A stretch of 64,000 bases of DNA from Bacteroidota bacterium (GTDB lineage Bacteria; Bacteroidota; Bacteroidia; Cytophagales; Spirosomataceae), in the NCBI GenBank assembly GCA_040387735.1, contig JAZKDE010000056.1, positions 4,395 through 68,394 of the forward strand, written 5' to 3'. The notes below the pieces were generated by a model. It searched no databases. It saw only the letters and a program-made list of their open reading frames with translations, and was not told where the DNA came from. Shown piece after piece: positions 1-64,000 of the stretch. A program made the translations under genes and the position numbers. Every line of letters begins with the position of its first letter. Positions within the stretch are counted from its first letter, which is position 1.

Positions 1-195
1 GGAATTGGTATGAGTTTTGACTCATTTGCTTAATGGATATTTAAAATATAAGAATTAGGCATATTTCCGAACACCAAAAACAACACTCTGATTGTCAAAC
101 AATTAGCAATTAATACCCTGTATAATCAACGATTATCTGATAAATTTAACTTAATTAACGGACTCAAAACTCCCATTTATGCTTTTTAGCTTAGG

Positions 196-1680
196 ATGAA
201 GAACTACATTGACCTGATTGACCAAACGATTGAATTCCCGACGTTGGAGTTCAACATTGACCAAGACCATGAACTTTTGTTCAATAATGTGCCTTTAATG
301 GACATTATTCAGCAATATGGTACGCCCCTTAAAATTACGTATCTTCCCAAGATTGGCGAGCATATAGAAAACTCAAAGAGGCTTTTCAAAAATGCCATCA
401 AAAAGTACAATTACAAAGGAAATTATACTTATTGTTATTGTACAAAATCTTCCCACTTCAAGTTTATCGTTGAAGAGGTTTTGAGTCACAATGTTCACCT
501 CGAAACTTCGTCTGCTTTTGATATTTCAATCATTAGGGATTTACATTCAAAGAATAAGATTTCTAAACAGACTTATATTCTTTGCAATGGATATAAGCTA
601 CCCCTTTATACGCAGTATATCAGTGAGTTAATCAACGAAGGATTCAATTGTATTCCTATCTTGGATAACTTAAAGGAAATTGATTTTTACGATAAATTTG
701 TTACGGCAGAAACTGTAAATTTGGGTATTCGTATTGCAACGGATGAAGAGCCTGATTTCTCTTTTTATACTTCTCGTTTAGGACTCAGATATTCTGATGT
801 CATGGAATTATACAAGAATAAGATTGAAGGAAGCAGTCGCTATAAATTAAAGATGTTACATTTCTTTATCAATACAGGTATTAAAGATAGTGCCTATTAT
901 TGGTCAGAATTGAGCCGTTTTATTTACAAATATTGCGAGATTAAAAAAGTTTGTCCAGAACTTGATTCAATTGATTTGGGCGGCGGTTTACCGATACAAA
1001 CTTCGTTACAATTCAATTACGATTATCAATCAATGATTGATGAAATTGTGGAGTCTATTTCATGGATTTGCAATAAAAGTAACGTTCCTGTCCCTAATCT
1101 TTTCACCGAATTTGGTTCATACACCGTTGGAGAAAGTGGAGCTGTTTTGTACGAAATTATCGACCAGAAATTGCAGAATGACAAGGAGTTATGGTACATG
1201 ATTAACGGTTCTTTCATTACGCAATTACCTGATTCGTGGGGAATGAACCAGAAATATATCATGTTGCCAGTCAACAACTGGGGAAGTCCATACCAAAAAG
1301 TGAATTTAGGTGGTTTGACTTGTGATTCGATGGATTTTTATAATACCGAGGCTCACAGTTCCGATTTATATTTGCCCATTTACGAAGAAGCTCAAGAGCG
1401 TCAATTTGTCGGTTTTTTTCACACAGGAGCGTACCAAGAATCTTTGGGTGGCTACGGCGGAATTCAACACTGTTTAATTCCTGCTCCGAAGCACGTAATT
1501 GTAGACAGATTAGAAGATGGCACCATCACAACCCGTTTATTTGCTGACGAACAGGGCAAAGAAGGAATGATGACAATTTTGGGTTACGGCGACAAAGTGC
1601 AGGAGCAAGAAGAAAAAATCCTACTCATTAGTAAGGAAGATATGGAGTTGGCAGAGCAAATGTCTTTGGTTGAACAATAA
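196..1680 (+). CDS. speA: Type III PLP-dependent decarboxylase, arginine decarboxylase-like
   Basis: 494-aa ORF. The N-terminus (IDLIDQT..FP..EF......L.F..VPLMD.I.QYGTPLK.TYLPKI) and length resemble the short Bacteroidota arginine decarboxylases of Orn/DAP/Arg decarboxylase family 2. Substrate is assigned by family knowledge only. Confidence 0.6.
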   Translation: MKNYIDLIDQTIEFPTLEFNIDQDHELLFNNVPLMDIIQQYGTPLKITYLPKIGEHIENSKRLFKNAIKKYNYKGNYTYCYCTKSSHFKFIVEEVLSHNVHLETSSAFDISIIRDLHSKNKISKQTYILCNGYKLPLYTQYISELINEGFNCIPILDNLKEIDFYDKFVTAETVNLGIRIATDEEPDFSFYTSRLGLRYSDVMELYKNKIEGSSRYKLKMLHFFINTGIKDSAYYWSELSRFIYKYCEIKKVCPELDSIDLGGGLPIQTSLQFNYDYQSMIDEIVESISWICNKSNVPVPNLFTEFGSYTVGESGAVLYEIIDQKLQNDKELWYMINGSFITQLPDSWGMNQKYIMLPVNNWGSPYQKVNLGGLTCDSMDFYNTEAHSSDLYLPIYEEAQERQFVGFFHTGAYQESLGGYGGIQHCLIPAPKHVIVDRLEDGTITTRLFADEQGKEGMMTILGYGDKVQEQEEKILLISKEDMELAEQMSLVEQ

Positions 1681-1842
1681 GAAATTTGTGATTTTCGGTT
1701 TAAGATTGCAGTTTGATTCTTTTCAAAATCAGCAATCACGTAACCGATTGAAAATTAATTACTTGTAGAACAATAATTAAAAAGGTTTTTCGTAATTTTG
1801 TTGTGTAATTAATCCTTACACAACCCATACAAATACTGAATC

Positions 1843-1971
1843 ATGAAAAAATCAACCATCATTTTAGGATTATTAGGCGTTTTATGCTTGGCATCATGTG
1901 CCAGAAAAAATAATTGTCCTGCTTACGGAAGCACGAGCATAGAGAAACCTGCCTATAAAGGTAGAAATTAA
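1843..1971 (+). CDS. Small lipoprotein (42 aa), not in ORF track
   Basis: ATG at 1843, TAA at 1969-1971. Translation is MKKSTIILGLLGVLCLASCARKNNCPAYGSTSIEKPAYKGRN, with a signal peptide plus lipobox (LASC). A terminator hairpin follows directly. Confidence 0.45.
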   Translation: MKKSTIILGLLGVLCLASCARKNNCPAYGSTSIEKPAYKGRN

Positions 1972-1983
1972 GATATTGTAAGT

Positions 1984-2027
1984 AAAAAGGCGTTAGAAAT
2001 GAAACAAATCATTTTTAACGCCTTTTT
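1984..2027. terminator. Bidirectional intrinsic terminator (small lipoprotein gene / FKBP gene)
   Basis: A 10-bp stem aaaggcgtta/taacgccttt (1986-1995 with 2016-2025), flanked by an A-run and a T-run. Confidence 0.7.
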
Positions 2028-2065
2028 GTGTTTACTTTCCGAACATCGCAACTAACATCAATTTC

Positions 2066-2503
2066 TTAGTTAGTTTTCAATAACTCCACTTCAAAAATCA
2101 AAGTAGCTCCTCCAGGAATATCTGCACCCGCTCCACGCTCACCGTAAGCCAAATGATGAGGAAGATAAAATTTATATTTACTACCAGTTGGCATTAATTG
2201 TAAACCTTCAGTCCAACCCGTAATTACTTGGTTCAAGCCAAAACTAATTGGTTCATTACGCAAAACACTACTGTCAAAAATCACACCGTCGATGGTTGTT
2301 CCGTGATAATGCGTAAGCACTTTCGCTCTTGGACCGCTTGGTTTTGGACCATCACCTTGAACCAAAACTTCGTATTGAAGGCCACTTTCAGTCTCAATAA
2401 CTTCTGGTCTTTTTTTATTTTCTGCTAAAAAAGCTTTTCCTTTTTCTATTTCGTTCTTCATGATTTCTTGTAAATGTTGTTGTCTTCTTTCAAAAATATT
2501 CAT
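2066..2503 (-). CDS. FKBP-type peptidyl-prolyl cis-trans isomerase
   Basis: Classic FKBP C-terminal domain: GLQYEVL..G.G..P, VITGW.EGLQLM, YG.RGAG..IPGGATLIFEVELL. Confidence 0.9.
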   Translation of the reverse strand: MNIFERRQQHLQEIMKNEIEKGKAFLAENKKRPEVIETESGLQYEVLVQGDGPKPSGPRAKVLTHYHGTTIDGVIFDSSVLRNEPISFGLNQVITGWTEGLQLMPTGSKYKFYLPHHLAYGERGAGADIPGGATLIFEVELLKTN

Positions 2504-2728
2504 TGTACTTGTTAATATAATAATACGTTTTCGGCCCCAAAGATAAGAAATAATCCTGCTCTTTCCACATTTGTATTTTAGGGAAAAAGCAAATCAGGCA
2601 TCGTTCAAAATAGAGGTTATCCACTTTTAAAAGCACACAAAAATATTAATTGTTGGCTAAAACTATTAACTTAGAGTAAGTTTGAAAAACGAAATACTAT
2701 TTATTTCTAAACATTATTAAATCATAAA

Positions 2729-3853
2729 ATGTACGCACTAAAGAACGGAAAAATATTTACTTCTGAGGAAATTATTCACAATAATATTATTCTTATTGAG
2801 GGAGAAAATATCAGTAAAATCATTCCCGAAGAGAATGATGAAGAAATCGACCCTGACACACAAATAATTGATTTAAAAGGACTTAACATCTCACCTTCCT
2901 TCATTGACATTCAGATTTACGGTGGCGGAGGAAGTTTGTACAACTCAAAAACAACGGAAGAGACCATCCGTAAAACCTACATTGAGATTCGGAGCCAAGG
3001 GACTACTCATTTTCAAATAACACTTTCATCAACACCATTAAATAAAATTTTGGAGTCGATAGAAGTAGCAAAAGATTATCTCAAAAATGGCGGTAAAGGT
3101 TTAGCAGGATTACATTTAGAAGGCCCTTTTTTTAGCTTTCCAAAACGTGGAGCCCACGTAGCAGAATTCATTCGAAAACCAACTAATGAAGAATTACAAA
3201 CCATTATTCAAGCCTGCATAGGTTTACCAACCTACATGACGATTGCCCCCGAAGAATTTACGAATGAGCAGTTACAAATGCTTCTGGACAGTGATATTAT
3301 TGTGGCGGCAGGTCATAGTTCGGCAACTTATCATCAAGCAATGGATGCTTTTGGAAAAGGTATTAAACGGGTTACGCATTTATTCAATGCTATGTCGCAA
3401 TTTCAAAGCCGTGAACCTGGCTTGGTTGGAGCAACTTACGACTCCGATGTTTGGGCGAGTATCATTCCAGACGGCATTCACGTGGATTTTACGAGTATCA
3501 GGATTTCTAAAAAGGTGATGGGCGAAAGACTATTTATCATCACCGATGCCGTAACCAATGACACTTCTGGCGATTATAAATTTATTCACGCTGGTACACA
3601 TTATATCGATTTAAAAGGTACGCTTTCGGGTTCGGCACTTACGATGATTCAAGGCGTTAAGAATTGCGTTGAACAAGTCGGCATTTCACTCGAAGAATCC
3701 CTCAGAATGGCATCAACATATCCTGCCAAAGTTTTGAATTTAGATCAGCATCTCGGAAAAATAAAAGCTCATTACCAAGCGAATATGGTAATTTTTGATG
3801 ATAATTTTGTGGTGAAAGGCATTATTGAAAGTGGGTGCCTTGAATGGTTTTAA
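2729..3853 (+). CDS. nagA: N-acetylglucosamine-6-phosphate deacetylase
   Basis: 374 aa. Has the amidohydrolase pattern of NagA (HLEGPF, AAGHS, THLFNAMS, IPDGIHV, TDA). Confidence 0.85.
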   Translation: MYALKNGKIFTSEEIIHNNIILIEGENISKIIPEENDEEIDPDTQIIDLKGLNISPSFIDIQIYGGGGSLYNSKTTEETIRKTYIEIRSQGTTHFQITLSSTPLNKILESIEVAKDYLKNGGKGLAGLHLEGPFFSFPKRGAHVAEFIRKPTNEELQTIIQACIGLPTYMTIAPEEFTNEQLQMLLDSDIIVAAGHSSATYHQAMDAFGKGIKRVTHLFNAMSQFQSREPGLVGATYDSDVWASIIPDGIHVDFTSIRISKKVMGERLFIITDAVTNDTSGDYKFIHAGTHYIDLKGTLSGSALTMIQGVKNCVEQVGISLEESLRMASTYPAKVLNLDQHLGKIKAHYQANMVIFDDNFVVKGIIESGCLEWF

Positions 3854-3869
3854 CAGATAAAAATTACGA

Positions 3870-5015
3870 ATGAATATCACCTCAAAACAACCCAACACAG
3901 GAACCACTATTTTTACCGTCATGTCAAAATTAGCCGCTGATTGCGGTGCGTTAAACCTATCTCAGGGTTTTCCAAATTTCGACTGCTCGCCAAAATTGAC
4001 CGATTTAGTTACGCATTATCTCAAAAAAGGAATGAACCAGTACGCTCCGATGGCGGGAATTCAGCCACTTCGTGAGGTAATTGCTCAGAAAATTAGTGAT
4101 ACGTATCAAGTCAATTACCATCCTGATACAGAAGTTACCGTCGTTTCTGGAGCAACAGAAGCACTTTACGCTGCTATTGTTGCCGTTGTTCATCAGGGCG
4201 ATGAAGTAATTTTACTTGAACCCTGTTATGACTCTTACGCACCCGCCATTACGCTCAATGGAGGCACGCCCGTGTATGTAACCCTCACGCCCGAAAATGG
4301 CTATAAAATTGATTGGAATCTTGTAAAATCGAAGATTACAGAACGTACAAAACTGATAATTCTGAATACGCCACATAATCCAACGGGAACGGTTTTGAGC
4401 GAAGATGACTTAAAACAATTGGCTGATATTGTCAGAGATACCAATATTTTCTTAATTGGTGATGAAGTTTACGAACACATTATTTTCGATGGAAGAGAAC
4501 ATTGGTCTTTGCTTCGCAATTCCATTTTACAGGAACGAAGTTTTATCTGCGGTTCATTCGGGAAAACCTTTCACGTCACGGGTTGGAAAATCGGCTATTG
4601 CCTTGCTCCAAAAGCCCTTACCGACGAATTTAGGAAAGTACATCAATGGCTAACTTTTAGCACAGTCACGCCCATTCAATACGCTTTAGCTGACTTCTTA
4701 AAAGAACCTGATCATTATTTATCCATTCCAAAATTCTATCAAGACAAACGAGACAAGTTTTTAGATTGTATTAAATCTTCACGATTTACGTACACGCCCG
4801 CACATGGAAGCTTCTTTCAATGCGTTAATTATCAAGAAATTACCAATGAAAATGATTATGACTTAGCCATCAGACTAACCCGTGAAATAGGCGTGGCGAG
4901 TATTCCTGTTTCAGTATTTTACAATCAAAAAAATGACTATAAAACTTTACGGTTTTGCTTTGCGAAAGACGATGAGACTTTGGAGCGAGCGGGGGAACAG
5001 TTAAGTAAGTTGTAA
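3870..5015 (+). CDS. PLP-dependent aminotransferase (methionine aminotransferase YbdL-like)
   Basis: 381 aa with class I/II aminotransferase layout (LSQGFPNF, NTPHNPTG, SFGKTF with the Lys). Starts 17 nt after nagA, so likely co-transcribed. Confidence 0.8.
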   Translation: MNITSKQPNTGTTIFTVMSKLAADCGALNLSQGFPNFDCSPKLTDLVTHYLKKGMNQYAPMAGIQPLREVIAQKISDTYQVNYHPDTEVTVVSGATEALYAAIVAVVHQGDEVILLEPCYDSYAPAITLNGGTPVYVTLTPENGYKIDWNLVKSKITERTKLIILNTPHNPTGTVLSEDDLKQLADIVRDTNIFLIGDEVYEHIIFDGREHWSLLRNSILQERSFICGSFGKTFHVTGWKIGYCLAPKALTDEFRKVHQWLTFSTVTPIQYALADFLKEPDHYLSIPKFYQDKRDKFLDCIKSSRFTYTPAHGSFFQCVNYQEITNENDYDLAIRLTREIGVASIPVSVFYNQKNDYKTLRFCFAKDDETLERAGEQLSKL

Positions 5016-5077
5016 CGTTCTCCATGAATTAGGGTTAGGAGTTGGTTGAAAGCGATAGTATTATTTTAAAATAAAAC

Positions 5078-5458
5078 ATGAAAATCAAATACATATTACC
5101 ATTATTTTTTTTGGCAACAGCCTGCACAAAGCAACCCAAATTAGAAGGATTAGACCTTGAAAAATGGAAAGCCGACAAAGGGGGGTGTTCGGGAGAACGT
5201 ACCAAAACTATTGACAAATTGAAATCTTTGAAAGACGAAATTAAAGGGACGAGTTCTAATGATTTAGATGATTATTTGGGTAGACCAGATGTTCAGCAAT
5301 TAGCCGACCGTAACCAAGAATATTACATTTATTTCCTGGAAAAAGGTGTTCATTGTCAAACCTTACAAAAAAGGTCGGATGCTCAATCTATGGCTATTCG
5401 TTTCAGTGCAATGGGAATGGCAACCGAAGTTACCTTTCAAAGAGGTGTTCCAAAGTGA
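5078..5458 (+). CDS. Hypothetical lipoprotein
   Basis: Signal peptide with lipobox (FFLATAC). No family recognised. Confidence 0.5.
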   Translation: MKIKYILPLFFLATACTKQPKLEGLDLEKWKADKGGCSGERTKTIDKLKSLKDEIKGTSSNDLDDYLGRPDVQQLADRNQEYYIYFLEKGVHCQTLQKRSDAQSMAIRFSAMGMATEVTFQRGVPK

Positions 5459-5463
5459 TTACA

Positions 5464-5500
5464 ACAAAAAAAGTCCTCATGCAGTTTATGCGTGAGGACT
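5464..5500 (-). terminator. Intrinsic terminator for the TonB-like gene
   Basis: Stem agtcctca/tgaggact. The U-run is present only on the minus-strand reading (plus strand shows aaaaaaa upstream). Confidence 0.55.
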
Positions 5501-5536
5501 ACTAATATTTATTTTAAAGTAAGGATTTTCGACTGC

Positions 5537-6037
5537 TTAGAATTTGATTGGTAACACATAATACGATGCTACTTCAATTCCTTGGATTTTTGCTGGATTC
5601 CAAGACCCCATTTTCTTCACCACTTTGATAGCCTCTGCACTCAATTGTGGGTCAGAACTGCTGGCTAATACGTGAACTTTACTAATTTCACCGTAACGCT
5701 CAACCATAAATCTAACCAAAACGGTTTCGCCTTTTGAACCTTTAGGACGCACGATATTTTGACTGATAAACTTTTTCAAACCATCTTGTCCATCAGGAAA
5801 AGATGCGGGTAATTCTACATCATAATACGTTGAATCTCTATCAACTGTCATGTTTTTGAAGCGACTTGCACGAGCTTTGTCTTTGTCTTCAAGAAAACTA
5901 AGGTCATTATCTGCCTCTAATACACTTGCAATTAATGCTTTATCTTTCGCAGAAAAAGTGGTAGGGACCAAAACACTCTTTTGTGATTTGCCCGTGAATG
6001 CTACAAATAATAGCACCATCAATGTAAAATTTTTCAT
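5537..6037 (-). CDS. TonB C-terminal domain protein (energy transducer TonB family)
   Basis: The C-terminal 80 aa look TonB_C-like (FPDG..GL.KFI..N...P......G.V.V.F.V...G.I). I prefer the ATG at 6037 (MKNFTLMVLLFVAF, a signal-like start) over the ORF-track start at 6106. Confidence 0.6.
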   Translation of the reverse strand: MKNFTLMVLLFVAFTGKSQKSVLVPTTFSAKDKALIASVLEADNDLSFLEDKDKARASRFKNMTVDRDSTYYDVELPASFPDGQDGLKKFISQNIVRPKGSKGETVLVRFMVERYGEISKVHVLASSSDPQLSAEAIKVVKKMGSWNPAKIQGIEVASYYVLPIKF

Positions 6038-6440
6038 GACTCTTATAAGTTTTAAAATTTCCACAATTAAGAATTGAGAAACGTAACTACTTGGAACGGA
6101 AAACAAGATTGAATTAAAACAAACTTGGATTCTCGACTTTCATGGCGGTTTACGGTCAAGTAATCTTAACGTGAAAATTTTTCTTATTGCGAATCATAGC
6201 ATATAGAAGAACTTCACAAAGTAAGGATTTTCAAAAAGTATGCCAACTTTTTGTTTGGTATACAAAGATATAAAATTAGAAAGCATAAAACCAAGCTTTT
6301 TGCAAAAAATATTTTTTTCTTATATTCCTGAAATACAGACACTTAGATACATTCATCTAAATTTATTATTTAACAAATTAGTATTCAATTCATTAGTTTC
6401 AACGTATTCAAATTGGAGTTTTTTAATTTTAGATGCTCAT

Positions 6441-6486
6441 AAAAAAAGGGTTAAGGCTCTAAATTGATGCCTAAACCCTTTTTTAC
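6441..6486 (-). terminator. Terminator closing the hisA-hisF-hisIE-DUF360 unit
   Basis: Stem gggttaaggc/gcctaaaccc (one mismatch), flanked by A7 and T6. Lies 40 nt downstream of the 6527 stop. Confidence 0.7.
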
Positions 6487-6526
6487 CCTAAAATATAAAA
6501 ACAAATATTTGTACTTTTTAAAGAAA

Positions 6527-6871
6527 TTAGTCTTTATCCAAGAACCAGCCTACGACTGTTGAGAAGAAAGAAAGTACAAAACTGAAAATTAACGGTGGGA
6601 TAAACCCTTGAACACTAAAGCCTTTGATAAAATAAGCTACCAAATAAACCATAATAACATTGATGACTAACAAAAAAAGCCCAAGCGTAAGAATCGTAAT
6701 CGGAAAACTAATAAGTTTTAAGATTGGCTTCAAAAAAGTGTTAGCAAAGCCCATTGCCAAAGCCACTAAAATAGAAGTCTCGAAGGTGTCAATTTTTATG
6801 CCAGTAATGTACTTTGCCCCAAACATAATAATTACGGCCATCAATAAGTACTTAATTATGAAGTTTATCAT
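6527..6871 (-). CDS. Small 4-TM membrane protein, phage holin family IV / DUF360-like
   Basis: 114 aa with four hydrophobic helices, typical of the YvlD/DUF360 family. It is the last gene of the his-containing minus-strand unit and is followed by the terminator at 6441-6486. Confidence 0.55.
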   Translation of the reverse strand: MINFIIKYLLMAVIIMFGAKYITGIKIDTFETSILVALAMGFANTFLKPILKLISFPITILTLGLFLLVINVIMVYLVAYFIKGFSVQGFIPPLIFSFVLSFFSTVVGWFLDKD

Positions 6872-6895
6872 CTTTTTAATGTTAAGGTTTAAACA

Positions 6896-7495
6896 TTATT
6901 TTCCGTGTCTTTCACGAAGTACATCTATAATTTCATCAAAATCTATTCCTCTTTGTTCCAATAAAACCAAATAATGGAATAATAAATCAGCAGCTTCTCC
7001 TTTAAATAAATCATCGTTTGAGTCCATAGCTTCGATGACTAATTCAACCGCTTCTTCTCCTACTTTTTGAGCAATTTTATTTGTTCCTTTTTGGAAAAGA
7101 CTTGTCGTATAAGATTTCTCGGATGGATTATTTTTTCTATCACGAATAACCGCTTTTAAATGATTTAACCACCCTGCTTGTCCAGGTTCATTGGCTTCAT
7201 TCCAACACGTATCCGCCCCCGTATGGCACGTCGGTCCTGCGGGTGTAACCTTAATAAGTAAGGTATCTTCATCACAATCTTTCAAAATTTCTACTACGTG
7301 CAGAAAATTGTCTGATGTTTCGCCCTTTGTCCAAAGACGTTGTTTAGAGCGGCTAAAGAAGGTAACAACTCTTTCAAGTTCGGTCTTTTCAAGAGCTTCT
7401 TGATTCATATAGCCAAGCATCAGCACTTTGTCTGTTTTGGCATCTTGAATGACGGCAGGGATTAATCCGCCTTGTTTATTGAAATCTAATTGCAT
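6896..7495 (-). CDS. hisIE: Bifunctional phosphoribosyl-AMP cyclohydrolase / phosphoribosyl-ATP diphosphatase
   Basis: 199 aa. HisI part (GL.PA..QD......LM.GYMN.EAL..T, CHTG..SCF-like CHTGADTCW) followed by HisE part (KVGEEA.E..IEA). Confidence 0.93.
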   Translation of the reverse strand: MQLDFNKQGGLIPAVIQDAKTDKVLMLGYMNQEALEKTELERVVTFFSRSKQRLWTKGETSDNFLHVVEILKDCDEDTLLIKVTPAGPTCHTGADTCWNEANEPGQAGWLNHLKAVIRDRKNNPSEKSYTTSLFQKGTNKIAQKVGEEAVELVIEAMDSNDDLFKGEAADLLFHYLVLLEQRGIDFDEIIDVLRERHGK

Positions 7496-7619
7496 TCAGT
7501 ATTTTATATTTTCTAAAATTCAAATTTGATTAACCTATTATCTATCCTGATTAAGTGTTCAGTTTGATGATATTCAAATATAAGTGTATTGTTTTCTTTC
7601 CGTAAAGATACCAAAATTA

Positions 7620-8375
7620 TTATAACCTCATTGAAATCCCTTTGTCTTTCAAATAAGTTTTCAAATCAATAATATCAATTTCTTTAAAGTGAAAAATACT
7701 CGCTGCAAGTCCTGCATCAGCTTTTCCAACGGTAAAAACATCGTAAAAATGTTCCATTGTTCCCGCACCACCCGAAGCAATTATTGGAATGGATGAATTG
7801 GTCGAAATTATTGCGGTCAATTCATTGGCAAAACCAGCTTTAGTCCCGTCGGTATCCATTGAAGTCAATAAAATTTCGCCCGCTCCTCGGTCTTCCACTT
7901 CTTTCGCCCACGCAATGGTTCTCAATTCAGTTGGTTTACGTCCGCCATGCGTATGCACTACGTGTTCTTGCTCCACAAAACGAGTATCAATGGCTACAAT
8001 AATACATTGTGAGCCAAATTGCAGAGCGAGCTCATCAATTAATCCCGGTCTTTTTACAGCCGATGAATTTATCGAAACTTTATCGGCACCTGCATTCAAC
8101 AATGCTGAAACATCTTGAATAGAAGAAATTCCTCCGCCAACGGTAAAGGGAATATTTACATGACGAGCAACATTTCTAACTAAATCAATGAGTGTTTTAC
8201 GATTATCTACCGTCGCTGTGATGTCCAAAAAAACCAATTCATCTGCTCCTTGTTCGGCATAAATCGCTCCCAATTCTACGGGGTCACCAGCGTCACGGAG
8301 ATTGACAAAATTTGTACCTTTAACGGTTCGCCCATCTTTAATATCAAGGCAAGGGATTATTCTTTTTGTAAGCAT
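7620..8375 (-). CDS. hisF: Imidazole glycerol phosphate synthase cyclase subunit
   Basis: [20 protein letters not shown]... is the canonical HisF N-terminus. The ORF-track extension to 8408 is encoded by heptamer-repeat spacer DNA, so I use the ATG at 8375. Confidence 0.95.
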
Positions 8376-8383
8376 TATAATAG

Positions 8384-8474
8384 GCAATAAGCGGTAAGCA
8401 ATAGTCAAAAGTAAGGTTATTGACTAATGAAGTCATTCCGTTTCTTTTTAGCATATAGCGTACGGCATACAGCA
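8384..8474. repeat. Heptamer-phased spacer between hisA and hisF
   Basis: Hand parse in one phase: GCAATAA GCGGTAA GCAATAG TCAAAAG ... TTTAGCA TATAGCG TACGGCA TACAGCA. GCnnTAn-type units recur at 7-nt spacing. Confidence 0.5.
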
Positions 8475-9197
8475 TTACTTGTTAAATTCCGCCAATTGTT
8501 TTAGGGTAACTCTTCCTTCATAAATGGCTTTTCCGACTATTACACCAAAAATATTCATGTCGTTCAGCTTCACAATATCATCAAAAGTTGCTACTCCTCC
8601 CGACGCAATGATATGTAAATCAGGAAATTGGTCTTGCAAATTTTGGTATAAATCAAAACTTGGCCCTTGTAATAATCCGTCTTTGGCAACATCCGTTGAA
8701 ATAGCGTATTTCGCTCCCTTCTCAAGGTATTCACCCACAAAATCATAAACCGATTTGGTGGTGGCTTCTTCCCAACCCGAAATGGCAATTTTTTCATTCC
8801 GAGCATCCGCTCCCAAAATGATTTTATCGCCTCCGTAACTTTGTAGCCACCCTTCAAATAAGGTTGGATTTTTTACGGCAACGCTTCCACCTGTTACTTG
8901 TTTCGCTCCCGAACTAAAGGCTATTTCAATCATTTCATCCGACTGTACACCACCACCAAAATCAATGTGAAGATTGGTTTTGGTAGCAATTCTTTCGAGC
9001 ACTTTATGATTAACGATTTTCTTTTGCTTAGCCCCATCCAAATCCACCAAATGCAGGCGAGTAATTCCTGCATCTTCAAAAGATTTAGCAACTTCTAATG
9101 GGTCTTCGTTATAAATGGTTTTCTGTGAATAATCTCCTTGTGTAAGACGCACACACTTGCCGTCTATCAGGTCAATGGCTGGAATAATTTGTATCAT
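8475..9197 (-). CDS. hisA: ProFAR isomerase (1-(5-phosphoribosyl)-5-[(5-phosphoribosylamino)methylideneamino]imidazole-4-carboxamide isomerase)
   Basis: MIQIIPAIDLIDGKCVRL.QGDY, LHLVDLDGA and GGG(V)...: canonical HisA. Confidence 0.95.
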   Translation of the reverse strand: MIQIIPAIDLIDGKCVRLTQGDYSQKTIYNEDPLEVAKSFEDAGITRLHLVDLDGAKQKKIVNHKVLERIATKTNLHIDFGGGVQSDEMIEIAFSSGAKQVTGGSVAVKNPTLFEGWLQSYGGDKIILGADARNEKIAISGWEEATTKSVYDFVGEYLEKGAKYAISTDVAKDGLLQGPSFDLYQNLQDQFPDLHIIASGGVATFDDIVKLNDMNIFGVIVGKAIYEGRVTLKQLAEFNK

Positions 9198-9210
9198 GTT
9201 TTTTTATTTT

Positions 9211-9303
9211 TTAGGGATTAGAAGTTAGTAACTGGGGTAATTCTAAAATTAAGTAGATATGTAACGATTTTATAACCCCTAAAATCTAACTTTTAATCCC
9301 TAA
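9211..9303. repeat. Heptamer-phased inverted array / long hairpin between fur-family stop and hisA start
   Basis: TTAGGGA TTAGAAG TTAGTAA CTGGGGT ... AACCCCT AAAATCT AACTTTT AATCCCT. The outer 18-bp stem pairs 9211-9228 with 9286-9303 (one G-U). Confidence 0.75.
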
Positions 9304-9722
9304 ATAGCACAAGTTTTACAAACTCCTTGTACTAAAAGATTAGTTTCTACTCGCTGGTAGCCTTCTGGAAGAATAATACTTGGAATAATCACGTGGTCTA
9401 AACAAGTGGTCAGACCACAAGTTGTACATTTAAAATGTACATGGTCATGGTGATGCTGATGGTCACCTGAGTGACAATTATCTTTGCAAATGGCATATTT
9501 TACGCCACCCTCATCATCTAAAACTTTATGAATTAACCCTTTATCAACAAACGTTTTGAGCGTTCTGTAAACGGTTACTCGGTCGAATTGTTCGGTCAAT
9601 TGGGATTCTACATCCGCATGAGCAAGAGCATGAGATTTACTCATGAAAACCTCCAAGATTTCCTCTCTACAATCTGTTTGACGGAGTTTGTAGTCTTTGA
9701 GTATAGTTTTTACTTCGCTCAT
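9300..9722 (-). CDS. Fur family transcriptional regulator (Fur/Zur-type)
   Basis: 140 aa. Winged-helix N-terminus (R.T..R..IL), then a His-rich patch HSGDHQHHHDHVHFKC and paired CxxC motifs (CTTCG ... CKTC). Confidence 0.85.
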   Translation of the reverse strand: MSEVKTILKDYKLRQTDCREEILEVFMSKSHALAHADVESQLTEQFDRVTVYRTLKTFVDKGLIHKVLDDEGGVKYAICKDNCHSGDHQHHHDHVHFKCTTCGLTTCLDHVIIPSIILPEGYQRVETNLLVQGVCKTCAI

Positions 9723-9729
9723 ATTCTGT

Positions 9730-9792
9730 GGCTTTCGGTTTTTGGCTATCGGCGTTCGGCTTTCTCTTCAAAACGAAAAGCCGAACGCTGAA
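9730..9792. repeat. Heptamer-phased spacer upstream of fur-family gene
   Basis: GGCTTTC GGTTTTT GGCTATC GGCGTTC GGCTTTC TCTTCAA AACGAAA AGCCGAA CGCTGAA. Contains the 12-bp stem at 9752-9788. Confidence 0.7.
9752..9788 (-). terminator. Strong hairpin after the 9799-10239 membrane gene (no U-tract)
   Basis: A 12-bp stem gcgttcggcttt/aaagccgaacgc. Lacks a T-run on either strand, so terminator function is uncertain. Confidence 0.4.
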
Positions 9793-9798
9793 TGCTAT

Positions 9799-10239
9799 TT
9801 AAAATAATTTATCCCAAGGAATACGACTTAATAACAATACAAGTCCTAAACCGAAGAAAATCAACGCATTTTTGTGTCTTACAGCTGAGTCAACAGCTCT
9901 TTTATTTTTTGAATAGCCAATTGTAATCAAAATAATAGCGATAATATTAGTCGAAATATGTTCTACCGCAATCTTACGATATTCCGCAATTTTCATTACT
10001 TCCGAACCAAGTTCAGTGAAAGCTTTTAATCCAAAAGGACTCAAAAATAAATATAAAACCAAGCCAATCAATAATTGCGTATGGTTTGAAATCAAGAAGA
10101 AAAGACCCAATTTTCGGTCAGTTTCTGTAAATGTTGACTTAGAACTAATACCCATTGCGGCTCTCACCAAAACAGCCAGACCCAATGCCATTACAACAAA
10201 GAAAAGTGCCTTGTGAATAAGTTGAAAAATTTCGTACAT
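9799..10239 (-). CDS. Hypothetical integral membrane protein (4 TM)
   Basis: 146 aa with four hydrophobic segments. No family recognised. Confidence 0.5.
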   Translation of the reverse strand: MYEIFQLIHKALFFVVMALGLAVLVRAAMGISSKSTFTETDRKLGLFFLISNHTQLLIGLVLYLFLSPFGLKAFTELGSEVMKIAEYRKIAVEHISTNIIAIILITIGYSKNKRAVDSAVRHKNALIFFGLGLVLLLSRIPWDKLF

Positions 10240-10338
10240 AATTTTGAGGATTTTGATTTGTCAATTTTTTTCAAAGATACTAAACAATGACTTCGTTTAT
10301 AATGTAATATTACAAAAACATCAAATCACAACAAACAC

Positions 10339-11997
10339 ATGAAAAAACGATTACTAATACCCACGCTCTGTTTGGCAAGTATGGCTTTGGGTTCATTTAT
10401 CACAAAAACCATTGAGAATCAATCGCTTTCGGTTGAAATAGTAAAACAAGCCGAAAAAATTATGGGCTTGGAATTCTCTCCTTCCGAAGCCGATTCCATG
10501 TTAGTAGAACTAACTGATACTCGCAAAAATTTTGAGGATATTCGTAAAGTAGAACTCAAAAATGAAGTTTCCCCCGCTTTATTATTTAATCCACTTCCTT
10601 CAGGCTTCAACTTTGAAAAAGGCACTTCTTCATTCAAACCTTCTGATGCAAAGACGGTTACTCTTCCGAAAGACAAAAACGAATTAGCTTTTTACAGTGT
10701 TCGTCAATTGGCAGAATTGATTCGTTCCAAGAAAATTTCTTCCGTAGAATTGACCAAGTTTTATTTAGAAAGGCTCAAAAAATACGATCCGCAATTACAG
10801 TGCGTCGTAACACTTACAGAGGATTTAGCCCTTCGTCAAGCGGCTCAGGCAGATGCCGAAATTGCCAAAGGAAAATATCGTGGCTTACTCCACGGAATTC
10901 CCTACGGAGCGAAAGATTTATTGGCAAAAAAAGGCTACAAAACGACTTGGGGGTCTGTACCATACAAAGATCAAGTACTTGATTATGATGCCATTGTGGT
11001 ACAAAGATTAGAAAAAGCGGGAGCCGTTTTATGTGCTAAATTAACCTTAGGAGAATTAGCTTGGGGTGATGTTTGGTTCGGAGGAATGACTAAAAACCCT
11101 TGGAATCTAAAGCGGGGTTCATCAGGTTCATCGGCGGGTTCGGCTTCATCTGTTTCGGCTGGTCTTTTACCTTTTGCCATTGGCTCAGAAACTTTGGGTT
11201 CTATCGTTTCGCCTTCGTCGGAATGTGGAGATACGGGCTTACGTCCTACTTTCGGACGAGTTCCCCGCACGGGAGCGATGGCATTGAGTTGGTCGATGGA
11301 TAAATTAGGCCCAATTTGTAGAACAGTGGAAGATTGTGCTATTGTCTTCAATAGTATTTACGGAAAAGATGGAAAAGATTTGACCGTAATGGATGCTCCG
11401 TTTCAATTTGACGGTACGAAAAAAGACTTAAAAGGCATCAAAATTGGTTATTTAAAAAATGATTTTGAAGGAAAATATCCAACAAAAACCCAAGACTCCT
11501 TAACCTTAGTAATGATGAAAAAATTAGGTGCAGAATTAATTCCAATGGAGTTACCAAATTTACCTTCCAATGACATTAGTTTTCTTTTAACCGTAGAAGG
11601 AGCGGCCGCTTTTGATGATTTAACTCGTTCTGGAAAAGATGATTTGATGGTTCGTCAAATCAAAAATGCGTGGCCAAATGCCTTTCGAGCGGCTCGTTTT
11701 GTGCCTGCGGTTGAGTACATCCAAGCAAATCGTCACCGTTCATTATTGATTCAAGATTTTCATAAAAAATTAGGAAAAATAGACGTGTATTTATCGCCAG
11801 CTTTTGCGAGTAAAAATTTAACGATGACCAATTTAACAGGACATCCATGCGTGGTTTTACCAAATGGATTTCGCAGTGAAGGTCGCCCGACGAGCATAAC
11901 ATTTATGGGGAAATTATTCGGGGAAGGGAAATTATTACAAGTTGCCAAAATCTACCAAGATGCAACCAATTTTCACTTGAAACATCCAAAGTTGTAA
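10339..11997 (+). CDS. Amidase signature family protein with N-terminal signal peptide
   Basis: 552 aa. Carries the amidase signature stretch GGSSGSSAGSASSVSAG and a GAKDL Lys region. The N-terminus MKKRLLIPTLCLASMALG looks exported. Confidence 0.8.
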   Translation: MKKRLLIPTLCLASMALGSFITKTIENQSLSVEIVKQAEKIMGLEFSPSEADSMLVELTDTRKNFEDIRKVELKNEVSPALLFNPLPSGFNFEKGTSSFKPSDAKTVTLPKDKNELAFYSVRQLAELIRSKKISSVELTKFYLERLKKYDPQLQCVVTLTEDLALRQAAQADAEIAKGKYRGLLHGIPYGAKDLLAKKGYKTTWGSVPYKDQVLDYDAIVVQRLEKAGAVLCAKLTLGELAWGDVWFGGMTKNPWNLKRGSSGSSAGSASSVSAGLLPFAIGSETLGSIVSPSSECGDTGLRPTFGRVPRTGAMALSWSMDKLGPICRTVEDCAIVFNSIYGKDGKDLTVMDAPFQFDGTKKDLKGIKIGYLKNDFEGKYPTKTQDSLTLVMMKKLGAELIPMELPNLPSNDISFLLTVEGAAAFDDLTRSGKDDLMVRQIKNAWPNAFRAARFVPAVEYIQANRHRSLLIQDFHKKLGKIDVYLSPAFASKNLTMTNLTGHPCVVLPNGFRSEGRPTSITFMGKLFGEGKLLQVAKIYQDATNFHLKHPKL

Positions 11998-12031
11998 CAT
12001 TTAATACTGCCTTAAAATGAACTAAATAGAC

Positions 12032-12094
12032 ATTTCTCTGTTTGATAAATGAATGTTTTAACCATTGACGTTTTATTTTATCAAACGGAGAAAT
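12032..12094 (+). terminator. Long stem-loop 35 nt after the amidase stop (no U-tract)
   Basis: An 18-bp stem pairs 12032-12049 with 12077-12094 (one G-U), with a 27-nt loop. Confidence 0.35.
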
Positions 12095-12252
12095 ATTAAA
12101 CTGGAAATAAATTCAATTTTTCAAGCAATAATCCGTTGTTTTTCTTGAACAAGATAATATTGACTTGATTGTATAACGAATTTTAAAATAACTAATACTC
12201 GTTGCGTAACTTTACAGAATAAAAACCATCGAGGAGAATATAAATTATCACA

Positions 12253-12813
12253 ATGCAATTTTCAAAAACAATCATTTTGCTTTCTATTTTGCTGACTTTC
12301 AATAGTTTTGCACAAAAAAATAAAAAAACACCTCCCGCCCCGATTGAGCAATTCCCTATTCCTCAAACCACGCCGAATCAGTTGTTTTATATTCAACGTA
12401 GCTCTAATATTAATACCATTATTTATGATGCTAATTTGGGTGCCGACAAAAAATTAGACCCCAAAAGTCCCGTTCATACTTATTGGATTCGTTATACAGA
12501 CGGCAGTAAAAAACAAGAGCTTACCAGCATACAACGTTCATTGGCGTATGGGCTCCACACTAAGCCAATCAATGGAGAATTAGGCAGTTACGATGGTTAT
12601 TTCTTTGCCTATCGTAAACGAAAATTTGTCGTAAAACTCAATCCAAAAGGAGAACCAATTGCGTTATTTCCGATAAATGGTAAAATGCAAATTCTGAAAA
12701 AAGTGTTTGTCAATGTGGACGAAAGCGGCATGATGCCATCGGTAATTCACGTCGAACTTTGGGGCCGAGACGTTGTAACTGACAAAGAAGTTTACGAGAA
12801 ATTTAAGCCATAA
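12253..12813 (+). CDS. Secreted hypothetical protein (DUF4833-like)
   Basis: 186 aa with a signal peptide. The LFYIQRSSNINTIIYDAN motif recalls DUF4833; this is from memory only. Confidence 0.4.
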   Translation: MQFSKTIILLSILLTFNSFAQKNKKTPPAPIEQFPIPQTTPNQLFYIQRSSNINTIIYDANLGADKKLDPKSPVHTYWIRYTDGSKKQELTSIQRSLAYGLHTKPINGELGSYDGYFFAYRKRKFVVKLNPKGEPIALFPINGKMQILKKVFVNVDESGMMPSVIHVELWGRDVVTDKEVYEKFKP

Positions 12814-12879
12814 AAAGCACCTCCCATCCGTTCAATATCCCTTTGAACACATATTGACGTTTTTAAAAACTGTATAATT

Positions 12880-12887
12880 TATTTTTG
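12880..12887 (+). promoter_or_regulatory. Candidate Bacteroidota -7 promoter box (TAnnTTTG) upstream of sppA
   Basis: TATTTTTG at 12880-12887, 89 nt before the sppA ATG. Confidence 0.3.
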
Positions 12888-12975
12888 AGTTATAGACATA
12901 GCTTTGAGCTACGAACGCTTTTAAACTAATAGCTCAAAACGCTTAACTGACATAAAACCAAAACTTAAAAATAAT

Positions 12976-14748
12976 ATGTTACAGTTTCTTAAATACGTGC
13001 TTGCAACCATCGTGGGGTTGCTTTTATTTACCATCGTTAGTTTTTTAATGCTTGTTGGTATTGGAGCAGCGATGGGTTCAAGCGATGATGTTTCTCTGAA
13101 AGACAATTCCGTTCTAAAATTAGACCTCAATCGTCCTATTGTAGAAAACGTTGCCGAAGACGAAAATCCACTCAAAAATTTAGGAGGTCCATTTTCCGAC
13201 GGTGCTGACAATCTCGGTTTAGTTCAACTCCGTGATGGCTTGAAACGAGCTGCCGCTGATAGTCATATCAAAGGAATTTATTTGCAAGCCAATTTTCCAC
13301 AAGCAGGTTATTCAACTTTAGAAGAAATTCGAAATGCTCTCCTCGAATTCAAAAAATCAGGTAAATTCATCTATAGTTACGGAGAAATGTTCTCTGAAAA
13401 AGGCTATTATGTTACGTCAATTGCGGATAAAATTTATCTAAATCCTGCGGGAGGAATGGACTTTAATGGAATTAGTGCCGAAGTGAGTTTCTTCAAAGGA
13501 GCTTTGGATAAATTGGATATTAAGCCAATCGTTTTTAGAGTAGGTGAATATAAATCAGCCGTTGAGCCGTATCTCCGTGAAAATATGAGCGATGCCAACA
13601 AAGCTCAATACACTTCCCTATTAGGTTCATTGAATGACCATATTTTTGCACAAATTGCAAAATCAAGAAACATACAAATTACCGATTTAAAGAAGGTTGC
13701 CGACGAATTAACTGCTTATAAACCGCAAGGAGCTTTAAATTCGAAATTGATAACCAACATTGGATATTACGATGAGTTTGAATCTGCTTTGAAAAAAACC
13801 TTGAAAAGAGATAATGATGATAAAATAGAATTTATCGGTTTATCTAAATTTATCAAGGCAAAATCTGCCATTTCTTATAACGATTCTAACAACAAAATTG
13901 CGGTTATTGTGGGCGAAGGGGCCATCGTTGGAGCAAAAGCAGACAAAGGAAATATTGGTTCGGAAGACTGGGTAGCGGAACTTCGCAAAGCTCGTGATGA
14001 TAAAAAAGTAAAAGCCATTGTATTGAGAATTGATAGCCCAGGAGGTTCAGCCTTAGCATCAGATGTGATGTGGCGTGAAGTTGAATTAGCCAAAAAAGTA
14101 AAGCCTGTCATTGCTTCAATGGGTGACTATGCGGCTTCTGGCGGTTATTATATGGCAATGGCAGCGGATACAATCGTGGCTCAACCAACTACAATTACTG
14201 GTTCAATCGGGATTTTTGCCCAATTTTTCAACTTTGAGAATTTCTTAAAAAATAAACTCGGTATCACCAACGACCGTGTAAATACCAACGCTCACTCAGA
14301 CTTCCCTACGGTTACTCGTGAAATGGATGAATTTGAAAAAGCGTGGTTTCAGAAAAGCATTGAGGCTGGTTATGAGTCCTTTACCAGCAAAGCTGCCAAA
14401 GGACGCAAAATGAGCATAGATAAATTAAAATCTCTTGCAGGCGGACGTGTATGGTCAGGAATTGAAGCAAAACAAAATGGTTTAGTTGATGTTTTAGGAG
14501 GTTTAGAAGATGCCGTAAAGATTGCCGCTAAAAAAGCAAAATTGAAAGATGGCGATTTCAAAACCAAATTTTATCCACAACCTAAAGGTTTTTTTGAAGA
14601 GCTTTTTGATAAAAAGGAAGAAGAAGTACAAGCCAGTATGATGAAAGCTCAGTTCGGTGATTTAGCACCTTATGTAAAACAATTAAAAGACTTGAAATCT
14701 CGTGAAGGCGTAATGATGTTAATGCCAGAAGTAATTGATTTTAAGTAA
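12976..14748 (+). CDS. sppA: Signal peptide peptidase SppA, 67K type
   Basis: 590 aa with an N-terminal TM and two ClpP/crotonase-like S49 halves (GGSALASD, ASGGYYMA). Confidence 0.88.
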   Translation: MLQFLKYVLATIVGLLLFTIVSFLMLVGIGAAMGSSDDVSLKDNSVLKLDLNRPIVENVAEDENPLKNLGGPFSDGADNLGLVQLRDGLKRAAADSHIKGIYLQANFPQAGYSTLEEIRNALLEFKKSGKFIYSYGEMFSEKGYYVTSIADKIYLNPAGGMDFNGISAEVSFFKGALDKLDIKPIVFRVGEYKSAVEPYLRENMSDANKAQYTSLLGSLNDHIFAQIAKSRNIQITDLKKVADELTAYKPQGALNSKLITNIGYYDEFESALKKTLKRDNDDKIEFIGLSKFIKAKSAISYNDSNNKIAVIVGEGAIVGAKADKGNIGSEDWVAELRKARDDKKVKAIVLRIDSPGGSALASDVMWREVELAKKVKPVIASMGDYAASGGYYMAMAADTIVAQPTTITGSIGIFAQFFNFENFLKNKLGITNDRVNTNAHSDFPTVTREMDEFEKAWFQKSIEAGYESFTSKAAKGRKMSIDKLKSLAGGRVWSGIEAKQNGLVDVLGGLEDAVKIAAKKAKLKDGDFKTKFYPQPKGFFEELFDKKEEEVQASMMKAQFGDLAPYVKQLKDLKSREGVMMLMPEVIDFK

Positions 14749-14755
14749 GAATTTT

Positions 14756-14802
14756 GATATTCGATTCTTGATGTTTAAAAAAATATCAAGAATCGAATAT
14801 TT
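14756..14802. repeat. Heptamer-phased perfect hairpin after sppA
   Basis: GATATTC GATTCTT GATGTTT AAAAAAA TATCAAG AATCGAA TAT. The 16-bp perfect stem pairs 14757-14772 with 14785-14800. Confidence 0.7.
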
Positions 14803-14823
14803 AACTACAACCAAAATACAATT

Positions 14824-15339
14824 ATGAATAATTCTATACAAATCAATAATCAAACTTTCGCCATTGAATACTACCCTGCTACAGTTGTTCATTCAGATAA
14901 ATACAATGAAACAAATTATTTTACTTTCAATAATTATAACGCAAATACTCCTTCACATGACATTACTTTCCGAGAAAATCAAACAGGTCATGAGTTCTTT
15001 TTTACAGTTGAGTATAGCAAAATGAAAGCATACGTTGGACAGAATGTAGATTTAATAACCTTAGATAAAAAAATCATTGGCTATGTCAGCAATTCAACCA
15101 ATAATTACTACTATTTAACTAACCAATTTGCTAAAATTTTACAGCTTGGAATTCATTGGAAATGGATAGTTTTTCTGGAAATTTCATTGGCAATAAGCTT
15201 ATATTTTAATACTGATTATTCTCTACAAAATTATCTTATCGGCTTTTTCTTTTTTATTCCTATTGTTTATCGGGTTGGTATGAGATTTTTTAATTTATAC
15301 ATAGAAAAGAAGATTGATAAAGTAGTTTCAAAAAGTTAA
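14824..15339 (+). CDS. Hypothetical membrane protein (orphan-like, N/Y-rich)
   Basis: 171 aa, very AT-rich, with an Asn/Tyr-rich N-terminal half and 2 C-terminal TM segments. No family recognised. Confidence 0.4.
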   Translation: MNNSIQINNQTFAIEYYPATVVHSDKYNETNYFTFNNYNANTPSHDITFRENQTGHEFFFTVEYSKMKAYVGQNVDLITLDKKIIGYVSNSTNNYYYLTNQFAKILQLGIHWKWIVFLEISLAISLYFNTDYSLQNYLIGFFFFIPIVYRVGMRFFNLYIEKKIDKVVSKS

Positions 15340-15401
15340 AATACATAATGAGACGTATTTTCAGAAACCCATTTTCCTATTTTCAACTTTATTATAAATC
15401 G

Positions 15402-16178
15402 TTAAAACTTCACCCCAAAATCCAAGTAAAAAGCTCCATTTTTCGTGATTAAATCACCAAAAGTTCGACTTCTATTAATTTCTACCAATCCTCGTTGGTA
15501 CTGTATTCCGAAGAAAAAAGCATCACCTCCCCTACTCAAAGGTTTTTCTCCACCGATTCCCAACAACAAGCCAACATCGCCAAAACCAAATATACTTTGC
15601 GAACTTGCCAGACGTTCTTGGTACTGAAAAAGAGCATTTCGTGTTTTATCTAAGGCTTTTTCGGCAATTTTCAAATCGAGCGTTCCCCCAAATTGTAGAT
15701 ATAGAGGCGTATCATCCAAGATTTTATCACTAAAAATTTTCATCGTTAATGGAATTTGCAAATACTGTAAATTGAAATTGGCCTCCGTTCCACGTAATTC
15801 ATCCGTCGTTAAAGGAGTTGTTTTGAATAAATCATTATCATAAAAACTACCGTGCATCGAATAATTAACACTCTTAACGGTGTACCAAAGTCCAGTACTA
15901 AAAGCATATTTATCGGTAATATAAAAATCAGCAATTGGCCCCAAACTCAACCGCACATTTGCTCCATTCGAATCAAATCCTTTGAAGTTTTTTGAGGCGT
16001 CAACGTAATTAATCATGATACCTGGAGAGAATTTAAAACCCATTTTTATTTTATAAAAACTGTTAAAAAATCCACCTCTATAACTTCCTCCATAGTTAGC
16101 GTCGGAATTATATTGTTGCGAAAAGCCCTCAAATCCTATCAGCAGAATAAAAAGGGTTAGTAATACGTTATTCTTCAT
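15402..16178 (-). CDS. Outer membrane beta-barrel (porin family) protein
   Basis: Signal peptide, alternating aromatic/Gly beta-strand pattern, and a C-terminal F (DFGVKF). Confidence 0.65.
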   Translation of the reverse strand: MKNNVLLTLFILLIGFEGFSQQYNSDANYGGSYRGGFFNSFYKIKMGFKFSPGIMINYVDASKNFKGFDSNGANVRLSLGPIADFYITDKYAFSTGLWYTVKSVNYSMHGSFYDNDLFKTTPLTTDELRGTEANFNLQYLQIPLTMKIFSDKILDDTPLYLQFGGTLDLKIAEKALDKTRNALFQYQERLASSQSIFGFGDVGLLLGIGGEKPLSRGGDAFFFGIQYQRGLVEINRSRTFGDLITKNGAFYLDFGVKF

Positions 16179-16312
16179 ATTTTTGTAAGGAAATTAATTA
16201 AGATCTTCGAGGTTAGTTTTTCGAGGTACGAGAAAATGTACATCTAAAGTCCAATATCAAAATCAACAATTCATCGGTCAATCTAAGTACCGAAAATCAA
16301 ACATTAAAACAA

Positions 16313-17344
16313 ATGCAATACTTGAAATTTTGTCTTTTTATAACCCTCTTTTCTCTCGCTTTGGGCTGCACTCAAACTAAAGACAACCAAACCAATTCCG
16401 ACCCCGATGTTAATAACGTAAAAGTTACCGTAAATATTCAGCGGCTCGACAAAGAATTGTTTGCGTGTAAGAGTAAAGCCGAATTATTAGATTTTTTCAA
16501 TAAGAATACGGCTTTCATCAATGCTTATTTTCAAGTTTCCAGTAAAGACTTTGATAAATTGGCGGATGATTTTTTACCCTTAATTCAAAATCAAGGTTTA
16601 CGTGATTTTTACAATCAATCACAAGAACCCGCTTTCTTTGGTAATCAAAACCTCGAAAATGATTTTCGTACTGCCTTCCAACATCTCAAATATTATTATC
16701 CTGATTTTAAAGAACCCAAAATCTATACCATTTTTTCGGGTTTCTTTGGACAAGGCACTTTACCCAATCGTGAATTAATGGTTTCGGATACTGCCATTTA
16801 CATTGGATTGGACTACTTTATGGGCAGAAAGGGGAAATTTTTACCCGATATTTACGATTATCAACTCCGAAAAGCCGCTCCAGATGCCATTGTACCCCTT
16901 GGAATACTTTTATTATCTCAAAAATACAATACGGTCAATTCGAAAGATAAAACCTTATTATCAGATATGGTTTGGTACGGAAAAAGTTACGTTTTTGCTC
17001 ATACCATGTTGCCCGAAAAAGCTGATACATTATTTATTGGTTACTCAGGTGAACAATTAGCGGGAAGTTATGAATTCCAGAAGAATATTTGGGCTCATTT
17101 CATTGATAATAAGTTGCTTTATAACACACAAGACCCCGTAAAAGCAAAATACGTTGGCGAACGTCCACTGACTCCAGAAATTGGCAAAGACTGTCCAGGA
17201 AGTATTGGAAGATGGTTAGGTTGGAGAATTGTAGGGAAATATTTTGACGAGAATGAAAACCTAAAAATCCAAGATTTAATGAAACAATCCGATGCTCAGA
17301 AGATTTTTGAAGCATCAAAATACAAAGGCTTACCCGATGAGTAA
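16313..17344 (+). CDS. gldB: Gliding motility lipoprotein GldB-like
   Basis: 343 aa with lipobox (LALGC). Size and the V.I.R.DK.LF start of the mature protein match my recollection of the GldB family. Not verified. Confidence 0.55.
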   Translation: MQYLKFCLFITLFSLALGCTQTKDNQTNSDPDVNNVKVTVNIQRLDKELFACKSKAELLDFFNKNTAFINAYFQVSSKDFDKLADDFLPLIQNQGLRDFYNQSQEPAFFGNQNLENDFRTAFQHLKYYYPDFKEPKIYTIFSGFFGQGTLPNRELMVSDTAIYIGLDYFMGRKGKFLPDIYDYQLRKAAPDAIVPLGILLLSQKYNTVNSKDKTLLSDMVWYGKSYVFAHTMLPEKADTLFIGYSGEQLAGSYEFQKNIWAHFIDNKLLYNTQDPVKAKYVGERPLTPEIGKDCPGSIGRWLGWRIVGKYFDENENLKIQDLMKQSDAQKIFEASKYKGLPDE

Positions 17345-17370
17345 GTAATATTTCACCCAAACACTAAAAC

Positions 17371-17841
17371 ATGAGAAAGCACACAATTATTTTATTGATT
17401 TCACTATTAAGCATCAGTTATTTTTCAAAAGCACAACTATATAAATCAGCCTTGGGTATTCGTTTAGGGCCAACGAATGGCATCACTTACAAAACTTTCG
17501 TGAATGGAAATGCCGCCGTGGAGGTTATTGGTACTTTTCGGAGCCAAGGATTTGGACTTACAGGACTTTATGAAGTACACGGCAGAGCATTTAATTCGAG
17601 AGATTTTAACTGGTTTATCGGTGGTGGTGGACACCTTTATGTGTGGGGAGATAACCGTCCGAGTTACTTAGACAATAACCAAAGAACTGTTTTGGGCTTA
17701 GACGGTATTTTGGGTTTAGAAGCCAAATTTAGAAGCATTCCGTTGGCAGTAAGTTTAGACTGGAAACCCGCCATTAACATTATCAATTATTCAAGTTTTT
17801 TGAGTGATGAAATTGCTCTATCCTTACGATATACTTGGTAA
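17371..17841 (+). CDS. Small outer-membrane beta-barrel-like protein
   Basis: 156 aa with a signal peptide, Gly/aromatic beta pattern and a terminal aromatic residue (RYTW). Confidence 0.5.
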   Translation: MRKHTIILLISLLSISYFSKAQLYKSALGIRLGPTNGITYKTFVNGNAAVEVIGTFRSQGFGLTGLYEVHGRAFNSRDFNWFIGGGGHLYVWGDNRPSYLDNNQRTVLGLDGILGLEAKFRSIPLAVSLDWKPAINIINYSSFLSDEIALSLRYTW

Positions 17842-17868
17842 ATTTAGATAGATAATAGTAGATTTTTG

Positions 17869-17915
17869 TTGGCTTTATTACATATTTGTATGTGTAATAA
17901 AGCCAATTTTATTTT
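17869..17915 (+). terminator. Intrinsic terminator after the 17371-17841 gene
   Basis: A 14-bp perfect stem ttggctttattaca/tgtaataaagccaa followed by ttttatttt. Confidence 0.8.
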
Positions 17916-17960
17916 CCGAAAATAGCAGAACAAAGTCTCAAAAAAATCATCATTAAAATT

Positions 17961-18956
17961 ATGCAAAACCAGTCCTTCAAAGCCCTTCAAATTTCAGAAA
18001 ATACTGAAAAACAATACATTACAAATATCATCGAACGTCAAGTTTCAGATTTGCCAGCGGGCGAGGTTTTAGTGAAAGTTCAATACTCAACCCTCAATTA
18101 CAAAGATGCGTTATCGTCAGTTGGCAATAAAGGAGTTACTCGCAATTATCCGCATACGCCAGGTATTGATGCCGCTGGCGTTGTTGCAGAAAGTGATTCT
18201 CTCGATTTTAAAGTGGGCGACGAAGTTATCGTAACCAGTTATGATTTAGGAATGAATACTTCGGGCGGATTTGCCGAGTATATTAGAATACCTGCTCGTT
18301 GGGTTGTTTCGATGCCCACAGGCTTATCTATGCGTGAAGCAATGATTTACGGAACGGCGGGTTTTACAGCAGCGATGTGTATTAATGCTTTGATAAGCAA
18401 CGGATTGTCTCCCGAAAAAGGCAAAGTATTAGTAACAGGCTCAACGGGTGGTGTAGGAATTTTATCGGTAGCCATTCTGAAAAAATTGGGTTTTGAAGTA
18501 ACAGCCGTAACCGGGAAACCCGAAGCCGCCGAATTTTTAACCAAAGTTGGTGCAAGCGAAATCGTTACGAGAGAAGCCCTTGATGACCAATCTGGTCGCC
18601 CGATGTTAAAATCAGTTTATGCGGGTGTTATTGATACTGTTGGCGGAAATATTTTAGCAACTGCCTTAAAATCATTGAATTACGGCGGAACAGTAGCCGC
18701 TTGTGGCTTGGTAGCTTCACCCGAATTACACACTTCTGTTTTCCCTTTTATTCTCCGTGGAAATGCCTTATTTGGAATTGATTCGGCAGAATGTCCAATG
18801 CCTTTACGTAGATATATTTGGCAAAAATTAGCTTCTGACTGGAAACCATCGGATTTAGAATCATTAGCTACCGAAATTAGTTTGGAAGAAGTACACGAAA
18901 AATTAAATTTGATTTTGAAAGGCAGGGCTTTAGGAAAATCATTAGTGAAGTTATAA
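17961..18956 (+). CDS. YhdH/YhfP (AcuI) family quinone oxidoreductase, MDR superfamily
   Basis: 331 aa. SLNYKD, P.TPGID.AG.V and VTG.TGGVG are characteristic of the YhdH subgroup. Confidence 0.85.
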   Translation: MQNQSFKALQISENTEKQYITNIIERQVSDLPAGEVLVKVQYSTLNYKDALSSVGNKGVTRNYPHTPGIDAAGVVAESDSLDFKVGDEVIVTSYDLGMNTSGGFAEYIRIPARWVVSMPTGLSMREAMIYGTAGFTAAMCINALISNGLSPEKGKVLVTGSTGGVGILSVAILKKLGFEVTAVTGKPEAAEFLTKVGASEIVTREALDDQSGRPMLKSVYAGVIDTVGGNILATALKSLNYGGTVAACGLVASPELHTSVFPFILRGNALFGIDSAECPMPLRRYIWQKLASDWKPSDLESLATEISLEEVHEKLNLILKGRALGKSLVKL

Positions 18957-18958
18957 GC

Positions 18959-19003
18959 AAAATTTTACTTCGAGGCTTAATCATTAATTCTCGAAGTAAA
19001 ATT
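18959..19003. terminator. Hairpin between convergent oxidoreductase and MFS genes
   Basis: A 15-bp perfect stem aattttacttcgag.../...ctcgaagtaaaatt (18959-18973 with 18989-19003). Confidence 0.65.
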
Positions 19004-19009
19004 TCTAAG

Positions 19010-20209
19010 TTATAGCATCTTATTCAAATACAAAAATCCTAAAGCAGAAAGCATACAAAATCCACCCATCAAATACCAAAGCGTAGTAAACCCGAAATAC
19101 TGAACCACTTGTGAGCCAATCGTTGGCGAAGCAATTTGAGCAAATGAATAGCACATTGAGTACATCGCAAGGTATTGTCCACGATTTTTTTCATTGGAAC
19201 GTTCTACCGAAAAACTCTGCATAAATGGCATGGCAAACATTTCTCCGATTGTATTTAGGGCAATTGAAACCCAAAGAATTCCCACAAAGAAATACGTATT
19301 AAAAACCCAAAATGAAAGAGCTGTCAGAATTGTACCAAAAGCAATTAAGGAAGTTTTTCTAAATCGACCTTCCAGTTGGTGTACCAAAATCATTTCAACC
19401 ATTGAAATCAAGATTCCGTTGAAAATCATCAAAAGTCCAATTCTCGATTCGGGCAGATGATAAACCGTTCGGAAATAAAGAGGCTCTAATGTGAATAATT
19501 GAAAAAACGGAACGGAATAAAATATCACACAAATAATGAAAAAACAATAGACCGAATCCTTGTACGGCGAACTCGCTACCTCATTTTTCACCACTTGTTT
19601 TTCGTCCTTTATAACCTGATTTTGGGGTGATTTTAACAATACCCTAAAGAGAATTGCGGCCAAAATACAGGTAATTCCATCGGCATAAAATATCAAGTCG
19701 TAGTTGATTTCTGCTAAAAAACCACCCACCCCACCCCCAATTGACCAACCTAAATTGATTGCTAAGCGATTTAATGAGTAAGAACGTGTACGATTTTCAG
19801 ATTTACTGTAATAGGCAATTGATGCAGCATTGGCAGGCCGAAAAGTATCTCCGAGCGTGGTAAAAATGAATACACCCACGCACATTGAATAGAAAGTAGT
19901 GAGGTGCATTAGTACTAATAGCATTATTCCAGCCAATAATAGACTAAAAAACTGAATATGGTAAAATCCTATTTTGTCAGAAAGCCTTCCGCCTAAAAAA
20001 GTGCCAAATAATGCTCCAGAACCATAAACTCCCATTATAATTCCAGCATCAGCCACGCTAAAATGCAATTTTTGAGTCATGTAAAGTGTTAGGTATGGCA
20101 AGACCATAGTGCCACTTCGATTGACAAACATTACTGCCGACAACAACCAAATGGATTTGGGTAAACCCAAGTAAGCATTTCGATATAATTGGATAGATTT
20201 GGTGAACAT
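19010..20209 (-). CDS. MFS transporter
   Basis: 399 aa, about 12 TM, with an MFS loop motif (GGRLSDKIG). Confidence 0.8.
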   Translation of the reverse strand: MFTKSIQLYRNAYLGLPKSIWLLSAVMFVNRSGTMVLPYLTLYMTQKLHFSVADAGIIMGVYGSGALFGTFLGGRLSDKIGFYHIQFFSLLLAGIMLLVLMHLTTFYSMCVGVFIFTTLGDTFRPANAASIAYYSKSENRTRSYSLNRLAINLGWSIGGGVGGFLAEINYDLIFYADGITCILAAILFRVLLKSPQNQVIKDEKQVVKNEVASSPYKDSVYCFFIICVIFYSVPFFQLFTLEPLYFRTVYHLPESRIGLLMIFNGILISMVEMILVHQLEGRFRKTSLIAFGTILTALSFWVFNTYFFVGILWVSIALNTIGEMFAMPFMQSFSVERSNEKNRGQYLAMYSMCYSFAQIASPTIGSQVVQYFGFTTLWYLMGGFCMLSALGFLYLNKML

Positions 20210-20288
20210 TTTAAAACTAAATTAACAACTTTTGTGTTTCGTTATCGTATTGATTATGAATTGATTATGAAGATATTGTGAAGTATGC

Positions 20289-20296
20289 TATCTTTG
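20289..20296 (+). promoter_or_regulatory. Candidate -7 box upstream of the small ORF 20333-20542
   Basis: TATCTTTG at 20289-20296, with TTG-containing sequence about 20-25 nt upstream. Confidence 0.35.
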
Positions 20297-20332
20297 CAAA
20301 ACCACATTAACACATTATCCCATTTAACCACC

Positions 20333-20542
20333 ATGTCACCGCCGATGAAAAATACCCCAATCATCCTAACGTCAGAGTCTATCGAAGTGTTAGTTGCGAA
20401 TATCGCAGAGGAGTTATTGAAAGGTCACAACACTTACAAGTCTGAGACCGCAGCCCTGAAAAAGAAAATCAAAATAGGAATGTTGAGAACAATATCTTAT
20501 CAGGAGTTTTCCCAAAAACAGCAACAGCAAGCATCCGCATAA
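20333..20542 (+). CDS. Small hypothetical protein (69 aa from MSPPMKN...)
   Basis: The ORF-track version starts at 20285, but a TAtcTTTG -7 box sits at 20289-20296, so the ATG at 20333 is the likelier start. GC is locally higher than the surroundings. A short hairpin (gaacctta..taaggttc) follows the stop. Confidence 0.35.
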   Translation: MSPPMKNTPIILTSESIEVLVANIAEELLKGHNTYKSETAALKKKIKIGMLRTISYQEFSQKQQQQASA

Positions 20543-20834
20543 GTTGCCTAAGTCCATCAATATCGAACCTTACCGCCATAAGGTTCTTGGTAAATTCCCC
20601 TCAAATTCTTGAAATCAAGAAGCTTTATTTGTCATCCGACTCTCTTCCATTCTGGCAAATATTACTCAAATGAGCAAAACTAATTTTTAGTTTATCCTCA
20701 TTTTTTTTATGAAAACTCTCGCCACATCTTGCAACAAAATTAGAAGAAATTTTAGCTAAAAATAAGGTAACTTTATTATCTAATTTTCGGTAAAACTGAA
20801 TATTTGTAATATATCTCAAAATTTGACTATTAAA

Positions 20835-22139
20835 ATGAATCTTATGCAACAACCAACCACTATTCTGGATTCTCAGAAACTATCAAGCTTACAATTATCC
20901 ACTATTTTAATTTGCTTTTTGATGAATATGCTCGATGGCATGGACGTAATGGTAATTTCTTACGTTGCTCCGCATATTTCGACGGCATGGGCAATTAGTC
21001 CACAATCTTTGGGAATCGTCTTTAGTGCTGGATTATTAGGAATGTCCATCGGAGCAATGTTTTTAGCCCCAAATGCTGATAAAATTGGACGAAAAAATAT
21101 GATTTTAATTTGTGGTGTATTGATGGGATTGAGCGTTTTTGCGACAATTTTAGCCAAATCAGTAGAAATGTTAGTATTTTTTAGAGTAATCAGTGGTTTG
21201 GGTATCGGCGGAATGTTAGCAAGTACCGCCACACTTACTGCGGAATATGCACCCAAAGCTCGCAAAGATTTTTGGGTAAGTTTTGTCATTTCGGGGTATC
21301 CCGTCGGAGCAGTTTTATCGGGTATGGTAGCCGCAAAAGTAATCCCAATGTACGGCTGGCAAACAATGTTTCAATTAGCGGGTTTATCTACTTTGTGTAC
21401 ACTTCCATTAACGTATCTCTTTTTATCAGAATCATTGGATTTTTTATTGAAAACTCAACCAAAAAATGCTCTAAAAAAAGCTAATCTCATTTTAGAGAAA
21501 ATAAATTTACCCGTGTTAGGTGTATTACCTTTAATTGATTATCAATCTAACATAAAAATTTCCGTAAAATCATTACTTGTTTCAGAAACAAAAACAGCGA
21601 CTATTAGGCTATGGGTTGCCATTTTTATGGCTTTTGCTACCTTGTATTTTCTCACAACTTGGATTCCCAAATTGGCATCTGCCACTGGTTTATCCAATGA
21701 GTTAGCAATTTATGCAGGAACAATTTTTAATTTGGGGGCATTCTTAGGCATTATTTCGCAGGGTTATTTATCCAGTAAATTTGGCTTACAACGAACCATC
21801 TTTGGCTTTTTGATAGCAACCGCTGTATTAATGCTAATTTTTGGTTTGTTCAAAGGTTCAATGATGGTTTTAATCCTTTTTGGCTTAATTGGTTTTGGAA
21901 TTCAAGGTGGATTTGTGGGTTTATATTCAGTAGCAGCTCGATTATATCCGACCGAAATCAGAACAACGGGGGTTGGTTGGGCAGTAGGTGCTGGCAGAAT
22001 TGGGGCTATTGCTGGACCAATTTTGGGCGGCATACTGATTGGCTTAGGATTGTCAATGACCATCAATTTTATCATATTTGCAGTACCGCCCATCATTGGT
22101 GGCATTGTAACACTTTATATCTCTACAAAAGAAATTTAA
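20835..22139 (+). CDS. MFS transporter, aromatic acid:H+ symporter (AAHS)-like
   Basis: About 12 TM. N-terminal region (MLDGMDVMVISYVAP.I...W..S....G...SAGL.GM..GA......D..GRK) is typical of the PcaK/BenK-type subfamily. First ATG is at 20835 (the ORF track uses TTG at 20823). Confidence 0.7.
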   Translation: MNLMQQPTTILDSQKLSSLQLSTILICFLMNMLDGMDVMVISYVAPHISTAWAISPQSLGIVFSAGLLGMSIGAMFLAPNADKIGRKNMILICGVLMGLSVFATILAKSVEMLVFFRVISGLGIGGMLASTATLTAEYAPKARKDFWVSFVISGYPVGAVLSGMVAAKVIPMYGWQTMFQLAGLSTLCTLPLTYLFLSESLDFLLKTQPKNALKKANLILEKINLPVLGVLPLIDYQSNIKISVKSLLVSETKTATIRLWVAIFMAFATLYFLTTWIPKLASATGLSNELAIYAGTIFNLGAFLGIISQGYLSSKFGLQRTIFGFLIATAVLMLIFGLFKGSMMVLILFGLIGFGIQGGFVGLYSVAARLYPTEIRTTGVGWAVGAGRIGAIAGPILGGILIGLGLSMTINFIIFAVPPIIGGIVTLYISTKEI

Positions 22140-22211
22140 TGTCCTGTTTAAACGTTTCATCATAAATAACAGTCTAATTATCAACGATATCACTGAAAGA
22201 AAACTATAACC

Positions 22212-23582
22212 ATGCAAAGACATTTTCTAAAAGGAATAACAATTATAGTTGGGACTTTCCTAATCATATCAGCCTGCTCGAAAAAATCTATTGACAGCAC
22301 TGATCCAGTGGTCATATCAAGTTTTAGTTTGATGCAAGACCGTATTCTCACGCCTACTTGTGCAACTTCGGGTTGTCATGCTTCCGTTTCAGATGCGACT
22401 TTTAAAGAACACGGTTTGGTATTAGAAAAATCTGTTGCTTATCAAAACTTAGTGGGTGTTGTACCTTTTAATGCCCTTTCTAAAGCCGATGGTCACTTAA
22501 GAGTAAAAGCTTACAAATCTTTAGAAAGCCTTTTGTACCATAAATTAAATTGGGATGCGGCTCATCACGGTGGCAAACAATATGGTTCGCCAATGCCTTT
22601 GGGAAGTACTGCACTAAGCGTTGGACAGATTGAATTTGTTCGTCGTTGGATTGAAGCAGGAGCTCCCCAAACAGGCGAAGTAGTAGATTCAAAACTATTA
22701 GATGATAAAACACCAAGCGTTTCTGTGAATGATGATTTTTCTGCCATGAAAACTCCCAAAGCAGAAGGTGTTGATGGGTATCAGTTGAAAGTGGATAAAT
22801 TTACGGTACAATCTAATTTTGAACGTGAATTATTTGTACGAAGAAGTGTAGGAAATACCGCCGAAATCTACGTCAATCGGATAAAATTACAATCTCGTGC
22901 CAATAGTCATCACATGGTTTTGTATGATTTTAGAGATAGAACCAATTTACCTACTATTGACGCAGTGAGAGACTTACGTAATTCAGATAATTCATTAAAT
23001 CTGGTTACAGTTGTTCAAATGTCAAATCATATTTTCTTAGGCGGTGGCACGCAAGCTAATCAAGAATATATCTTCCCCGAAGGCACGGCGTTATTACTTC
23101 CCGCTGACTATTCGATGGACTTAAATCCGCATTATTTCAACAAAACTAACGGCAATCTTTACGGTGAAAATTACGTCAATTTATACACGATGGATAAAAC
23201 GAAAGTTAAGTATGTGGTAAAAACCATTGATTTTAATAATACAAGTTTTAGCCTTCCTGCCAATACCAAAACGACTATTACCAAAGATTTTGCCTTTAGT
23301 AAGAATGTACAAATTGTGATGCTGACTTCTCACACGCACAAGTACGGAGAGAAATATGTCATCAAAATAAAAGGGGGAACAAGAGACGGTGAAATCGTTT
23401 ATGAAAATACAGATTGGGAACATCCTGCGGTGATAAATTTTACTACCCCAATTGCCTTGAAAAAAGGGGAAGGTTTAACCTCGGTAGTTACCTACAACAA
23501 TACCTCGAATCAAAAACTATCGTTCGGTTTAACTTCAGAAGATGAAATGGACATCATTTTTGGGTATTATTACGAAGAGTAA
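22212..23582 (+). CDS. Lipoprotein: cytochrome-c-like N-terminal module fused to PHM/DBH-like copper monooxygenase-like domain
   Basis: Lipobox ISAC (C22). C50-x4-C55-H56 and M128-P129. H233-H234, H307, H374-x-H376 and M446 (SEDEMDIIFGYYY) have spacing that mirrors the PHM CuH/CuM ligands. Confidence 0.5.
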   Translation: MQRHFLKGITIIVGTFLIISACSKKSIDSTDPVVISSFSLMQDRILTPTCATSGCHASVSDATFKEHGLVLEKSVAYQNLVGVVPFNALSKADGHLRVKAYKSLESLLYHKLNWDAAHHGGKQYGSPMPLGSTALSVGQIEFVRRWIEAGAPQTGEVVDSKLLDDKTPSVSVNDDFSAMKTPKAEGVDGYQLKVDKFTVQSNFERELFVRRSVGNTAEIYVNRIKLQSRANSHHMVLYDFRDRTNLPTIDAVRDLRNSDNSLNLVTVVQMSNHIFLGGGTQANQEYIFPEGTALLLPADYSMDLNPHYFNKTNGNLYGENYVNLYTMDKTKVKYVVKTIDFNNTSFSLPANTKTTITKDFAFSKNVQIVMLTSHTHKYGEKYVIKIKGGTRDGEIVYENTDWEHPAVINFTTPIALKKGEGLTSVVTYNNTSNQKLSFGLTSEDEMDIIFGYYYEE

Positions 23583-23597
23583 ATTTTTGACGATTTA

Positions 23598-23630
23598 AAT
23601 CTCGGCGAGACTTAAAACTTCGCCGAGATT
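23598..23630. terminator. Hairpin after the cyt-c/Cu-monooxygenase-like gene
   Basis: An 11-bp stem aatctcggcga/tcgccgagatt with an 11-nt loop and a weak T-run. Confidence 0.55.
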
Positions 23631-23684
23631 ATTTAAGCGTTGACTTTATAAATATCCAGTCTAATAATGATAAAACATCAAAAG

Positions 23685-24128
23685 CTAAAACTTCCGAATC
23701 AAAACAACACCAATAACCAAACACAAAGCCCCGATTAATCTGCCCAAAGACATCTCTCGAACGGGCGTATCCAAAATTCCGTAATGGTCAAAAAGTATTG
23801 AAATAGTCATTTGTCCCGCTACAATCAATCCGAAAGTCAAGGCAAAACCCAATCGAGGCATTAATACGATTACCGTACTGACATAAAAAGCCCCTAAAAG
23901 TCCCGCAAACCAAACATACCAAGGAACATTTTTACATTCACTAATTAAATTAAGTGGAATTCGAGCAATAAGAGCATAAACAAATAGTCCAATTAAACCC
24001 GTAAGAAAAGACAAGAAAGCGGCTAACACGGGATGCCCCACAGATTTTGACATTTGAGCATTCAATCCCGCTTGAGTTGGGAAAACGGCACCGCAGAGAA
24101 AAGCTAAAAAAATCAGGAAGTATTGCAT
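23685..24128 (-). CDS. DMT superfamily small membrane protein (DUF606/YdcZ-like)
   Basis: 147 aa, 5 TM, typical length and hydrophobic pattern. Confidence 0.6.
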   Translation of the reverse strand: MQYFLIFLAFLCGAVFPTQAGLNAQMSKSVGHPVLAAFLSFLTGLIGLFVYALIARIPLNLISECKNVPWYVWFAGLLGAFYVSTVIVLMPRLGFALTFGLIVAGQMTISILFDHYGILDTPVREMSLGRLIGALCLVIGVVLIRKF

Positions 24129-24222
24129 TAGAGGATTTTATAAGCTGTAAATAAAAAAACGTAGCATAATTTCAGTACAAATGTACCAAAATCACGCTAC
24201 GCATATTTTATTAAGCATAAAA

Positions 24223-24936
24223 TTATTGCTTGTGAATATCCGAACCTCCCGTTGAACTGGATTTCACAACTCTTGCATTTCCTTTGTGATAAACATCGCT
24301 TCCACCAGTTGCCGAAATACTGATTTCTTTTTCAGCCCAAACGTAAGAATCTGACCCACCCGTAGATGATACCGAACAAAAATTTGAACGTAAATTACTC
24401 GCTTTCAAATCACTTCCTCCCGTTGAAGAAGCTTTAAAAACCGTTGCTGTTCCTACTAAAGTCACGTCAGACCCACCCGTAGTTGCACAAGTTAATTCAT
24501 CAGCATCCAATGTAAGTTTTATATCTGAGCCACCCGTTGCTTTGACATCCAATTTTATCAAATCCAATTTATTTTCCGTATAAACATCCGCTCCTCCCGT
24601 AGCTGAGAGCAAATTAAGGTCTTTAACCGTGATGTAAACTCTCACTGATTTTGACTTTCTCCAGTCAAAATCCAACCAATTTTTTGACGATTCCACGTAT
24701 ATTTTTAGAGTTCCACCTTCATTTTCAGTAATTACTTTTTCTACCTTATCTTTCTCTCCAACCACTTTTACGGATTCGGTACCGCCTTGTTTTAGATAAA
24801 GGTCAATTCCACTCGAAACATGAATGGCTTTAAAATTCGACACATTACGGACTTCCTCTGTTTTTTGAGCGTAAACACTTGAAAAACAAAAAAATAATAT
24901 AGCTAAAATGACAAAAGATTTGAGGGAGGTTTTCAT
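24223..24936 (-). CDS. Head GIN / DUF2807 domain protein (beta-helical, secreted)
   Basis: Signal peptide, then seven repeats centred on (S/A)TGGSD spaced about 20-25 aa apart. Confidence 0.7.
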   Translation of the reverse strand: MKTSLKSFVILAILFFCFSSVYAQKTEEVRNVSNFKAIHVSSGIDLYLKQGGTESVKVVGEKDKVEKVITENEGGTLKIYVESSKNWLDFDWRKSKSVRVYITVKDLNLLSATGGADVYTENKLDLIKLDVKATGGSDIKLTLDADELTCATTGGSDVTLVGTATVFKASSTGGSDLKASNLRSNFCSVSSTGGSDSYVWAEKEISISATGGSDVYHKGNARVVKSSSTGGSDIHKQ

Positions 24937-25034
24937 AATTTGGATGCTTTAATACGGTTTATTTTTCAATGATGACTTTATGATAATAAGATGCAAACAC
25001 GATGGGAAAGGTTGCGTTAATTTGGAGAATAATT

Positions 25035-25613
25035 TTAAACTGATTTAATTGAATACTTCCAATCTCTAAAACCTTTCACCGCTAAAAGTATCAATAGAAA
25101 GTACAAAATACTCGTACCATTTAATCCTTTAACAATATACATTCCAACGTAACAAATATTTGCAACAATCCACAACAACCAGTTTTCCAAGTACTTGCGG
25201 GCAGTCATCCACGTTGCCATGAGACTAATTGCCGTCAAAGAAGAGTCCAAATATGGCAGACTTGCTTCGGTATGTTGACTGTGTAAATAACCCGAAATTA
25301 AGGTAAAAATCACAAAAAAAATCAAGCAAAATATCAATAATTTAAAAGGCGTTTTACTGACGGATAATTCAGAATGATGTTTTCCACCAAATCGCCATTC
25401 GTACCAACCATAGATACTCAAAAGAATAAAAACACCCTGCAATTCCATATCAGAATATAGTTTGGATTGGTAAAATGTAATGGCGTATATTCCCGACGAA
25501 ACGATTGCCCAAAACCATCCCCAAACATTTTGTCGAGTATTGAGCCAAACACAGATTAAAGAGGCAATTATCCCCGAAACTTCAAGCCAATTTGTTACTA
25601 AATAATCTATCAT
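25035..25613 (-). CDS. pnuC: Nicotinamide riboside transporter PnuC
   Basis: About 190 aa, 7 TM, with the W..W and Y...Y Pnu pattern (NVWGWFWAIVSSGIY). ATG at 25613 is preferred over 25640. Confidence 0.8.
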   Translation of the reverse strand: MIDYLVTNWLEVSGIIASLICVWLNTRQNVWGWFWAIVSSGIYAITFYQSKLYSDMELQGVFILLSIYGWYEWRFGGKHHSELSVSKTPFKLLIFCLIFFVIFTLISGYLHSQHTEASLPYLDSSLTAISLMATWMTARKYLENWLLWIVANICYVGMYIVKGLNGTSILYFLLILLAVKGFRDWKYSIKSV

Positions 25614-25672
25614 TTTTGATTTTAAGCCACGAAGGTACAAAGGCTATAATTTTCGGTTAGGTGAAACAATTA

Positions 25673-26350
25673 TTAATTATTAACTCCTTTTTGAGCTTTC
25701 ATTACTTTACGTTCCAATGCTTCAAAATACTTACAAAAGCCTTTCAAAGCACATTCTCCGCATTTGGGCGAACGAGCTACGCATACATAGCGACCGTGCA
25801 GTATAAGCCAGTGATGTGCTACGGCAACAGATTCTTTCGGAATATATTTGATTAATTCTTTCTCAACCGCCAACGGCGTCGTTGCCGATTTTGGCACTAA
25901 CCCAATGCGATGCGAAACCCTAAAAACGTGCGTATCGACTGCCATTGCAGGTTGGTTATAAATCACAGAAACGATAACATTCGCCGTTTTTCTACCAACT
26001 CCAGGAAGCGTTTGTAATTCTTCAATCGAACTTGGAACTTCCGAATTATATTCGCTAACCAAACGTTTAGCCATGCCAATCAAATGTTTAGCTTTATTAT
26101 TCGGGTACGAAATGGAACGGATATAATGAAAAACTTCCTCAAATTCAGCTTTAGCAAGTGACTCCGCATCAGGAAAACGCTCAAAAAGTGGAGGTGTAAC
26201 AATATTCACTCGTTTGTCCGTGCATTGGGCGGATAAAGACACTGCAACTAACAATTCATAAGGCGTACGATAGGCTAATTCAGTTTCTGCAATCGGGAAA
26301 TTCTCGGTAAAATATCCAATCAGTTGTTTATATCGGTCTTTTTTGAGCAT
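25673..26350 (-). CDS. nth: Endonuclease III
   Basis: HhH-GPD motif (LPGVGRKTANV), catalytic D, and a C-terminal 4Fe-4S cluster C-x6-C-x2-C-x5-C (CVARSPKCGECALKGFC). Confidence 0.93.
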   Translation of the reverse strand: MLKKDRYKQLIGYFTENFPIAETELAYRTPYELLVAVSLSAQCTDKRVNIVTPPLFERFPDAESLAKAEFEEVFHYIRSISYPNNKAKHLIGMAKRLVSEYNSEVPSSIEELQTLPGVGRKTANVIVSVIYNQPAMAVDTHVFRVSHRIGLVPKSATTPLAVEKELIKYIPKESVAVAHHWLILHGRYVCVARSPKCGECALKGFCKYFEALERKVMKAQKGVNN

Positions 26351-26423
26351 TGGCTTGGTAGGACAGATTTCTTATCTGTCAATTGGTATTTTAAATTTTA
26401 CATTACAGGTGAAACCTGCGTTA

Positions 26424-26780
26424 CTAATAAAAAGCATCTTCAAAATGCGTAATTTCAATATTATCATCCGTTCTAAAAATGATAGAAACAATATCAAAAC
26501 GGATTTGTTGTTGCCAATTAGTAGTATAAACAAAGTTTTCAGCCGCTTTGGTTACAAGTTTAATTTTATTTTTGGTAACGCTAATTTCAGGGTTACCAAA
26601 TTTAGTATTGGTCAGTGATTTTACTTCCACGAAGACTAAAAAAATGTCTTTTTGCACAATAATATCAATCTCTGCACGACCGTAACGGTAGTTTCGAGAA
26701 CGAATTTCATAGCCTTTTTCTTCCAAAAAGATAGAAGCTAAATCTTCGGCTTTTTTGCCAGTCTCAAGGTGTTTCGCCAT
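26424..26780 (-). CDS. YraN family protein (UPF0102 endonuclease-like)
   Basis: 118 aa. G...E..A..FL...GY.I...N.R....EIDII....... .VFVEVK pattern. Confidence 0.85.
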   Translation of the reverse strand: MAKHLETGKKAEDLASIFLEEKGYEIRSRNYRYGRAEIDIIVQKDIFLVFVEVKSLTNTKFGNPEISVTKNKIKLVTKAAENFVYTTNWQQQIRFDIVSIIFRTDDNIEITHFEDAFY

Positions 26781-26914
26781 TTAATTTTCAATGTATGGAT
26801 TTGTAGAAAATATTAAAATATCATTAATTGTTTCCTCAAGATACCGCTTATTGATTAGCCAATCAAAAAATCTTTGAGTAAATTTATCAAGTCCAATCAA
26901 CAAACATCGAAAAT

Positions 26915-28219
26915 ATGTCTCCAACCACAAAAAAAACCGAAATACTTGCGGGTGTCAGCTCATTTTTAGCCACCATGTACATTATTGTCGTTAATCCAGC
27001 CATACTTTCTCAAACGGGAATGCCCTTTGCAGCAGTATTAACGGCAACGGTTTTGTTATCATTTTTCAGTAGTTTAATGATGGGTTTATACGCCCGAAAT
27101 CCCATTGTGGTAGCCCCCGGAATGGGCATGAACGCCTTTTTTACTTTTACTGCCGTGAAAGGAATGGGAATAAGTTATCAAGTGGCTTTAGGAGCCGTTT
27201 TTTGGGCGGGTATTTTCTTTTTAATTTTATCGATTTTCAACATTAGAACGTACATTGTCAAAGCCATTCCGAAGCCCTTGCGTTTTGCCATTTCAGCAGG
27301 TATTGGCTTATTTATCAGCTTAATAGGTTTTGAAAATGCCAAATTTATCGTGTCAAATCCTGCAACTTTAATCGGGATTGCTAATTTGAAAGACCCAATT
27401 GTGCTGACTTTTTTATTTGGTTTATTTCTAACTTCAATTTTAATAATTCGTAAAGTTCAAGGAGGAATAATTATTGGAATCATACTGACAACTTTACTCT
27501 CTATTCCGATTGGGCGATATTGGGGAGATGCGTCATTGATTAATTTTGGTCAAAAAACTTTGGTCAATTTTTATGAAGTTTTTGCCAAGCCAGATTTTAG
27601 TTTGATTGGACAATTAGACCTGATAGGTTCTTTGAAATTTTCTTTATTTCCCGTCATTTTTGCTTTTGTTTTTACTGACCTTTTTGATAGCCTTTCAACC
27701 TTCGTTGGACTTGCGGAAGCGGCCTATTTGTACGATGAAAACGGTGAACCCAGAAACGTAAAACAGTCGCTGTTGACGGATGCTGTGGCAACATTGCTGG
27801 CAGGAATTTTAGGGACAAGTCCAGGAACGGCATATATAGAATCTGCCGTCGGAATTGAACAAGGTGGACGACGTGGACTGACTGCTATTACAGCGGGCTT
27901 ACTGTTTTTACCCTTCATGTTTTTATCGCCTTTATTGTCAATTATTCCCGCCATTGCCACCGCTCCTGCTCTGGTAATTGTGGGCGTTTTTATGATAAAA
28001 CCGATTACCAAAATAAATTGGTCAAAATTGGACGATGCCATTCCTGCCTTTTTAGCCCTGATTTTGATACCATTTTCTTACTCAATAACACAAGGGATTA
28101 TTTGGGGATTTTTATCTTGGACAATCTTAAAAGTCTGTACGGGTAAATATAGAGAAGTGTCAATAACCCTGTGGATTATTGATTTATTTGCGGTTGGTGC
28201 TTTATTTTTTGGGCATTGA
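26915..28219 (+). CDS. NCS2 family permease (AzgA-type adenine/guanine/hypoxanthine permease)
   Basis: 434 aa. N-terminus (E..AG...F..M.YI..VNP.IL) and about 13 TM are typical of the AzgA subfamily. Confidence 0.85.
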   Translation: MSPTTKKTEILAGVSSFLATMYIIVVNPAILSQTGMPFAAVLTATVLLSFFSSLMMGLYARNPIVVAPGMGMNAFFTFTAVKGMGISYQVALGAVFWAGIFFLILSIFNIRTYIVKAIPKPLRFAISAGIGLFISLIGFENAKFIVSNPATLIGIANLKDPIVLTFLFGLFLTSILIIRKVQGGIIIGIILTTLLSIPIGRYWGDASLINFGQKTLVNFYEVFAKPDFSLIGQLDLIGSLKFSLFPVIFAFVFTDLFDSLSTFVGLAEAAYLYDENGEPRNVKQSLLTDAVATLLAGILGTSPGTAYIESAVGIEQGGRRGLTAITAGLLFLPFMFLSPLLSIIPAIATAPALVIVGVFMIKPITKINWSKLDDAIPAFLALILIPFSYSITQGIIWGFLSWTILKVCTGKYREVSITLWIIDLFAVGALFFGH

Positions 28220-28220
28220 T

Positions 28221-28284
28221 TTTTCGGTGTTTGTCATTCGATGTCCGACTTCCAAACATCGAATAACGAAAATCAAACATCCAA
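28221..28284. repeat. Heptamer-phased spacer between convergent permease and response-regulator genes
   Basis: TTCGGTG TTTGTCA TTCGATG TCCGACT TCCAAAC ATCGAAT AACGAAA ATCAAAC ATCCAAA. All five CG dinucleotides are spaced by multiples of 7. Confidence 0.6.
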
Positions 28285-28285
28285 A

Positions 28286-29038
28286 CTACAAATGCGTCAA
28301 TTTCTGCACAAAATCATCCTTCCGCCTTTTACTAACCTCGGTATGTTTTCCGTTACTCATTAACGCATAACCGTCTGATTTTAAATATTTTGTAACATGA
28401 TTCATATTTAATAAAAAACTATGATGACTTCTAAAAAAACCTTGTTCAGATAGTATTTCTTCATATTCTTTAAGATTGTGGGATGAGACAAGCTTCGTTC
28501 CATTCATCAGAAAAAAAGTCGTGTAAGGCCCATCTGCTTCCAAGTAAACAATATCGAAAATATTCAAAACCGAAATACCGTCAGAATTACTCACGGTAAT
28601 TTTTGAGGGAAGTTTTTTAGGTTCTTCCAAAGTACGCATCAACAACGAAAGCCGCTCTTGCAAACCTACTTGCTGGCATTTGGCCTTTAGCCTTTCTATA
28701 GTTTTCCGAAGTTCATCTGGGTCAACGGGTTTTAACAGATAGTCAAATGCAGCGTATTTATAAGCTTTTACGGCAAATTCGTTGTAAGCCGTAACAAAAA
28801 CAATCTCAAAATCAATATCTCCCATCATTTCAATCATTTGAAAACCATTGATTTCGGGCATTTGAATATCCAGAAAAATAAAGTCAGGCTTATATAATCT
28901 AATCAACTGAATAGCCTCGGTAGCACTTTCTGCCAGCCCTAAAACCTCCACATCTGGACAGTAACGTTTTACCAATTCATTCAATAGGTTCCGTCCTTTC
29001 AGTTCATCGTCAATAATTAGGGTTTTTAGCGTATTCAT
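28286..29038 (-). CDS. LytR/AlgR family response regulator (REC + LytTR)
   Basis: REC domain (IIDDE ... FLDIQMP) plus a C-terminal LytTR DNA-binding domain. No histidine kinase adjacent. Confidence 0.88.
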   Translation of the reverse strand: MNTLKTLIIDDELKGRNLLNELVKRYCPDVEVLGLAESATEAIQLIRLYKPDFIFLDIQMPEINGFQMIEMMGDIDFEIVFVTAYNEFAVKAYKYAAFDYLLKPVDPDELRKTIERLKAKCQQVGLQERLSLLMRTLEEPKKLPSKITVSNSDGISVLNIFDIVYLEADGPYTTFFLMNGTKLVSSHNLKEYEEILSEQGFFRSHHSFLLNMNHVTKYLKSDGYALMSNGKHTEVSKRRKDDFVQKLTHL

Positions 29039-29187
29039 TGTTTTAAGAGTATCATGGGTTATTTTTTTGAAAAACCGAATTTACAACGATGTTCAGAATA
29101 GACGTGAACCGAATACTAACAAAGCAGGTTGGACGAAAAACTTTTTTTGCGTATTATTGTATAACAAATTTCAACAAACCAAACATA

Positions 29188-31764
29188 ATGAAAAACCATT
29201 TACCTAAAATAACTCACAGAAAGCGGTTCGCCGCTTTTTTGTTTTTGTTAGTATCTCATTTCAGTTTTGGGCAAGTTCCCAACAGCTACTATTTACCCCA
29301 AAATGTCAGTTATGACCCTAAAATTCCAACGCCTCAGCAGTATTTGGGCTATCAAGTGGGCGATTGGCACATTCAACACGATGCACTTGTGGGTTATTTC
29401 AAGAAGATTGCCGAACTCTCTAATCGAGTACAATTGACAGAATACGGTCGTACTTACGAAAACCGTCCTTTGTTATTGATGACGGTTTCGTCTCCCAAAA
29501 ACTTATCGAATATTGATAAAATTAAAGCCGACCACCACGCTTTAGGCGAACCCGAAAAATCGGCAAGTTTAGACACGAAAAATATGCCGATTGTGGTCTG
29601 GATGGGTTATTCTGTTCACGGAAACGAAGCCAGCGGAACGAATGCCTCGGTTTTAGCAGCCTATTATTTAGCGGCGGCTCAGGGTGCAGAAATTGACTCA
29701 CTTTTGAATGAAACGGTAATTTTAATTGACCCAAGAATTAATCCCGACGGCGGAGAACGTTTTTCGAGTTGGGTAAATGCCAATAAAAGCCAAAATTTAG
29801 TGTCCGACCCAAACAGTCGTGAACTCAACGAAATGTGGCCTGGAGGACGTTATAATCACTATTGGTTCGATTTAAACCGTGATTGGCTTTATACGCAACA
29901 TCCAGAAAGTAAAGGCAGAATCCAGAAATATCACGAATGGAAACCGAATATTTTGACCGACCACCACGAAATGGGTCCCAATTCTTCGTTCTTTTTTCAA
30001 CCAGGAATTCCTGCTCGTACCCACCCACTTACGCCCAAAAAGAACATTGATTTAACCGAAAAAATAGGCAAATTTCACGCTGAAGCTTTGGATAAAATCG
30101 GTTCATTGTATTTCACAAAAGAAGGGTATGACGATTTTTACTACGGAAAAGGCTCAACTTTTCCCGACGTGCAAGGTTGCATCGGAATTCTATTTGAACA
30201 AGCCAGTTCACGTGGGCATTTGCAAGAAACCCAAAACGGAAATATGAGTTTTGCTTTTACCGTTAGAAATCAATTCACGACGACGCTTTCAACTTTAAAA
30301 TCGGCTCGAAATTTACGCCAAGAATTATTGGATTATCAGCGTAGTTTTTACCAAGAAAAGAATTCTTCTCCAATTCAATCTTACGTTTTTGGTGGTGGAA
30401 ACGACCCCGTAAAAGTGTGGGAAATGACCCGAATTTTACGTCAACACGAAATAGATGTGTACGAAGTTGCCAAAGATGAAACTTTAGATGGCAAATCTTT
30501 CAAAAAAGGAACGTCTTTCGTTGTGCCTTTAAATCAGCCTCAATATCGTTTAATTCAAGGAATATTTGAAAAACGTACTACTTTTGAAGATTCGCTTTTC
30601 TACGATATTTCGGCTTGGTCGATGCCACATTGTTTTAATGTACCTTACTCAGAAGTAAAAATGCCTTTGACTTTAGGTGCAAAATTGACGGCAAATGATT
30701 TCCCGAAAGGAAAAGTAATTGGCAAAAGTGCTTACGGATATGTTTTTGAATGGAACAGTTATTTCGCCCCAAGAGCCGCTTACGAATTACAGAAAAAAGG
30801 TTACAAATTGAAAGTTGCTACCGAACCATTTACAGGTGTAATTGACGGCGGAACAAAAGAATTTGGCTACGGAACTATTGAAATAACGGCAGGGTCAAAT
30901 CAACAAGCTAATTTTGAATCGCTCAATACGCTTTTACAAACTTTAGCCGAACGTGATGGCGTGAATTTTTATGGTGTAAAAACAGGTTTAACACCCACTG
31001 GAATTGATTTGGGGAGTAGTTATTTCGCTCCAATTCGTCAGCCTAAGGCATTGATGCTTACGGGTTTAAATGTTAATCCAAACGATGCCGGCGAAACTTG
31101 GCATTTATTGGATACACGAGTAAATCTTCCCTTAACGATGGCGGATATTACGCAAACCAATCGCATGAGTTTGGAAAAATACAATACTTTAATTCTTTCA
31201 AGCGGTGATTATAACAGTTTAGACGAAGAGAAAATCAAAACTTGGGTACGTGGTGGTGGCGTATTAATTGCCATGACAGATGCGGTGAATTGGGTTGTTG
31301 CCAAAGGACTTTCTCCTGTAAAAATCAAAGCAATTCCAGCCGATACTTCTGCTCCAAAACCTTACGCTTTGGCAGAACGCTATAAAGGAGCTCAACAAAT
31401 TGGCGGGGCTATTTTTCAAGTAAAAATCGACCCGACGCATCCAATTGGTTATGGATTTAAGGACAATACGTTAAGTGTTTTCAGAGACAATACTATTTTC
31501 TTGGAAAAGATAAAAGACCCGTACAATGCTCCGTTAATTTACACCAACGAACCTTTGGTAAGTGGCTATATTACAGAACGTAACAAAAAATTATTGAAAA
31601 ATTCGCCATCGGTTGTAGCTACAAGTTTTGGTGCTGGAAAAGTAATTGTGATGACAGATAATCCCAATTTCAGAGCATTTTGGTACGGCACAAATAAATT
31701 ATTTTTGAACGCTATATTCTTTGGTTCAACGATTCTTTCGGGAGTACGTGGCGGAGAAGATTGA
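29188..31764 (+). CDS. M14 family zinc carboxypeptidase, large secreted form
   Basis: HGNE zinc motif (SVHGNEASG) and further M14 blocks (NPDG, DLNRDW). Signal peptide follows the ATG at 29188, and the ORF-track start at 29089 adds an implausible leader. Confidence 0.85.
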   Translation: MKNHLPKITHRKRFAAFLFLLVSHFSFGQVPNSYYLPQNVSYDPKIPTPQQYLGYQVGDWHIQHDALVGYFKKIAELSNRVQLTEYGRTYENRPLLLMTVSSPKNLSNIDKIKADHHALGEPEKSASLDTKNMPIVVWMGYSVHGNEASGTNASVLAAYYLAAAQGAEIDSLLNETVILIDPRINPDGGERFSSWVNANKSQNLVSDPNSRELNEMWPGGRYNHYWFDLNRDWLYTQHPESKGRIQKYHEWKPNILTDHHEMGPNSSFFFQPGIPARTHPLTPKKNIDLTEKIGKFHAEALDKIGSLYFTKEGYDDFYYGKGSTFPDVQGCIGILFEQASSRGHLQETQNGNMSFAFTVRNQFTTTLSTLKSARNLRQELLDYQRSFYQEKNSSPIQSYVFGGGNDPVKVWEMTRILRQHEIDVYEVAKDETLDGKSFKKGTSFVVPLNQPQYRLIQGIFEKRTTFEDSLFYDISAWSMPHCFNVPYSEVKMPLTLGAKLTANDFPKGKVIGKSAYGYVFEWNSYFAPRAAYELQKKGYKLKVATEPFTGVIDGGTKEFGYGTIEITAGSNQQANFESLNTLLQTLAERDGVNFYGVKTGLTPTGIDLGSSYFAPIRQPKALMLTGLNVNPNDAGETWHLLDTRVNLPLTMADITQTNRMSLEKYNTLILSSGDYNSLDEEKIKTWVRGGGVLIAMTDAVNWVVAKGLSPVKIKAIPADTSAPKPYALAERYKGAQQIGGAIFQVKIDPTHPIGYGFKDNTLSVFRDNTIFLEKIKDPYNAPLIYTNEPLVSGYITERNKKLLKNSPSVVATSFGAGKVIVMTDNPNFRAFWYGTNKLFLNAIFFGSTILSGVRGGED

Positions 31765-31779
31765 TAAGCAAATATTTTG

Positions 31780-31814
31780 GGAAGTCTCTACTTAAAATGG
31801 AGACTTCCTTTTTC
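31780..31814 (+). terminator. Intrinsic terminator after the M14 peptidase gene
   Basis: Stem ggaagtctc/gagacttcc followed by ttttt. Confidence 0.8.
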
Positions 31815-31823
31815 TGATTAATA

Positions 31824-32399
31824 ATGGACAAAGTTCAACTTCGTAAATATTACCTTTCTAAACGCAAAGCAATTTCCTCCGAAGAAATTGCCGAAAAAAG
31901 TCAGCAAATTGCTGATTTATTTTTTCAATCTTTCGACCTTTCAAATATTCAAAAGCTCCATATTTTCTTACCAATCATCCGAAATAAAGAGATAAATACA
32001 TTCCTGATAATCAAACACTTAAATAAGCATTTTCCGCAAATAAATATCATCATTCCAAAGACGATTATTAGTACCTCCGAAATGGAACATTATCTTTTAG
32101 ATGAAGAAAAATTAACCGAAAATCAATGGGGAATTTTAGAACCTTCGGATGAAAATCTGGTAAAATTTGAACCTTCAACCATTGATTTAGTCATTATTCC
32201 CTTATTAGTTTTTGACAAGCACGGCAATCGAGTTGGCTACGGCAAAGGGTTTTACGACCGTTTTCTGCAAAAATGTAAAACAACGACCCTAAAAATTGGA
32301 CTTTGTCTTGAAGAGCCAATCGAACAAATTGAAGATGTAAATGAATTTGATATAAAGATGGATTTTTGTATTACTTCTACAAAAAATTACATTTTTTAA
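31824..32399 (+). CDS. 5-formyltetrahydrofolate cyclo-ligase
   Basis: 191 aa. Has LR ... and a C-terminal G.R.GYGKGFYDR motif. Confidence 0.88.
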   Translation: MDKVQLRKYYLSKRKAISSEEIAEKSQQIADLFFQSFDLSNIQKLHIFLPIIRNKEINTFLIIKHLNKHFPQINIIIPKTIISTSEMEHYLLDEEKLTENQWGILEPSDENLVKFEPSTIDLVIIPLLVFDKHGNRVGYGKGFYDRFLQKCKTTTLKIGLCLEEPIEQIEDVNEFDIKMDFCITSTKNYIF

Positions 32400-32497
32400 A
32401 TTTTCATAAACCATTGAAAATCAGAATTTTAATATATTATTCTCGATTCTCTGTTTTCTATTATCTAATTTCCCTTTTCTCTTCAAACTTTATAGAG

Positions 32498-32505
32498 TAA
32501 TTTTG
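32498..32505 (+). promoter_or_regulatory. Candidate -7 box upstream of ORF 32547-33044
   Basis: TAATTTTG at 32498-32505. Confidence 0.3.
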
Positions 32506-32546
32506 CAGACTTTTTCGCATCAATTGTATTAGATAATTATAAAATC

Positions 32547-33044
32547 TTGAAAACGAGAATATTACTTTTGCTATTGATAGGCGTTTTTTCAAAGTCATTC
32601 GGACAGATTGATAAAAAAGATTTGTTTCCTATTGAAATAAGGCAGAAGTTTTTGAGTACCAGTTTTATCTATGACCGCCAAATTGTTGATAACCCTTTGG
32701 CATTGCAGATACCTTTATTACAGCTCAGAGACACGCAGGTAAATGTGGAGTTTTTGACCTACAAAAAGCAGAAAAGAGCAGTTCAAATAATCAGTTTGCT
32801 TTCGACAGGTTTTTCACTTTATACAATTTTCAATCGAGAAAAAGTGTCAAGTGAAGCATATTGGGGAGTTTTAGGAGGAACCGTTTTGGTTACGGGATAC
32901 TTAAATGTCAAATCAAATCTGCATTTGGCAAGAGCCATTCATCGTTACAACGAGGTGATTGCAGAAAATAAAATAGGCTTGATTTTTGATAAATCATTGA
33001 ACAATCAAGCAATCGTGGGAATTGGTTTTGTGCATAGTTTTTAG
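32547..33044 (+). CDS. Hypothetical protein with signal peptide
   Basis: 165 aa from a TTG start, with a TAatTTTG box 42 nt upstream. No family recognised. Confidence 0.4.
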   Translation: MKTRILLLLLIGVFSKSFGQIDKKDLFPIEIRQKFLSTSFIYDRQIVDNPLALQIPLLQLRDTQVNVEFLTYKKQKRAVQIISLLSTGFSLYTIFNREKVSSEAYWGVLGGTVLVTGYLNVKSNLHLARAIHRYNEVIAENKIGLIFDKSLNNQAIVGIGFVHSF

Positions 33045-33114
33045 AAAAGTAACACGGGAAATTCTCCCGAAACACAGATAATTTTATATAATCAATTCAT
33101 AATCAATTTTTAGA

Positions 33115-34107
33115 ATGAAAGTAGCAGTAGTCGGAGCCACAGGTTTGGTCGGTGGCGAAATCCTTAAAGTATTGGCGGAACGTAATTTCCCCGTAACAGA
33201 ACTTATTCCAGTTGCTTCTGAGCGTTCAGTGGGTAAACAGGTTGAGTTTAAGGGTAAACAGTACACCGTAGTAGGTTTTGACGATGCTATCAAGATGAAA
33301 CCTAATGTGGCGATTTTTTCTGCAGGTGGCGGAACATCTTTAAATTTAGCTCCTCAATTTGCCGCAGCGGGTATTACAGTAGTTGATAATTCGTCAGCAT
33401 GGAGAATGGATCCAACCAAGAAATTGGTAGTTCCAGAAATCAATGCTTACACACTAACGCCAGAAGATAAAATTATTGCCAATCCAAACTGTTCGACAAT
33501 TCAGATGGTGGTGATAATGAATCCATTACATAAAAAGTACAAAATCAAACGAGTTGTTGTTTCAACTTATCAGTCGGTTACAGGAACAGGAAAAGCGGCG
33601 GTTGACCAACTTTTTGCTGAGCGTGAAGGCCGTACCGATGTTCCAGCGGTATATCCACATAAGATTGACTTAAACGTTTTGCCACACATTGATGTATTCT
33701 TGGATAATGGTTATACCAAAGAAGAGATGAAAATGGTGAACGAAACCAAGAAAATCATGATGGATGACTCGATTCAGGTAACAGCTACTACTGTTCGTAT
33801 TCCTACAATTGGAGGACACTCTGAGTCCGTGAATATTGAGTTTGAAAATGATTTTGACGTAGAAGAAATGAAGAGCATTTTGGCACAGGAAGAAGGTGTA
33901 ATCTTACAAGATGACCCGAAAAATGCTGTGTACCCAATGCCAATCAATGCACACGGAAAGGATGAGGTTTTTGTAGGACGTATTCGTCGTGATTTAACCC
34001 AACCTAATACCGTAAATATGTGGATTGTTGCTGATAATTTACGCAAAGGTGCTGCAACAAATGCAGTACAAATTGTGGAATATTTAGCAAAAAATGGTCT
34101 TATTTAG
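33115..34107 (+). CDS. asd: Aspartate-semialdehyde dehydrogenase
   Basis: MKVAVVGATGLVG, the active-site NPNCSTI, and a length of 330 aa. Confidence 0.95.
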   Translation: MKVAVVGATGLVGGEILKVLAERNFPVTELIPVASERSVGKQVEFKGKQYTVVGFDDAIKMKPNVAIFSAGGGTSLNLAPQFAAAGITVVDNSSAWRMDPTKKLVVPEINAYTLTPEDKIIANPNCSTIQMVVIMNPLHKKYKIKRVVVSTYQSVTGTGKAAVDQLFAEREGRTDVPAVYPHKIDLNVLPHIDVFLDNGYTKEEMKMVNETKKIMMDDSIQVTATTVRIPTIGGHSESVNIEFENDFDVEEMKSILAQEEGVILQDDPKNAVYPMPINAHGKDEVFVGRIRRDLTQPNTVNMWIVADNLRKGAATNAVQIVEYLAKNGLI

Positions 34108-34135
34108 TGATTTATAAGGTTTGATAAAATGTTAA

Positions 34136-34167
34136 AGCCGAGACGAAAATCTCGGCTTTTTTTGTTC
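34136..34167 (+). terminator. Intrinsic terminator after asd
   Basis: Stem aagccgaga/tctcggctt with a 6-nt loop, followed by T7. Confidence 0.85.
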
Positions 34168-34245
34168 TCAATAAACTGATACCATATCAATAATTAAACC
34201 TTTTCTCAGGTTTTGATGTTGAAAATATACCAAATATTCAACCTA

Positions 34246-34950
34246 ATGGAAAACGAAGAAACAGAAAATAATAAACTCGACCGTATCATTGAAGCCCGCA
34301 TGAAATTGAAGGCTCGGTTTGAGGAAAAGATGAAATCCACGCCTTCGATGGCGGATGAAAAGCCGCAAGGGAAAGGCCCGATTAATCGTCATGGAATGCC
34401 CAATACACCCGTTGGACAAACCCTTACGACCAAATGGCCTGTCCTTGATTTAGGCTATCAACCTAAAATTCCATTGGAGAAATGGCGTTTAATTATTGAT
34501 GGAGAAGTAGAAAATCCTCTTATTTTAACTTGGGATGATTTGATGGCTTTGCCACAGACAGAAGACGTTTCTGATTTTCACTGTGTAACTACTTGGTCAA
34601 AATTGGATATGGTTTGGAAAGGTGTGAGTTTGATTGACTTGGCGGCATTAGTACAGCCCAAAGAAACCGCTACGCACATTATGTGTTACGGATACGATAC
34701 TTATACTACGAATGTTTCATTAGAAGAAGCTTTAAAGCCTGATGTTTTATTGGGACATACCGTTGACGGTCAACCACTTACCGTAGAACACGGTGGACCT
34801 TTACGCATGATTACACCACAATTATACGCTTGGAAAGGCTCGAAGTGGATAAAAAGATTGGAATTTATGCCTAAAAATAAATTAGGATTTTGGGAGGAAA
34901 GAGGCTATTCAAACACGGCATATCCGTGGAGAAATGATAGATACAGTTGA
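34246..34950 (+). CDS. Sulfite oxidase-like molybdopterin-dependent oxidoreductase
   Basis: DFHCVT.WS motif and LRM..P..Y.WK..KW are typical of the small SUOX-fold/YedY-like family. Start is uncertain (34216 or 34246). Confidence 0.75.
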   Translation: MENEETENNKLDRIIEARMKLKARFEEKMKSTPSMADEKPQGKGPINRHGMPNTPVGQTLTTKWPVLDLGYQPKIPLEKWRLIIDGEVENPLILTWDDLMALPQTEDVSDFHCVTTWSKLDMVWKGVSLIDLAALVQPKETATHIMCYGYDTYTTNVSLEEALKPDVLLGHTVDGQPLTVEHGGPLRMITPQLYAWKGSKWIKRLEFMPKNKLGFWEERGYSNTAYPWRNDRYS

Positions 34951-34999
34951 TTAATTGTGATTAAGTGAGTTGTGATTAATAACTCACTTAATCACTAAT
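34951..34999. repeat. Heptamer-phased hairpin between convergent genes (SUOX-like and rnr)
   Basis: TTAATTG TGATTAA GTGAGTT GTGATTA ATAACTC ACTTAAT CACTAAT. The 13-bp perfect stem pairs 34959-34971 with 34981-34993. Confidence 0.75.
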
Positions 35000-35001
35000 A
35001 T

Positions 35002-37479
35002 CTACCGTCTCTTTTTTCTATCAGAATTTCTTGAATCTGGTCGTTTTCCACCTTTTGATGACCTCGAATCACCAGATTTATTATATCTTGAATCTCTTCC
35101 TCCTCTTGATGATTTCGGATTGTCTCTTCTTACTTTTCCATCACCACCAACCAATAATAAATCCATACTTCTGCGGGACAGATTACACTCTTTTACTTTC
35201 ACTTGTAATTTATCTCCGAAGGTGAAAACTCGTCCGTTGCGTTGTCCTACAATTCTGTAATTTTCACGGTCATAATCATAGAAATCATCTTTCAAATCTA
35301 CCATTCTGACTAATCCTTCCGATGCTGTTTCGGTAATTTCTACAAAAATTCCGAATTCAGTAACACCCGAAATAATTCCGTCCCAAACTTTACCATCATC
35401 CATCAAACTCATGTATTCTACTTGTTTGTATTTGATAGAAGCTCTTTCAGCTTCAGCGGCCATTTTTTCTTGTTCAGAACTATGCTTACAACGTTGTTCC
35501 CAAGCACCACGCTCTAATGGTTGTCCACCGTCGAGATAATGCTGTAACAAACGGTGAGCCATCATATCGGGATAACGTCTAATTGGACTCGTAAAGTGCG
35601 AATAAAACGGAAATGCTAAACCAAAATGTCCGATTGGGTCGGTGCTATATTTTGCTTTTGACATTGTGCGAACCGCTAAATTTTCCAAAATATTTTGCTC
35701 TGGTTTACCTTCTACATCGTGCATTAATTCGTTGAATGAAGTACTAATTCTCGAAACTTCCGTATCGACGTTATAGCCAAATCTTTTGGCAAAGGTCGAA
35801 AAGTTTTTGAGTTTTTCTGGGTCTGGAGCATCGTGAGTACGATAAACCATTGTATTACGTGGCTCAGATTTTTTCAAATTAAAGACATATTCTGCCACTT
35901 TTTTATTGGCAAGCAACATAAATTCCTCAATCAATTTGTGAGCATCAACTCTGATTTTTTGATAAACCCCCAAAGGTTTTCCATTCTCATCTAAACTAAA
36001 TCTAACCTCTACCGTTTCAAAATTTACGGCTCCTTTTGCAAAACGTTCCTCACGAAGTTTGTGAGCGAGTTGGTTAAGAATATTGAGTTCTTTTTTGTAA
36101 GTAGGGATTGGAGATTGGGAATTAGAAGTTTCAAATTCCTCAACTTTCTTTTTTCTACTTTTTTTCGTTGGTTCTTCTGTAATTACTGAGGAGTTATCCA
36201 CATTATTTGTGGATAACTCCTCAATATTGTCAACTAATGCTACATTGTCGCCAAGAATGTGAATATTATTCTCTAAACTCGGCTCACTACTCACTGGAAA
36301 CGGCTCACTATCCAATTGTTCTTGTGCTTCCTCGTAACTAAATCGTTTGTCCGAGTGAATAATAGTTCTTCCGAACCACTCTTTCACAACTTGAGCATTG
36401 GGCGTAATTTCAAATACTGCCGAAAATGTCAATTTATCTTCATTTGGACGAAGTGAACAAAGTCCATTCGAGAGTTTTTCGGGTAACATTGGCACTACTC
36501 TATCCACCAAATAAACCGAAGTAGCACGTTGATAAGCCTCTTGTTCTAAATTAGATTCTGGCTTAACATAATGCGTAACGTCGGCAATGTGAACGCCAAT
36601 TTCATAATTTCCGTTTTCCAGAAATTCAAAACTCAAGGCATCATCAAAGTCTTTCGCATCAACGGGGTCAATGGTAAAAGTGGTAATTTTTCTAAAATCA
36701 CGACGCTTCTTAATTTCACCCGCAAGAATTTTTACGGGAATAGCATCAGCTTCTTTTTCAATATTTTCTGGGAAACGAATCGGCAAACCAAATTCTGCCA
36801 AAATAGCGTGCATTTCAGTATTATTTTCACCTGATTTACCCAATACGTCAATTACAACGCCTTCCATTTTACGTTCACCTTCCGCCCATTTTGTTACTTT
36901 CACGATAACTTTATCTCCGTGTTGAGCATCTTTAAGGTCATTTTTTGAGACAAAAATATCTCCAAAAATTTTCTTTGAACTCGCAACAACGAAGGCGTAA
37001 TTAGGCATAATCTCAATTGTACCAACTAATTCGGTACGACCTCTTTGGAGGATTTCTACGACTTCGCCTTCAATGCGGTCTGAGCCTTTTTTCTTTTTTG
37101 ACCAGACTAACACTTTCACAATATCTCCGTCAATAGCTCCATTCAATTCACGAGCATTCACGAGAATATCACCTTCACGCCCGTCCACAATTACGAAACC
37201 GAAGCGAACATTTACGTGGTCTATACGTCCTTCAACGAATTCCGTTGTGGTATCCGCTAAATAATGCCCGTCGGCTTGGCGAATCAATTTTTTGTCTTTG
37301 TGAAGTTCCACAATCAAATCCCCAAAAAGGTCTTTGGTTCTACGGTCACGGATGGCAAATGATTTATGGACTTGGTTTAGCGACCAAGCGGTATCTTCGT
37401 TTAGTTGAAAAAACTCCAGGATTTCACCTTTTATTTTATCTTTATAACTCTGTTCTTTCGATGTTTTTTGATTTGTCAT
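35002..37479 (-). CDS. rnr: Ribonuclease R with an internal low-complexity insertion and a basic C-terminal tail
   Basis: CSD/OB N-terminal region, RNB domain (TIDP.DAKDFDDA, HIADV, YLVDRV.PMLP) and S1 domain, then an R/K/S-rich tail. ATG at 37479 is preferred; a GTG at 37524 is possible. Confidence 0.93.
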   Translation of the reverse strand: MTNQKTSKEQSYKDKIKGEILEFFQLNEDTAWSLNQVHKSFAIRDRRTKDLFGDLIVELHKDKKLIRQADGHYLADTTTEFVEGRIDHVNVRFGFVIVDGREGDILVNARELNGAIDGDIVKVLVWSKKKKGSDRIEGEVVEILQRGRTELVGTIEIMPNYAFVVASSKKIFGDIFVSKNDLKDAQHGDKVIVKVTKWAEGERKMEGVVIDVLGKSGENNTEMHAILAEFGLPIRFPENIEKEADAIPVKILAGEIKKRRDFRKITTFTIDPVDAKDFDDALSFEFLENGNYEIGVHIADVTHYVKPESNLEQEAYQRATSVYLVDRVVPMLPEKLSNGLCSLRPNEDKLTFSAVFEITPNAQVVKEWFGRTIIHSDKRFSYEEAQEQLDSEPFPVSSEPSLENNIHILGDNVALVDNIEELSTNNVDNSSVITEEPTKKSRKKKVEEFETSNSQSPIPTYKKELNILNQLAHKLREERFAKGAVNFETVEVRFSLDENGKPLGVYQKIRVDAHKLIEEFMLLANKKVAEYVFNLKKSEPRNTMVYRTHDAPDPEKLKNFSTFAKRFGYNVDTEVSRISTSFNELMHDVEGKPEQNILENLAVRTMSKAKYSTDPIGHFGLAFPFYSHFTSPIRRYPDMMAHRLLQHYLDGGQPLERGAWEQRCKHSSEQEKMAAEAERASIKYKQVEYMSLMDDGKVWDGIISGVTEFGIFVEITETASEGLVRMVDLKDDFYDYDRENYRIVGQRNGRVFTFGDKLQVKVKECNLSRRSMDLLLVGGDGKVRRDNPKSSRGGRDSRYNKSGDSRSSKGGKRPDSRNSDRKKRR
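36187..36223. repeat. Perfect 16-bp-arm palindrome inside rnr CDS containing two inverted TTATCCACA boxes
   Basis: tgaggagTTATCCACA ttatt TGTGGATAActcctca, checked base by base. Encodes ..IEELSTNNVDNSSV.. on the minus strand. Confidence 0.9.
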
Positions 37480-37719
37480 TTTTTGTTTTGGTTTATTATA
37501 GGTGCGTTGTGATGGACTTTTCACTAATTTTAGGATGATACTTTTGGTAGTTTTTCTTACGAAAGGTCGCTATTTATTCCACAAATTCCAAAATATCAGC
37601 AGGTTGACGATGGATAATTGATAATTAAGTGAATAAATCCCAAAAGTATTTGAGAGAGTATAGCAATATTAGGAAGGGGAATAGGGAGAACTTGATAATA
37701 TTTTGTGTTGTCGATTTTC

Positions 37720-38298
37720 TTAAACCTTCCAACGCTTAGCAACTTCCAATGAATAATCCACAAATGCCTTTACGGTATTGTCATAAATCGTATTTCCTAC
37801 TGAGTCTGAGCTTTCATCCAGATTTTTATGAGTCTCGTGCGACTCGTATATACGTGGTGAAACGACTGAATATTGATTACTGAAATTAATAATCTTATTA
37901 ATCACCGTTGTTAATTCTATACAGGGAATCTTCCCTCCTCGCCCACTCGATACTCCCGCCAAAGCAAATGTTTTGTTGCTGAAAAGATGAGCAAAATCCT
38001 TTGCCCCTAATTGATGAAGAGCGTTTAGTAAATCTCCATTTACCGTAAAATTGTATTCTGGTGTGACAAAAAATACTAAATCAGCCTTTCCCCAAGCTGA
38101 AATTAATTCGCTTTGAAAATCCGTTAAATTATCTTTGTCAACTATCCCACGTCCAACCGAAGGGATGTCAAAGTGATGAAAATCAACCACAGTAACATTT
38201 TGATAATCAGCTTCTTGCAATATTTTTTGAATGTACTTTGAAAAGCGTAATGAATTACTGTTTTTTCTGGGTGATGTGGCAATTACGGCAATGTTCAT
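37720..38298 (-). CDS. NADPH-dependent FMN reductase family oxidoreductase
   Basis: 192 aa with a flavodoxin-like fold pattern (MNIAVIATSPRKNSNS ... TPEYN). Confidence 0.75.
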   Translation of the reverse strand: MNIAVIATSPRKNSNSLRFSKYIQKILQEADYQNVTVVDFHHFDIPSVGRGIVDKDNLTDFQSELISAWGKADLVFFVTPEYNFTVNGDLLNALHQLGAKDFAHLFSNKTFALAGVSSGRGGKIPCIELTTVINKIINFSNQYSVVSPRIYESHETHKNLDESSDSVGNTIYDNTVKAFVDYSLEVAKRWKV

Positions 38299-38488
38299 GG
38301 TTAAATTTTAGTGTTTTATTGAGCGAATACCCATTAATAACCAAATCTTGTACCAAAAAGTTACAGACAATAAAACAAAAGGAAGTCTTCACTCGCAAGA
38401 TTTGGAGCAAAACTTCCTTTTATATTATAAAATAATTTGTTCAACTGGTTCAATAATGGACAATTATACCAGTTTTTTATTATCTGAA

Positions 38489-41437
38489 TTAATATCCAAA
38501 AACCTCTTCCAAAGTCAATTTCTTTACTTCGCCATATTTTTTGAGGTCTTCCAAATTTACTTTTTTCTCCGATGCTACTATACACATATTGTATGGTTTC
38601 TTCGCAAATTCGGTATCTTGGAATTTCTTCAAATCTTCCAGCGTTAACTTGTCCAAAGCCTGATAAATTACCCGACGTTCATCGCCCGATACGCCTTTAT
38701 CTTGATTACTCAAATACGTATTGATGATGTTATCCTGCGTAATTCTTTCAGTTTGGTAATTCTTTTTCATGCTGGCTTTTGCGGTCTCCAAATTTTTAGG
38801 AGATTCTGGAAAAACATTCAATAACTCGTTCATTCCCGCAATTGATTCGTGGATTTTATCTGCTTGCGTTCCTACGTATGCTACCATTCTGTATTTCTCG
38901 TCTTTGGTATTTGGTGTGTAGTAAAACGCATACGTTGAATACGCCAAAGCTTTCGACTCACGAATGGTTTGGAAAACAATTGACGACATTCCTCCTCCAA
39001 AATAATTATTGTATAATTCCACGATTGGTGTTTCTGCAACATTGTATTGAATCGTTGGACGAACCCAGTTAATTTCCGCTTGAACCATGTCATAATCAGT
39101 AAACAAAACAGCAGGTTTTTCAGGAGCACTTGCCTCAAAATTAGCAACAAGTGGCAAATCAGCTTTGAAAGTTGCAGAGTTTTTATGAATTCCACCTACC
39201 GTAGAAGCTAAACTTTCCATCGTTTGTGGCCCGTAATAAACAATTGAATGTTTGTACGAAAACAAGTTTTTGAGAAAAGAAATCAACTCATCAGCCGTTA
39301 ATGCTTTCAATTCAGCATCGGTAAATTGTAACACATTTCTTGGATTTTTAGCTCCAAAAGTTGCGTAAGCAGTTAAGCCTTGAAGAATTGCTCCTTTGTT
39401 CAATTTAGCATCGTTTCTTTGTTTCAAAAGTCGACCTTTTAATAATTCTAAAGCGGCATCGTCTTTTTTACATTTGGTCATTAAATCTTCAAAAAGACCA
39501 ACCGTTTTTGCAAAATTCTCATTCAAACCCGACAACCCTAAGGTAATATGGTGGTCGGTATAAGATTGGGTGAAACTACTCGCCAAACGATAAAACTCAG
39601 TACTGATTTGTTCAGCATTCATTTTATCAGTTCCCACAAATTGTAAATATTGTAAAGCAATTGGTAAGATTTTGCTATTCCAAGAACCCATATCAAAGCG
39701 ATACGACATTCTAAATAAGTCATTATCGGTATTCTGCACGTAAAATGCATCCAAACTTCCAATCTTACCTTTCTTCATGTCTTTTGAGAAATCTAACCAT
39801 TTAGGCTCAATATTTGACATTGGCGTAGTGTTGACATCTTTCAAAAAGGCTGATTGAGCCTCACGATTTACTTCAACAGGCGTAATTGTTGGCTTATCAA
39901 CCTTAACAATATTTGGGTCAGTTCCTTTACGTTTATAAACAACTACGTAACCGTCGCCGCAATATTTTTTGGCAAAAGCCATAACATCTTCCTTCGTTAC
40001 TTTGCCCAAAGCATCATTAATAGCCACATTATCATTCCAGTTGGTAGCCTTTGATGCAATGAAACTACCCAACAGACCATAGGCACGAGAAGTATTGTCT
40101 TCTAAACCTTGAATGGCCGTTAGTTTAAAGTTTGCCGCAATAGCTTTAATGATAGATTCATCGAAATTTCCTGTTTTCAATTTGTCCAATTCACCCAACA
40201 ATAATGCTTTTACATCATCCAAACTTTGGTCTTTTTTGGGTGTTGCCGTCATTGACCACGTTGAATAATCTTTGTTCCATTCTGGATTTGAACTTGCCCG
40301 TAAAACCTTTTGAGCCTTTACTAAATTGAGGTCAATTAAACCCGCTTTTGAGTTCGACATCAATTCATCCACAATTGTTCCTACGATTTTATCTTTCGCA
40401 TTTACAGAACCTGACCAACGCCAAGCAATCGTAAGATTATCAGGTGTTGGCCCGAAAACTTCACGTATTATTGGACTTGTTATGGGAGCTTCAGGAGCGG
40501 GCTTATATTCTTGAACTGGTTTGGTAACCATGTATTTGAAAGACGCTTCAATTTTCTTGATAAGTTCATCCGAATTAAAATCCCCTGCCATGATAATTGC
40601 CATGTTATTCGGGACGTAATATTTTTTGAAATAGTTACGAATTTCCACTAAAGAAGGGTTTTTCAAGTGTTCAATCGTTCCGATAGTCGTTTGTTGTCCG
40701 TAATTATGCGTTGGAAAAAGAGCAGCGTTACGAGCTTCATAAACTTTCCAACCATCATTATCAAGGCTACGGTTTTTTTCTTCGTAAACAGCCTCTAACT
40801 CCGTGTGGAAAATCCGCAAAACAGGACTATGAAAACGTTCGGCTTGCAACTTTAAAAATCTATCAATGGCATTAGCAGGAATATCTTCAGTATAAACAGT
40901 TTGCTCATAAGAAGTGAAAGCATTTGTTCCTTGTCCGCCCATCGAAGCCATCATTTTATCATATTCGTTAGCAATGGCAAATTTGGCCGCTTCACCCGAT
41001 TTTTGGTCGATTTCCTTATAAATAGCTTTACGTTGGGTGGAATCTGTTGTTTTATTATATTTTTCGTAAAGAGCATCAATTTGGTCGAGCAAAGGTTTTT
41101 CTTTTGACCAATCCAATGAACCAAATTTATCCGTTCCTTTAAACAGCATGTGTTCCAAATAATGAGCAAGTCCCGTGTTGGTACGTGGGTCAGTATTAGA
41201 ACCCGCCCGAGTTGGAATCAGAGCTGCAATACGTGGTTCTTTGTGATTTTCGCTCAAAATAACCGTCAAGCCATTGGCAAGCGTATAAAAACGAGCTTTC
41301 ATGGGGTCGTTACTCACGTACTTATAAGTATATCCACCCGAGGTAGCAGTTTTCCATTCGTAAGATTTTTGAGCAAAGGTTGAGGACAGGCTGAGCAAAA
41401 GTGCATAAGCCAAAAGTAGTAAGCGTGCTTGCTTCAT
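38489..41437 (-). CDS. M16 family (pitrilysin/insulinase) metallopeptidase, double-length secreted form
   Basis: HxxEH inverted zinc motif (GLAHYLEHMLFKGT). Signal peptide follows the ATG at 41437 (MKQARLLLLAYALLLSL). About 980 aa, equal to two M16 units. Confidence 0.88.
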   Translation of the reverse strand: MKQARLLLLAYALLLSLSSTFAQKSYEWKTATSGGYTYKYVSNDPMKARFYTLANGLTVILSENHKEPRIAALIPTRAGSNTDPRTNTGLAHYLEHMLFKGTDKFGSLDWSKEKPLLDQIDALYEKYNKTTDSTQRKAIYKEIDQKSGEAAKFAIANEYDKMMASMGGQGTNAFTSYEQTVYTEDIPANAIDRFLKLQAERFHSPVLRIFHTELEAVYEEKNRSLDNDGWKVYEARNAALFPTHNYGQQTTIGTIEHLKNPSLVEIRNYFKKYYVPNNMAIIMAGDFNSDELIKKIEASFKYMVTKPVQEYKPAPEAPITSPIIREVFGPTPDNLTIAWRWSGSVNAKDKIVGTIVDELMSNSKAGLIDLNLVKAQKVLRASSNPEWNKDYSTWSMTATPKKDQSLDDVKALLLGELDKLKTGNFDESIIKAIAANFKLTAIQGLEDNTSRAYGLLGSFIASKATNWNDNVAINDALGKVTKEDVMAFAKKYCGDGYVVVYKRKGTDPNIVKVDKPTITPVEVNREAQSAFLKDVNTTPMSNIEPKWLDFSKDMKKGKIGSLDAFYVQNTDNDLFRMSYRFDMGSWNSKILPIALQYLQFVGTDKMNAEQISTEFYRLASSFTQSYTDHHITLGLSGLNENFAKTVGLFEDLMTKCKKDDAALELLKGRLLKQRNDAKLNKGAILQGLTAYATFGAKNPRNVLQFTDAELKALTADELISFLKNLFSYKHSIVYYGPQTMESLASTVGGIHKNSATFKADLPLVANFEASAPEKPAVLFTDYDMVQAEINWVRPTIQYNVAETPIVELYNNYFGGGMSSIVFQTIRESKALAYSTYAFYYTPNTKDEKYRMVAYVGTQADKIHESIAGMNELLNVFPESPKNLETAKASMKKNYQTERITQDNIINTYLSNQDKGVSGDERRVIYQALDKLTLEDLKKFQDTEFAKKPYNMCIVASEKKVNLEDLKKYGEVKKLTLEEVFGY

Positions 41438-41604
41438 GGTAAAGAAAGTAGATTTTAGATTAATTTTAATTGCAATAACGTGATAACAGCAGAAATAAGC
41501 TATAACTTTTTGATAAACGGTTTGATGGAATAGATGTTTCAATAAATTTTAGGCAAGTTAATAAATTTTTTACTCTATTGATTTGATAGAGTAAATAGAT
41601 TCAT

Positions 41605-41612
41605 TATATTTG
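41605..41612 (+). promoter_or_regulatory. Candidate -7 box upstream of the TauE-like gene
   Basis: TATATTTG at 41605-41612, 74 nt before the ATG. Confidence 0.3.
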
Positions 41613-41685
41613 TGAGATTTTTGAGCATTAATTCAACGGTAAAACATCAACCTCAACGTAAAAAACATCGTAAAAATCAAACAGA

Positions 41686-42600
41686 ATGAACGTAGAATCT
41701 CCTTCACAAACAAATATTATTAGTTCCAATAAAAGCAATGTTTATTCCTCTAAACTACTTTGGATTGGAATTCCAGCAACTTTATTAATTGGACTTGGTG
41801 CAATATTAATTTATAATTATCATGCGTCTTTTTCGGTTGAAAAATTAGTTGCTGGACTCAATCAAGATTTCTTTGTTTATCTACTAATCGGGATTTTCGC
41901 TCAATTAGTTGACGGAACTTTAGGCATGGGCTACGGAGCAACTTCTACTTCATTCTTACTTTCATTTGGAGTTCCTCCCGCCATTAGTAGTACAGGCGTT
42001 CACGTTGCAGAAATGTTCACGACAGGTGCATCGGCACTTTCGCATTATAAATTCAAAAACATCAATAAACGTTTAGTTACTTACCTTTTAATTCCTGGCG
42101 TTATTGGTTCAGTAATTGGGGCGTATCTACTTTCGGATGTAATTGATGGAAAAGTAATCAAACCATTCATTGCGGTTTATATGATTGTATTGGCCGTAAT
42201 GATTATTATTAAAGGTTTAAGAAATAACAATGTCAAGAAGAAAACCAAAAATTTAGGTGTTTTGGCCATTTTTGGAGGATTTATGGATGCTGTGGGTGGT
42301 GGCGGTTGGGGACCAATCGTAACTTCTACCCTCATAGGCCGTGGACGTGACCCCCGTTATACTATTGGTTCTGTGAATGCCGCAGAATTTGCCGTTTCAT
42401 TTGCGAGTGGTATTACATTCTTACTTTTTGAAGGAATTAATGGCTGGCAAGTAATTGCTGGTTTAATTATAGGTGGCGTAGTAGCTGCACCTTTCGGAGC
42501 ATTTTTTGTCAATAAAATCAAAAGAAGACCAATGACTATTTTAGTTGGGTTCTTAATTATTTATTTGAGTGGCAGAACTTTGTGGAAAGCTTTTATGTAA
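41686..42600 (+). CDS. TauE/SafE family sulfite exporter-like membrane protein
   Basis: 304 aa, about 8 TM, with repeated G-rich helices (DGTLGMGYG, GGGGWGP). Confidence 0.75.
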   Translation: MNVESPSQTNIISSNKSNVYSSKLLWIGIPATLLIGLGAILIYNYHASFSVEKLVAGLNQDFFVYLLIGIFAQLVDGTLGMGYGATSTSFLLSFGVPPAISSTGVHVAEMFTTGASALSHYKFKNINKRLVTYLLIPGVIGSVIGAYLLSDVIDGKVIKPFIAVYMIVLAVMIIIKGLRNNNVKKKTKNLGVLAIFGGFMDAVGGGGWGPIVTSTLIGRGRDPRYTIGSVNAAEFAVSFASGITFLLFEGINGWQVIAGLIIGGVVAAPFGAFFVNKIKRRPMTILVGFLIIYLSGRTLWKAFM

Positions 42601-42617
42601 AAACGATATTTGTTAAT

Positions 42618-42657
42618 AAAAGAGGTCAGCATTCAATATGCTGACCTCTTTTTGTTT
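42618..42657 (+). terminator. Intrinsic terminator after the TauE-like gene
   Basis: Stem aaaagaggtcagcat/atgctgacctctttt followed by a T-run. Confidence 0.85.
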
Positions 42658-42802
42658 TTAGCACAAGCTAATAATCGGACTGATTTAGCATATACTATTA
42701 GAAATTTTAAGTTTATTTTAATTAAATTTTAATAAGTTTTTAAGTATTAATACTTTTGTTTTGATGATGTCGTTTTTGATAAACAACAAAACCTTTACAA
42801 AA

Positions 42803-43696
42803 ATGAAAAATCTCCCAATGCTCGTGACTATTGTTACGATAGCTTTTTCTCTCACTAATTGCTCAGAAAAGAAAGGGGAAGGCGCTTCCGAATTTGCCGT
42901 AGCCGATACCTCCGTGGTTGATATTACTGCGGATGCGGGCGTACCACTCTCTCCCAAAGACCGTAAATTTATCCGTAAAGCTGACACAAGATTTAAAGTT
43001 AAGAATGTGCAAACTGCCACCAATGTTGTGGAGGATTTGATTGGTAAATACAAAGGTTTTATTATTCACAATGAATTATCAACTCATCTTTTCAGTGTCA
43101 ATGAGATAGAAATTAGTGAGGATTCCATTTTGAGAAATAAGTCGTATGAAACAAGCAATGAAATTATCCTGAGAATTCCGAATGAATCTTTTGAAAAAAC
43201 GCTTCGGGAATTACAACCCCTCATGGCATTTTTAGATAATCAAACCGTTTCTGCGGATGATGTAAGTTTATCCTTAATGAGTAATGAATTGCAGAAAAAA
43301 CGCTTCACAAAATTTGAAAAGAGATTTGAAAAAGGCATTGATGAAAAAGGGAAAAAATTGACAGAAATGTCATCTGCGGAGGAGAGTTTATTTAACCACC
43401 AATCAACAGCCGACGATAATCAGATTCTAAATTTAAAATTGAAAGATGAAGTGAATTATAGCACCATCACTCTACACCTTTATCAGTCGATGGCAACTAT
43501 CCAAGAAACATTGCCAAATATTGAGAACTCGCACGCTTTTAAACCTAATTTATTTTTGAGAATTTGGCAAAGTATCCGTGAAGGTTGGTATTTTTTGGAA
43601 GAAATTATTGTGGTAATATTCCGACTTTGGTTTGTGATTTTGTTGGGTTTAGGCAGTTTTTGGTTATATAAAAAACGAGTGAAGATAAATTTTTGA
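42803..43696 (+). CDS. DUF4349-like lipoprotein with C-terminal TM
   Basis: Lipobox (LTNC) after the ATG at 42803, a coiled middle region and a C-terminal hydrophobic segment. Family is assigned from memory. Confidence 0.5.
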   Translation: MKNLPMLVTIVTIAFSLTNCSEKKGEGASEFAVADTSVVDITADAGVPLSPKDRKFIRKADTRFKVKNVQTATNVVEDLIGKYKGFIIHNELSTHLFSVNEIEISEDSILRNKSYETSNEIILRIPNESFEKTLRELQPLMAFLDNQTVSADDVSLSLMSNELQKKRFTKFEKRFEKGIDEKGKKLTEMSSAEESLFNHQSTADDNQILNLKLKDEVNYSTITLHLYQSMATIQETLPNIENSHAFKPNLFLRIWQSIREGWYFLEEIIVVIFRLWFVILLGLGSFWLYKKRVKINF

Positions 43697-43732
43697 CACA
43701 ATGTTGTTCAATCAAACGGGCTAAAGCACGTG

Positions 43733-45256
43733 TTACTTAAAATTATCACTCATAATTTTAGCCGAAGAAAGTGCCAACGGAATGCCTCCTCCTGGGTGAA
43801 CACTACCACCTACGAAATACATATTTTTGATTTTTGAAGAGAAATTAGCGTGTCTCAAAAATGCTGCAAAACGATTATTTGAGGAATTTCCGTACAAAGC
43901 TCCTTGTGCTGAGGAGGTTTTCGATTCAATTGTTCTTGGGTCGAGAATTTCCTCACATTCAATTAATGCTGCAATATTCTGACCTAAAACTCTACTGATT
44001 TTTTTCAATACATTTTCTTTCGTCTGACGAATAATTTCATCCCAATTTTGTCCTTCGTTGGCTGGAGCATTTATCAATACAAACCAATTTTCGCAACCTT
44101 TCGGAGCATCATCAACTTTGTATTTTGAGGTAATATTGATGTAAACTGTTGGGTCGTGATAAATGCTTTTCTTATCAAACATCGTCCTAAACTCCTCCTT
44201 ATAATTATCACTAAAAAGAATATTGTGCAAGTTCAATTCGGGAAATTGCTTCTTAATTCCCCAATAAAAGATAACCCCAGAACTCGATTTTGGCTGATTT
44301 AGCAAGAAATTAGGGTGTTTTTCATTTGGCAAAAGTTTACGATACGTATGCGTTACGTCCATATTGGAAACTACGTAGTCATAAGGTATTAGGTCGTAGG
44401 TGCGAGGTTGTTGATTTTGAAGAGTAAAACCAATTACCTCTTCTCTATTTTCTTTGTCTTCTTTTATCCTCAATCCTTTTACTTCTCTATTTTCAATAAT
44501 AACTTCCTCCACCTTCGTTTTAAAATAAAACTTCACGCCCAGGCTTTCGGCTAATTTTACAAGTGAGTCGGTAATAGAAACCATGCCTTTTTTTGGAAAA
44601 AAAGCTCCGATATTATACTCCAAATGCGGAATAATATTCAAAGTAGCAGGCGTTTGGTATGGATCAGAACCATTATAAGTAGCATAACGATTGAAAAGTT
44701 GGACAATTTTCGGGTTTTTGAATAACTTTTCATTAGCATCATTCATTGTTCCAAAAATACCTAATTTTGGAAGATTCAAATAACCTTTCAAGGCTTTTCG
44801 GGATGTCCAAGTGGATAATTTGTGTAGAGAATCTTGCAAAAAAAGTCCGTCTAAAACTTCATATTTAAAGGCACTTTCTTTCAAAAATTGCGTAATTTTT
44901 TCGGCAGGTTCGCCTGTAATTTTCTCAACTTCTTCGGCAAATTTTTGAGGTTCAGCCCAAGCAGTTAATCGAGTTTGGTCTTCCCAAAAATACCGACAAA
45001 CTTCGTTAAGTTGTTCATATTCAAAGTAATCAGTTGGATTTTCACCCACTAATTCAAATAATTCAGTTACTAAATTCGGAAGCGTAAACAAAGAAGGGCC
45101 AGCATCGAAACGATAGCCATTGAGGTCGAAACTACTTAATTTTCCTCCCGCATAAGCATTGGCTTCATAAACATAAACCTCTAATCCTTTGTGAGCCAAG
45201 CGAATAGCAGAGGCAATTCCTGCAATACCCGCTCCGATGATGGCAACTTTTTTCAT
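43733..45256 (-). CDS. Phytoene desaturase family protein (CrtI/CrtD-type FAD oxidoreductase)
   Basis: N-terminal dinucleotide fold MKKVAIIGAGIAGIASAIRLA.KG..V.V.E and a C-terminal GG.VHPGGG.P motif. Confidence 0.85.
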   Translation of the reverse strand: MKKVAIIGAGIAGIASAIRLAHKGLEVYVYEANAYAGGKLSSFDLNGYRFDAGPSLFTLPNLVTELFELVGENPTDYFEYEQLNEVCRYFWEDQTRLTAWAEPQKFAEEVEKITGEPAEKITQFLKESAFKYEVLDGLFLQDSLHKLSTWTSRKALKGYLNLPKLGIFGTMNDANEKLFKNPKIVQLFNRYATYNGSDPYQTPATLNIIPHLEYNIGAFFPKKGMVSITDSLVKLAESLGVKFYFKTKVEEVIIENREVKGLRIKEDKENREEVIGFTLQNQQPRTYDLIPYDYVVSNMDVTHTYRKLLPNEKHPNFLLNQPKSSSGVIFYWGIKKQFPELNLHNILFSDNYKEEFRTMFDKKSIYHDPTVYINITSKYKVDDAPKGCENWFVLINAPANEGQNWDEIIRQTKENVLKKISRVLGQNIAALIECEEILDPRTIESKTSSAQGALYGNSSNNRFAAFLRHANFSSKIKNMYFVGGSVHPGGGIPLALSSAKIMSDNFK

Positions 45257-45280
45257 AATTTATCCGTAAGTGTTATTACA

Positions 45281-45369
45281 CCGAGAGCCACAGAGTTTAA
45301 GACGAGAACCACAGAGTATTTCCAAGTATTTTCTGTGGTTCTCGTCTTAAATTCTGTGGCTCTCTGCGG
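45281..45369. repeat. CCACAGAG-type nested palindrome, copy A (no associated gene)
   Basis: A 34-bp stem pairs 45283-45316 with 45331-45364 (two G-U, no mismatch), with a 14-nt loop. Contains GAGAGCCACAGAG, TTTAAG and GAGAACCACAGAG, with the CCACAGA words 21 nt apart. Confidence 0.9.
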
Positions 45370-45413
45370 CAGGCCTACCTGTATAACTTATTTTTCCTGA
45401 AAATTGTTAAGAA

Positions 45414-46490
45414 TCAAAAGAACAGCCATTCCATCGCTTTTGGGAATTCTTTACCCCATTGTGCTTCGCTATGTCCTCCTTCTGGGTCAAGCGAAAGATT
45501 AATAACTGTCTTTTTAACACCTTGTCTTTCAAGCGTTTGCTTTAATTTTTCCACATTTGGAATCATTGCTGAGCTTTCTTTTCCGCCTGCATAAACATAA
45601 ATACGAGTGGGTAAATGCGAGAGAAAATCAATAGCATCAAAGTAAATATTAGGAGAAACCCAAAGTGATGGAGAGAAAATCATCAACCGACCAAAAGCCT
45701 CAGGAAACATCAAACCCGCATAAATACTAATCAATCCACCCAAAGAACTACCCCCAATTCCCGTTGCTTCACGGTCAGGAATGGTACGGAAATTTTTATC
45801 CACGTAAGGTTTCAACGTTTTTGCCAAAAATTGAGCGTATTTACGTCCCTGTCCTTTCCCTAATTTTGGATTATTATACGGCGAATATTCTTGATAACGG
45901 TCTTCTCCACCATGTGCAATGGCCACCACAATCACGTCGCCTTTTTCACGAGCCGACAACACTGCTAATTGTTTATCAACACCCCAATTACCAAATTCAG
46001 AGCCGCTACCAAAAAGATTTTGAGCATCTTGGAGATAAATAACGGGATAACGTTTGGTTGATTTTTCGTAGTTGTGAGGCAAAAGAATGGATACAGCCCG
46101 TTTCTTTCCCAATTGTGGCATCTCAAATTCATCCGAAATTAAACGTACTTCGGGCATAAGATTTTCGGAAAGATTTTCGCCGTCAAGTCGCCAATGAGGA
46201 ACAAAATCTTGGCATACACCATTTTTTATTTTAGCAACTCGATTACCCGTAGGATTGCCAAATTCATCTAATTCTACTTGATTCCAGCCACCTTTGGTAT
46301 ATTTATATTCAAAAGTATCAGGGATTTTTATGCTTTCGGGAAACTTCAAAACATATTTCCCATCTTCTACTTTATCAAGTTTTAGTTCTTCCTTATTAGG
46401 CAACCATGCGTTAAAATTTCCCGATAAATATACAGGGCGTTCATCTTCAACGGGTGTGGTCAATTCAAAATACAATATATTCTTACTCAT
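45414..46490 (-). CDS. Esterase-family alpha/beta hydrolase with N-terminal CBM48/E-set-like domain
   Basis: N-terminal about 100 aa with V.L.G.FN.W........G.... .YKY pattern, then a putative esterase fold with nucleophile elbow GGSSLGG. Confidence 0.7.
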   Translation of the reverse strand: MSKNILYFELTTPVEDERPVYLSGNFNAWLPNKEELKLDKVEDGKYVLKFPESIKIPDTFEYKYTKGGWNQVELDEFGNPTGNRVAKIKNGVCQDFVPHWRLDGENLSENLMPEVRLISDEFEMPQLGKKRAVSILLPHNYEKSTKRYPVIYLQDAQNLFGSGSEFGNWGVDKQLAVLSAREKGDVIVVAIAHGGEDRYQEYSPYNNPKLGKGQGRKYAQFLAKTLKPYVDKNFRTIPDREATGIGGSSLGGLISIYAGLMFPEAFGRLMIFSPSLWVSPNIYFDAIDFLSHLPTRIYVYAGGKESSAMIPNVEKLKQTLERQGVKKTVINLSLDPEGGHSEAQWGKEFPKAMEWLFF

Positions 46491-46816
46491 TAAGTTTCGT
46501 GGTTTTATCAATTCGTAAAATTACGGAATAATCTTATCGTATTATCCTGTTTTCATTAAAACTCGTTTTTTCAAATAAGGTTTTAAGATTAAAGTATCAT
46601 TTGGACTAAAATCGCTATTGTTTGGGCGTTTGGCGGTATGTAGAATTGAATATTTATTTGGAAATTTGTAAGGTAAAATACCTATAAATCTCAAAACTAT
46701 GCAATAATTGAAAATTTCCGTAGAGAAAAGTTTTGTTATTGATTGTTATGCTTCGGAAAAGCAAAACCTTCGTAGAAAATAATTAAAGAAGAAAAACAGA
46801 GAACAAATTTTTAAAT

Positions 46817-48217
46817 ATGAATAATCCAACAACCTTATTCGACAAAGTGTGGGACGCACACGTTGTTCGTAAAATCGAAGATGGTCCAGATGTATTTCTG
46901 ATTGACCGCCACTTTATCCACGAAGTAACCAGCCCAGTTGCATTTTTAGGCCTGGAAAGTCGTGGCATTGGTGTCCTTTATTCAGAGCGTACTTTCGCTA
47001 CTGCTGACCACAATACGCCAACTATTAACCAACATTTACCTGTTCAAGACCCACTTTCTGCTAATCAATTGCAACAATTGGAAACGAACTCGGCAAAATA
47101 TGGTATTTCGCACTGGGGATTGGGACACGCTAAAAATGGTATTGTTCACGTAGTTGGACCAGAAAATGGTATCACACTTCCAGGGATGACCATCGTTTGT
47201 GGTGACTCTCATACTTCTACGCACGGTGCTTTCGGAGCAATTGCATTTGGTATTGGTACTTCGGAGGTTGAAATGGTACTTTCTTCGCAGTGTATTATGC
47301 AACCGAAACCAAAGAAAATGCGTGTAAACGTAAATGGTAAATTGGGGAAAGCGGTTACACCAAAAGACGTTACTTTGTACATTATCGCTCAACTTTCGGC
47401 GGCAGGTGCTACGGGTTATTTCGTGGAATATGCGGGAGATGTGTTCGAGAATATGTCAATGGAAGGACGTATGACGGTTTGTAATATGTCAATCGAAATG
47501 GGTGCGAGAGGTGGAATGATTGCTCCAGATGAAACGACTTTCAATTACTTGAATGGCCGTGAGCAAGCTCCCAAAGGAGAAACTTGGGACAGAGCATTGG
47601 CTTACTGGAAAACCCTTAAAACGGACGATGGAGCTACTTTTGACCTTGAATATACTTACAATGCAGAAGATATTGAACCACAAATTACATACGGTACAAA
47701 CCCAGGTTTAGGAACGGGTATTTCTAAAAATATTCCTTTGGCAACTGACGTAATTGACGGTGAAGCAAGTTATAAAAAATCATTGGGTTACATGGGATTT
47801 GCCGAAAACGAATCAATCATCGGGAAACCAATTGATTATGTTTTCTTAGGTTCATGTACAAACGGTCGTATCGAAGATTTCCGTGCTTTCGCTTCAATTG
47901 TGAAGGGTCGCAAAAAAGCGGATAACGTAACGGCTTGGTTAGTTCCAGGTTCGCACGTGGTTGAAGCTCAGATTAAAGAAGAAGGTATTTTGGATATTTT
48001 GACAGAAGCAGGTTTCTTACTTCGTCAGCCAGGATGTTCGGCTTGTTTAGCGATGAACGACGATAAAATTCCTGCTGGAAAATATGCCGTTTCAACGTCA
48101 AACAGAAACTTTGAAGGTCGTCAAGGCCCAGGAGCAAGAACGCTTTTAGCTTCGCCATTAGTGGCAGCAGCAGCAGCGGTGACGGGAAAAGTTACAGACC
48201 CTCGGGAGTTTTTATAG
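46817..48217 (+). CDS. leuC: 3-isopropylmalate dehydratase large subunit
   Basis: 466 aa. Aconitase-family motifs ([37 protein letters not shown]). Confidence 0.96.
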
Positions 48218-48232
48218 GTGTATTTGAGGGGA

Positions 48233-48384
48233 TTTAGAGGGAAAGAGGTTACACAGAGAGCCACAGAGTTTTAAAATGAGAACCACAGAGAAAAAATCTC
48301 TACGTCTTTCTCATTTTCTCTAAAAATCTCTGTGGTTCTCAATTTTTTCTCTGTGGCTCTCTGTGTAACCTCATACCCTCTAAA
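48233..48384. repeat. CCACAGAG-type nested palindrome, copy B, directly upstream of the GxxExxY pseudogene
   Basis: Three stacked stems: 48233-48241/48376-48384, 48245-48268/48349-48372 (24 bp perfect) and 48278-48290/48328-48340 (13 bp perfect). Shares AGAGCCACAGAG ... GAGAACCACAGAG with copy A. Confidence 0.9.
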
Positions 48385-48410
48385 CAGGCTCAGATAAACA
48401 TAACAACAAA

Positions 48411-48782
48411 ATGGAAATAAACGAAATTACCAGAATAATCATTGGGTGTGGTATTGAAGTTCATAAACAGCTTGGTCCAGGTTTACTTGAATCAGCTTAT
48501 GAAGAATGTTTAGCTTTTGAATTGAAACAAAAAGGCTTACAAGTTTAAAGACAAAAAGCATTACCCATTCAATACAAAGACATCCAATTAGAATATGGTT
48601 ATCGAATAGATTTATTAGTTGAAAATACAGTGGTTATCGAATTGAAGAGTGTTGATATTTTACATCCATTACACGAAGCACAGATATTAATTTACATGAA
48701 ATTTGCTGAAAAGAAAATTGGGCTTTTAATGAATTTTAATGTACTTGCTTTGAAAGATGGCGTGAAGAGATTTATGAAATAA
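48411..48782 (+). pseudogene. GxxExxY protein (PD-(D/E)xK nuclease-like) gene with an in-frame TAA at codon 46
   Basis: Not in ORF track. My translation is [122 protein letters not shown]. The GLLESAY signature and D..(E.K) core are present. The stop at 48546-48548 falls where family members usually have Glu (GAA). Confidence 0.8.
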
Positions 48783-48831
48783 AAATTATATGGAATCTGA
48801 TTTCCATAAGAAAATAAAGCAAAATAAAATA

Positions 48832-49428
48832 ATGGCATACGATAAATTTACGGTACTTCGTTCGACAGCAGTGCCACTTCCAATAGAAAATGTCGATACT
48901 GACCAAATCATCCCTGCTCGTTTCTTGAAAGCTACGAAGCGTGAAGGTTTTGGCGATAATTTATTCAGAGATTGGCGTTATAACAACGACGAATCTCCAA
49001 AGCAAGATTTCGTCTTGAATAACCCAACTTACTCAGGTTCAATCCTTGTAGGTGGTCGTAACTTCGGTTCGGGTTCAAGCCGTGAACACGCCGCTTGGGC
49101 GATTTATGACTACGGTTTCCGTTGCGTAATTTCAAGCTTCTTTGCAGATATTTTTAAAGGTAATTCTTTGAATATCGGTATTTTACCAGTAACTGTTAGC
49201 CCAGAATTTTTAGATAAAATCTTCTTGGCAATTGAAGCTGACCCAAAAGCAGAAATTGAAGTAAATCTTCCAGAGCAAAAAGTTACCATTGTAGCATCGG
49301 GTGAAAGCGAAGGCTTTACCATCAACGGTTACAAAAAGAACAACATGCTCAACGGTTTTGATGATATTGACTATCTACAAAGCATGAAAGGTGAAATTGC
49401 AGCATTTGCAGAGAAGAGTCTTTATTAA
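48832..49428 (+). CDS. leuD: 3-isopropylmalate dehydratase small subunit
   Basis: MAYDKFTVL.S.AVPL..ENVDTDQIIPARFLK and GSSREHA. The ATG at 48832 matches the family N-terminus, and the ORF-track start at 48790 adds 14 aa. Confidence 0.95.
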   Translation: MAYDKFTVLRSTAVPLPIENVDTDQIIPARFLKATKREGFGDNLFRDWRYNNDESPKQDFVLNNPTYSGSILVGGRNFGSGSSREHAAWAIYDYGFRCVISSFFADIFKGNSLNIGILPVTVSPEFLDKIFLAIEADPKAEIEVNLPEQKVTIVASGESEGFTINGYKKNNMLNGFDDIDYLQSMKGEIAAFAEKSLY

Positions 49429-49431
49429 GAA

Positions 49432-49577
49432 GTTGCGAATTGTAAGTTGTGAGTTGTGAGTTAACGAGCAGTAAATTGTATTTGTGAATTATTAATTATG
49501 AGAAAACTCATGAAAACTCACAATTCACTACTCACAGTTCACAATTCACAACTCATCATTCGCTCATTCACAATTGA
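49432..49577. repeat. leuD-leuA spacer made of about 21 phased heptamers in inverted arrays
   Basis: Left half: GTTGCGA ATTGTAA GTTGTGA GTTGTGA GTTAACG AGCAGTA AATTGTA TTTGTGA ATTATTA ATTATGA. Right half: AACTCAC AATTCAC TACTCAC AGTTCAC AATTCAC AACTCAT CATTCGC TCATTCA CAATTGA. Confidence 0.85.
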
Positions 49578-49579
49578 AT

Positions 49580-51097
49580 ATGCGACACATAGAAATAATG
49601 GACACGACGCTTCGTGATGGTGAACAAACCAGCGGAGTGTCTTTCTCGGCTTCTGAAAAGCTAACGATTGCTCAGTTACTTTTGAAAGAAGTAATGGTGG
49701 ATAGATTAGAAGTCGCTTCGGCAAGAGTATCGGCGGGTGAATTTGATGCGGTTAAGAAAATTACCGAGTGGGCGGCTGAGAATGGTTGTTTGGATAAAAT
49801 TGAAGTTTTAACCTTCGTTGACGGTGACACTTCGGTCAATTGGATGTTAGAAGCGGGTGCAAAAGTGATGAACCTTCTCACAAAAGGCTCATTAAATCAC
49901 CTCACGCACCAACTCAAAAAAACACCCGAACAGCACTTTTCTGAAATCGCTCAGGTGATTGCTTTGGCTCGTTCTAAAGGAATTTTGTGTAATGTTTATT
50001 TAGAAGATTGGAGTAATGGAATGCGTAATTCTCCCGAATATGTTTTTCAATACCTTGATTTTTTGACGAAAGAACCCATCGAAAGAGTGCTTTTGCCCGA
50101 TACTTTGGGAGTATTGACACCAAGAGAAACCTTTGATTTCTTGGATGCTATCGTAAAACGTTACCCAAATACGCACTTCGATTTTCATGCTCATAACGAT
50201 TACGATTTAAGCATTGCCAATGTCATGGAAGCCATTCGTGCGGGCGTACAAGGCTTGCACTTAACCGTGAATGGCATGGGAGAGCGTGCAGGAAATGCTT
50301 CTTTGGCAAGTACCATTGCGGTAATCAACGATTTTATGCCCGAAGTGAAGACGATGGTAGTTGAAAAATCTTTGTATTCGGTAAGTAAATTGGTAGAGAC
50401 TTTTTCGGGTTTCAGAATTCCAGTGAATAAGCCAGTTGTAGGTGAAAATGTTTTTACGCAAACGGCTGGTATTCATGCGGATGGCGACAATAAAAAGAAT
50501 CTTTATTTCAACAATTTAATGCCCGAACGTTTTGGTCGATTGCGTCAATACGCTTTAGGAAAAACCTCTGGAAAGGCAAATATTGAGAAAAATTTGCAAG
50601 AATTAGGGATCACTTTAGCCGATGCCGATTTGAAAAAAGTAACGCAAAGAATTATCGAATTGGGTGACAGAAAAGAAGCCGTAACTCGTGAAGATTTGCC
50701 GTATATTATTTCGGACGTATTGGATAGCAGTGCCATTGAAGAAAAAGTTATCGTATTGAATTACGTTTTGACACATTCTAAAAACCTAAAGCCTTCTGCC
50801 ACTTTACAAGTAAAAATTGGCGAAGAAATTTTTGAAGAATCTGCTCAAGGAGACGGACAATATGATGCCTTCATGAACGCCTTGAAGAAAATATATTGTC
50901 AAAAGAATATCGAACTTCCACAACTGACGGATTATGCCGTAAGGATTCCACCAGGAGGAAAAACCGATGCCCTTTGTGAGACGATTATTACGTGGGCTTA
51001 TAATGGTAGAAGTTTAAAAACTCGTGGACTCGACTCTGACCAAACAGTTTCGGCTATCATTGCGACACAGAAAATGCTGAATATAATTAGCGTTTAA
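49580..51097 (+). CDS. 2-isopropylmalate synthase / (R)-citramalate synthase family enzyme
   Basis: IMDTTLRDGEQT.GVSFS, the HAHND metal site and a C-terminal LeuA-dimer regulatory domain. The N-terminal block (LL.E..VDR.EVASARVS.GE) looks to me more like the CimA/LeuA2 subgroup, so the substrate is ambiguous. Confidence 0.85.
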   Translation: MRHIEIMDTTLRDGEQTSGVSFSASEKLTIAQLLLKEVMVDRLEVASARVSAGEFDAVKKITEWAAENGCLDKIEVLTFVDGDTSVNWMLEAGAKVMNLLTKGSLNHLTHQLKKTPEQHFSEIAQVIALARSKGILCNVYLEDWSNGMRNSPEYVFQYLDFLTKEPIERVLLPDTLGVLTPRETFDFLDAIVKRYPNTHFDFHAHNDYDLSIANVMEAIRAGVQGLHLTVNGMGERAGNASLASTIAVINDFMPEVKTMVVEKSLYSVSKLVETFSGFRIPVNKPVVGENVFTQTAGIHADGDNKKNLYFNNLMPERFGRLRQYALGKTSGKANIEKNLQELGITLADADLKKVTQRIIELGDRKEAVTREDLPYIISDVLDSSAIEEKVIVLNYVLTHSKNLKPSATLQVKIGEEIFEESAQGDGQYDAFMNALKKIYCQKNIELPQLTDYAVRIPPGGKTDALCETIITWAYNGRSLKTRGLDSDQTVSAIIATQKMLNIISV

Positions 51098-51249
51098 AAA
51101 ATCAAGTAGAAGGAATTCTAATGTGATTTTGGAGTGAAGGTTCAAAGGATTTTTGCCAATAAAATACCAAAAGCTACCTTTTTTCTTTGTGCCTTGGTGG
51201 CAAAACATTCACTAATAAACTTAGAGCCTTTGTGGCTAAATACAATAAA

Positions 51250-52320
51250 ATGAAAAAACATATCTTAGTAGTCCCAGGTGACGGAATTGGGCAAGAAGTA
51301 ACAACCGTTGGTAAAAAAGTTTTAGAGAAAATCGCTGAGAAATTCGGACATGAATTTACGTATGACGAAGCTCTTATCGGTCACGTAGCTATTGAAGCAA
51401 CAGGAGTTCCACTTCCTGAGGAAACTTTAGTTAAAATGCGTGCTTCTGACGCAATCCTTTTCGGAGCAGTTGGTCACGCCAAATACGACAACGACCCACA
51501 CGCTAAAGTGCGTCCAGAGCAAGGTTTATTGAAAATGCGTAAAGAATTAGGTTTGTACGCAAACCTTCGTCCAATCAAATTATTTGATGAATTGTTAGAA
51601 GCATCTTCTATTAAGCCAGAAATTTTGAAAGGAGCAGATATTCTTTTCTTTCGTGAATTAACGGGTGACGTTTACTTCGGCAAAAGAGAAAGAATCGACG
51701 AAGGAAATACTGCTTATGACACGATGATTTATAGCAAATATGAAGTTGAGCGTATTGCACGCAAGGCTTTCGATGCAGCCATGACTCGTGGTAAAAAATT
51801 GATGTCAGTTGACAAAGCTAACGTATTGGAATCGAGCCGTTTGTGGAGAGAAACTGTACAAGAAATTGCTCCAGAATATCCAGAAGTAGAGGTGACGCAC
51901 CAATTTGTGGATTCTTGTGCGATGATGTTAATTAAAGACCCAAAACAATTTGACGTAGTCGTTACAGGTAATTTATTTGGAGATATTTTGACGGATGAAG
52001 CTTCTCAAATTGCAGGTTCGATGGGAATGTTAGCATCGGCTTCAATCGGTGATAGCACAGGTGTTTATGAACCAATTCACGGTTCTGGGCACGATATTGC
52101 GGGTAAAGGCATTGCAAATCCAATGGCTTCTGTTTTATCGGTTGCTTTATTATTAGATATTTCATTTGGTTTAAAGGCAGAAGCAGAAGCAGTGATTGCG
52201 GCGATTGACTCAGTCTTGAAAGCAGGTTTCCGTACTGGAGATATTGCCACAAAAGATACGCCAAAAAATATGATTTTGGGAACTGATGCAATCGGAGAAG
52301 AGATTCTAAATAGATTATAA
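51250..52320 (+). CDS. leuB: 3-isopropylmalate dehydrogenase
   Basis: MKKHILVVPGDGIGQEV, NLFGDILTDE and GS.GM..SAS. The ATG at 51250 is preferred over the ORF-track start at 51187. Confidence 0.96.
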   Translation: MKKHILVVPGDGIGQEVTTVGKKVLEKIAEKFGHEFTYDEALIGHVAIEATGVPLPEETLVKMRASDAILFGAVGHAKYDNDPHAKVRPEQGLLKMRKELGLYANLRPIKLFDELLEASSIKPEILKGADILFFRELTGDVYFGKRERIDEGNTAYDTMIYSKYEVERIARKAFDAAMTRGKKLMSVDKANVLESSRLWRETVQEIAPEYPEVEVTHQFVDSCAMMLIKDPKQFDVVVTGNLFGDILTDEASQIAGSMGMLASASIGDSTGVYEPIHGSGHDIAGKGIANPMASVLSVALLLDISFGLKAEAEAVIAAIDSVLKAGFRTGDIATKDTPKNMILGTDAIGEEILNRL

Positions 52321-52337
52321 TTATTAGATTTTAGTCA

Positions 52338-52381
52338 AACAAAAAGCTGACGAAGTAATACACTTTGTCAGCTTTTTGTTT
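52338..52381. terminator. Bidirectional terminator between leuB and the LD-carboxypeptidase gene
   Basis: An 18-bp stem aaacaaaaagctgacgaag/ctttgtcagctttttgttt (one G-U). A and T runs are built into the stem ends. Confidence 0.85.
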
Positions 52382-52402
52382 TCATTTTATTCCAAGAAAT
52401 TA

Positions 52403-53350
52403 TTACATAGTCAAAGCATCTTCCGTTAAGAAAACGCCATTTTGGGCTACTTTCAAGGTTAGTATTCTTCCACAAGGCATTGCCCAATTATCAGCTTCGT
52501 GTCCAACAGGAAAATCATAACAAACAGGAAAATCATAATCCGCAACGGCTTCTTGAATTATCTCATTGGCAGTTTTACCAAAAGGGACATTATTGTCCTG
52601 ACAATCCGAAAAACTCCCCACAATCAATCCTGCCAGATTTTGCAATTTCCCGCTACGTTTTAATTGTATCATCATACGATCAATGCTGTACAAATACTCA
52701 TTTACGTCTTCCAAAAACAAAATCTTTTCATCATAATTAATATCTGACTTTGAACCAGTTAGATGAGAAAGCATAGCTAAATTACCCCCAATTAATTGCC
52801 CTCTCGCTAAACCAAAACGATTCATCTCATTCGGAAGAATTTCATATAAAAGAGGCTCACCAAATAGTAATTTCCTAAGACTTTCTAATGAGTACTCACC
52901 GCCTTCTTGCAAAAATAGTTTGGGCATAGTAGCGTGTAAACTTTCAATATTCAAGGTATGAATATGACAATGAACAGCAGTAATATCTGAAAAACCAACA
53001 ACCCATTTAGGTGATTTCTGAAAGGTTCCAAAGTTAAGATTATCCAATAATCGAGAACTCCCATAACCCCCTCTGGCTGAAAAAATCGCCTTAATTTCTG
53101 GATTATCCAACATCAATTGAAAGTCATTTCTACGTATTTGGTCAGTCCCCGCAAACTGGTGGTATTCACTCCTGAGGGATTCGCCTAAAATAACGGTTAA
53201 ACCCCAAACATTTTCCATCAATTCAATGGCTGGCTTGAGAACTTCAAAATCGACTTTGCAGGCTAATGCCAATAAGCCTACAGTATCACCTTTTTGTAAA
53301 GAATTTGGTCGCAAAATTTCCGAATTATTGGTTAAATGGGTAGTCGTCAC
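52403..53350 (-). CDS. LD-carboxypeptidase (S66 family, LdcA/MccF-like)
   Basis: 315 aa from a GTG start, with the GYSD-type nucleophile region (GFSDITA) and a C-terminal H/E region (PVGH). Confidence 0.8.
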   Translation of the reverse strand: MTTTHLTNNSEILRPNSLQKGDTVGLLALACKVDFEVLKPAIELMENVWGLTVILGESLRSEYHQFAGTDQIRRNDFQLMLDNPEIKAIFSARGGYGSSRLLDNLNFGTFQKSPKWVVGFSDITAVHCHIHTLNIESLHATMPKLFLQEGGEYSLESLRKLLFGEPLLYEILPNEMNRFGLARGQLIGGNLAMLSHLTGSKSDINYDEKILFLEDVNEYLYSIDRMMIQLKRSGKLQNLAGLIVGSFSDCQDNNVPFGKTANEIIQEAVADYDFPVCYDFPVGHEADNWAMPCGRILTLKVAQNGVFLTEDALTM

Positions 53351-53465
53351 ACACTAAACGACATTTTATTATGTTATGTAAATATATAATCAGCTTGTTA
53401 AAAACCTAATAATTAATTGAGCTGAGTTAGTAAAATTACGTACTCATTTCGGATTCGTTTTTAAA

Positions 53466-54503
53466 TTATCCAATAAAATAATCACTCTGTTTACCTTCTT
53501 CAGCTTCTTTAACGGGCGGAGTATATTCGCTCGTAAGGATAACGTCTTGAATGTCAGAAATTTTTGTTAAATCCAAACTAACAATCCCCGCCCCTACTTT
53601 GTCGCTGAACATAGGTAAAAATTTTGCTCCAAAAACCATCTCTCGGGAATGAAAAGAAGTCCGAGAATGAACAGTTTGATTAAAAGTATCTTCTGTAGCC
53701 CTTATCAAAACCAAAAACTCAGCATCGGCTTTTATTAACTCTTCTTTGCCTAATCCAAACATTGGGCTATCCTGAGTAATTGCGTGAACTATTGTCCAAT
53801 TTGTCGGGAAAAAATTCACTTTATCTCGTTCCAAATTTAGACCAAAGTATCGTCTCAATACTTTGCCATCAACCTGTTTTTCCAGTATTGACATTGCTAC
53901 TTCCACTTGGAGGTCAATTAACTGATTCGCTCGTTCATTAACAACCCGAAACATAAAACCCGTTACGTCCAAATAAGGAGCAATAATGGCTTTATCGGAA
54001 TACAAAATGTGAGCGACTGGCTTAGAAAAACGCCCATAGAGCAAACTGGTAGCCAAAGCAAAAATCAAAAGGCCAAGCAATGACTCTACTGCTGCGACTG
54101 AACTCGCCCAAAAACCAATCGGGGCAATCCGTCCATAACCAACCGTCGTGAGAGTTTGAGATGAGAAAAAGAAGGCATCCATCAACCGACTTTTCACCGA
54201 TGTCATGTCTGCTCCCTGCAAATTTTCAATGCCCACAAGTTCGTAAATACCCGCAAAAATTAAATTTAAGGTCAGGTAAAATGACACAATAAGTTCGAAA
54301 AAACGCCCCCAAGTGCATACCATTAGGCGGTTGAAAATATTGACTCTACTCCAAAAAGAACCTCCTTCTCGCTTCACATTAAAGCTTCCATCACGGTTTA
54401 GCAGCCGAGTATCAGGGTCATTTATTTGAGTACCAAAGCCTAAATCTCGGCGTTTTTCTTCGGCTTCAACAAGTTTATCTTTTTTGGGGTGAAGTAAATT
54501 CAT
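53466..54503 (-). CDS. Inward-rectifier-type potassium channel (KirBac-like)
   Basis: Two TM flank a pore helix with the selectivity filter TTVGYG, followed by a cytoplasmic beta-rich domain of about 170 aa as in the Kir/KirBac architecture. Confidence 0.8.
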   Translation of the reverse strand: MNLLHPKKDKLVEAEEKRRDLGFGTQINDPDTRLLNRDGSFNVKREGGSFWSRVNIFNRLMVCTWGRFFELIVSFYLTLNLIFAGIYELVGIENLQGADMTSVKSRLMDAFFFSSQTLTTVGYGRIAPIGFWASSVAAVESLLGLLIFALATSLLYGRFSKPVAHILYSDKAIIAPYLDVTGFMFRVVNERANQLIDLQVEVAMSILEKQVDGKVLRRYFGLNLERDKVNFFPTNWTIVHAITQDSPMFGLGKEELIKADAEFLVLIRATEDTFNQTVHSRTSFHSREMVFGAKFLPMFSDKVGAGIVSLDLTKISDIQDVILTSEYTPPVKEAEEGKQSDYFIG

Positions 54504-54702
54504 AATTGAGCAGTTTTAATAAATGACTAACTCCGTTTATGAATTTTTCGTTTCAATAGTTTTTCAAATTGACCCTTCACGGATAAAATGGATTTGCTCC
54601 GAAAATCTTTATTTTGAGGCAAGACAGCCTTCAAATGTACTAATCTCCGATTCTATTTTCAGAAAATATTGGTAATCAGACAAAAACAATCATAAAATGA
54701 AT

Positions 54703-54710
54703 TATTTTTG
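54703..54710 (+). promoter_or_regulatory. Candidate -7 box upstream of the thioredoxin-fold gene
   Basis: TATTTTTG at 54703-54710, 69 nt before the ATG. Confidence 0.3.
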
Positions 54711-54778
54711 TTTCACAATACGTTACTATCACTGAATATCATCGTCTCGAAAAATCAGTACTTAATCATTGACCCAAC

Positions 54779-55324
54779 ATGAAAAATCTTTTATTTACGC
54801 TAATATTTTCTTCCCTATTATTTACAGGCAAAGCTCAAGCAGTTAATGAACACGCTGGACAAAAAATCCAATGGATGACACTGGAACAAGCTTTTGCAGC
54901 TACCCAGAAAGAACCACGCAAAATCATGGTCGATGTTTATACAGGCTGGTGCGGCTGGTGTAAAGTGATGGACCAAAGAACTTTTCCTAATGATAAAGTA
55001 GCGAGTTTTGTAAGCGAGAAATTTTATGCGGTAAAATTGGATGCAGAACAAAAAGATACAATCACCATTGGTACTCAAAAATATATTTGGCAAAATGGCT
55101 ATAATCAAGCGGGTGTAGCTCTTTTGCAGGGAAAAATGTCTTTCCCAACAATTGTTTATTTAGACGAAAAATTTAATATGATTCAGTCTGTTCCTGGCTT
55201 TCAGGAAGCACCGCAATTTCACCAAGTAATAACTTTCTTTGGGGACAATCATTACAAAAAAGGCAACTGGGATCAATATCAAAGAGACGTTTATCCGAAA
55301 CAATACGGTGAAGGAAAAAAATAA
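54779..55324 (+). CDS. Exported thioredoxin-fold protein (DUF255/DsbD-gamma-like)
   Basis: Signal peptide and a WCGWCK redox motif. Confidence 0.75.
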   Translation: MKNLLFTLIFSSLLFTGKAQAVNEHAGQKIQWMTLEQAFAATQKEPRKIMVDVYTGWCGWCKVMDQRTFPNDKVASFVSEKFYAVKLDAEQKDTITIGTQKYIWQNGYNQAGVALLQGKMSFPTIVYLDEKFNMIQSVPGFQEAPQFHQVITFFGDNHYKKGNWDQYQRDVYPKQYGEGKK

Positions 55325-55343
55325 AGGACAGGTATTTATAACC

Positions 55344-55381
55344 AAAAAGTGGGCAAGATTTTCATCTTACCCACTTTTTTT
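55344..55381. terminator. Bidirectional terminator between the thioredoxin-fold gene and the 55401-56159 gene
   Basis: Stem aaaaagtgggcaaga/tcttacccacttttt (one mismatch) with flanking A and T runs. Confidence 0.8.
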
Positions 55382-55400
55382 ACGATATATTTGAAAGTTC

Positions 55401-56159
55401 TTAAAACTGCATTCCGTCTAAATCATTCACCGAAACAATATATTTAGACTCATTATTTCCCATTCGTACTTTCAAATGGTAATTACCGCCCGCCAAATAG
55501 TACAAAGGTTTCAAAACACCCGTTTGAGTTGCTTCACTGTATTTATAATCACAAGGAATTCCCATCCCTGTTTCCGTCGTTAAAATCGGAATTAATCTAC
55601 TATCGCCCGTTTTGATATGAATTACGTTATTTTCGTCTGTTTGTAAACATCTTACAATTTCACTCGGTGCTGGAACGGCATCGAGCATGATTCTCACGGG
55701 AGCATAAACAACGGTTTTATCTTCCTCGTCAACTTCCATAATGCGGTAATATTTCGTACCAATATTCATTTTTGGGTCAATAAAAGTATATAGCGACCTT
55801 TCTTCTTGACTCGGTTCAACTTTTATTTCTCTTAAATCATAAAAATTCTCTTTGTCGTGACTAATCTGAATAACATACATTTTAGCTTGGTGTCCCACTG
55901 CACTAACCCATGACAACTTTGCTTTGTAATTTTCATCAAGAATTACTTTCAACGAAATTTTTGAATTACTCATCGATCTGATGGGTTCAAACATTTTTTT
56001 GTTAATAGCAGAGATTTTTAATTGATTTTCATCAAACAAATTGACCGTAAAGTATTTGTATTCTTTATTGGCTAATAACTTGAAGGGCTTTGCGGGAATG
56101 GCAAAAGAAGCGTTAATGATAAAAATCATCAACATTGCATAAAGGAACGTTTTTTTCAT
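55401..56159 (-). CDS. Secreted hypothetical protein
   Basis: 252 aa with a signal peptide and beta-rich composition. The C-terminal approx. 70 aa (GNYHLKVRMGNNESKYIVSV) vaguely resemble a T9SS sorting domain. Not verified. Confidence 0.4.
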   Translation of the reverse strand: MKKTFLYAMLMIFIINASFAIPAKPFKLLANKEYKYFTVNLFDENQLKISAINKKMFEPIRSMSNSKISLKVILDENYKAKLSWVSAVGHQAKMYVIQISHDKENFYDLREIKVEPSQEERSLYTFIDPKMNIGTKYYRIMEVDEEDKTVVYAPVRIMLDAVPAPSEIVRCLQTDENNVIHIKTGDSRLIPILTTETGMGIPCDYKYSEATQTGVLKPLYYLAGGNYHLKVRMGNNESKYIVSVNDLDGMQF

Positions 56160-56214
56160 GGGTTATTTATACTCGTTAGTGTACCCAGATATTCCGCAAA
56201 ACTTATACCAATAA

Positions 56215-56790
56215 TTACAGAATCTTCAAAATATTTCCAATATTTGCACGCTGTTGGTAATTTTCATCAAAATGTACAAATTCTATCTTTCCATCTTGCC
56301 CAATTACATAAGTTGCAGGTACAGGAAGTATCCAATCTCCTTGCTTCTTTTCTAAATCCAATCCATAACCTTTATATTTGGTTTGCATATCGTCCGACAT
56401 TGAATAAGCCACTTTCCAATCTTTCATAATCTTACGGTCTTTGTCGTAAATTATTGAAAATGTTGATTTTGTCTTCTCAACGGCTTTGCTGATAGATTCC
56501 TCAGGTTCAGGAGTTATGGCAATAACCTTTGCATTTTTTGTACTAAATTCTGGTAAAGCTTGCTCTAATTGGCTCATATATTTATTGCAATAAGGACACC
56601 AAGCTCCTCGATAAAACATCAAAACGACCTTTCCCTTTTCTGTTAATTCTTTGAGACTAATCATTTTTCCGTTATGGTCTTTTCCTACAAAATTAGGAGC
56701 GTTATCACCTACTTTTAAGGCAATGGGTTTATCCTGAGCAAAGGTTGAGAAAAAACTCATTATTAGGATAATTGTAATCAATTTGTTCAT
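56215..56790 (-). CDS. Exported redoxin / AhpC-TSA family thiol-disulfide oxidoreductase
   Basis: Signal peptide after the ATG at 56790 and a WCPYC active site. Confidence 0.8.
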   Translation of the reverse strand: MNKLITIILIMSFFSTFAQDKPIALKVGDNAPNFVGKDHNGKMISLKELTEKGKVVLMFYRGAWCPYCNKYMSQLEQALPEFSTKNAKVIAITPEPEESISKAVEKTKSTFSIIYDKDRKIMKDWKVAYSMSDDMQTKYKGYGLDLEKKQGDWILPVPATYVIGQDGKIEFVHFDENYQQRANIGNILKIL

Positions 56791-56983
56791 AAATAAATGA
56801 AATTTAAGTTTAATAATTGTAAAAATAGGAGATTTGGTCTTCTCAAAATGTAAGTCAGCCGACATTCAAAAAAATTGTTTTCACAATCCATTTTAAAGCC
56901 TTATTTTTACACCGAAAAACAGTCTAATTATTTGATTTTGTGAATATTTCAAGAAGTTTTTGAAGAATATTTGCTCATTCAGA

Positions 56984-57095
56984 GGTATTAGGAATTTGGT
57001 ATTTGGTTTTAGTATTTTAACGGATTACTTATTTTGGATAATCTTGAAAAACTAATCCCTAAAACCCAATCCCTAAAACCTATTACCTAAAACAT
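56984..57095. repeat. Heptamer-phased spacer upstream of glyA, including three tandem 13-14-nt AATCCCTAAAACC units
   Basis: One phase throughout: GGTATTA GGAATTT GGTATTT GGTTTTA GTATTTT ... AATCCCT AAAACCC AATCCCT AAAACCT ATTACCT AAAACAT. Confidence 0.8.
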
Positions 57096-57114
57096 TCACT
57101 CATTGAATTTACCA

Positions 57115-58407
57115 ATGGCAACAGCAACTTTCACGCTCGAAAGAGATACCGAAATTTTTAATTTGATTAATCAAGAAGCTCACCGTCAAGAGTACGGAAT
57201 CGAATTGATTGCTTCTGAGAATTTTACTTCAAAACAAGTCATGGAAGCCCAAGGCTCAGTTTTGACCAATAAATATGCAGAAGGACTTCCAGGAAAACGT
57301 TATTACGGTGGTTGTGAAGTTGTTGACCAAGTAGAAACTATTGCTATTGAGCGTGCAAAAGCACTTTTCGGAGCAACTTGGGCAAACGTTCAGCCTCACT
57401 CGGGAGCTCAAGCAAACGCTGCGGTTTTCTTATCATTCTTAAATCCAGGCGATAAAATTTTAGGTTTCAACCTTTCTCACGGTGGTCACCTTTCTCATGG
57501 TTCTCCAGTAAACTTCTCAGGAAAATACTTCCAAGCATTTTTCTACGGTGTTGAAGAAGAAACAGGTTTAATTGACTGGGATAAAGTAGAAGCTACCGCT
57601 TTGAAAGAAAAACCAAGATTGATTATTTGTGGTGCTTCTGCATATTCACGTGATTGGGACTATGTTCGTTTACGTGCCATTGCTGACGAAATCGGTGCAA
57701 TTCTATTAGCCGATATTTCTCACCCATCGGCATTAATTGCGAAAGGTTTATTGAATAACCCAATGCAACATTGCCATATCGTAACTACAACAACCCACAA
57801 AACGTTGAGAGGGCCACGTGGTGGTTTAATTATGATGGGCAATGACTTTGTGAATCCATTTGGTCAAAAAACATTAAAAGGTGAATTGAAAATGATGTCA
57901 GCGTTGTTAGACGGTGGCGTTTTCCCGGGAACGCAAGGTGGACCATTGGAACACGTTATTGCGGCAAAAGCAATTGCTTTCGGTGAAGCTTTAACGGATA
58001 ATTTCCAAGATTATGCTGAACAATTACAACGCAATGCAAAAGTAATGGCTCAGGGTTTTGTGGATAAAGGATATAAAATCATCTCTGGTGGAACAGATAA
58101 TCACCTGATGTTAATTGACTTACGTCCAAAAGGATTAACAGGTAAATTAGCGGAAAACACCTTGGTAAAAGCTGACATTACTATCAACAAAAACATGGTT
58201 CCGTTTGATGATAAATCTCCATTTGTAACCTCTGGTATTCGTGTAGGAACGGCAGCCATGACAACTCGTGGTATGAAAGAAGCAGAAATGTTGCACATTG
58301 TAGAGTTAATTGACAGCGTTTTGATGAATCACGACAATGAAACATTCATTGGTTCGGTGAAAACAGAAGTAAACAAATGGATGGAAGCATTTCCGTTGTA
58401 TGTATAG
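57115..58407 (+). CDS. glyA: Serine hydroxymethyltransferase
   Basis: [20 protein letters not shown]-like ([12 protein letters not shown]) and [14 protein letters not shown] containing the PLP Lys. Confidence 0.97.
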
Positions 58408-58418
58408 ATTTTTTACGA

Positions 58419-58488
58419 AGTATTAAGTCCTAAGATTGGTGAAATTTAAGCCTTAATTCTTAATACATAATACGTTATATTTAATACA
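58419..58488. repeat. Heptamer-phased imperfect palindrome between glyA stop and its terminator
   Basis: AGTATTA AGTCCTA AGATTGG TGAAATT TAAGCCT TAATTCT TAATACA TAATACG TTATATT TAATACA. Confidence 0.6.
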
Positions 58489-58494
58489 TCATTT

Positions 58495-58532
58495 AAAAAC
58501 CCTGACAATCCAAAACGTTGTCGGGGTTTTTT
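58495..58532 (+). terminator. Intrinsic terminator after glyA
   Basis: Stem aaaaccctgacaa/ttgtcggggtttt followed by a T-run. Confidence 0.85.
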
Positions 58533-58615
58533 ATGTTTTTGATGTAACTTTGCGAGATAAATATTTATACAAGAAATATGACGAGAATTATTTCTCTAAA
58601 TAATAATAAATAAAA

Positions 58616-59467
58616 ATGGCTTTAGACCAAGAATTTGAACACGAAATAGACGAAACAGAAGGGAATGAAATGTCTTTCCTTGACCATCTTGAAGAACTGC
58701 GTTGGCATATAATACGCTCATTGATTGCCATTTTTGTTTTTACAACTATCGCTTGGGTTTTTCAGAAAGAGATTTTCGGGGGTGTTATTATGGCCCCTTC
58801 AAAGTCTGAATTTTGGACAAATAGAATGTTATGTAAATTAGCAGACTTGACTGGTGTAGAAGGACTTTGCTTCAAACAGGCAGATTTTATTCTACAAAGT
58901 CGTGAGGTATCAGGGCAATTTATGATGGCTCTTACGCAGTCAATTATGGTAGGTTTACTTTTTTCTTTTCCTTATTTTTTCTGGGAAATTTGGCGTTTTG
59001 TAAAACCAGGCTTAAAATTAAAAGAAGTAAAAGCAGCAAGAGGAGCAGTTTTCTGGGTTTCTTTATTGTTTTTTACTGGAGTTGCTTTTGGGTATTTTGT
59101 GGTTTCTCCAATGGCAATCAACTTTTTGGCAAGTTTCAAATTGGATGATTCTATTCAAAATCAATTTGATATTAACGATTACATTTCATTGCTTTCAACG
59201 ATGACTTTGGCTTGTGGAATCACTTTCCAGTTGCCAATGGTTGCCTATGTTTTGTCAATGGTCGGAATTCTTACGCCTAAATTCATGCGAGATTATCGTC
59301 GTCATGCTTTGGTAGTTATTCTAATTATTGCGGCAATTATTACGCCTTCTCCCGATATGATTTCTCAACTTTTGGTAACATTACCCCTTTTGGGACTTTA
59401 TGAAATTAGTATTGGCGTATCAGCAAGGGTAAACAAACAACGCCAAGCTGAGAGTTTAGAGGATTAA
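58616..59467 (+). CDS. tatC: Twin-arginine translocase subunit TatC
   Basis: MSFLDHLEELR, 6 TM and an (F)..PGL motif (FVKPGLKLKE). Confidence 0.92.
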   Translation: MALDQEFEHEIDETEGNEMSFLDHLEELRWHIIRSLIAIFVFTTIAWVFQKEIFGGVIMAPSKSEFWTNRMLCKLADLTGVEGLCFKQADFILQSREVSGQFMMALTQSIMVGLLFSFPYFFWEIWRFVKPGLKLKEVKAARGAVFWVSLLFFTGVAFGYFVVSPMAINFLASFKLDDSIQNQFDINDYISLLSTMTLACGITFQLPMVAYVLSMVGILTPKFMRDYRRHALVVILIIAAIITPSPDMISQLLVTLPLLGLYEISIGVSARVNKQRQAESLED

Positions 59468-59488
59468 TTAGCATTAGAAATTAGCATA

Positions 59489-59526
59489 AAAAACGGTCAG
59501 ATGAAATAAATCATCTGACCGTTTTT
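59489..59526. terminator. Bidirectional terminator between tatC and the DUF1501 gene
   Basis: Stem aaaaacggtcagatga/tcatctgaccgttttt with a 6-nt loop. Confidence 0.85.
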
Positions 59527-59568
59527 ATTTGTTTAAACTATTGATTTGTTAAATGACAAGAACATAAA

Positions 59569-61125
59569 TTAAACTCCCGCAACTGAAAGTTTTACTCCCG
59601 CTGCCATAGTCAAATTTCCATAATTTTGAAGATTCTTTATCGTTGCGTTTGCATTCAATGTTACAGTATGACCCACACAAATTCTGGCATTTTCATTCGT
59701 GAAAGGCACACGTCCGCAGGACCACGTTTTTTCATCGTGCCAACTTCCTGTTTTTATCGTACAAACTTCATCAGTAAATAAGGATACAGTATCAAAAGTT
59801 TTATTGAGTAATAACGACGACGCATCAGTTTTACTTCTTCCAAACCAGTCGATGAGAATATCCCAATAAATTCTACGGAAGTCGATTTGCATTTTTAAAT
59901 CCTGATTTCCCGTTGTTCCATTCAAATCAGTCGGTAAATTAGAATATCCCCCAATATTTGGGTTTCTACCCACCATTTGACGTTTCAGACTTGAGCCAAA
60001 AACAAACATTGGAGCCGCCACACCGTGGTCAGTTCCAGCACTTGAGTTTGAATTTGCTCTTCTTCCAAATTCTGAAAAAGTAAAACCAACGACTTTATCC
60101 TCCACGCCTCTTTGCTGTAAATCAGTCTGGAAAGCTTTGATTCCATCGGAAAGTTTACCCAATAATGTAGCATGAGCTCCTAAATTATTATTCGTTCCAC
60201 CCCCTGCTTGCACTTGAGTAGAATGAGTGTCAAATCCACCGATTGAAAGGAAGTAAATCTTTGTTTTTAAACCTCCACCAACCAATCTGGCTACAATTTT
60301 TAATTGGTCAGCAATAGAATTTCCCGTTGGATAAACAGGAGCAGGTGTAATATTTCCTGCGGTATTTGCTGTCGTAATCTCAGCCGAATATCCAATAGCT
60401 AAAGCTTGTTGCTGACGAATAAAAGAAACTAAATCGCCCGCTTCACAGCAAGGTAAATCAGTAGTTGTTGCACCACTTCCTCCGCCCACGAGAATAGAAT
60501 AACTTGCGGGGTCGTTAATTGCCACTGCCATTGATTGATTACTTCCTAAAAGAGTGGTTGAAGTCAAATAACCAATCTGAATTGCCAATGGGTCTTCCAT
60601 GGTGGCATTGGCATTGTCTCTATCAGTAATAGGAGGCGTAGGATAATTGGCAAAGCGGTCTTCTAAATAACGCCCTGCCCAACCCGTATCTACTTGCACG
60701 GCGGCGTCAGTACCTGTCATCCAAATATCCGTAGCTCGATAATGCGAATAACTTGGGGTTGGATAAGAAACAGAATGAACAACGGCTAATTTACCATTAT
60801 CGTGCATTTGCTTCAACCCAGTCATACTCGGATGCAAACCAGTTGCTCCGTTTCCCAGAGGTAATACAGAAGCTTGAGGAACTGCAATATTACTTCTAAG
60901 ATTATTGTATTGAGAATACTGGTCGAGTGGAATAACAGTATTTAAACCATCATTTCCACCATTAAGATATATAATTACTAATACACGGTCTTTGGCAAGG
61001 GCATCCGTTTTCATTAAGGATTGTACAAGTGGTGAGTTAGCTCCAAAGGCTTTCACCCCAAAACCATCTACCAAGACGGGTACTAAAAAAGAAGAAGTAG
61101 CGGCAAGGAAATCTCTACGTTTCAT
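59569..61125 (-). CDS. DUF1501 domain protein (sulfatase-fold, Tat signal) with extra C-terminal domain
   Basis: Tat-type start MKRRDFLAATSS. DUF1501 blocks (GGNDGLN, GGFDTHS, SEFGRR...N...GTDHG). About 80 extra C-terminal residues (GSWHDEKTWSCGRVP...GHTVTL). Confidence 0.85.
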   Translation of the reverse strand: MKRRDFLAATSSFLVPVLVDGFGVKAFGANSPLVQSLMKTDALAKDRVLVIIYLNGGNDGLNTVIPLDQYSQYNNLRSNIAVPQASVLPLGNGATGLHPSMTGLKQMHDNGKLAVVHSVSYPTPSYSHYRATDIWMTGTDAAVQVDTGWAGRYLEDRFANYPTPPITDRDNANATMEDPLAIQIGYLTSTTLLGSNQSMAVAINDPASYSILVGGGSGATTTDLPCCEAGDLVSFIRQQQALAIGYSAEITTANTAGNITPAPVYPTGNSIADQLKIVARLVGGGLKTKIYFLSIGGFDTHSTQVQAGGGTNNNLGAHATLLGKLSDGIKAFQTDLQQRGVEDKVVGFTFSEFGRRANSNSSAGTDHGVAAPMFVFGSSLKRQMVGRNPNIGGYSNLPTDLNGTTGNQDLKMQIDFRRIYWDILIDWFGRSKTDASSLLLNKTFDTVSLFTDEVCTIKTGSWHDEKTWSCGRVPFTNENARICVGHTVTLNANATIKNLQNYGNLTMAAGVKLSVAGV

Positions 61126-61278
61126 ATATTTATCGTTTTTAGATGCTTGATTTTTGATATTAATCAAAACACATAATCGGAAAATCAGCAAAGTAAAAAA
61201 TGAATAACTGTTGATTAATTAAGCCATGAATTATTGGCTTTTTTTAGCTTTCGAGTTCGAATATTTGCAAACTAAATA

Positions 61279-62970
61279 CTAACAAATACTGTATTCTGCC
61301 ATTCTCAGCAGGTATTTCATTAAGTTTTCCAACTTGGTTTTTACCGTATTTGTATTGGTTGTATTGGGAGTAGTTTTGTACGTATTCCACTGACTGGTCC
61401 AACTGGTTCTTGGTTGTAAAGCCAACATAATAGTATCAGTTAGGAATGTTTTTTGATTAGCCGTTAATGCGGTTGCCAACAAATTAGTCGTCACTAACTC
61501 GACAACATTGGCAGCATCCGTAACATTATAAGTAGCAGTCGTGGGTTTATCAACCATCGCCAACATATCAATTTTAATGGTCACTAAAGGCGTAATACCC
61601 GTCACAAGTGTCCGTCCAGTTACTAATTTATCGGTAAAAGAATTACGTAAACCAATCTGAGAAGTATTTATCCAATTTCTGGAATACCCCGTTTGAAAAT
61701 AAGCATCGTAACCAAAAACGGTTGGTTGGTCAAGAATTGCCATTTGCATTTCATTCATCCTATCGTAAATATATTGTGCATACGTTCTATGGTTTTTTAT
61801 ACTGTTGATTAGATTTGCCGAATCAATAGTGGGTACAGGAAAATTGAAAAAACGATAAGCTCCGATAACAAATTCGGCGGGAGATTTGATGATTGCACCG
61901 AGATTTGCAACATCGTAAAAATGCTCCGAAGAAAGTAGTTTTTGAATAATAGGTTTTATCTCAAAAGTTTTACCTGTAGTTGAATCTTGACTCTTGAAAA
62001 TATTCGCTAAAGGAATAATAACATTAGTTTCGATATCTTGAGTAACATTAGGATTTACAAAAAATCGATACAATTTTCGACAGATAAATTTGGGTGTTTC
62101 TGGGTGACGAAAAAGCATATTCAGCAAATCATCAATTTCAACTTCTCCAACATTATTGTACCCCACAGGAATTGATGCAGGGGTAGAAATCGTCGTTCCC
62201 AAAGTCGGATTCACAGGGTCTGGATAGCTCGATGAAAACAGTTTAGGCGTTGTATCATGTCTCGTTAATGTGAAATAGCTATCAACGAAAGTTGTACCAT
62301 TTGTATAAAAATATCTATATCGCCAGCCTGTTAATACTCTGGCAGCGGCTTTTACATCGTTTTCAGTATAATTACTATTTCCTGCAAAATCTTTTGCTCC
62401 GACCACAAATAATTCTTGTAATTCACGAGCATAATTTTCGTTAGGAGTTCCCTTTGTACTATCATTCCCATTGAGAAATTTCAGCATAGCAGGGTCATTC
62501 GTAATATCACGCACAAAATCCTTAAAGTTTTCCAAAGATTTACTTCTAACCTTCATGAAATATTTATAAATGGCTCGGTATTCATCAACAGTCGCTTCTG
62601 TCGTAACAAAATGATTTTGCCAAAAAAGCGTCATTTTATCAATAATAGAAGGACTTCCACCCTGTTTGGCCATCATATTAATCCACCAATATTTATAATA
62701 ATATCTAAAATCAAAATTACGCCCAAGAGTAGAATCATAAACAGAACTTACATATTCCTGCCCTGCGGTAGTTTGCGTTTCATTCAAGTCAACTGGCGGT
62801 GATGGAATGTAATTGATAGCACTAATCAAATTTTGAATAGCAGTTGTGGCATCCAATCCTGTAAAATTATTGATTTCCGTTTGAGTAGGCCCAAAAGTTG
62901 CCCTTCGGAGCAAATGAGCCGCCTGAGCTGCCGTAAGAGGCTGCCCATAAGGGTTCAATGAATAAGTCAT
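61279..62970 (-). CDS. DUF1800 domain protein
   Basis: 563 aa with an N-terminal AAHLLRRATFGPT motif typical of DUF1800. Lies immediately upstream of the DUF1501 gene on the same strand. Confidence 0.85.
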   Translation of the reverse strand: MTYSLNPYGQPLTAAQAAHLLRRATFGPTQTEINNFTGLDATTAIQNLISAINYIPSPPVDLNETQTTAGQEYVSSVYDSTLGRNFDFRYYYKYWWINMMAKQGGSPSIIDKMTLFWQNHFVTTEATVDEYRAIYKYFMKVRSKSLENFKDFVRDITNDPAMLKFLNGNDSTKGTPNENYARELQELFVVGAKDFAGNSNYTENDVKAAARVLTGWRYRYFYTNGTTFVDSYFTLTRHDTTPKLFSSSYPDPVNPTLGTTISTPASIPVGYNNVGEVEIDDLLNMLFRHPETPKFICRKLYRFFVNPNVTQDIETNVIIPLANIFKSQDSTTGKTFEIKPIIQKLLSSEHFYDVANLGAIIKSPAEFVIGAYRFFNFPVPTIDSANLINSIKNHRTYAQYIYDRMNEMQMAILDQPTVFGYDAYFQTGYSRNWINTSQIGLRNSFTDKLVTGRTLVTGITPLVTIKIDMLAMVDKPTTATYNVTDAANVVELVTTNLLATALTANQKTFLTDTIMLALQPRTSWTSQWNTYKTTPNTTNTNTVKTKLENLMKYLLRMAEYSIC

Positions 62971-63190
62971 ATTTAATGTGTTAAGTAGTTAATAATGGTA
63001 TTTGGGCAAAAATAGAAAGATAGTGTAGCGAAGGGATTATTTGAAATTAGTAGAAAACAACAGGATTATATTTTGGCGTTTAATTATTTGCTAAATTTAA
63101 CGAAAAAGATTGTTTTTGGTGTTTTAGAGCATTAAGAAAAGAGTAAGTGGTTATTTAAATAGAACAAATACTGTGCAAAAGTTAAAATTC

Positions 63191-63979
63191 ATGAGAAAGG
63201 CAGCTTTATTATTTTTATTATTTTCATTTCAAATTCAAGCCCAAAAGCCCCTAACGGCTATTTTGGGAGCATTCAGTGATGAGGTGAAACTCTTGGAAGA
63301 TTCTCTCCAAAACAAACAAATCGTCAATCTGAAAGGCATTCGTTTCCTGACGGGCGAATTACGTGGGCGTTCGGTAGTCGTAGCTCTTACGGGCGTAGGA
63401 AAGGTAAATGCCGCCATGACTACAACAATTTTATTGATGAATTGGCAACCCCAACAACTGATTTTCACGGGTATTGCAGGAGGCGTAAATCCTGAAATTA
63501 TGCCAGGAGATATGGTCATTGCCAAATCTACCATTCAGCACGATTTTGGAAAAATTGACTCTACGGGCATGGTGTTGTGGCAAACCTTTAACCCAACCGA
63601 TAAATCCAGAAATCCACTCTATTTTCCTGCTGATTCTGTCTTGTTACAAAAAGCTCAAAAAGTGTCAAATATGACAAAATACAAGGAAATTGTGGGTAGA
63701 AAAGTAAAGGTTATGACGGGAATTGTAGCCACGGGCGATGTCTTTGTCAATTCCGATGTAAAAGTAAAAGAACTCCAAAATAAAGTAAAAGCCGATGCGA
63801 CCGAAATGGAAGGTGCTGCCGTTGCCCAAGTTTGTTACGAATTGAAAATACCATGCTTAATTCTCAGAAGTATCAGCGATAATGCCAACTCAAAAGCTCA
63901 CGTCGATATGAATGTTTTTGGCTCAATAGCTGCCTATAATTCCGCAAGTTTGGTCTTGGGGATTTTGGGGAATTTGTAA
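63191..63979 (+). CDS. MTA/SAH nucleosidase-like (PNP_UDP_1 family) protein with signal peptide
   Basis: GIAGG, a TGD.F-type motif (ATGDVFV) and EMEGAAVAQV resemble the Pfs/MtnN family. The N-terminus MRKAALLFLLFSFQIQAQ looks like a cleavable signal peptide. Confidence 0.75.
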   Translation: MRKAALLFLLFSFQIQAQKPLTAILGAFSDEVKLLEDSLQNKQIVNLKGIRFLTGELRGRSVVVALTGVGKVNAAMTTTILLMNWQPQQLIFTGIAGGVNPEIMPGDMVIAKSTIQHDFGKIDSTGMVLWQTFNPTDKSRNPLYFPADSVLLQKAQKVSNMTKYKEIVGRKVKVMTGIVATGDVFVNSDVKVKELQNKVKADATEMEGAAVAQVCYELKIPCLILRSISDNANSKAHVDMNVFGSIAAYNSASLVLGILGNL

Positions 63980-64000
63980 ACTTCTTTAAACTCAAATAAA

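Follow-up and report, generated by a model that had tools for sequence, protein, structure and literature searches.

The intergenic DNA of the window, which is the whole analysed stretch of 64,000 nucleotides from an Arcicella-like Bacteroidota bacterium, carries a real heptamer periodicity, and this repeat class is widespread in Bacteroidota, yet little described. Its members are tandem 7-nt units, commonly joined by an array of the unit's reverse complement, which turns the spacer into a long, imperfect and AT-rich palindrome. The arrays are best read as DNA palindromes built by slippage, templated from arm to arm and filtered by constraints at the mRNA level, a reading to which we give slightly better than even confidence.

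Heptamer arrays in the window

The lag-7 match fraction in 56 crudely called intergenic regions (8.6 kb) was 0.325, compared with 0.293 expected from 200 dinucleotide shuffles (z=+6.95). Autocorrelation against such shuffles was the check that the initial annotation had proposed for its 7-nt units, and the excess was found. In the same test z was +4.6 at lag 8 and +2.4 at lag 14, and every remaining lag in the 2-15 range stayed at |z|<2. Ten segments of the window had at least 15 of 21 lag-7 matches, and seven of them were intergenic, though intergenic DNA makes up 13% of the sequence; each non-7 lag gave 0-2 intergenic segments at this threshold. Genes were called crudely (first ATG, ORFs of at least 70 aa), so distances to start codons are approximate.

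Ten spacers had been parsed by hand as heptamer arrays. Tested one by one with 2000 shuffles and correction for trying lags 3-12, six were significant (p<0.0005), two were marginal and two were not periodic. The six arrays, one array absent from the earlier list and a terminator outside the arrays, given for context only, are as follows:

8384..8474, minus strand: hisA/hisF intercistronic spacer, His_biosynth on both flanks (lag-7 0.48, z=4.5, p<0.0005)
9730..9792, minus strand: spacer between a gene of unknown function (9799-10239) and a Fur-family gene (9300-9722) (lag-7 0.57, z=5.7, p<0.0005)
28221..28284, no strand: stop-to-stop spacer of convergent permease and LytTR regulator genes (lag-7 0.56, z=5.3, p<0.0005)
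32438..32469, plus strand: heptamer direct array, TATTCTC x4, the addition to the list (lag-7 0.61, p=0.0005)
49432..49577, plus strand: leuD/leuA intercistronic spacer, the strongest array (lag-7 0.54, z=7.1, p<0.0005)
56984..57095, plus strand: inverted array 5' of glyA (SHMT) in a divergent intergenic region (lag-7 0.54, lag-14 0.58, p<0.0005)
58419..58488, plus strand: array in the glyA 3' UTR (lag-7 0.57, p<0.0005)
58495..58533, plus strand: canonical intrinsic terminator of glyA, stem CCCTGACAA/TTGTCGGGG then a T-run

The leuD/leuA array runs from 3 nt past the leuD stop codon to about 15 nt short of the leuA ATG, with GTTGTGA-type units in the 5' arm (about 49430-49467), (A/C)TCACA(A/G)-type units in the 3' arm (about 49515-49562) and a predicted fold of -45.5 kcal/mol. 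The array 5' of glyA has GGTATTn x5 in the 5' arm (about 56979-57018) and 14-nt double units AATCCCT/AAAACCY in the 3' arm (about 57038-57097); about 18 nt separate its end from the ATG at 57115, and the mismatches of its weak fold are in phase. Read in sense (minus strand), the hisA/hisF array has TGCTGTA, TGCCGTA, CGCTATA and TGCTAAA in the 5' arm (8447-8474) and CTATTGC, TTACCGC and TTATTGC in the 3' arm (8384-8404), and its helix alternates 2-3 bp with one mismatch, as in (((.((.(((.((. notation. At 9730, GGCTTTC-type units occur five times on the plus strand, that is GAAAGCC in sense, and form the 3' arm of a hairpin with a 14-bp stem (-25.5 kcal/mol, fold z -5.4) and a shorter paired 5' arm; this unit family recurs in the leuD-leuA spacers of Dyadobacter/Persicitalea and L168. 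The array at 28221 consists of nnnTCGA-type heptamers in a moderate hairpin, and the G-poor array at 32438 lies 3' of a gene ending at 32399. About five TAATACA units with a weak AGTATTA partner form the array at 58419, which lies, as had been claimed, between a stop codon (glyA, 58407) and the canonical terminator (about 58495-58533).

The marginal and non-periodic spacers, and one related hairpin, are listed here:

9211..9303, minus strand: Fur-family gene/hisA spacer with a strong hairpin, TTAGGGATTAG.../...CTAATCCCTAA (z -5.0), and marginal periodicity
14756..14802, plus strand: perfect 21-bp AT-rich hairpin in a co-directional spacer (fold z -8.8), with marginal GATnnTn x3
34951..34999, no strand: plain perfect 17-bp hairpin between convergent molybdopterin oxidoreductase and RNase R genes (fold z -8.1)
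45281..45369, minus strand: dispersed hairpin resembling a REPIN, about 90 nt long (-61 kcal/mol), each arm with two CCACAGAG sub-repeats at a distance of 21 nt
48245..48372, plus strand: second CCACAGAG hairpin copy, in the leuC/leuD spacer

Both marginal loci had p of about 0.02 uncorrected and about 0.14 corrected, with lag 7 still the best lag. As a heptamer array 34951 was rejected (p=0.17, best lag 4), and so was 45281, where lag 7 fell below expectation and the internal repeat is of 21 nt instead; it had been counted among the heptamer loci and belongs to a separate dispersed REPIN-like family. The CCACAGAG octamer has 6 copies against 0.5 expected, and the 45281 element was absent from the orthologous spacer in L004, L166 and L167. 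The 48245 element adjoins a PDDEXK_3 (PF13366) pseudogene, recognised by Pfam, at about 48413-48783.

Hairpin folding of the ten spacers was strong in six (9211, 9730, 14756, 34951, 45281 and 49432; z -5 to -11.6) and weak in three (8384, z -1.8; 28221, -2.8; 56984, -2.9), while 58419 gave no significant fold (z -0.75). One phase through an entire spacer, as first described, is meaningless across the loop; the phase holds for each arm separately.

Spread, placement and orientation in Bacteroidota

The arrays characterise the intergenic DNA of Bacteroidota across the lineage (Cytophagales, Chitinophagales and Saprospiraceae). In 80 leuB loci from these groups we found 103 lag-7 intergenic segments, compared with 3-12 for non-harmonic lags, and the lag-7 segment rate in CDS was 40x lower than in intergenic DNA. 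Eighty hisF metagenome loci contained 50 lag-7 segments, compared with 1-11 at non-harmonic lags. Lag-7 arrays thus reach about 10x the non-harmonic lags in both sets, and E. coli controls gave 0 arrays in 21.8 kb of intergenic DNA. The repeat unit is usually 7 nt and less often 8 nt, and the 8-mer arrays show like behaviour. The phased architecture, on whose conservation in related genomes the initial annotation had staked its claim, is kept there while the sequence is not. That two window loci are merely marginal and two fail the per-locus test might suggest coincidence, or an artefact of low complexity in AT-rich intergenic DNA, but this explanation must be considered refuted already by the lag-7 excess over dinucleotide shuffles, by the tenfold lag-7 specificity of two independent locus sets and by recovery of the same sequence in independent assemblies.

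The leuD-leuA spacer is at most 30 nt long, with neither array nor hairpin, in 23 of 64 genomes, indicating that the arrays are dispensable and insertion-like. It is 60-160 nt long in 28 genomes, 19 of which have 7- or 8-mer arrays there; the array-less spacers of this length are mostly plain long hairpins.

Arrays concentrate in intra-operon spacers such as those of leuCDAB and his. With spacers of 50-160 nt, arrays were found in 49% in the leu operon, compared with 11.5% in other co-directional and 5% in convergent/divergent spacers. The his operon pointed in the same direction (20% vs 8%), and the enrichment inside both operons persists when spacer length is matched. Arrays were also found in 3' UTRs, in convergent spacers and in one divergent 5' region; the initial annotation had placed them in several spacer types, but the types are not equally occupied and intra-operon spacers are preferred. 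The array starts at a median of 1 nt past the stop codon and ends at a median of 5 nt before the ATG, and from the outermost base pair it is 2 nt to the stop codon and 11.5 nt to the start codon. G exceeds C in 62 of 83 arrays of the 5' half and C exceeds G in 84 of 96 arrays of the 3' half (p=9e-18), the G-rich arm being 5' and the G-poor (A/C/U-rich) arm 3'. A U-tail was present in only 3 of 50 hairpins, which agrees with the earlier view that they are not classical terminators and ruled out the intrinsic-terminator reading of the array hairpins.

Comparison of the units confirmed that each locus has a consensus of its own: the units are AT-rich, without G4 potential, highly diverse and locus-specific, and they have no common consensus, which argues against a sequence-specific binding factor. 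We consider it quite unlikely that the arrays serve to bind a protein of which each module covers about 7 nt, e.g. of the cold-shock-domain or S1/OB-fold type, although B. subtilis CspB binds one heptamer per protein (MacGregor 2015, PMC4679880). Ahead of start codons that have no SD, the G-poor 3' array would then be a landing pad for the ribosome or S1, a role that has been proposed for TAACTGA repeats. Its A/C/U-rich composition, its end close before the ATG and the occurrence of partnerless 3' arrays (TTCAAAT x4, CTAACAC x7, TAACAGT x5) fit this proposal; but lone arrays are nearly as frequent in the G-rich 5' half (45) as in the 3' half (57), 8-mer arrays behave alike, and a partner arm, where present, would sequester the site.

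Pairing, turnover and possible origin of the arrays

A complementary inverted partner, with at least 15 of 21 Watson-Crick matches inside one spacer, was found for 91 of 204 arrays (about 45%), compared with about 2% per shuffle. Long imperfect hairpins, which had been ascribed to most loci, are thus confirmed for about half of the arrays, and the rest are without a clear partner. The arms co-vary: between W, L003 and L004, both partners have changed in 15 of 43 pairs. The window's leuD/leuA spacer, which co-varies with L003 and L004, is identical in L001, L165 and L178. Among 1x1 mismatches in 50 hairpins there were 25 G·U and 32 A·C, only 57 informative events, so that G·U is not favoured over A·C in the sense strand and the suggested RNA-level roles (stabilisation, insulation, protein binding) gain no support from this wobble test. 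Folding is better in the antisense than in the sense strand, and both observations indicate that arm maintenance is strand-symmetric. In L056 the mismatch is phase-locked: about 18 units carry one A·A each.

Comparison with a sister strain (98.6% nt identity over 20.6 kb), suggested earlier as a way to detect variation in unit number, showed no change in four arrays, and the array 5' of glyA is identical in sister strain L165; unit turnover was seen between other relatives. The arrays are therefore not hypervariable, and slippage is slow or counter-selected. The L166 and L167 spacers are both 77 nt long, the 3' arm of L167 being homogenised to CATCATT x3-4, and the hairpin loop is inverted between them, as is characteristic of template switching or recombination at inverted repeats. 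The leuD-leuA spacers of the W and L168 types are built from unrelated units, yet they are nearly equal in length (151 and 150 nt) between flanks that are 96.5% identical, which hints at a constraint on the whole element. The W, L003 and L004 spacers share common remnants (GAGCAGTAA), align end to end and change by degrees, indicating evolution in place. Units turn over by duplication and loss.

This graded change, the difference of L166 and L167 by unit homogenisation and not by replacement, and the restriction of most units to one locus make it unlikely that the spacers are inserted mobile palindromes (REPIN-/MITE-like, moved by a RAYT / Y1 transposase) and not built in place; also, no heptamer array sequence recurs in the window, the CCACAGAG element excepted. 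In favour of insertion are the whole replacement of the leuD-leuA spacer between nearly identical flanks, the recurrence of unit families such as GGCTnTC/GAnAGCC and GTGAG/CTCAC at unrelated loci as well as in unrelated genera, a Y1_Tnp gene adjoining leuC in L166, and the presence of one dispersed hairpin in two copies (45281 and 48245).

It is possible, though rather doubtful, that selection maintains the hairpins as RNA elements of polycistronic mRNAs, the heptamer register being merely the cheapest mutational route to a longer stem. Since the stem would pair bases directly past one stop codon with bases directly ahead of the following start codon, they might serve translational coupling, where the terminating ribosome melts the stem base and unmasks an SD-less start site, or act as a REP-like barrier to 3' exonucleases or a modulator of termination. 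The strong length-matched enrichment in leu and his operons, the stem base abutting stop and start codons, the arm orientation tied to transcription, the compensatory changes between species, the alike spacer lengths of unrelated units and the steady unit number between sister strains all agree with such elements. Bacteroidota reportedly do without SD-led initiation and rely on unstructured, A-rich start regions (Baez 2019; Jha 2021), and E. coli REPs at most 15 nt from the stop codon are reported to affect translation of the upstream gene (Liang, Rudd and Deutscher 2015); both are counted on the same side. However, an RNA stem under selection should show a G·U to A·C ratio of at least 2:1, and a binomial estimate from the mismatch counts excludes this at about p=3e-4; sense RNA folds worse than antisense, the short leuD-leuA spacers of 23 genomes are hairpin-free, arrays also occupy 3' UTRs, convergent spacers and a divergent 5' region, and about half of them have no clear partner.

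Slippage or templated repair, whose by-product the arrays had been suggested to be, fits best with the lack of wobble preference, the unit homogenisation and the loop inversion. A short ancestral spacer (about 5-27 nt) would gain a duplicated heptamer, replication slippage would expand and homogenise the units within an arm, and fold-back or quasipalindrome template switching would copy changes from arm to arm, so that the arms stay complementary in DNA while the unit sequence drifts and is replaced. From the orientation bias we infer a filter at the transcript level: selection would retain variants with the G-poor (A/C/U-rich) arm beside the downstream start codon, which would fit SD-less Bacteroidota initiation and push the G-rich arm to the 5' side. 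A hairpin without U-tail would loop the insert out and leave an unpaired stop-to-start distance of about 14 nt, which is probably the reason expansions are tolerated inside operons; the arrays might then be near-neutral, tolerated looped-out insertions. A slippage bias for heptamers (Mrazek 2007, as summarised in PMC4679880 and PMC4692102) and the perfection of palindromes by template switching (PMC4060949) have precedents. The leu/his enrichment counts against a purely mutational process, and the phase-locked mismatches of L056 count against efficient arm-to-arm correction, which would erase them. The slippage and template-switch reading gives no reason for the 7-nt register.

Comparison with known repeat systems

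The closest precedents are the Xanthomonas GGGAATC inverted arrays and the cyanobacterial STRR. The initial annotation knew of no phased inverted heptamer arrays in Bacteroidota, but precedents exist: inverted pairs of heptamer arrays in Xanthomonas (PMC4692102) and direct heptamer repeats 5' of start codons in some Bacteroidetes (PMC4679880). The Xanthomonas heptamers form intergenic tandem arrays with no function assigned (Rehm et al. 2015, PMC4692102); in 70-75 cases per genome two arrays converge and could fold into a stem-loop. Sister species differ in the length and sequence of the arrays but agree in their type (single or inverted pair), and 7-nt polymerase slippage has been invoked (PMC4692102). 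Our arrays are likewise intergenic tandem heptamers with inverted pairs, and keep their type while the sequence varies. However, Xanthomonas uses one G-rich, G-quadruplex-forming unit genome-wide, whereas each locus here has its own AT-rich unit; the arrays described here, from another phylum, are concentrated inside operons, fill the spacer from stop to start and have a fixed G-rich-5'/G-poor-3' orientation.

STRR, and heptanucleotide long simple sequence repeats in general, share the tandem intergenic 7-nt units; STRR are a few genome-wide direct-repeat families, whereas units here are locus-specific and arrays commonly inverted. Heptamers are over-represented compared with other unit lengths, and a slippage origin was proposed (Mazel 1990; Mrazek 2007, as cited in PMC4679880 and PMC4692102). 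The TAACTGA direct repeats of five Bacteroidetes lie in forward orientation a few nt 5' of start codons (MacGregor 2015, PMC4679880); they have one conserved unit, nearly all direct (one indirect set), and horizontal transfer was proposed. The same paper describes "other heptamer direct repeats" in Gramella and Aequorivita spacers and relatives with shorter repeat-free spacers (PMC4679880). Heptamer arrays close 5' of start codons in Bacteroidetes are common to both cases, but the arrays described here use many different units, include inverted pairs and evolved in place.

Enterobacterial REP/BIME and REPIN elements are imperfect palindromes that occupy intercistronic or 3' positions, have no U-tract and can lie within a few nt of stop codons. 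The array hairpins resemble REP/BIME as imperfect U-tract-free palindromes near stop codons, and the hairpin with CCACAGAG, found at 45281 and again at 48245, is similar to a REPIN doublet. REPs, however, are dispersed copies of one conserved 20-40 nt sequence without internal 7-nt periodicity, whereas the heptamer arrays are single-copy, locus-specific and periodic. Quasipalindrome template-switch mutagenesis is known as a mechanism of point-mutation hotspots in E. coli and is not known as a builder of periodic arrays. It keeps imperfect inverted-repeat arms complementary without selection (Ripley; Lovett and colleagues; PMC4060949), and it fits the co-variation without wobble preference and the loop inversion found here.

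Heptamer arrays of the window

The window (G+C 35–39%) comes from an Arcicella-like member of the Cytophagales. Its LeuB is 92–95% identical to those of Cytophagales/Arcicella MAGs and Pseudarcicella hirudinis, and its LeuD is 99% identical to that of Arcicella sp. LKC2W (locus L166) and 100% identical to that of one "Bacteroidota bacterium" MAG. Through mechanical gene calling (longest ATG-started ORFs of at least 70 aa), we obtained 56 crude intergenic regions covering 8.6 kb, or 13% of the sequence. The excess of 7-nt periodicity over shuffled controls implied by the initial annotation was confirmed in this intergenic DNA: the self-match fraction at an offset of 7 nt (lag 7) was 0.325 versus 0.293 in 200 dinucleotide shuffles (z = +6.95), with z = +4.6 at lag 8, z = +2.4 at lag 14 and flat values at the remaining lags from 2 to 15. 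Seven of the ten segments with at least 15/21 lag-7 matches were intergenic, every other lag gave at most two intergenic segments, and TRF also reported period-7 arrays. The 15/21 threshold, by which arrays were detected, is stringent, and degenerate arms escape it.

Ten spacers had been parsed by hand into heptamers, most of them said to fold into long hairpins. The observation is real for most loci: six stayed significant after correction for ten lags, two were marginal, and 34951 and 45281 dropped out. Folding was strong at six loci (z from −5 to −11.6), weak at three and absent at one.

Heptamer loci and related features of the window (single numbers are window starts)
8384-8474: hisA/hisF spacer; significant heptamer array, weak fold
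9211: periodicity marginal, strong fold
9730: significant heptamer array, strong fold
14756: periodicity marginal, strong fold
28221: convergent stop-to-stop gap; significant heptamer array, weak fold
32438-32469: TATTCTC x4, a heptamer array overlooked at first reading
34951: convergent stop-to-stop gap; strong fold, not periodic
45281-45369: near-perfect hairpin (−61 kcal/mol), strong fold, not periodic
49432-49577: leuD/leuA spacer; significant heptamer array, strong fold
56984-57095: upstream of glyA; significant heptamer array, weak fold
58419-58488: downstream of glyA; significant heptamer array, no fold
about 58495-58533: true glyA terminator, separate from the 58419 array

Several of the flagged spacers are internal to biosynthetic operons. 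The helix at 8384 shows the pattern (((.((.(((.((. with mismatches in heptamer phase; the per-spacer folding catalogue extends to about 37.7 kb of the window. Rfam 15 gave no match at gathering score over the whole window, no tRNA or tmRNA was found in it, and promoter and terminator scans of it returned nothing relevant. A non-heptameric tandem repeat of period 11 (AAATTTTAAGT x4) occupies 42702-42746 in the spacer upstream of a DUF4349 gene, and nearby single-base indels (42633, 42637) separate the window from the sister strain L165.

Anatomy and placement of the arrays in related genomes

The heptamer pattern is lineage-wide. The leuB set comprised 80 loci of GTDB species representatives, drawn from Spirosomataceae, further Cytophagales, Chitinophagaceae and Saprospiraceae as well as a single Flavobacterium MAG, with 128 kb of intergenic DNA and 1.02 Mb of CDS; the intergenic part held 103 lag-7 and 48 lag-8 segments with harmonics at 14, 16 and 21, every other lag giving 3–12, and the CDS held 20 lag-7 segments. 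An independent hisF set of 80 metagenome loci, with no taxon assigned, gave 50 lag-7 and 15 lag-8 segments and 1–11 at the remaining non-harmonic lags. Three 50-kb regions of E. coli K-12 that include the leu and his operons gave none in 21.8 kb of intergenic DNA. A Watson-Crick partner (at least 15/21) was present in the same spacer for 91 of 204 arrays versus about 2% per shuffle, and chance is excluded as an explanation of the arrays.

The hairpins formed by an array and its partner (n = 50) had a median of 32 pairs, 37% of them G-C (median fraction 0.37), and −41 kcal/mol. Since a U-rich tail (at least 5 T in the 8 nt 3′ of the stem) followed only 3 of the 50, they are not intrinsic terminators; together with the separate glyA terminator this upholds the earlier statement that simple terminators do not explain them. 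Their outermost pair is separated from the stop codon by 2 nt and from the start codon by 11.5 nt, and with the stem closed the unpaired stop-to-start distance is about 14 nt, similar to array-free spacers. Within co-directional spacers, 5′-half arrays begin a median 1 nt past the stop codon, and 3′-half arrays end a median 5 nt short of the called ATG, the gene calls being crude. ATG depletion in the 3′ arrays is confounded, because genes were called from the first ATG.

G exceeded C in 62 of 83 5′-half arrays and C exceeded G in 84 of 96 3′-half arrays (Fisher p = 9e-18). So strong an orientation bias shows that the transcript matters, and the simplest reading is a filter that demands little G in the arm adjoining the downstream start codon. 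Array-free spacers generally have this composition too, their 3′ half containing G 0.136 versus C 0.190. Initiation in Bacteroidota does not use Shine-Dalgarno (SD) pairing, and a G-poor arm next to the start fits this.

Unit diversity is high: about 130 heptamer arrays yield nearly that many canonical units, the consensus differing by locus. It makes a protein-binding platform very improbable. Clustering into a shared consensus was rejected, the units being too diverse, and only a few themes are shared between loci and between genera (GGCTnTC/GAnAGCC, GTGAG/CTCAC and AGGTATA/CAAATCT). Two other candidates also fell: "GC staples", or G/C unit positions conserved for stem stability (conservation 0.784 at G/C columns vs 0.811 at A/T columns), and a frame-independent stop barrier, in which a stop-containing heptamer closes three frames within 21 nt (sense 65/179 vs antisense 61/179).

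Among spacers of 50–160 nt in the leuB set, a 7- or 8-mer array occurred in 62 of 127 (49%) within the leuCDAB operon and, outside it, in 21/182 other co-directional, 3/63 convergent and 2/37 divergent spacers. The his set had arrays in 23/116 hisF-directon spacers vs 3/38, 5/34 and 0/29 in the remaining classes. Because every locus used for comparison was anchored on leuB or hisF, the figures for "other" spacers describe only the neighbourhoods of these two genes. A general preference for co-directional spacers was rejected as mostly a leu-operon effect; the fourfold leu excess persists after length matching. The leuD-leuA spacer itself is bimodal in length, at most 30 nt and array-free in 23 genomes and 60–160 nt in 28, where heptamer arrays occupy 14, octamer arrays 5 and mostly plain long hairpins the rest. 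The bimodality indicates that the element is dispensable and looks like an expanded short ancestral spacer.

Octamer counterparts of the architecture were seen at L009 7920-8014, L018 7526-7607, L019 7430-7532, L020 4301-4375 and L059 4489-4622, with units such as GAAAGAGT.../CACTCTTT... in Spirosoma leuD-leuA spacers. A runaway case was seen in a Bacteroidetes MAG, on the downstream side of leuA (L056 9103-9540): TACAGGT in about 30 copies, a 90-nt loop region and AACCTGA in about 18 copies. Its arms pair at 6/7 positions, every unit leaving a single A·A mismatch that is locked in phase.

Evolution of the spacers and possible origin of the hairpins

Between sister strains the arrays are stable. 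L165 is 98.6% identical to the window over 20.6 kb (CDS divergence 0.5%); four arrays there carry 0–1 substitution with unit number unchanged, and the indels all fall in the leuC-leuD region. The second sister strain, L178 (leuD 98.5% nt identity), has a single A>G difference, which improves pairing. Unit-number variation between sister strains, proposed at the outset as a check, was absent from the arrays compared in both. Once leuD identity falls to 95–96.5%, the leuD-leuA spacer is of another type.

Types of leuD-leuA spacer
151 nt, GTTGTGA units: window
150 nt, GCTATCG.../GCCGACA units: L168-174
77 nt, GTGATGA-type units: L166, L175-177, L179

Unrelated unit families can have near-equal length, as at window 49429-49579 (151 nt) and L168 599-748 (150 nt), whose flanking genes are 96.5% identical; the L166 and L167 spacers are likewise equal at 77 nt each, a candidate length constraint or a coincidence. 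The 3′ arm of L167 is homogenised to CATCATT repeats at the length of L166, so units have been duplicated and lost without net length change. Spacers of the window genome, L003 and L004 (leuD 84–87% nt identity) align end to end with common remnants such as GAGCAGTAA, and both sides changed in 15 of 43 consensus pairs. Beyond the leu operon, L004 alone among the GTDB representatives shares two flanking genes. In the amine-oxidase/esterase spacer the hairpin is perfect and heptamer-phased (GCAGAAT GCAGAAC AAGGAAT TAAGAAT GTAGAAG), and its loop is inverted, TTTAGTTAAACCC vs GGGTTTAACTAAA, between L166 5718-5890 and L167 5054-5226. This inversion is a signature of inverted-repeat-mediated recombination or template switching.

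Selection on the RNA stem should permit G·U on the sense strand and disfavour A·C there. When the 50 hairpins were folded in sense orientation and G·U pairs were disallowed, 57 of the 115 1x1 mismatches were informative, 25 of G·U type and 32 of A·C type, and no sense-strand wobble preference was found. Once G·U pairs were permitted, the antisense strand folded better than the sense strand by 1.8 kcal/mol (p = 0.004). Complementarity therefore appears to be maintained strand-symmetrically, as template switching between quasipalindrome arms predicts; such arm-to-arm switching is a noted mechanism (PMC4060949). As the chief alternative, the hairpin might itself be a selected RNA device, serving translational coupling or modulating mRNA or termination in the manner of a REP element. 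In favour of such a device are the operon enrichment, the lack of change between sister strains and the similar length of spacer types that are otherwise unrelated; the wobble test and the dispensability of the element count against it, and we consider it rather unlikely.

On balance, the palindromes were probably built in place, arm-templated, filtered at the mRNA level and tolerated as looped-out insertions. Heptamer or octamer slippage would build the palindrome, arm-to-arm templating would keep the arms complementary, and mRNA-level constraints would filter the variants; operons would tolerate the insertions because the hairpin loops them out. A bolder extension is unlikely, though we might speculate on it: self-renewing, arm-templated intercistronic hairpins of 7-nt slippage units would, phylum-wide in the SD-less Bacteroidota, link each stop to the next start (coupling or reinitiation across the looped-out spacer) and set expression ratios in the leu and his operons.

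The hairpin at 45281 behaves like a dispersed REPIN-type element and belongs to a different class. Each arm carries two CCACAGAG motifs 21–22 nt apart, and this octamer has 6 matches in the window vs 0.5 expected. A second copy (48245-48372; copies are about 90–130 nt) lies in the leuC-leuD spacer and adjoins a PDDEXK_3 pseudogene. Among 2.2 Mb of fetched loci the hairpin is confined to the window's lineage (window, L001, L165 and L175), and it is missing in the orthologous spacers of L004, L166 and L167. That the arrays in general are mobile-element insertions is improbable: this reading fits 45281, but it does not fit the arrays, which have changed gradually and in place.

Small inserted genes also occupy leu operon spacers of Arcicella-like genomes. 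A PF13366 gene (PDDEXK_3, GxxExxY-type) between leuC and leuD is intact in relatives (L165 9560-9931, L166 9558-9929, L167 9463-9849), and the window copy (within 48245-48783) is a pseudogene, interrupted by a stop codon. A second copy stands between leuA and leuB in L167 (12233-12628) and L168, and in L169-L171 a PF05635 (23S_rRNA_IVP) gene (488-844, 197-553) replaces PF13366 in the leuC-leuD slot. Directly upstream of leuC in L166 (7220-7678) is a 152-aa Y1_Tnp gene (PF01797, IS200/RAYT-like), seen once, which could be relevant to hairpin-element mobility.

Significance and comparison with known repeat systems

About half of the sampled 50–160 nt leu-operon spacers are periodic palindromes of locus-specific heptamers. 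If the same is true across whole genomes, a large share of the spacers inside operons of major environmental Bacteroidota is neither promoter, terminator nor known RNA motif. The arrays offer a natural system for asking how inverted repeats keep complementary arms, by templated mutation or by selection, and why bacterial slippage prefers a 7-nt register, a question dating from the discovery that heptanucleotide repeats are the commonest among long simple repeats. They are a candidate structural route to internal-cistron expression in a phylum without Shine-Dalgarno pairing and fast-evolving markers between close species; they will mislead programs that predict terminators or ncRNAs, and short-read assemblies can break at them.

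Heptanucleotide repeats have been reported to outnumber all other long simple repeats of prokaryotes, with polymerase slippage as the rationale (Mrazek 2007, as cited in PMC4679880 and PMC4692102). As with LSSRs, head-to-tail units of 5–11 nt run longer than chance (six loci, p < 0.0005), and units of a length other than a multiple of three belong to non-coding DNA (lag-7 segments 8.0/10 kb intergenic vs 0.2/10 kb CDS). REP, BIME and REPIN elements are many dispersed copies of one palindrome; within the window each heptamer array occurs once, and the sole recurring hairpin is the non-heptameric CCACAGAG element (2 elements). Cyanobacterial STRR and TAACTGA repeats differ in being single-unit, mostly direct arrays, and the few conserved units that STRRs share among many loci of a genome were not seen among the arrays. 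TAACTGA repeats are known from five Bacteroidetes, with "other heptamer direct repeats" in Gramella and Aequorivita (PMC4679880). No window array has the TAACTGA unit; the 3′ arrays share its position (median 5 nt before ATG), and L013, L016, L017 and L068 have related units that contain TAAC. Full-text searches of the literature turned up no account of such inverted arrays from Bacteroidota, which is not proof of absence since subscription papers lay outside the search.

In architecture the GGGAATC repeats of Xanthomonas come nearest: each genome has 70–75 inverted array pairs, and their length varies between species (PMC4692102). Two convergent heptamer arrays close together in one intergenic region are common to both; the G-rich GGGAATC or G-quadruplex unit is absent from the window, whose units are AT-rich, diverse and free of G-tracts. 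New here are the locus-specific AT-rich units, the stop-to-start concentration in Bacteroidota operon spacers, the fixed orientation (G-rich 5′, G-poor 3′), co-variation that shows no preference for wobble pairs, and an accompanying class of 8-mer arrays.

Follow-up and report, generated by a model that had tools for sequence, protein, structure and literature searches.

The 152-nt palindrome that follows leuC in the 64-kb window (the whole stretch of DNA analysed, 64,000 nt) is probably the arm pair of an IVS-like selfish mini-cassette located outside rRNA. Its structure, the repeat family to which it belongs, the link to a small gene, presence or absence at the leuC-leuD junction, co-orientation with the operon and conservation of the component words are established by direct observation. 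The sequence-only reading from which this work started had proposed that the palindrome and a GxxExxY gene form one cassette, an idea that is supported once the two copies of the palindrome, here copy A and copy B, are assigned to their correct neighbours. The relevant features of the window are:

45281–45369 (no strand): the gene-less copy B of this repeat family, a hairpin of two words in the spacer that separates an esterase-like gene from crtD
46817–48217 (+): leuC, upstream flank of the cassette (TIGR00170, 624 bits)
48222–48395 (no strand): copy A, full nested hairpin including a weakly paired outer tier ATTTGAGGGG.. / ..CCCTCTAAAC (fold z = -13.9, inverted repeat, family alignment)
48245–48290 (+): left ('>') arm of copy A, GAGGTTACACAGAGAGCCACAGAG, A/T spacer, GAGAACCACAGAG (from the words; 37/37 word positions as in the L057 and L070 orthologues)
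48291–48327 (+): apical loop of copy A, pyrimidine-rich (common to L057, L070, L159 and a gene-less copy in L020)
48328–48372 (+): right ('<') arm of copy A, CTCTGTGGTTCTC, spacer, CTCTGTGGCTCTCTGTGTAACCTC (from the words; conserved in orthologues)
48411–48785 (+): GxxExxY / PDDEXK_3 gene, a pseudogene by one nonsense codon (profile matches, orthologues)
48832–49428 (+): leuD, downstream flank of the cassette, start MAYDKF (true start 48832)
49429–49573 (no strand): leuD-synthase spacer, imperfect palindrome of GTTGTGAGTT / AACTCACAA with TCATTC words
49574–51097: citramalate/isopropylmalate-synthase family gene, after leuD
51098–51249 (no strand): synthase-leuB spacer, right-arm remnants CTTTGTGCCTTGGTGGC and GAGCCTTTGTGGCTAA
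51250–52320: leuB, after the synthase gene

Copy A starts 16 nt past the leuC stop codon (stop at 48217), exactly where it had been placed, and 48233–48384 forms a nested palindrome that, with copy B, lies far above chance expectation. Folding of 48218–48411 gives coaxial nested stems of 9 bp, 24 bp and 3+15 bp closed by a pyrimidine-rich 35-nt loop, so that the stems of 9, 24 and 13 bp and the 37-nt loop described earlier were essentially right. The folding energy is -97.7 kcal/mol, against -39.3 ± 4.2 kcal/mol for dinucleotide-preserving shuffles (z = -13.9; equalled by 0/200 shuffles). Words in the left arm are of CACAGAG type and those in the right arm of CTCTGTG type, and the element aligns with 23 further members of the repeat family. 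Promoter or terminator signals above chance were not detected at the hairpins; an intrinsic terminator was considered and rejected, with three terminator-like sites in 45100–51400 (5.6 expected) and none at the main stems. Rfam identified no family at gathering thresholds, and no rRNA, in the window, the sub-threshold matches being generic plant miRNA-hairpin models alone (≤42.6 bits, threshold 85).

The arms of copy B (45283–45364) are 33 nt each and 97% complementary, with a folding energy of -75 kcal/mol (z = -12.1). As the sequence-only reading had it, this is a shorter copy with matching words in matching order, GAGAGCCACAGAG then GAGAACCACAGAG in both copies, and all six occurrences of the octamer CCACAGAG in the 64-kb window lie within copies A and B (0.53 expected; 0/100 shuffles). 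The GxxExxY gene said to lie directly downstream of copy B is not there: the two copies had been swapped, and the gene adjoins copy A. The neighbours of copy B, the esterase-like gene and crtD, are both minus-strand genes. CrtD shares 100% identity with a protein from an 80-kb JGI metagenome contig and 86% with an Arcicella aurantiaca protein, which identifies the host as an uncultured, Arcicella-like bacterium of the order Cytophagales; a look-up of the exact LeuC sequence gave no match. In the relatives L155–L157 (~1830–1930) the esterase-crtD junction is occupied by a ~90-nt palindrome of AGAATGCAGAA / GAATGTAGAAG, replacing copy B, and the stretch from that palindrome to crtD has no counterpart in the window.

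The GxxExxY gene begins 27 nt past copy A and matches both TIGR04256 (E = 1e-43; 148 bits, cut-off 35) and PF13366 PDDEXK_3 (E = 1e-43). It carries an in-frame TAA at codon 46 (48546–48548), where orthologues read GAA; those of L057 and L070 are uninterrupted (93.5–94.4% amino-acid identity), and in relatives the gene is, judging from its sequence, under purifying selection. Residues E27, Y30, E31, D67, E77 and K79 are invariant across 28 homologues, with the D...E-x-K core conserved, and the family is large (at least 8000 matches at E < 1e-10). Sequence searching identified no PDB homologue; the AlphaFold model is of moderate quality (pLDDT 72.9) and its comparison with the PDB by Foldseek returned nothing below E = 1, so that the predicted structure added nothing to the Pfam assignment. 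PADLOC reported weak similarity to Cas4 alone (E = 1e-4).

The content of the leuC-leuD junction was examined in a LeuD-anchored metagenome scan of 80 loci picked without regard to the motif, 73 of which also hold leuC; these loci are mutually related, and counts taken from them are not independent events. The spacer between the two genes ranges from 5 to 666 nt. It is under 95 nt in 43/73 loci, without an insert of comparable size, and 95–206 nt in 18/73, several of these being gene-less arrays of short words. The remaining 12/73 have spacers of at least 429 nt, containing a GxxExxY gene (two loci), a four-helix-bundle gene of PF05635, the 23S rRNA IVS protein family (eight loci), a retropepsin-like gene (one locus) or no ORF (one locus). 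The retropepsin-like ORF (142 aa; PF13650 / PF13975), in the 584-nt gap of L106, represents a third cargo family. Lineages other than that of the window have a four-helix-bundle gene with arms of other words, gene-less arms, or nothing (8–70 nt) at this position. Insertion after leuC had been proposed, and junction content does vary among relatives, empty sites included. No target-site duplication was seen on comparing filled with short junctions, whose flanks are strongly diverged.

Relatives with a GxxExxY gene show two arrangements of arms and gene. L057 and L070 have the orthologous leuC-hairpin-GxxExxY-leuD order, with the gene intact, and in L159 (82% identical) the hairpin also lies upstream of the gene, as in the window. 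In L113 and L115, the gene is found inside the loop, with the CACAGAG arm upstream and the CTCTGTG arm downstream. In L161 and L163 (79% and 76% identical, respectively), the left arm reaches to 0–2 nt from the ATG, and no more than 3 nt separate the stop codon from the right arm, the whole lying between leuC and leuD. L165 and L167 (72%) carry the minimal arm-gene-arm unit at an unrelated locus, after purE. The bracketing arms of L113, L115, L161, L163 and L165 fold together with energies of -47 to -67 kcal/mol (z between -9 and -11). Since the gene is bracketed in the 76–79% homologues and preceded by a hairpin in L057, L070 and L159, the layout at copy A is derived: the gene-between-arms order is ancestral, the arms-together-upstream order having arisen within the clade at ≥82% identity.

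Association of arms with small genes was also evident in numbers. The LeuD-anchored set (337 kb) contains 26 arms with at least two CAC[N][GA]AG words, 17 of which (65%) flank a GxxExxY or four-helix-bundle gene, and all five GxxExxY genes of the set have a CACNGAG arm ≤130 nt upstream; only 1.65% of bases in the set are within 100 nt of an arm. The element-gene association suggested from the sequence alone is thus real. Complementary flanks at z > 4.5 were found for 17/32 small genes and for 4/74 leuD controls. Every one of the 21 small genes found in the LeuD-anchored loci reads in the direction of the operon, and the same holds for those in L159–L167.

Similar sequences occupy the other two junctions of the leu operon. 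Between leuD and the synthase gene, a CACAGAG hairpin is found in L070 and L057, and L163 is nearly empty (about 20 nt); in L159 and L161 this junction contains GAATGATA / TATCATTC words. Between the synthase gene and leuB, L070 carries a second GxxExxY cassette, intact and 45% identical to the first. A GxxExxY gene is found at this position in L070, L079, L081 and L115 and a four-helix-bundle gene in L076, L080, L086, L095 and L119, each bracketed by inverted arms with CACAAAG, CACGGAG or GGCACAAAG words, making this junction a second hot spot. With copy A, the leuD-synthase palindrome and the synthase-leuB remnants, all three leu intercistronic spacers of the window contain cassette-type sequence.

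The wider repeat family was collected by searching one genome per species for exact matches to GAGCCACAGAG-N4-14-GAACCACAGAG, which identified 74 further loci, mostly in Bacteroidota, so that the motif pair is far from confined to the two sites seen in the window. They include several Arcicella MAGs (4–8 loci each), one Cytophagales MAG, and members of the Bacteroidales, Chitinophagaceae and Sphingobacteriales. The Arcicella-type layout has a weak outer tier, TTTTGAGGGNATGAGG / CCTCATNCCCTCAAAA, around the outer words, followed by an A/T spacer, the inner words and the loop. In Bacteroidales the arm reads TTACACAGAG..CCACAGAG..CACAGAG..CCACAGAG, with the words phased at 10–11 nt, and usually stands after its complement, not before it; this reversed order indicates that the conserved unit is the oriented arm of words and not one hairpin topology. 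Only ~6/78 exact-motif copies have a GxxExxY gene no more than 150 nt away, gene-less copies dominating in Arcicella. Both the motif and the GxxExxY gene are absent from viral contigs, and carriage by phage was not found. Literature searching gave no account of the words, of comparable cassettes located outside rRNA, or of how such an element spreads.

Matches in Desulfobacterales, Planctomycetia, Myxococcales and Lachnospiraceae were not counted as family members, being mostly simple tandem octamer arrays; outside Bacteroidota, such arrays mostly have no recognisable small gene alongside. The exception is a Prosthecobacter MAG (L038, 6719–7326), in which a four-helix-bundle gene is preceded by 17 octamer words (AGCCACAG / AGCCACGG) and followed by (CCTCTGAC)n, the two arrays not being complementary (z = -0.5). 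Tandem arrangements were also seen in L011 (1909–3071), where a 336-nt unit with CACAGAG and CTCTGTG arms is repeated 3.5 times (92% matches) and adjoins a GxxExxY gene, and in a Chitinophaga MAG (L003, 1019–1245), where gene-less units of ~78 nt each consist of a CTCTGTG arm then a CACAGAG arm. At 28219–28273 of the window, a small hairpin of unrelated sequence (CATTCGATGT..ACATCGAATAAC) takes exactly the position of a CACAGAG hairpin in an Arcicella MAG (L036, 6856–6977). A RAYT-like Y1 transposase gene (PF01797; L076 1–400, L157 32–493), followed by its own GTAG/CTAC REP-like repeats, is a separate system present in the same genomes.

The words of the hairpin are far better conserved than their surroundings. 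Between the window and the orthologous hairpins of L057 and L070, 72/74 and 73/74 word positions are identical (97–99%), while only 43–59% of four-fold degenerate sites in leuC and leuD are identical in the same comparisons, and spacers between words match at 3/8 to 7/8 positions, with indels. Because words have been kept while four-fold sites and spacers diverged, the perfect stems reflect maintenance and not recent copying; of the earlier proposal of 'recent spread or active maintenance', the second half is favoured over the first. Identical words also recur in different bacterial orders, beside GxxExxY genes only 63–74% identical to that of the window, which argues for a sequence-specific constraint. 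Word pairs are invariant across 24 family members and, as they do not covary, constraint on structure and constraint on sequence are inseparable within the words. In the outer tier, 15 pairs are changed on both sides (36 cells; 24 members), with the double changes or the covariation score matched by 1/500 shuffles.

An 11-mer of the right arm had also been noted at 9723–9733, next to a start codon. It is present, as part of a different hairpin of GGCTTTCGG / AAAGCCGAACG words that is not a copy of the element. A 140-aa ORF (9300–9722, minus strand) lies here between two other palindromes (9723–9795 and 9210–9304): one of GGCTTTCGG / CGTTCGGCTTTC...GAAAAGCCGAACG words abuts its start codon, and an inverted repeat, TTTAGGGATTAGAAGTTAG / CTAACTTTTAATCCCTAAA, is found past its stop codon. 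GGCTTTCGG-type words also bracket four-helix-bundle genes in L083 and L091. The earlier statement that translated arms appear as N-terminal peptides of GxxExxY proteins is borne out by database proteins, those with long N-termini opening VALCVTS..., ...KLCGSLCN..., MYLLHREPQS... or ...YTEKHGVHTENHRG...; start codons miscalled into the arms account for these peptides.

In relatives the basic unit consists of a left arm made of CACAGAG-type words in phase, then a GxxExxY gene (PD-(D/E)XK) of ~123 codons and a right arm with the complementary CTCTGTG words, and it occupies the spacer between two housekeeping genes, oriented with their transcription. In the lineage of the window the two arms are found side by side upstream of the gene, giving the stand-alone hairpin of copy A (read as a rearranged arm pair), and the gene has gained its stop codon recently. 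Copy B would be a gene-less derivative, in the manner of an IVS that lacks its ORF, or of a MITE. The cassette, which has no recognisable promoter, is likely transcribed along with the host operon. Paired in the RNA, the arms could form an extended duplex and a substrate for RNase III, as in the ORF-bearing 23S rRNA IVS of Coxiella; cleavage would uncouple the insert from the adjacent cistrons and so make insertion tolerable. The RNase III step taken alone is less probable than the cassette assignment itself, and in copy A, with the gene outside the hairpin, the logic of bracketing does not apply directly.

Constraint on the words beyond their pairing implies a sequence-specific partner. Spread would most likely occur by recombination through the conserved flanking genes following DNA transfer, with the encoded nuclease as a possible aid; four-helix-bundle cassettes have the same layout and no nuclease, which makes a general role of the cargo as the mobility enzyme unlikely. 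The gene-less Arcicella copies with a conserved outer tier could represent spreading of the hairpin alone. At three orthologous sites (28219–28273 compared with L036, the leuD-synthase junction, and the esterase-crtD junction in L155–L157) the alternative allele is another palindrome and not an empty site, which fits either insertion into existing hairpins or a need of the host for a hairpin there.

Two readings that separate the palindrome from the gene appear unlikely. One holds that it is an independent REP/REPIN- or MITE-like element, moved by a transposase acting in trans, and that proximity to GxxExxY genes reflects accumulation of both in intergenic regions. In keeping with such an element, each Arcicella MAG has several to many copies that lack a gene and share their outer tier across unrelated loci, only a small fraction of exact-motif copies (~6/78) adjoin a GxxExxY gene, and a Y1 transposase (PF01797) gene is present in Arcicella relatives. 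However, the REP-like repeats that follow the Y1 transposase gene of L076 (GCCTCGGAGAT.CACAACCT.T.TAG and an inverted copy) are its own and unrelated to CACAGAG, which does not support the REP-like affinity suggested by the sequence-only reading, and 0/74 motif loci encode a Y1 transposase. Invariant words, divergent spacers and loops and old orthologous copies are the opposite of a recent burst, 65% of LeuD-anchored arms lie by a small gene, with arms exactly at start and stop codons, and neither a target-site duplication nor an insertion-sequence terminal inverted repeat was found at the junctions compared, where flanks are strongly diverged. The other reading, which we rate no higher, is of an intergenic hairpin that serves the host, whether in RNA processing or RNA stability or as an unconventional terminator or insulator, with turnover of word families and small genes hitch-hiking. 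This would suit the different palindromes that relatives have, in place of empty sites, at 28.2 kb and at the leuD-synthase and esterase-crtD junctions, the filling of entire spacers between co-directional genes, and the distribution of classifiable elements (47 tandem, 22 convergent, 13 divergent). Against it, the leuC-leuD spacer is <95 nt in 43/73 relatives, and 5–14 nt in some, so no hairpin is needed there; the stems have no T-run past them and no terminator call above chance, a strong stem that stopped transcription within leuCD would be harmful, and structure alone leaves the conservation of words across bacterial orders unexplained.

Two further possibilities are much more remote. Uptake-signal-like words (as DUS/USS) in inverted pairs, kept through recognition by a DNA-uptake receptor, would explain why words are conserved and spacers are not, and why inverted pairs follow genes, but their density is far too low (the 64 kb contain six such words, confined to two elements) and they are tied to particular cassettes and not spread genome-wide, making this very improbable. 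Hardly credible, too, is an attC-like recombination site of an integron-type gene cassette, as had also been suggested: although an imperfect palindrome lies by a small promoter-less gene, and cargo varies at one site, the ends (GTTACAC / GTGTAAC) do not match the attC core sites (GTTRRRY / RYYYAAC), no cassette array or integrase was found beside any locus examined, and the cassettes are single and within housekeeping operons.

Beyond the preferred reading of copy A as the arm pair of an IVS-like cassette, a broader proposal can be made only tentatively: that arms plus a small gene (GxxExxY, four-helix-bundle, perhaps others) constitute widespread, undescribed mini mobile cassettes in the spacers of conserved co-transcribed genes, with the words as sites for a dedicated factor and the PD-(D/E)XK cargo maybe acting as a structure- or sequence-specific nuclease. 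Spread through flank recombination or an RNA intermediate would explain the strict co-orientation. If so, classical 23S rRNA IVSs would be a special case of such cassettes, the one noticed first. GxxExxY and four-helix-bundle proteins form very large families of unknown function, with N-termini often mis-annotated from arms. A role as the cargo of bracketed cassettes would account for these annotation artefacts and link both kinds of gene to the long-unexplained ORF-bearing rRNA IVSs. The leucine operon of cultivable Arcicella, Runella and Dyadobacter would offer a tractable system for insertion, RNA processing and the reader of the words.

Several known systems share some of these properties. 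Like REP/REPIN sequences, the elements are multi-copy intergenic palindromes, often close to gene ends, but the family alignment has no conserved GTAG head, the hairpin is a 90–170-nt nest of phased words, the associated genes do not encode HUH enzymes and the RAYT-like gene of relatives has other REPs. In MITEs with autonomous parents and in the nested small dispersed repeats of cyanobacteria, gene-less copies resemble joined unit ends and have nested tiers. The gene-less copies described here likewise look like joined ends of the gene-bearing unit, with nested tiers, but no transposase was found, no target-site duplication could be made out on the diverged flanks, and copies are old with selectively conserved words. 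Integron cassettes with attC also combine a small promoter-less gene with an imperfect palindrome and swappable cargo at one site, whereas no integrase, arrays or attC core sites were found at the loci examined. T-odd and T-even phages have free-standing homing endonuclease genes between conserved genes, and intercistronic RNase III hairpins. A small nuclease-family gene between conserved genes and long intercistronic hairpins are found here too, but the nuclease role is a predicted one, and motif and gene are absent from viral contigs.

Of the systems described so far, the nearest is the ORF-bearing 23S rRNA IVS of Leptospira and Coxiella (S23p / 23S_rRNA_IVP). The Coxiella IVS is 428 nt, with inverted repeats forming a stem and excision by RNase III; its ORF, for a four-helix-bundle protein (S23p), follows tandem GACAGAT heptamers that vary in number between strains. 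This ORF is in decay, and it has been suggested that the IVS was once mobile (PMC4990558). The cassettes described here differ in lying between protein-coding genes and not in 23S rRNA helix 25 or 45, and in the window ORF belonging to PF13366 / TIGR04256 and not PF05635, with its arms adjacent and upstream; the cut was demonstrated in Coxiella, and the duplexes of 24 bp and 15 bp in copy A are predicted. In common with the 23S rRNA IVSs, they are inserts of 400–700 nt in a conserved, highly transcribed unit, with a stem around an ORF of ~120 codons (an inverted-repeat stem enclosing the ORF is found in L113, L115, L161, L163 and L165), short tandem words before the ORF, decay of the ORF in some strains and ORF-less versions, and sister cassettes at the leu junctions encode PF05635 itself.

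Follow-up and report, generated by a model that had tools for sequence, protein, structure and literature searches.

The leuC-leuD spacer of the 64,000-nucleotide stretch of DNA analyzed here (the window) holds a conserved resident gene of the GxxExxY family in the form of a young null allele, not a strange insertion. The gene had been identified correctly in an earlier note on this DNA, and the finding is real. As a null allele at a single locus it is ordinary; the repeat-flanked cassette to which the gene belongs is undescribed in the literature searched and deserves follow-up. The best explanation as a whole, a young null allele of a long-resident GxxExxY nuclease gene in a repeat-flanked cassette together with the mechanism proposed below, is given a probability of roughly 0.72. 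We are highly confident about what the gene is, that its null allele is real and recent, that it has long been inherited vertically under selection, how the arrays are built, and that intact orthologues are transcribed, as seen in metatranscriptomes.

The GxxExxY (PDDEXK_3) reading frame occupies positions 48411 to 48782 of the forward strand, from an ATG at 48411 to a terminal TAA at 48780-48782, and comprises 123 sense positions. It contains exactly one internal stop, a TAA at 48546-48548 (codon 46), and is otherwise intact. The uninterrupted ORF of ~120-130 aa seen in the family is therefore not present in the window copy, and the ORF list contained two pieces, one of 45 aa (48411-48548) and one of 50 aa with a GTG start (48630-48782). 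Both are shorter than 60 aa, and the proposal in the earlier note that a PD-(D/E)xK gene with a single in-frame TAA had been missed by the ORF track is borne out. With the stop read as Glu, the conceptual protein matched the TIGR04256 profile with 149.6 bits (model positions 1-115 of 116; curated cut-off, 35 bits) and the PF13366 (PDDEXK_3) profile with 148.7 bits (positions 2-117 of 117; cut-off, 22 bits), which is far beyond chance. The two halves of the split gene also matched the model separately (positions 1-41, 50.5 bits; positions 43-115, 85 bits). PDDEXK_3 was the sole Pfam match of the protein, with no match to HUH/Y1 (IS200-like) transposases. The predicted GLLESAY signature and D...E.K core are both encoded; alignment placed the former at codons G24-L-L-E27-S-A-Y30 (48480-48500, forward strand) and the latter, with codons checked, at D67 ... 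E77-x-K79 (48609-48647, forward strand), 3' of the stop. A QxxxY motif of the RecB/Cas4-type nucleases, Q91 ... Y95, follows at 48681-48695 of the same strand. By descent, the window copy belongs to the family as a pseudogene or null allele.

The gene lies between the two subunits of 3-isopropylmalate dehydratase, and at this same position lie intact orthologues with 93-94% identity (L081-L088). Upstream, leuC (46817-48217, forward strand; stop TAG at 48215-48217) is a 466-aa ORF for the large subunit. In 80 Bacteroidota loci, the Aconitase-family gene that precedes leuD shares 81-94% identity with it, and a Pfam Aconitase match is on record for the leuC orthologues. Downstream, leuD encodes the small subunit (48832-49428, forward strand; ATG at 48832) and is 93% identical to LeuD of an Arcicella MAG; 49 nt separate the stop of the GxxExxY gene from its ATG. 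A blastn search revealed no other paralogs of the same GxxExxY clade in the 64-kb window.

The conserved residues of the protein are those of a nuclease. In alignments A1, A3, A4, and A5, D67 and E77 show no variation, conservation of K79 is 90% or higher, and Q91 and Y95, in the QxxxY motif that follows ExK, are invariant or nearly so. The combination of D, ExK, and QxxxY is the residue set of RecB-, Cas4-, and lambda-exonuclease-type nucleases. Weak matches were obtained with a PADLOC Cas4 profile (E 3.9e-5, 22 bits), a PHROG annotated "CRISPR/Cas associated" (E 2.7e-4), and an NCBIfam RecB-like profile (E 7e-3); PADLOC and PHROGs gave no defense-system assignment for the window protein. Cas4 family members carry a four-cysteine Fe-S cluster, whereas Cys13 and Cys33 are the only cysteines in the 123-aa sequence. 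Sequence searches of the PDB returned chance matches only with the single protein, and no match at E up to 10 with three profiles of growing diversity. For the intact orthologue P0001, AlphaFold2 with an alignment of 80 diverse sequences gave a confident model (pLDDT 95.2, pTM 0.88); an earlier model on a narrow alignment (pLDDT 61) was left unused. The best PDB match of the P0001 model in Foldseek was the alkaline exonuclease LHK-Exo, itself a weak match (E 4e-3, TM 0.49), and further structural neighbors included Cas4 SSO0001, lambda exonuclease, Bax1, and MGME1. As expected, the predicted structure shows a nuclease core, to which no solved structure in the PDB is closely related. P0121 and P0123 are natural tandem fusions in which the second domain is degenerate, and they suggest that the protein probably works as a dimer. 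Members of the family are reported to be multi-copy in many genomes, and a search at E ≤1e-3 yielded 30,690 cluster representatives. The literature searched contained no function or biochemical data for any member, and the family is described as "Unknown, multiple transfers" (PMC3424549).

The status of the internal stop was examined in Logan contigs from twelve metagenome runs (X1-X12) placed on the window region. Base 48546 was T (TAA) in three of them (X1, X2, and X10) and G (GAA) in the other nine (X3-X9, X11, and X12). The earlier note had allowed that the TAA might be a sequencing error, in which case the gene would simply be intact, and there is some appeal in this: one base alone separates the window copy from an intact frame, and the close relatives are all intact. 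However, the T was assembled independently in different studies, from a watershed (X1), food production (X2), and freshwater (X10). The X1 contig is identical to the window, the X2 contig has seven other differences, and one Logan contig bears the split calls of 45 and 50 aa. Because the T recurs in three independent runs, a sequencing or assembly error is refuted for practical purposes, and the TAA is a genuine allele that is polymorphic in natural populations. Of 24 aligned relatives, 20 have Glu at residue 46, two have Gln, and two have Leu, in agreement with the nine GAA runs: as the earlier note had proposed, a single G-to-T change converted Glu46 (GAA) to TAA.

The same note had raised the possibility that the stop is tolerated, with the gene kept working by read-through, recoding, or a two-piece protein. 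The remaining frame is intact and the dN/dS of the window copy against intact orthologues is still ~0.05, but a very recent mutation would give a low dN/dS anyway, and we consider a tolerated stop very improbable. TAA is the usual stop codon in the window, where it terminates 30 of 41 long ORFs, and no tRNA gene, suppressor or other, was found in the 64 kb. All catalytic residues lie downstream of the stop and none is present in the 45-residue product. The first in-frame start after the TAA is the GTG at codon 74, already past the catalytic Asp67, so no functional C-terminal piece would be made. Since the stop precedes every catalytic residue and no usable restart codon follows, the TAA allele is a null allele. 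The TAA lineage has also gained two further substitutions. T94I (codon 48690-48692, within the QxxxY motif) changes a position that is invariant in 54 homologues and is confined to the window/X1 lineage; base 48691 is C (Thr94) in X2-X7, X9, X11, and X12. V113A (48747-48749, forward strand), likewise at a conserved position, is window-specific, with T at 48748 (Val) in X2, X3, X5, X6, X7, X9, and X11. In X2 the TAA is present and both T94I and V113A are absent, so the nonsense mutation came first and the further damage later. The damaging substitutions after the stop in the window/X1 lineage match the prediction of relaxed selection. Inactivation was nevertheless recent, as the note had suggested, because dN/dS is still ~0.05 and the allele is polymorphic in nature. 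Loss of the gene is evidently not lethal.

The note had also regarded the leuC-leuD junction as an odd place for an insertion. A homologue search that covered 5.8 billion proteins returned thousands of homologues, and the nearest ones (91-94% identity) all had an uninterrupted length of 123 aa and Glu as residue 46. Six homologues ranging from 94% down to 70% identity were looked up (P0001, P0004, P0015, P0025, P0047 from Runella sp., and P0063 from Arcicella rigui), and all six occupy the leuC-leuD spacer; the gene is thus present at the junction in every close homologue looked up. Runella aurantiaca (L045) likewise has a GxxExxY gene between leuC and leuD, and "GxxExxY protein" is NCBI's existing annotation for the Runella and Arcicella orthologues at this site. 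Among the leuC-leuD orthologues dN/dS is 0.03-0.19. The dN of the GxxExxY gene approximates that of LeuD in the same genome pairs (orthologue pairs, with window pairs left out for LeuD), and the amino-acid distances of the two proteins are correlated (r = 0.84), the small gene being ~1.5 times faster. A recent insertion is contradicted because the orthologues stay at this site and co-diverge with LeuD under purifying selection. Sequence comparison instead indicates that the gene is an old, vertically inherited resident under purifying selection in Runella, Arcicella, and uncultured Cytophagales relatives. Nor is the spacer an unusual place, as about one-quarter of 80 Bacteroidota leu operons hold a small gene of the GxxExxY family or of a four-helix-bundle family described below.

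Other loci gave a similar picture of persistence. Copies that are at least 85% identical in DNA were always found at orthologous sites with shared flanks, and a search among the homologue loci for recent mobility, in the form of similar copies at different sites, found none. A second conserved gene pair is shared by 28 of the 80 metagenome loci described below, although the proteins have diverged to ~50% identity. Long residency seems to be the rule for these cassettes, since highly similar copies are orthologous and the second site has been kept. In-frame stops were present in 2 of ~100 GxxExxY copies. A location of many metagenome copies between cphB and cphA was suspected and ruled out; L176 alone lies there, and the second frequent context involves another pair of genes.

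Between leuC and the GxxExxY gene lies a long hairpin of ~190 nt (48215-48402), identified as an inverted repeat and by RNA folding, which contains both arms of the cassette around a 37-nt loop. It is the other half of the element and was absent from the earlier note. Its 54-nt arms are 83% complementary (95% for the inner arms), and its RNA fold has an energy of -98.7 kcal/mol (z = -13.6). Direct reading of motif positions showed that the left arm (48249-48290, forward strand) has the form TTACACAGAG-AGC-CACAGAG ... GAGAAC-CACAGAG, with three CACAGAG cores, and that the right arm (48328-48368, forward strand) has three CTCTGTG cores and ends in CTCTGTGTAA. The outermost unit, TTACACAGAG / CTCTGTGTAA, is repeated at the cassette ends in many loci. 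In Rfam, no family matched the hairpin above threshold; the sub-threshold matches were to plant miRNA precursors and were rejected as generic long-hairpin noise. There is no T-run after the hairpin, and a scan of the leuC-leuD spacer for sigma-70, terminator, and TAnnTTTG signals gave nothing convincing. The arm sequence is not confined to this spacer. A gene-less hairpin of the CACAGAG two-module family occupies another intergenic region of the window (45276-45366), where blastn gave 88-90% identity to the arms at 48233-48384 and the arms are 97% complementary to each other. Hairpins made of inverted short-unit arrays are also present in the leuD-leuA spacer of the window, and in X1 contigs the arm sequence is followed by five or more other flanks.

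The arm modules recur around the orthologues L045, L092, L095, and L096 and around 80 metagenome homologues, in two layouts. In the clade of the window (with L081, L084, and L089), both arms are upstream, separated by a 35-45-nt loop; the gene begins 36-60 nt past the hairpin, has no arm after it, and is not enclosed by terminal inverted repeats. In the distant orthologues L045, L092, L095, and L096, two-module arms lie on both sides of the ORF and abut its start and stop codons. The ORF is enclosed by terminal inverted repeats in these four and in most of the 80 metagenome loci, and folding of the L092 transcript at minimum energy places the ORF between paired arms (z = -4.7). Both layouts share homologous sequence immediately past the right arm.

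The 80 further homologues came from a metagenome scan; their identity is 54-74%, they all lie outside leu operons, and inverted arrays bracket almost every one. Within 150 nt upstream, the median number of forward CACNGAG cores was 4, with at least three in 56 of 71 loci; within 150 nt downstream, the median number of reverse cores was also 4, with at least three in 59 of 75 loci. The background is 0.11-0.13 per 150 nt, which places the arrays ~30-fold above it. Each inverted array has about four units at 10-11-nt spacing, and in 35 loci the first reverse core begins 1 nt past the stop codon. The core heptamer varies with the protein clade: CACAGAG accompanies proteins 58-79% identical to the window protein, CACGAAG some copies at 57-72% identity, GACGCAGAG those at 54%, and CGCAAAG or GCGCAAGG those at 46-52%. 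Between the arms of one cassette, identity is 96% in the cores and 67% in the linkers, and variants at the fourth base of the core occur equally often in either arm, without compensation. These two observations argue that the motif itself is conserved and not merely its pairing. RNA-type evidence in the arms (G-U asymmetry or compensatory covariation) was looked for and not found, and selection on RNA pairing as such is without support from these signals. The small ORF and its inverted CACNGAG arrays form a cassette in operon orientation, without a detectable promoter of its own. Metatranscriptome contigs, which can contain DNA, cover intact orthologues from related strains. Viral contigs yielded distant family members only, without arrays. 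The literature searched, on the family, the arm sequence, and REPIN/RAYT elements in Bacteroidetes, contained no description of this cassette.

Eighty Bacteroidota leu loci were then fetched with LeuD. Their leu-operon spacers contained ten GxxExxY genes and ten four-helix-bundle genes, all in operon orientation. The latter belong to the 23S_rRNA_IVP family, known from 23S rRNA intervening sequences, and include a frameshifted copy (L017) and a badly degraded one (L051). Many other leuC-leuD spacers, L061 among them, have gene-less hairpins made of inverted short-unit arrays. Intact cassettes, pseudogenes (L017 and L051), and gene-less hairpins make up a decay series in the relatives. Because arms of similar architecture flank non-nuclease four-helix-bundle genes or no gene, the arms may not depend on the GxxExxY protein.

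The mechanism we propose for the cassette is tentative. The spacer shows no conspicuous promoter or terminator signal, and we infer that the GxxExxY gene might be co-transcribed with the leu operon and expressed by read-through transcription. By analogy with the terminal inverted repeats of 23S rRNA intervening sequences, the arms could perhaps pair in the transcript to give a double-stranded processing or insulating site, with the operon tolerating the insert. The protein may be a Mg-dependent DNA nuclease with a minimal core of the RecB/Cas4/lambda-exonuclease type, probably acting as a dimer. If the analogy with RAYT and its REPINs holds, its most likely substrate would be the CACNGAG arrays, both at its own flanks and in the dispersed gene-less hairpins; in the sequences, the link between protein and arrays is one of co-occurrence. 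The long-term outcome would be expected to follow the relatives, from intact cassette to pseudogene to gene-less hairpin.

Two other accounts of the cassette were weighed. The GxxExxY gene could be a selfish element, resembling a free-standing homing endonuclease, that arrived recently in the leu operon and is decaying after fixation. The family is huge and patchy (the 30,690 cluster representatives; "multiple transfers" in PMC3424549), the same spacer holds different GxxExxY clades or four-helix-bundle genes in different genera and is empty in others, and there are sporadic pseudogenes. The spacer genes do turn over, although at the pace of families and not of strains: this site has been kept by orthologues of 94% to 70% identity, which are under strong purifying selection and diverge in parallel with LeuD; a search for similar copies at two different sites found none; and the second site is conserved despite flanking proteins at ~50% identity. 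We judge a recent arrival unlikely. Marginally less likely still is that the arms are the part that serves the host, as intercistronic stem-loops that set the stability or processing of leuC/leuD mRNA, and that the gene is neutral cargo. REP/BIME elements of enterobacteria offer a parallel for this, gene-less hairpins fill leuC-leuD spacers across Bacteroidota and also the leuD-leuA spacer of the window, and the null allele was present in 3 of 12 runs. Neutral cargo, however, would not give the observed dN/dS of 0.03-0.19 at genus-level divergence, nor a rate near that of LeuD, and the heptamer core is conserved far beyond the needs of pairing, without compensatory changes. A young null allele of a resident nuclease gene in a repeat-flanked cassette remains the preferred explanation.

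That explanation could be extended, although we consider the extension rather doubtful. The GxxExxY genes and the four-helix-bundle "IVS protein" genes would supply the coding part of a single, so far undescribed class of cassettes that is widespread in Bacteroidota, with clade-specific inverted heptamer arrays at helical-turn spacing and very long residence in conserved operon spacers and rRNA. The nuclease would recognize its own arrays and maintain or spread gene-less hairpins, as a PD-(D/E)xK counterpart of RAYT/REPIN, and in the window the TAA allele would amount to a naturally occurring knock-out of this kind of system. On its own, the nonsense allele is a routine young pseudogene, of a kind that annotation pipelines will split or drop. 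The cassette matters more, as a family of >30,000 sequence clusters without known function here gains a sharply defined anatomy, with clade-specific heptamer arrays on both sides, a right arm that starts 1 nt past the stop codon, and residency inside essential operons under selection as strong as that on LeuD. A domain of unknown function is thereby turned into a testable proposal, namely binding or cutting of CACNGAG arrays and processing of the arms in the transcript. The old puzzle of ORF-bearing rRNA intervening sequences is linked to equivalent elements in mRNA operons, and the natural TAA and GAA strains of one species provide a ready-made comparison.

Compared with known systems, the window copy is alike to the GxxExxY family (TIGR04256; PF13366) in its full-length profile match, motif, D...ExK core, and length of ~123 aa and differs by the nonsense codon at position 46. 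With the Cas4/RecB/lambda-exonuclease clade, it shares the D, ExK, and QxxxY motifs, the weak Cas4 profile matches, and the best structural neighbors (LHK-Exo, Cas4 SSO0001, lambda exonuclease, and MGME1), but the GxxExxY protein is about half the size, has no Fe-S cysteine cluster, reaches a TM-score of ~0.5, and is encoded without a CRISPR or recombination-gene context. The hallmarks of a free-standing homing endonuclease gene are lacking: pairs of copies at least 85% identical share flanks where near-identical copies at different sites would be expected, and close relatives all carry GxxExxY where presence and absence would be expected among close strains.

The 23S rRNA intervening sequences (IVSs) are a closer parallel. 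In that of Coxiella burnetii, RNase III cuts a 28-bp terminal-inverted-repeat stem whose loop contains a four-helix-bundle ORF; tandem heptamers adjoin the ORF, which is reported as decaying (PMC4990558). Shared with the cassette are a small ORF in the loop of a terminal-inverted-repeat stem (in the distant orthologues and most of the metagenome loci), tandem heptamers beside it, an ORF prone to decay, and placement inside a highly conserved host transcript; the IVS ORF family, 23S_rRNA_IVP, also fills leu spacers in other Bacteroidota. The differences are several. IVSs lie in helix 25 or 45 of 23S rRNA, whereas the cassette here lies in an mRNA operon spacer, leuC-leuD; their ORF encodes a four-helix bundle, whereas the ORF here encodes a putative nuclease; and they are excised by RNase III, whereas the RNA data for the cassette are metatranscriptome contigs of relatives. 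The Coxiella ORF is decaying, whereas the leuC-leuD ORF is under strong purifying selection. Furthermore, the IVS ORF is inside the stem, whereas in the window clade the ORF is outside the arm pair, and because the gene is not between the arms, the picture of an excised loop does not apply to this clade as it stands.

RAYT genes are flanked by the REP sequences that they are thought to disseminate, and they are vertically inherited (PMC3116915, PMC5581495). RAYT is an HUH/Y1 transposase, whereas GxxExxY is a PD-(D/E)xK nuclease, and REPs are single palindromes, whereas the cassette repeats are arrays of 10-11-nt units. The likeness rests on architecture and inheritance, and mobilization of the hairpins by the GxxExxY protein is not part of it. 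Both systems have a gene bracketed by inverted copies of a short repeat; gene-less inverted pairs elsewhere in the genome are known for RAYTs and, for the cassette, are seen at 45276-45366 and probably at the other flanks in X1 contigs. In both, the gene is inherited vertically at a fixed locus under purifying selection, and the sequence of the repeat co-varies with the clade of the protein.

The GxxExxY cassette, comprising the nuclease-like ORF and its inverted arrays (arms) of short units, also occupies other genomic sites. Among the loci compared, it is found in the cphB-cphA interval of L176 (1474-1875), in L215 (2501-2872) it separates mod from res in a type III restriction-modification system, and in 28 of the 80 metagenome loci it lies inside one conserved uncharacterised gene pair (e.g., L147, 1501-1872). 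Two further decaying copies were also identified. The copy at L166 (239-610) carries an in-frame stop at codon 40, and in the Runella aurantiaca orthologue (L045) the start ATG is replaced by ACG (3566-3568); the corresponding NCBI protein is 140 aa in length and starts further upstream, at a codon read as CTG. Two homologues from the library of cluster representatives, P0121 and P0123 (276-295 aa), are natural fusions of two GxxExxY domains. Because the catalytic motif of the second domain is partly lost in these fusions, their sequences hint that the working unit is a dimer.

In other Bacteroidota, some leu-operon spacers are occupied by genes for four-helix-bundle proteins, similar to the 23S_rRNA_IVP family known from 23S rRNA intervening sequences. 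These genes have inverted arrays on both sides, built from different units (TAGGCT and AAGGCA). Examples include L012 (3596-3955) and L024 (3608-3964), a frameshifted copy in L017 (3598-3947), and a mostly degraded copy in L051 (2156-2370); further genes of this type are located 3' of leuA in L002, L008, L019, L030, L034, and L037. Strong hairpins with no gene are present in the leuC-leuD spacers of eight loci (L003, L032, L063, L071, L068, L019, L037, and L061) and consist of inverted tandem short units that differ from lineage to lineage. Since the arms of the L061 hairpin are similar to those around the four-helix-bundle genes in L012 and L024, sequence comparison suggests that the gene-less hairpins are relics of lost cassettes.

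In the window, the leuD-leuA spacer contains another hairpin of inverted GT(G/A)AGTT-type units (49433-49544) that has a 52-nt loop and encloses no ORF; it looks like an empty cassette with a different arm family. The leuA-leuB spacer contains CTTTGTGCC / TTGGTGGC units with no gene (about 51170-51240), and these units are similar to the arms of a second GxxExxY cassette in an Arcicella MAG locus (L001, 4442-5019). Upstream of leuC is an ORF-less leader of about 300 nt (46512-46816), in which an E-value-based Rfam scan of window positions 46500-52500 gave no match. Another gene-less hairpin (45276-45366), with a minus-strand gene on either side, has arms with 97% complementarity separated by a 16-nt gap; like the hairpin beside the GxxExxY gene, it is a member of the CACAGAG two-module family.
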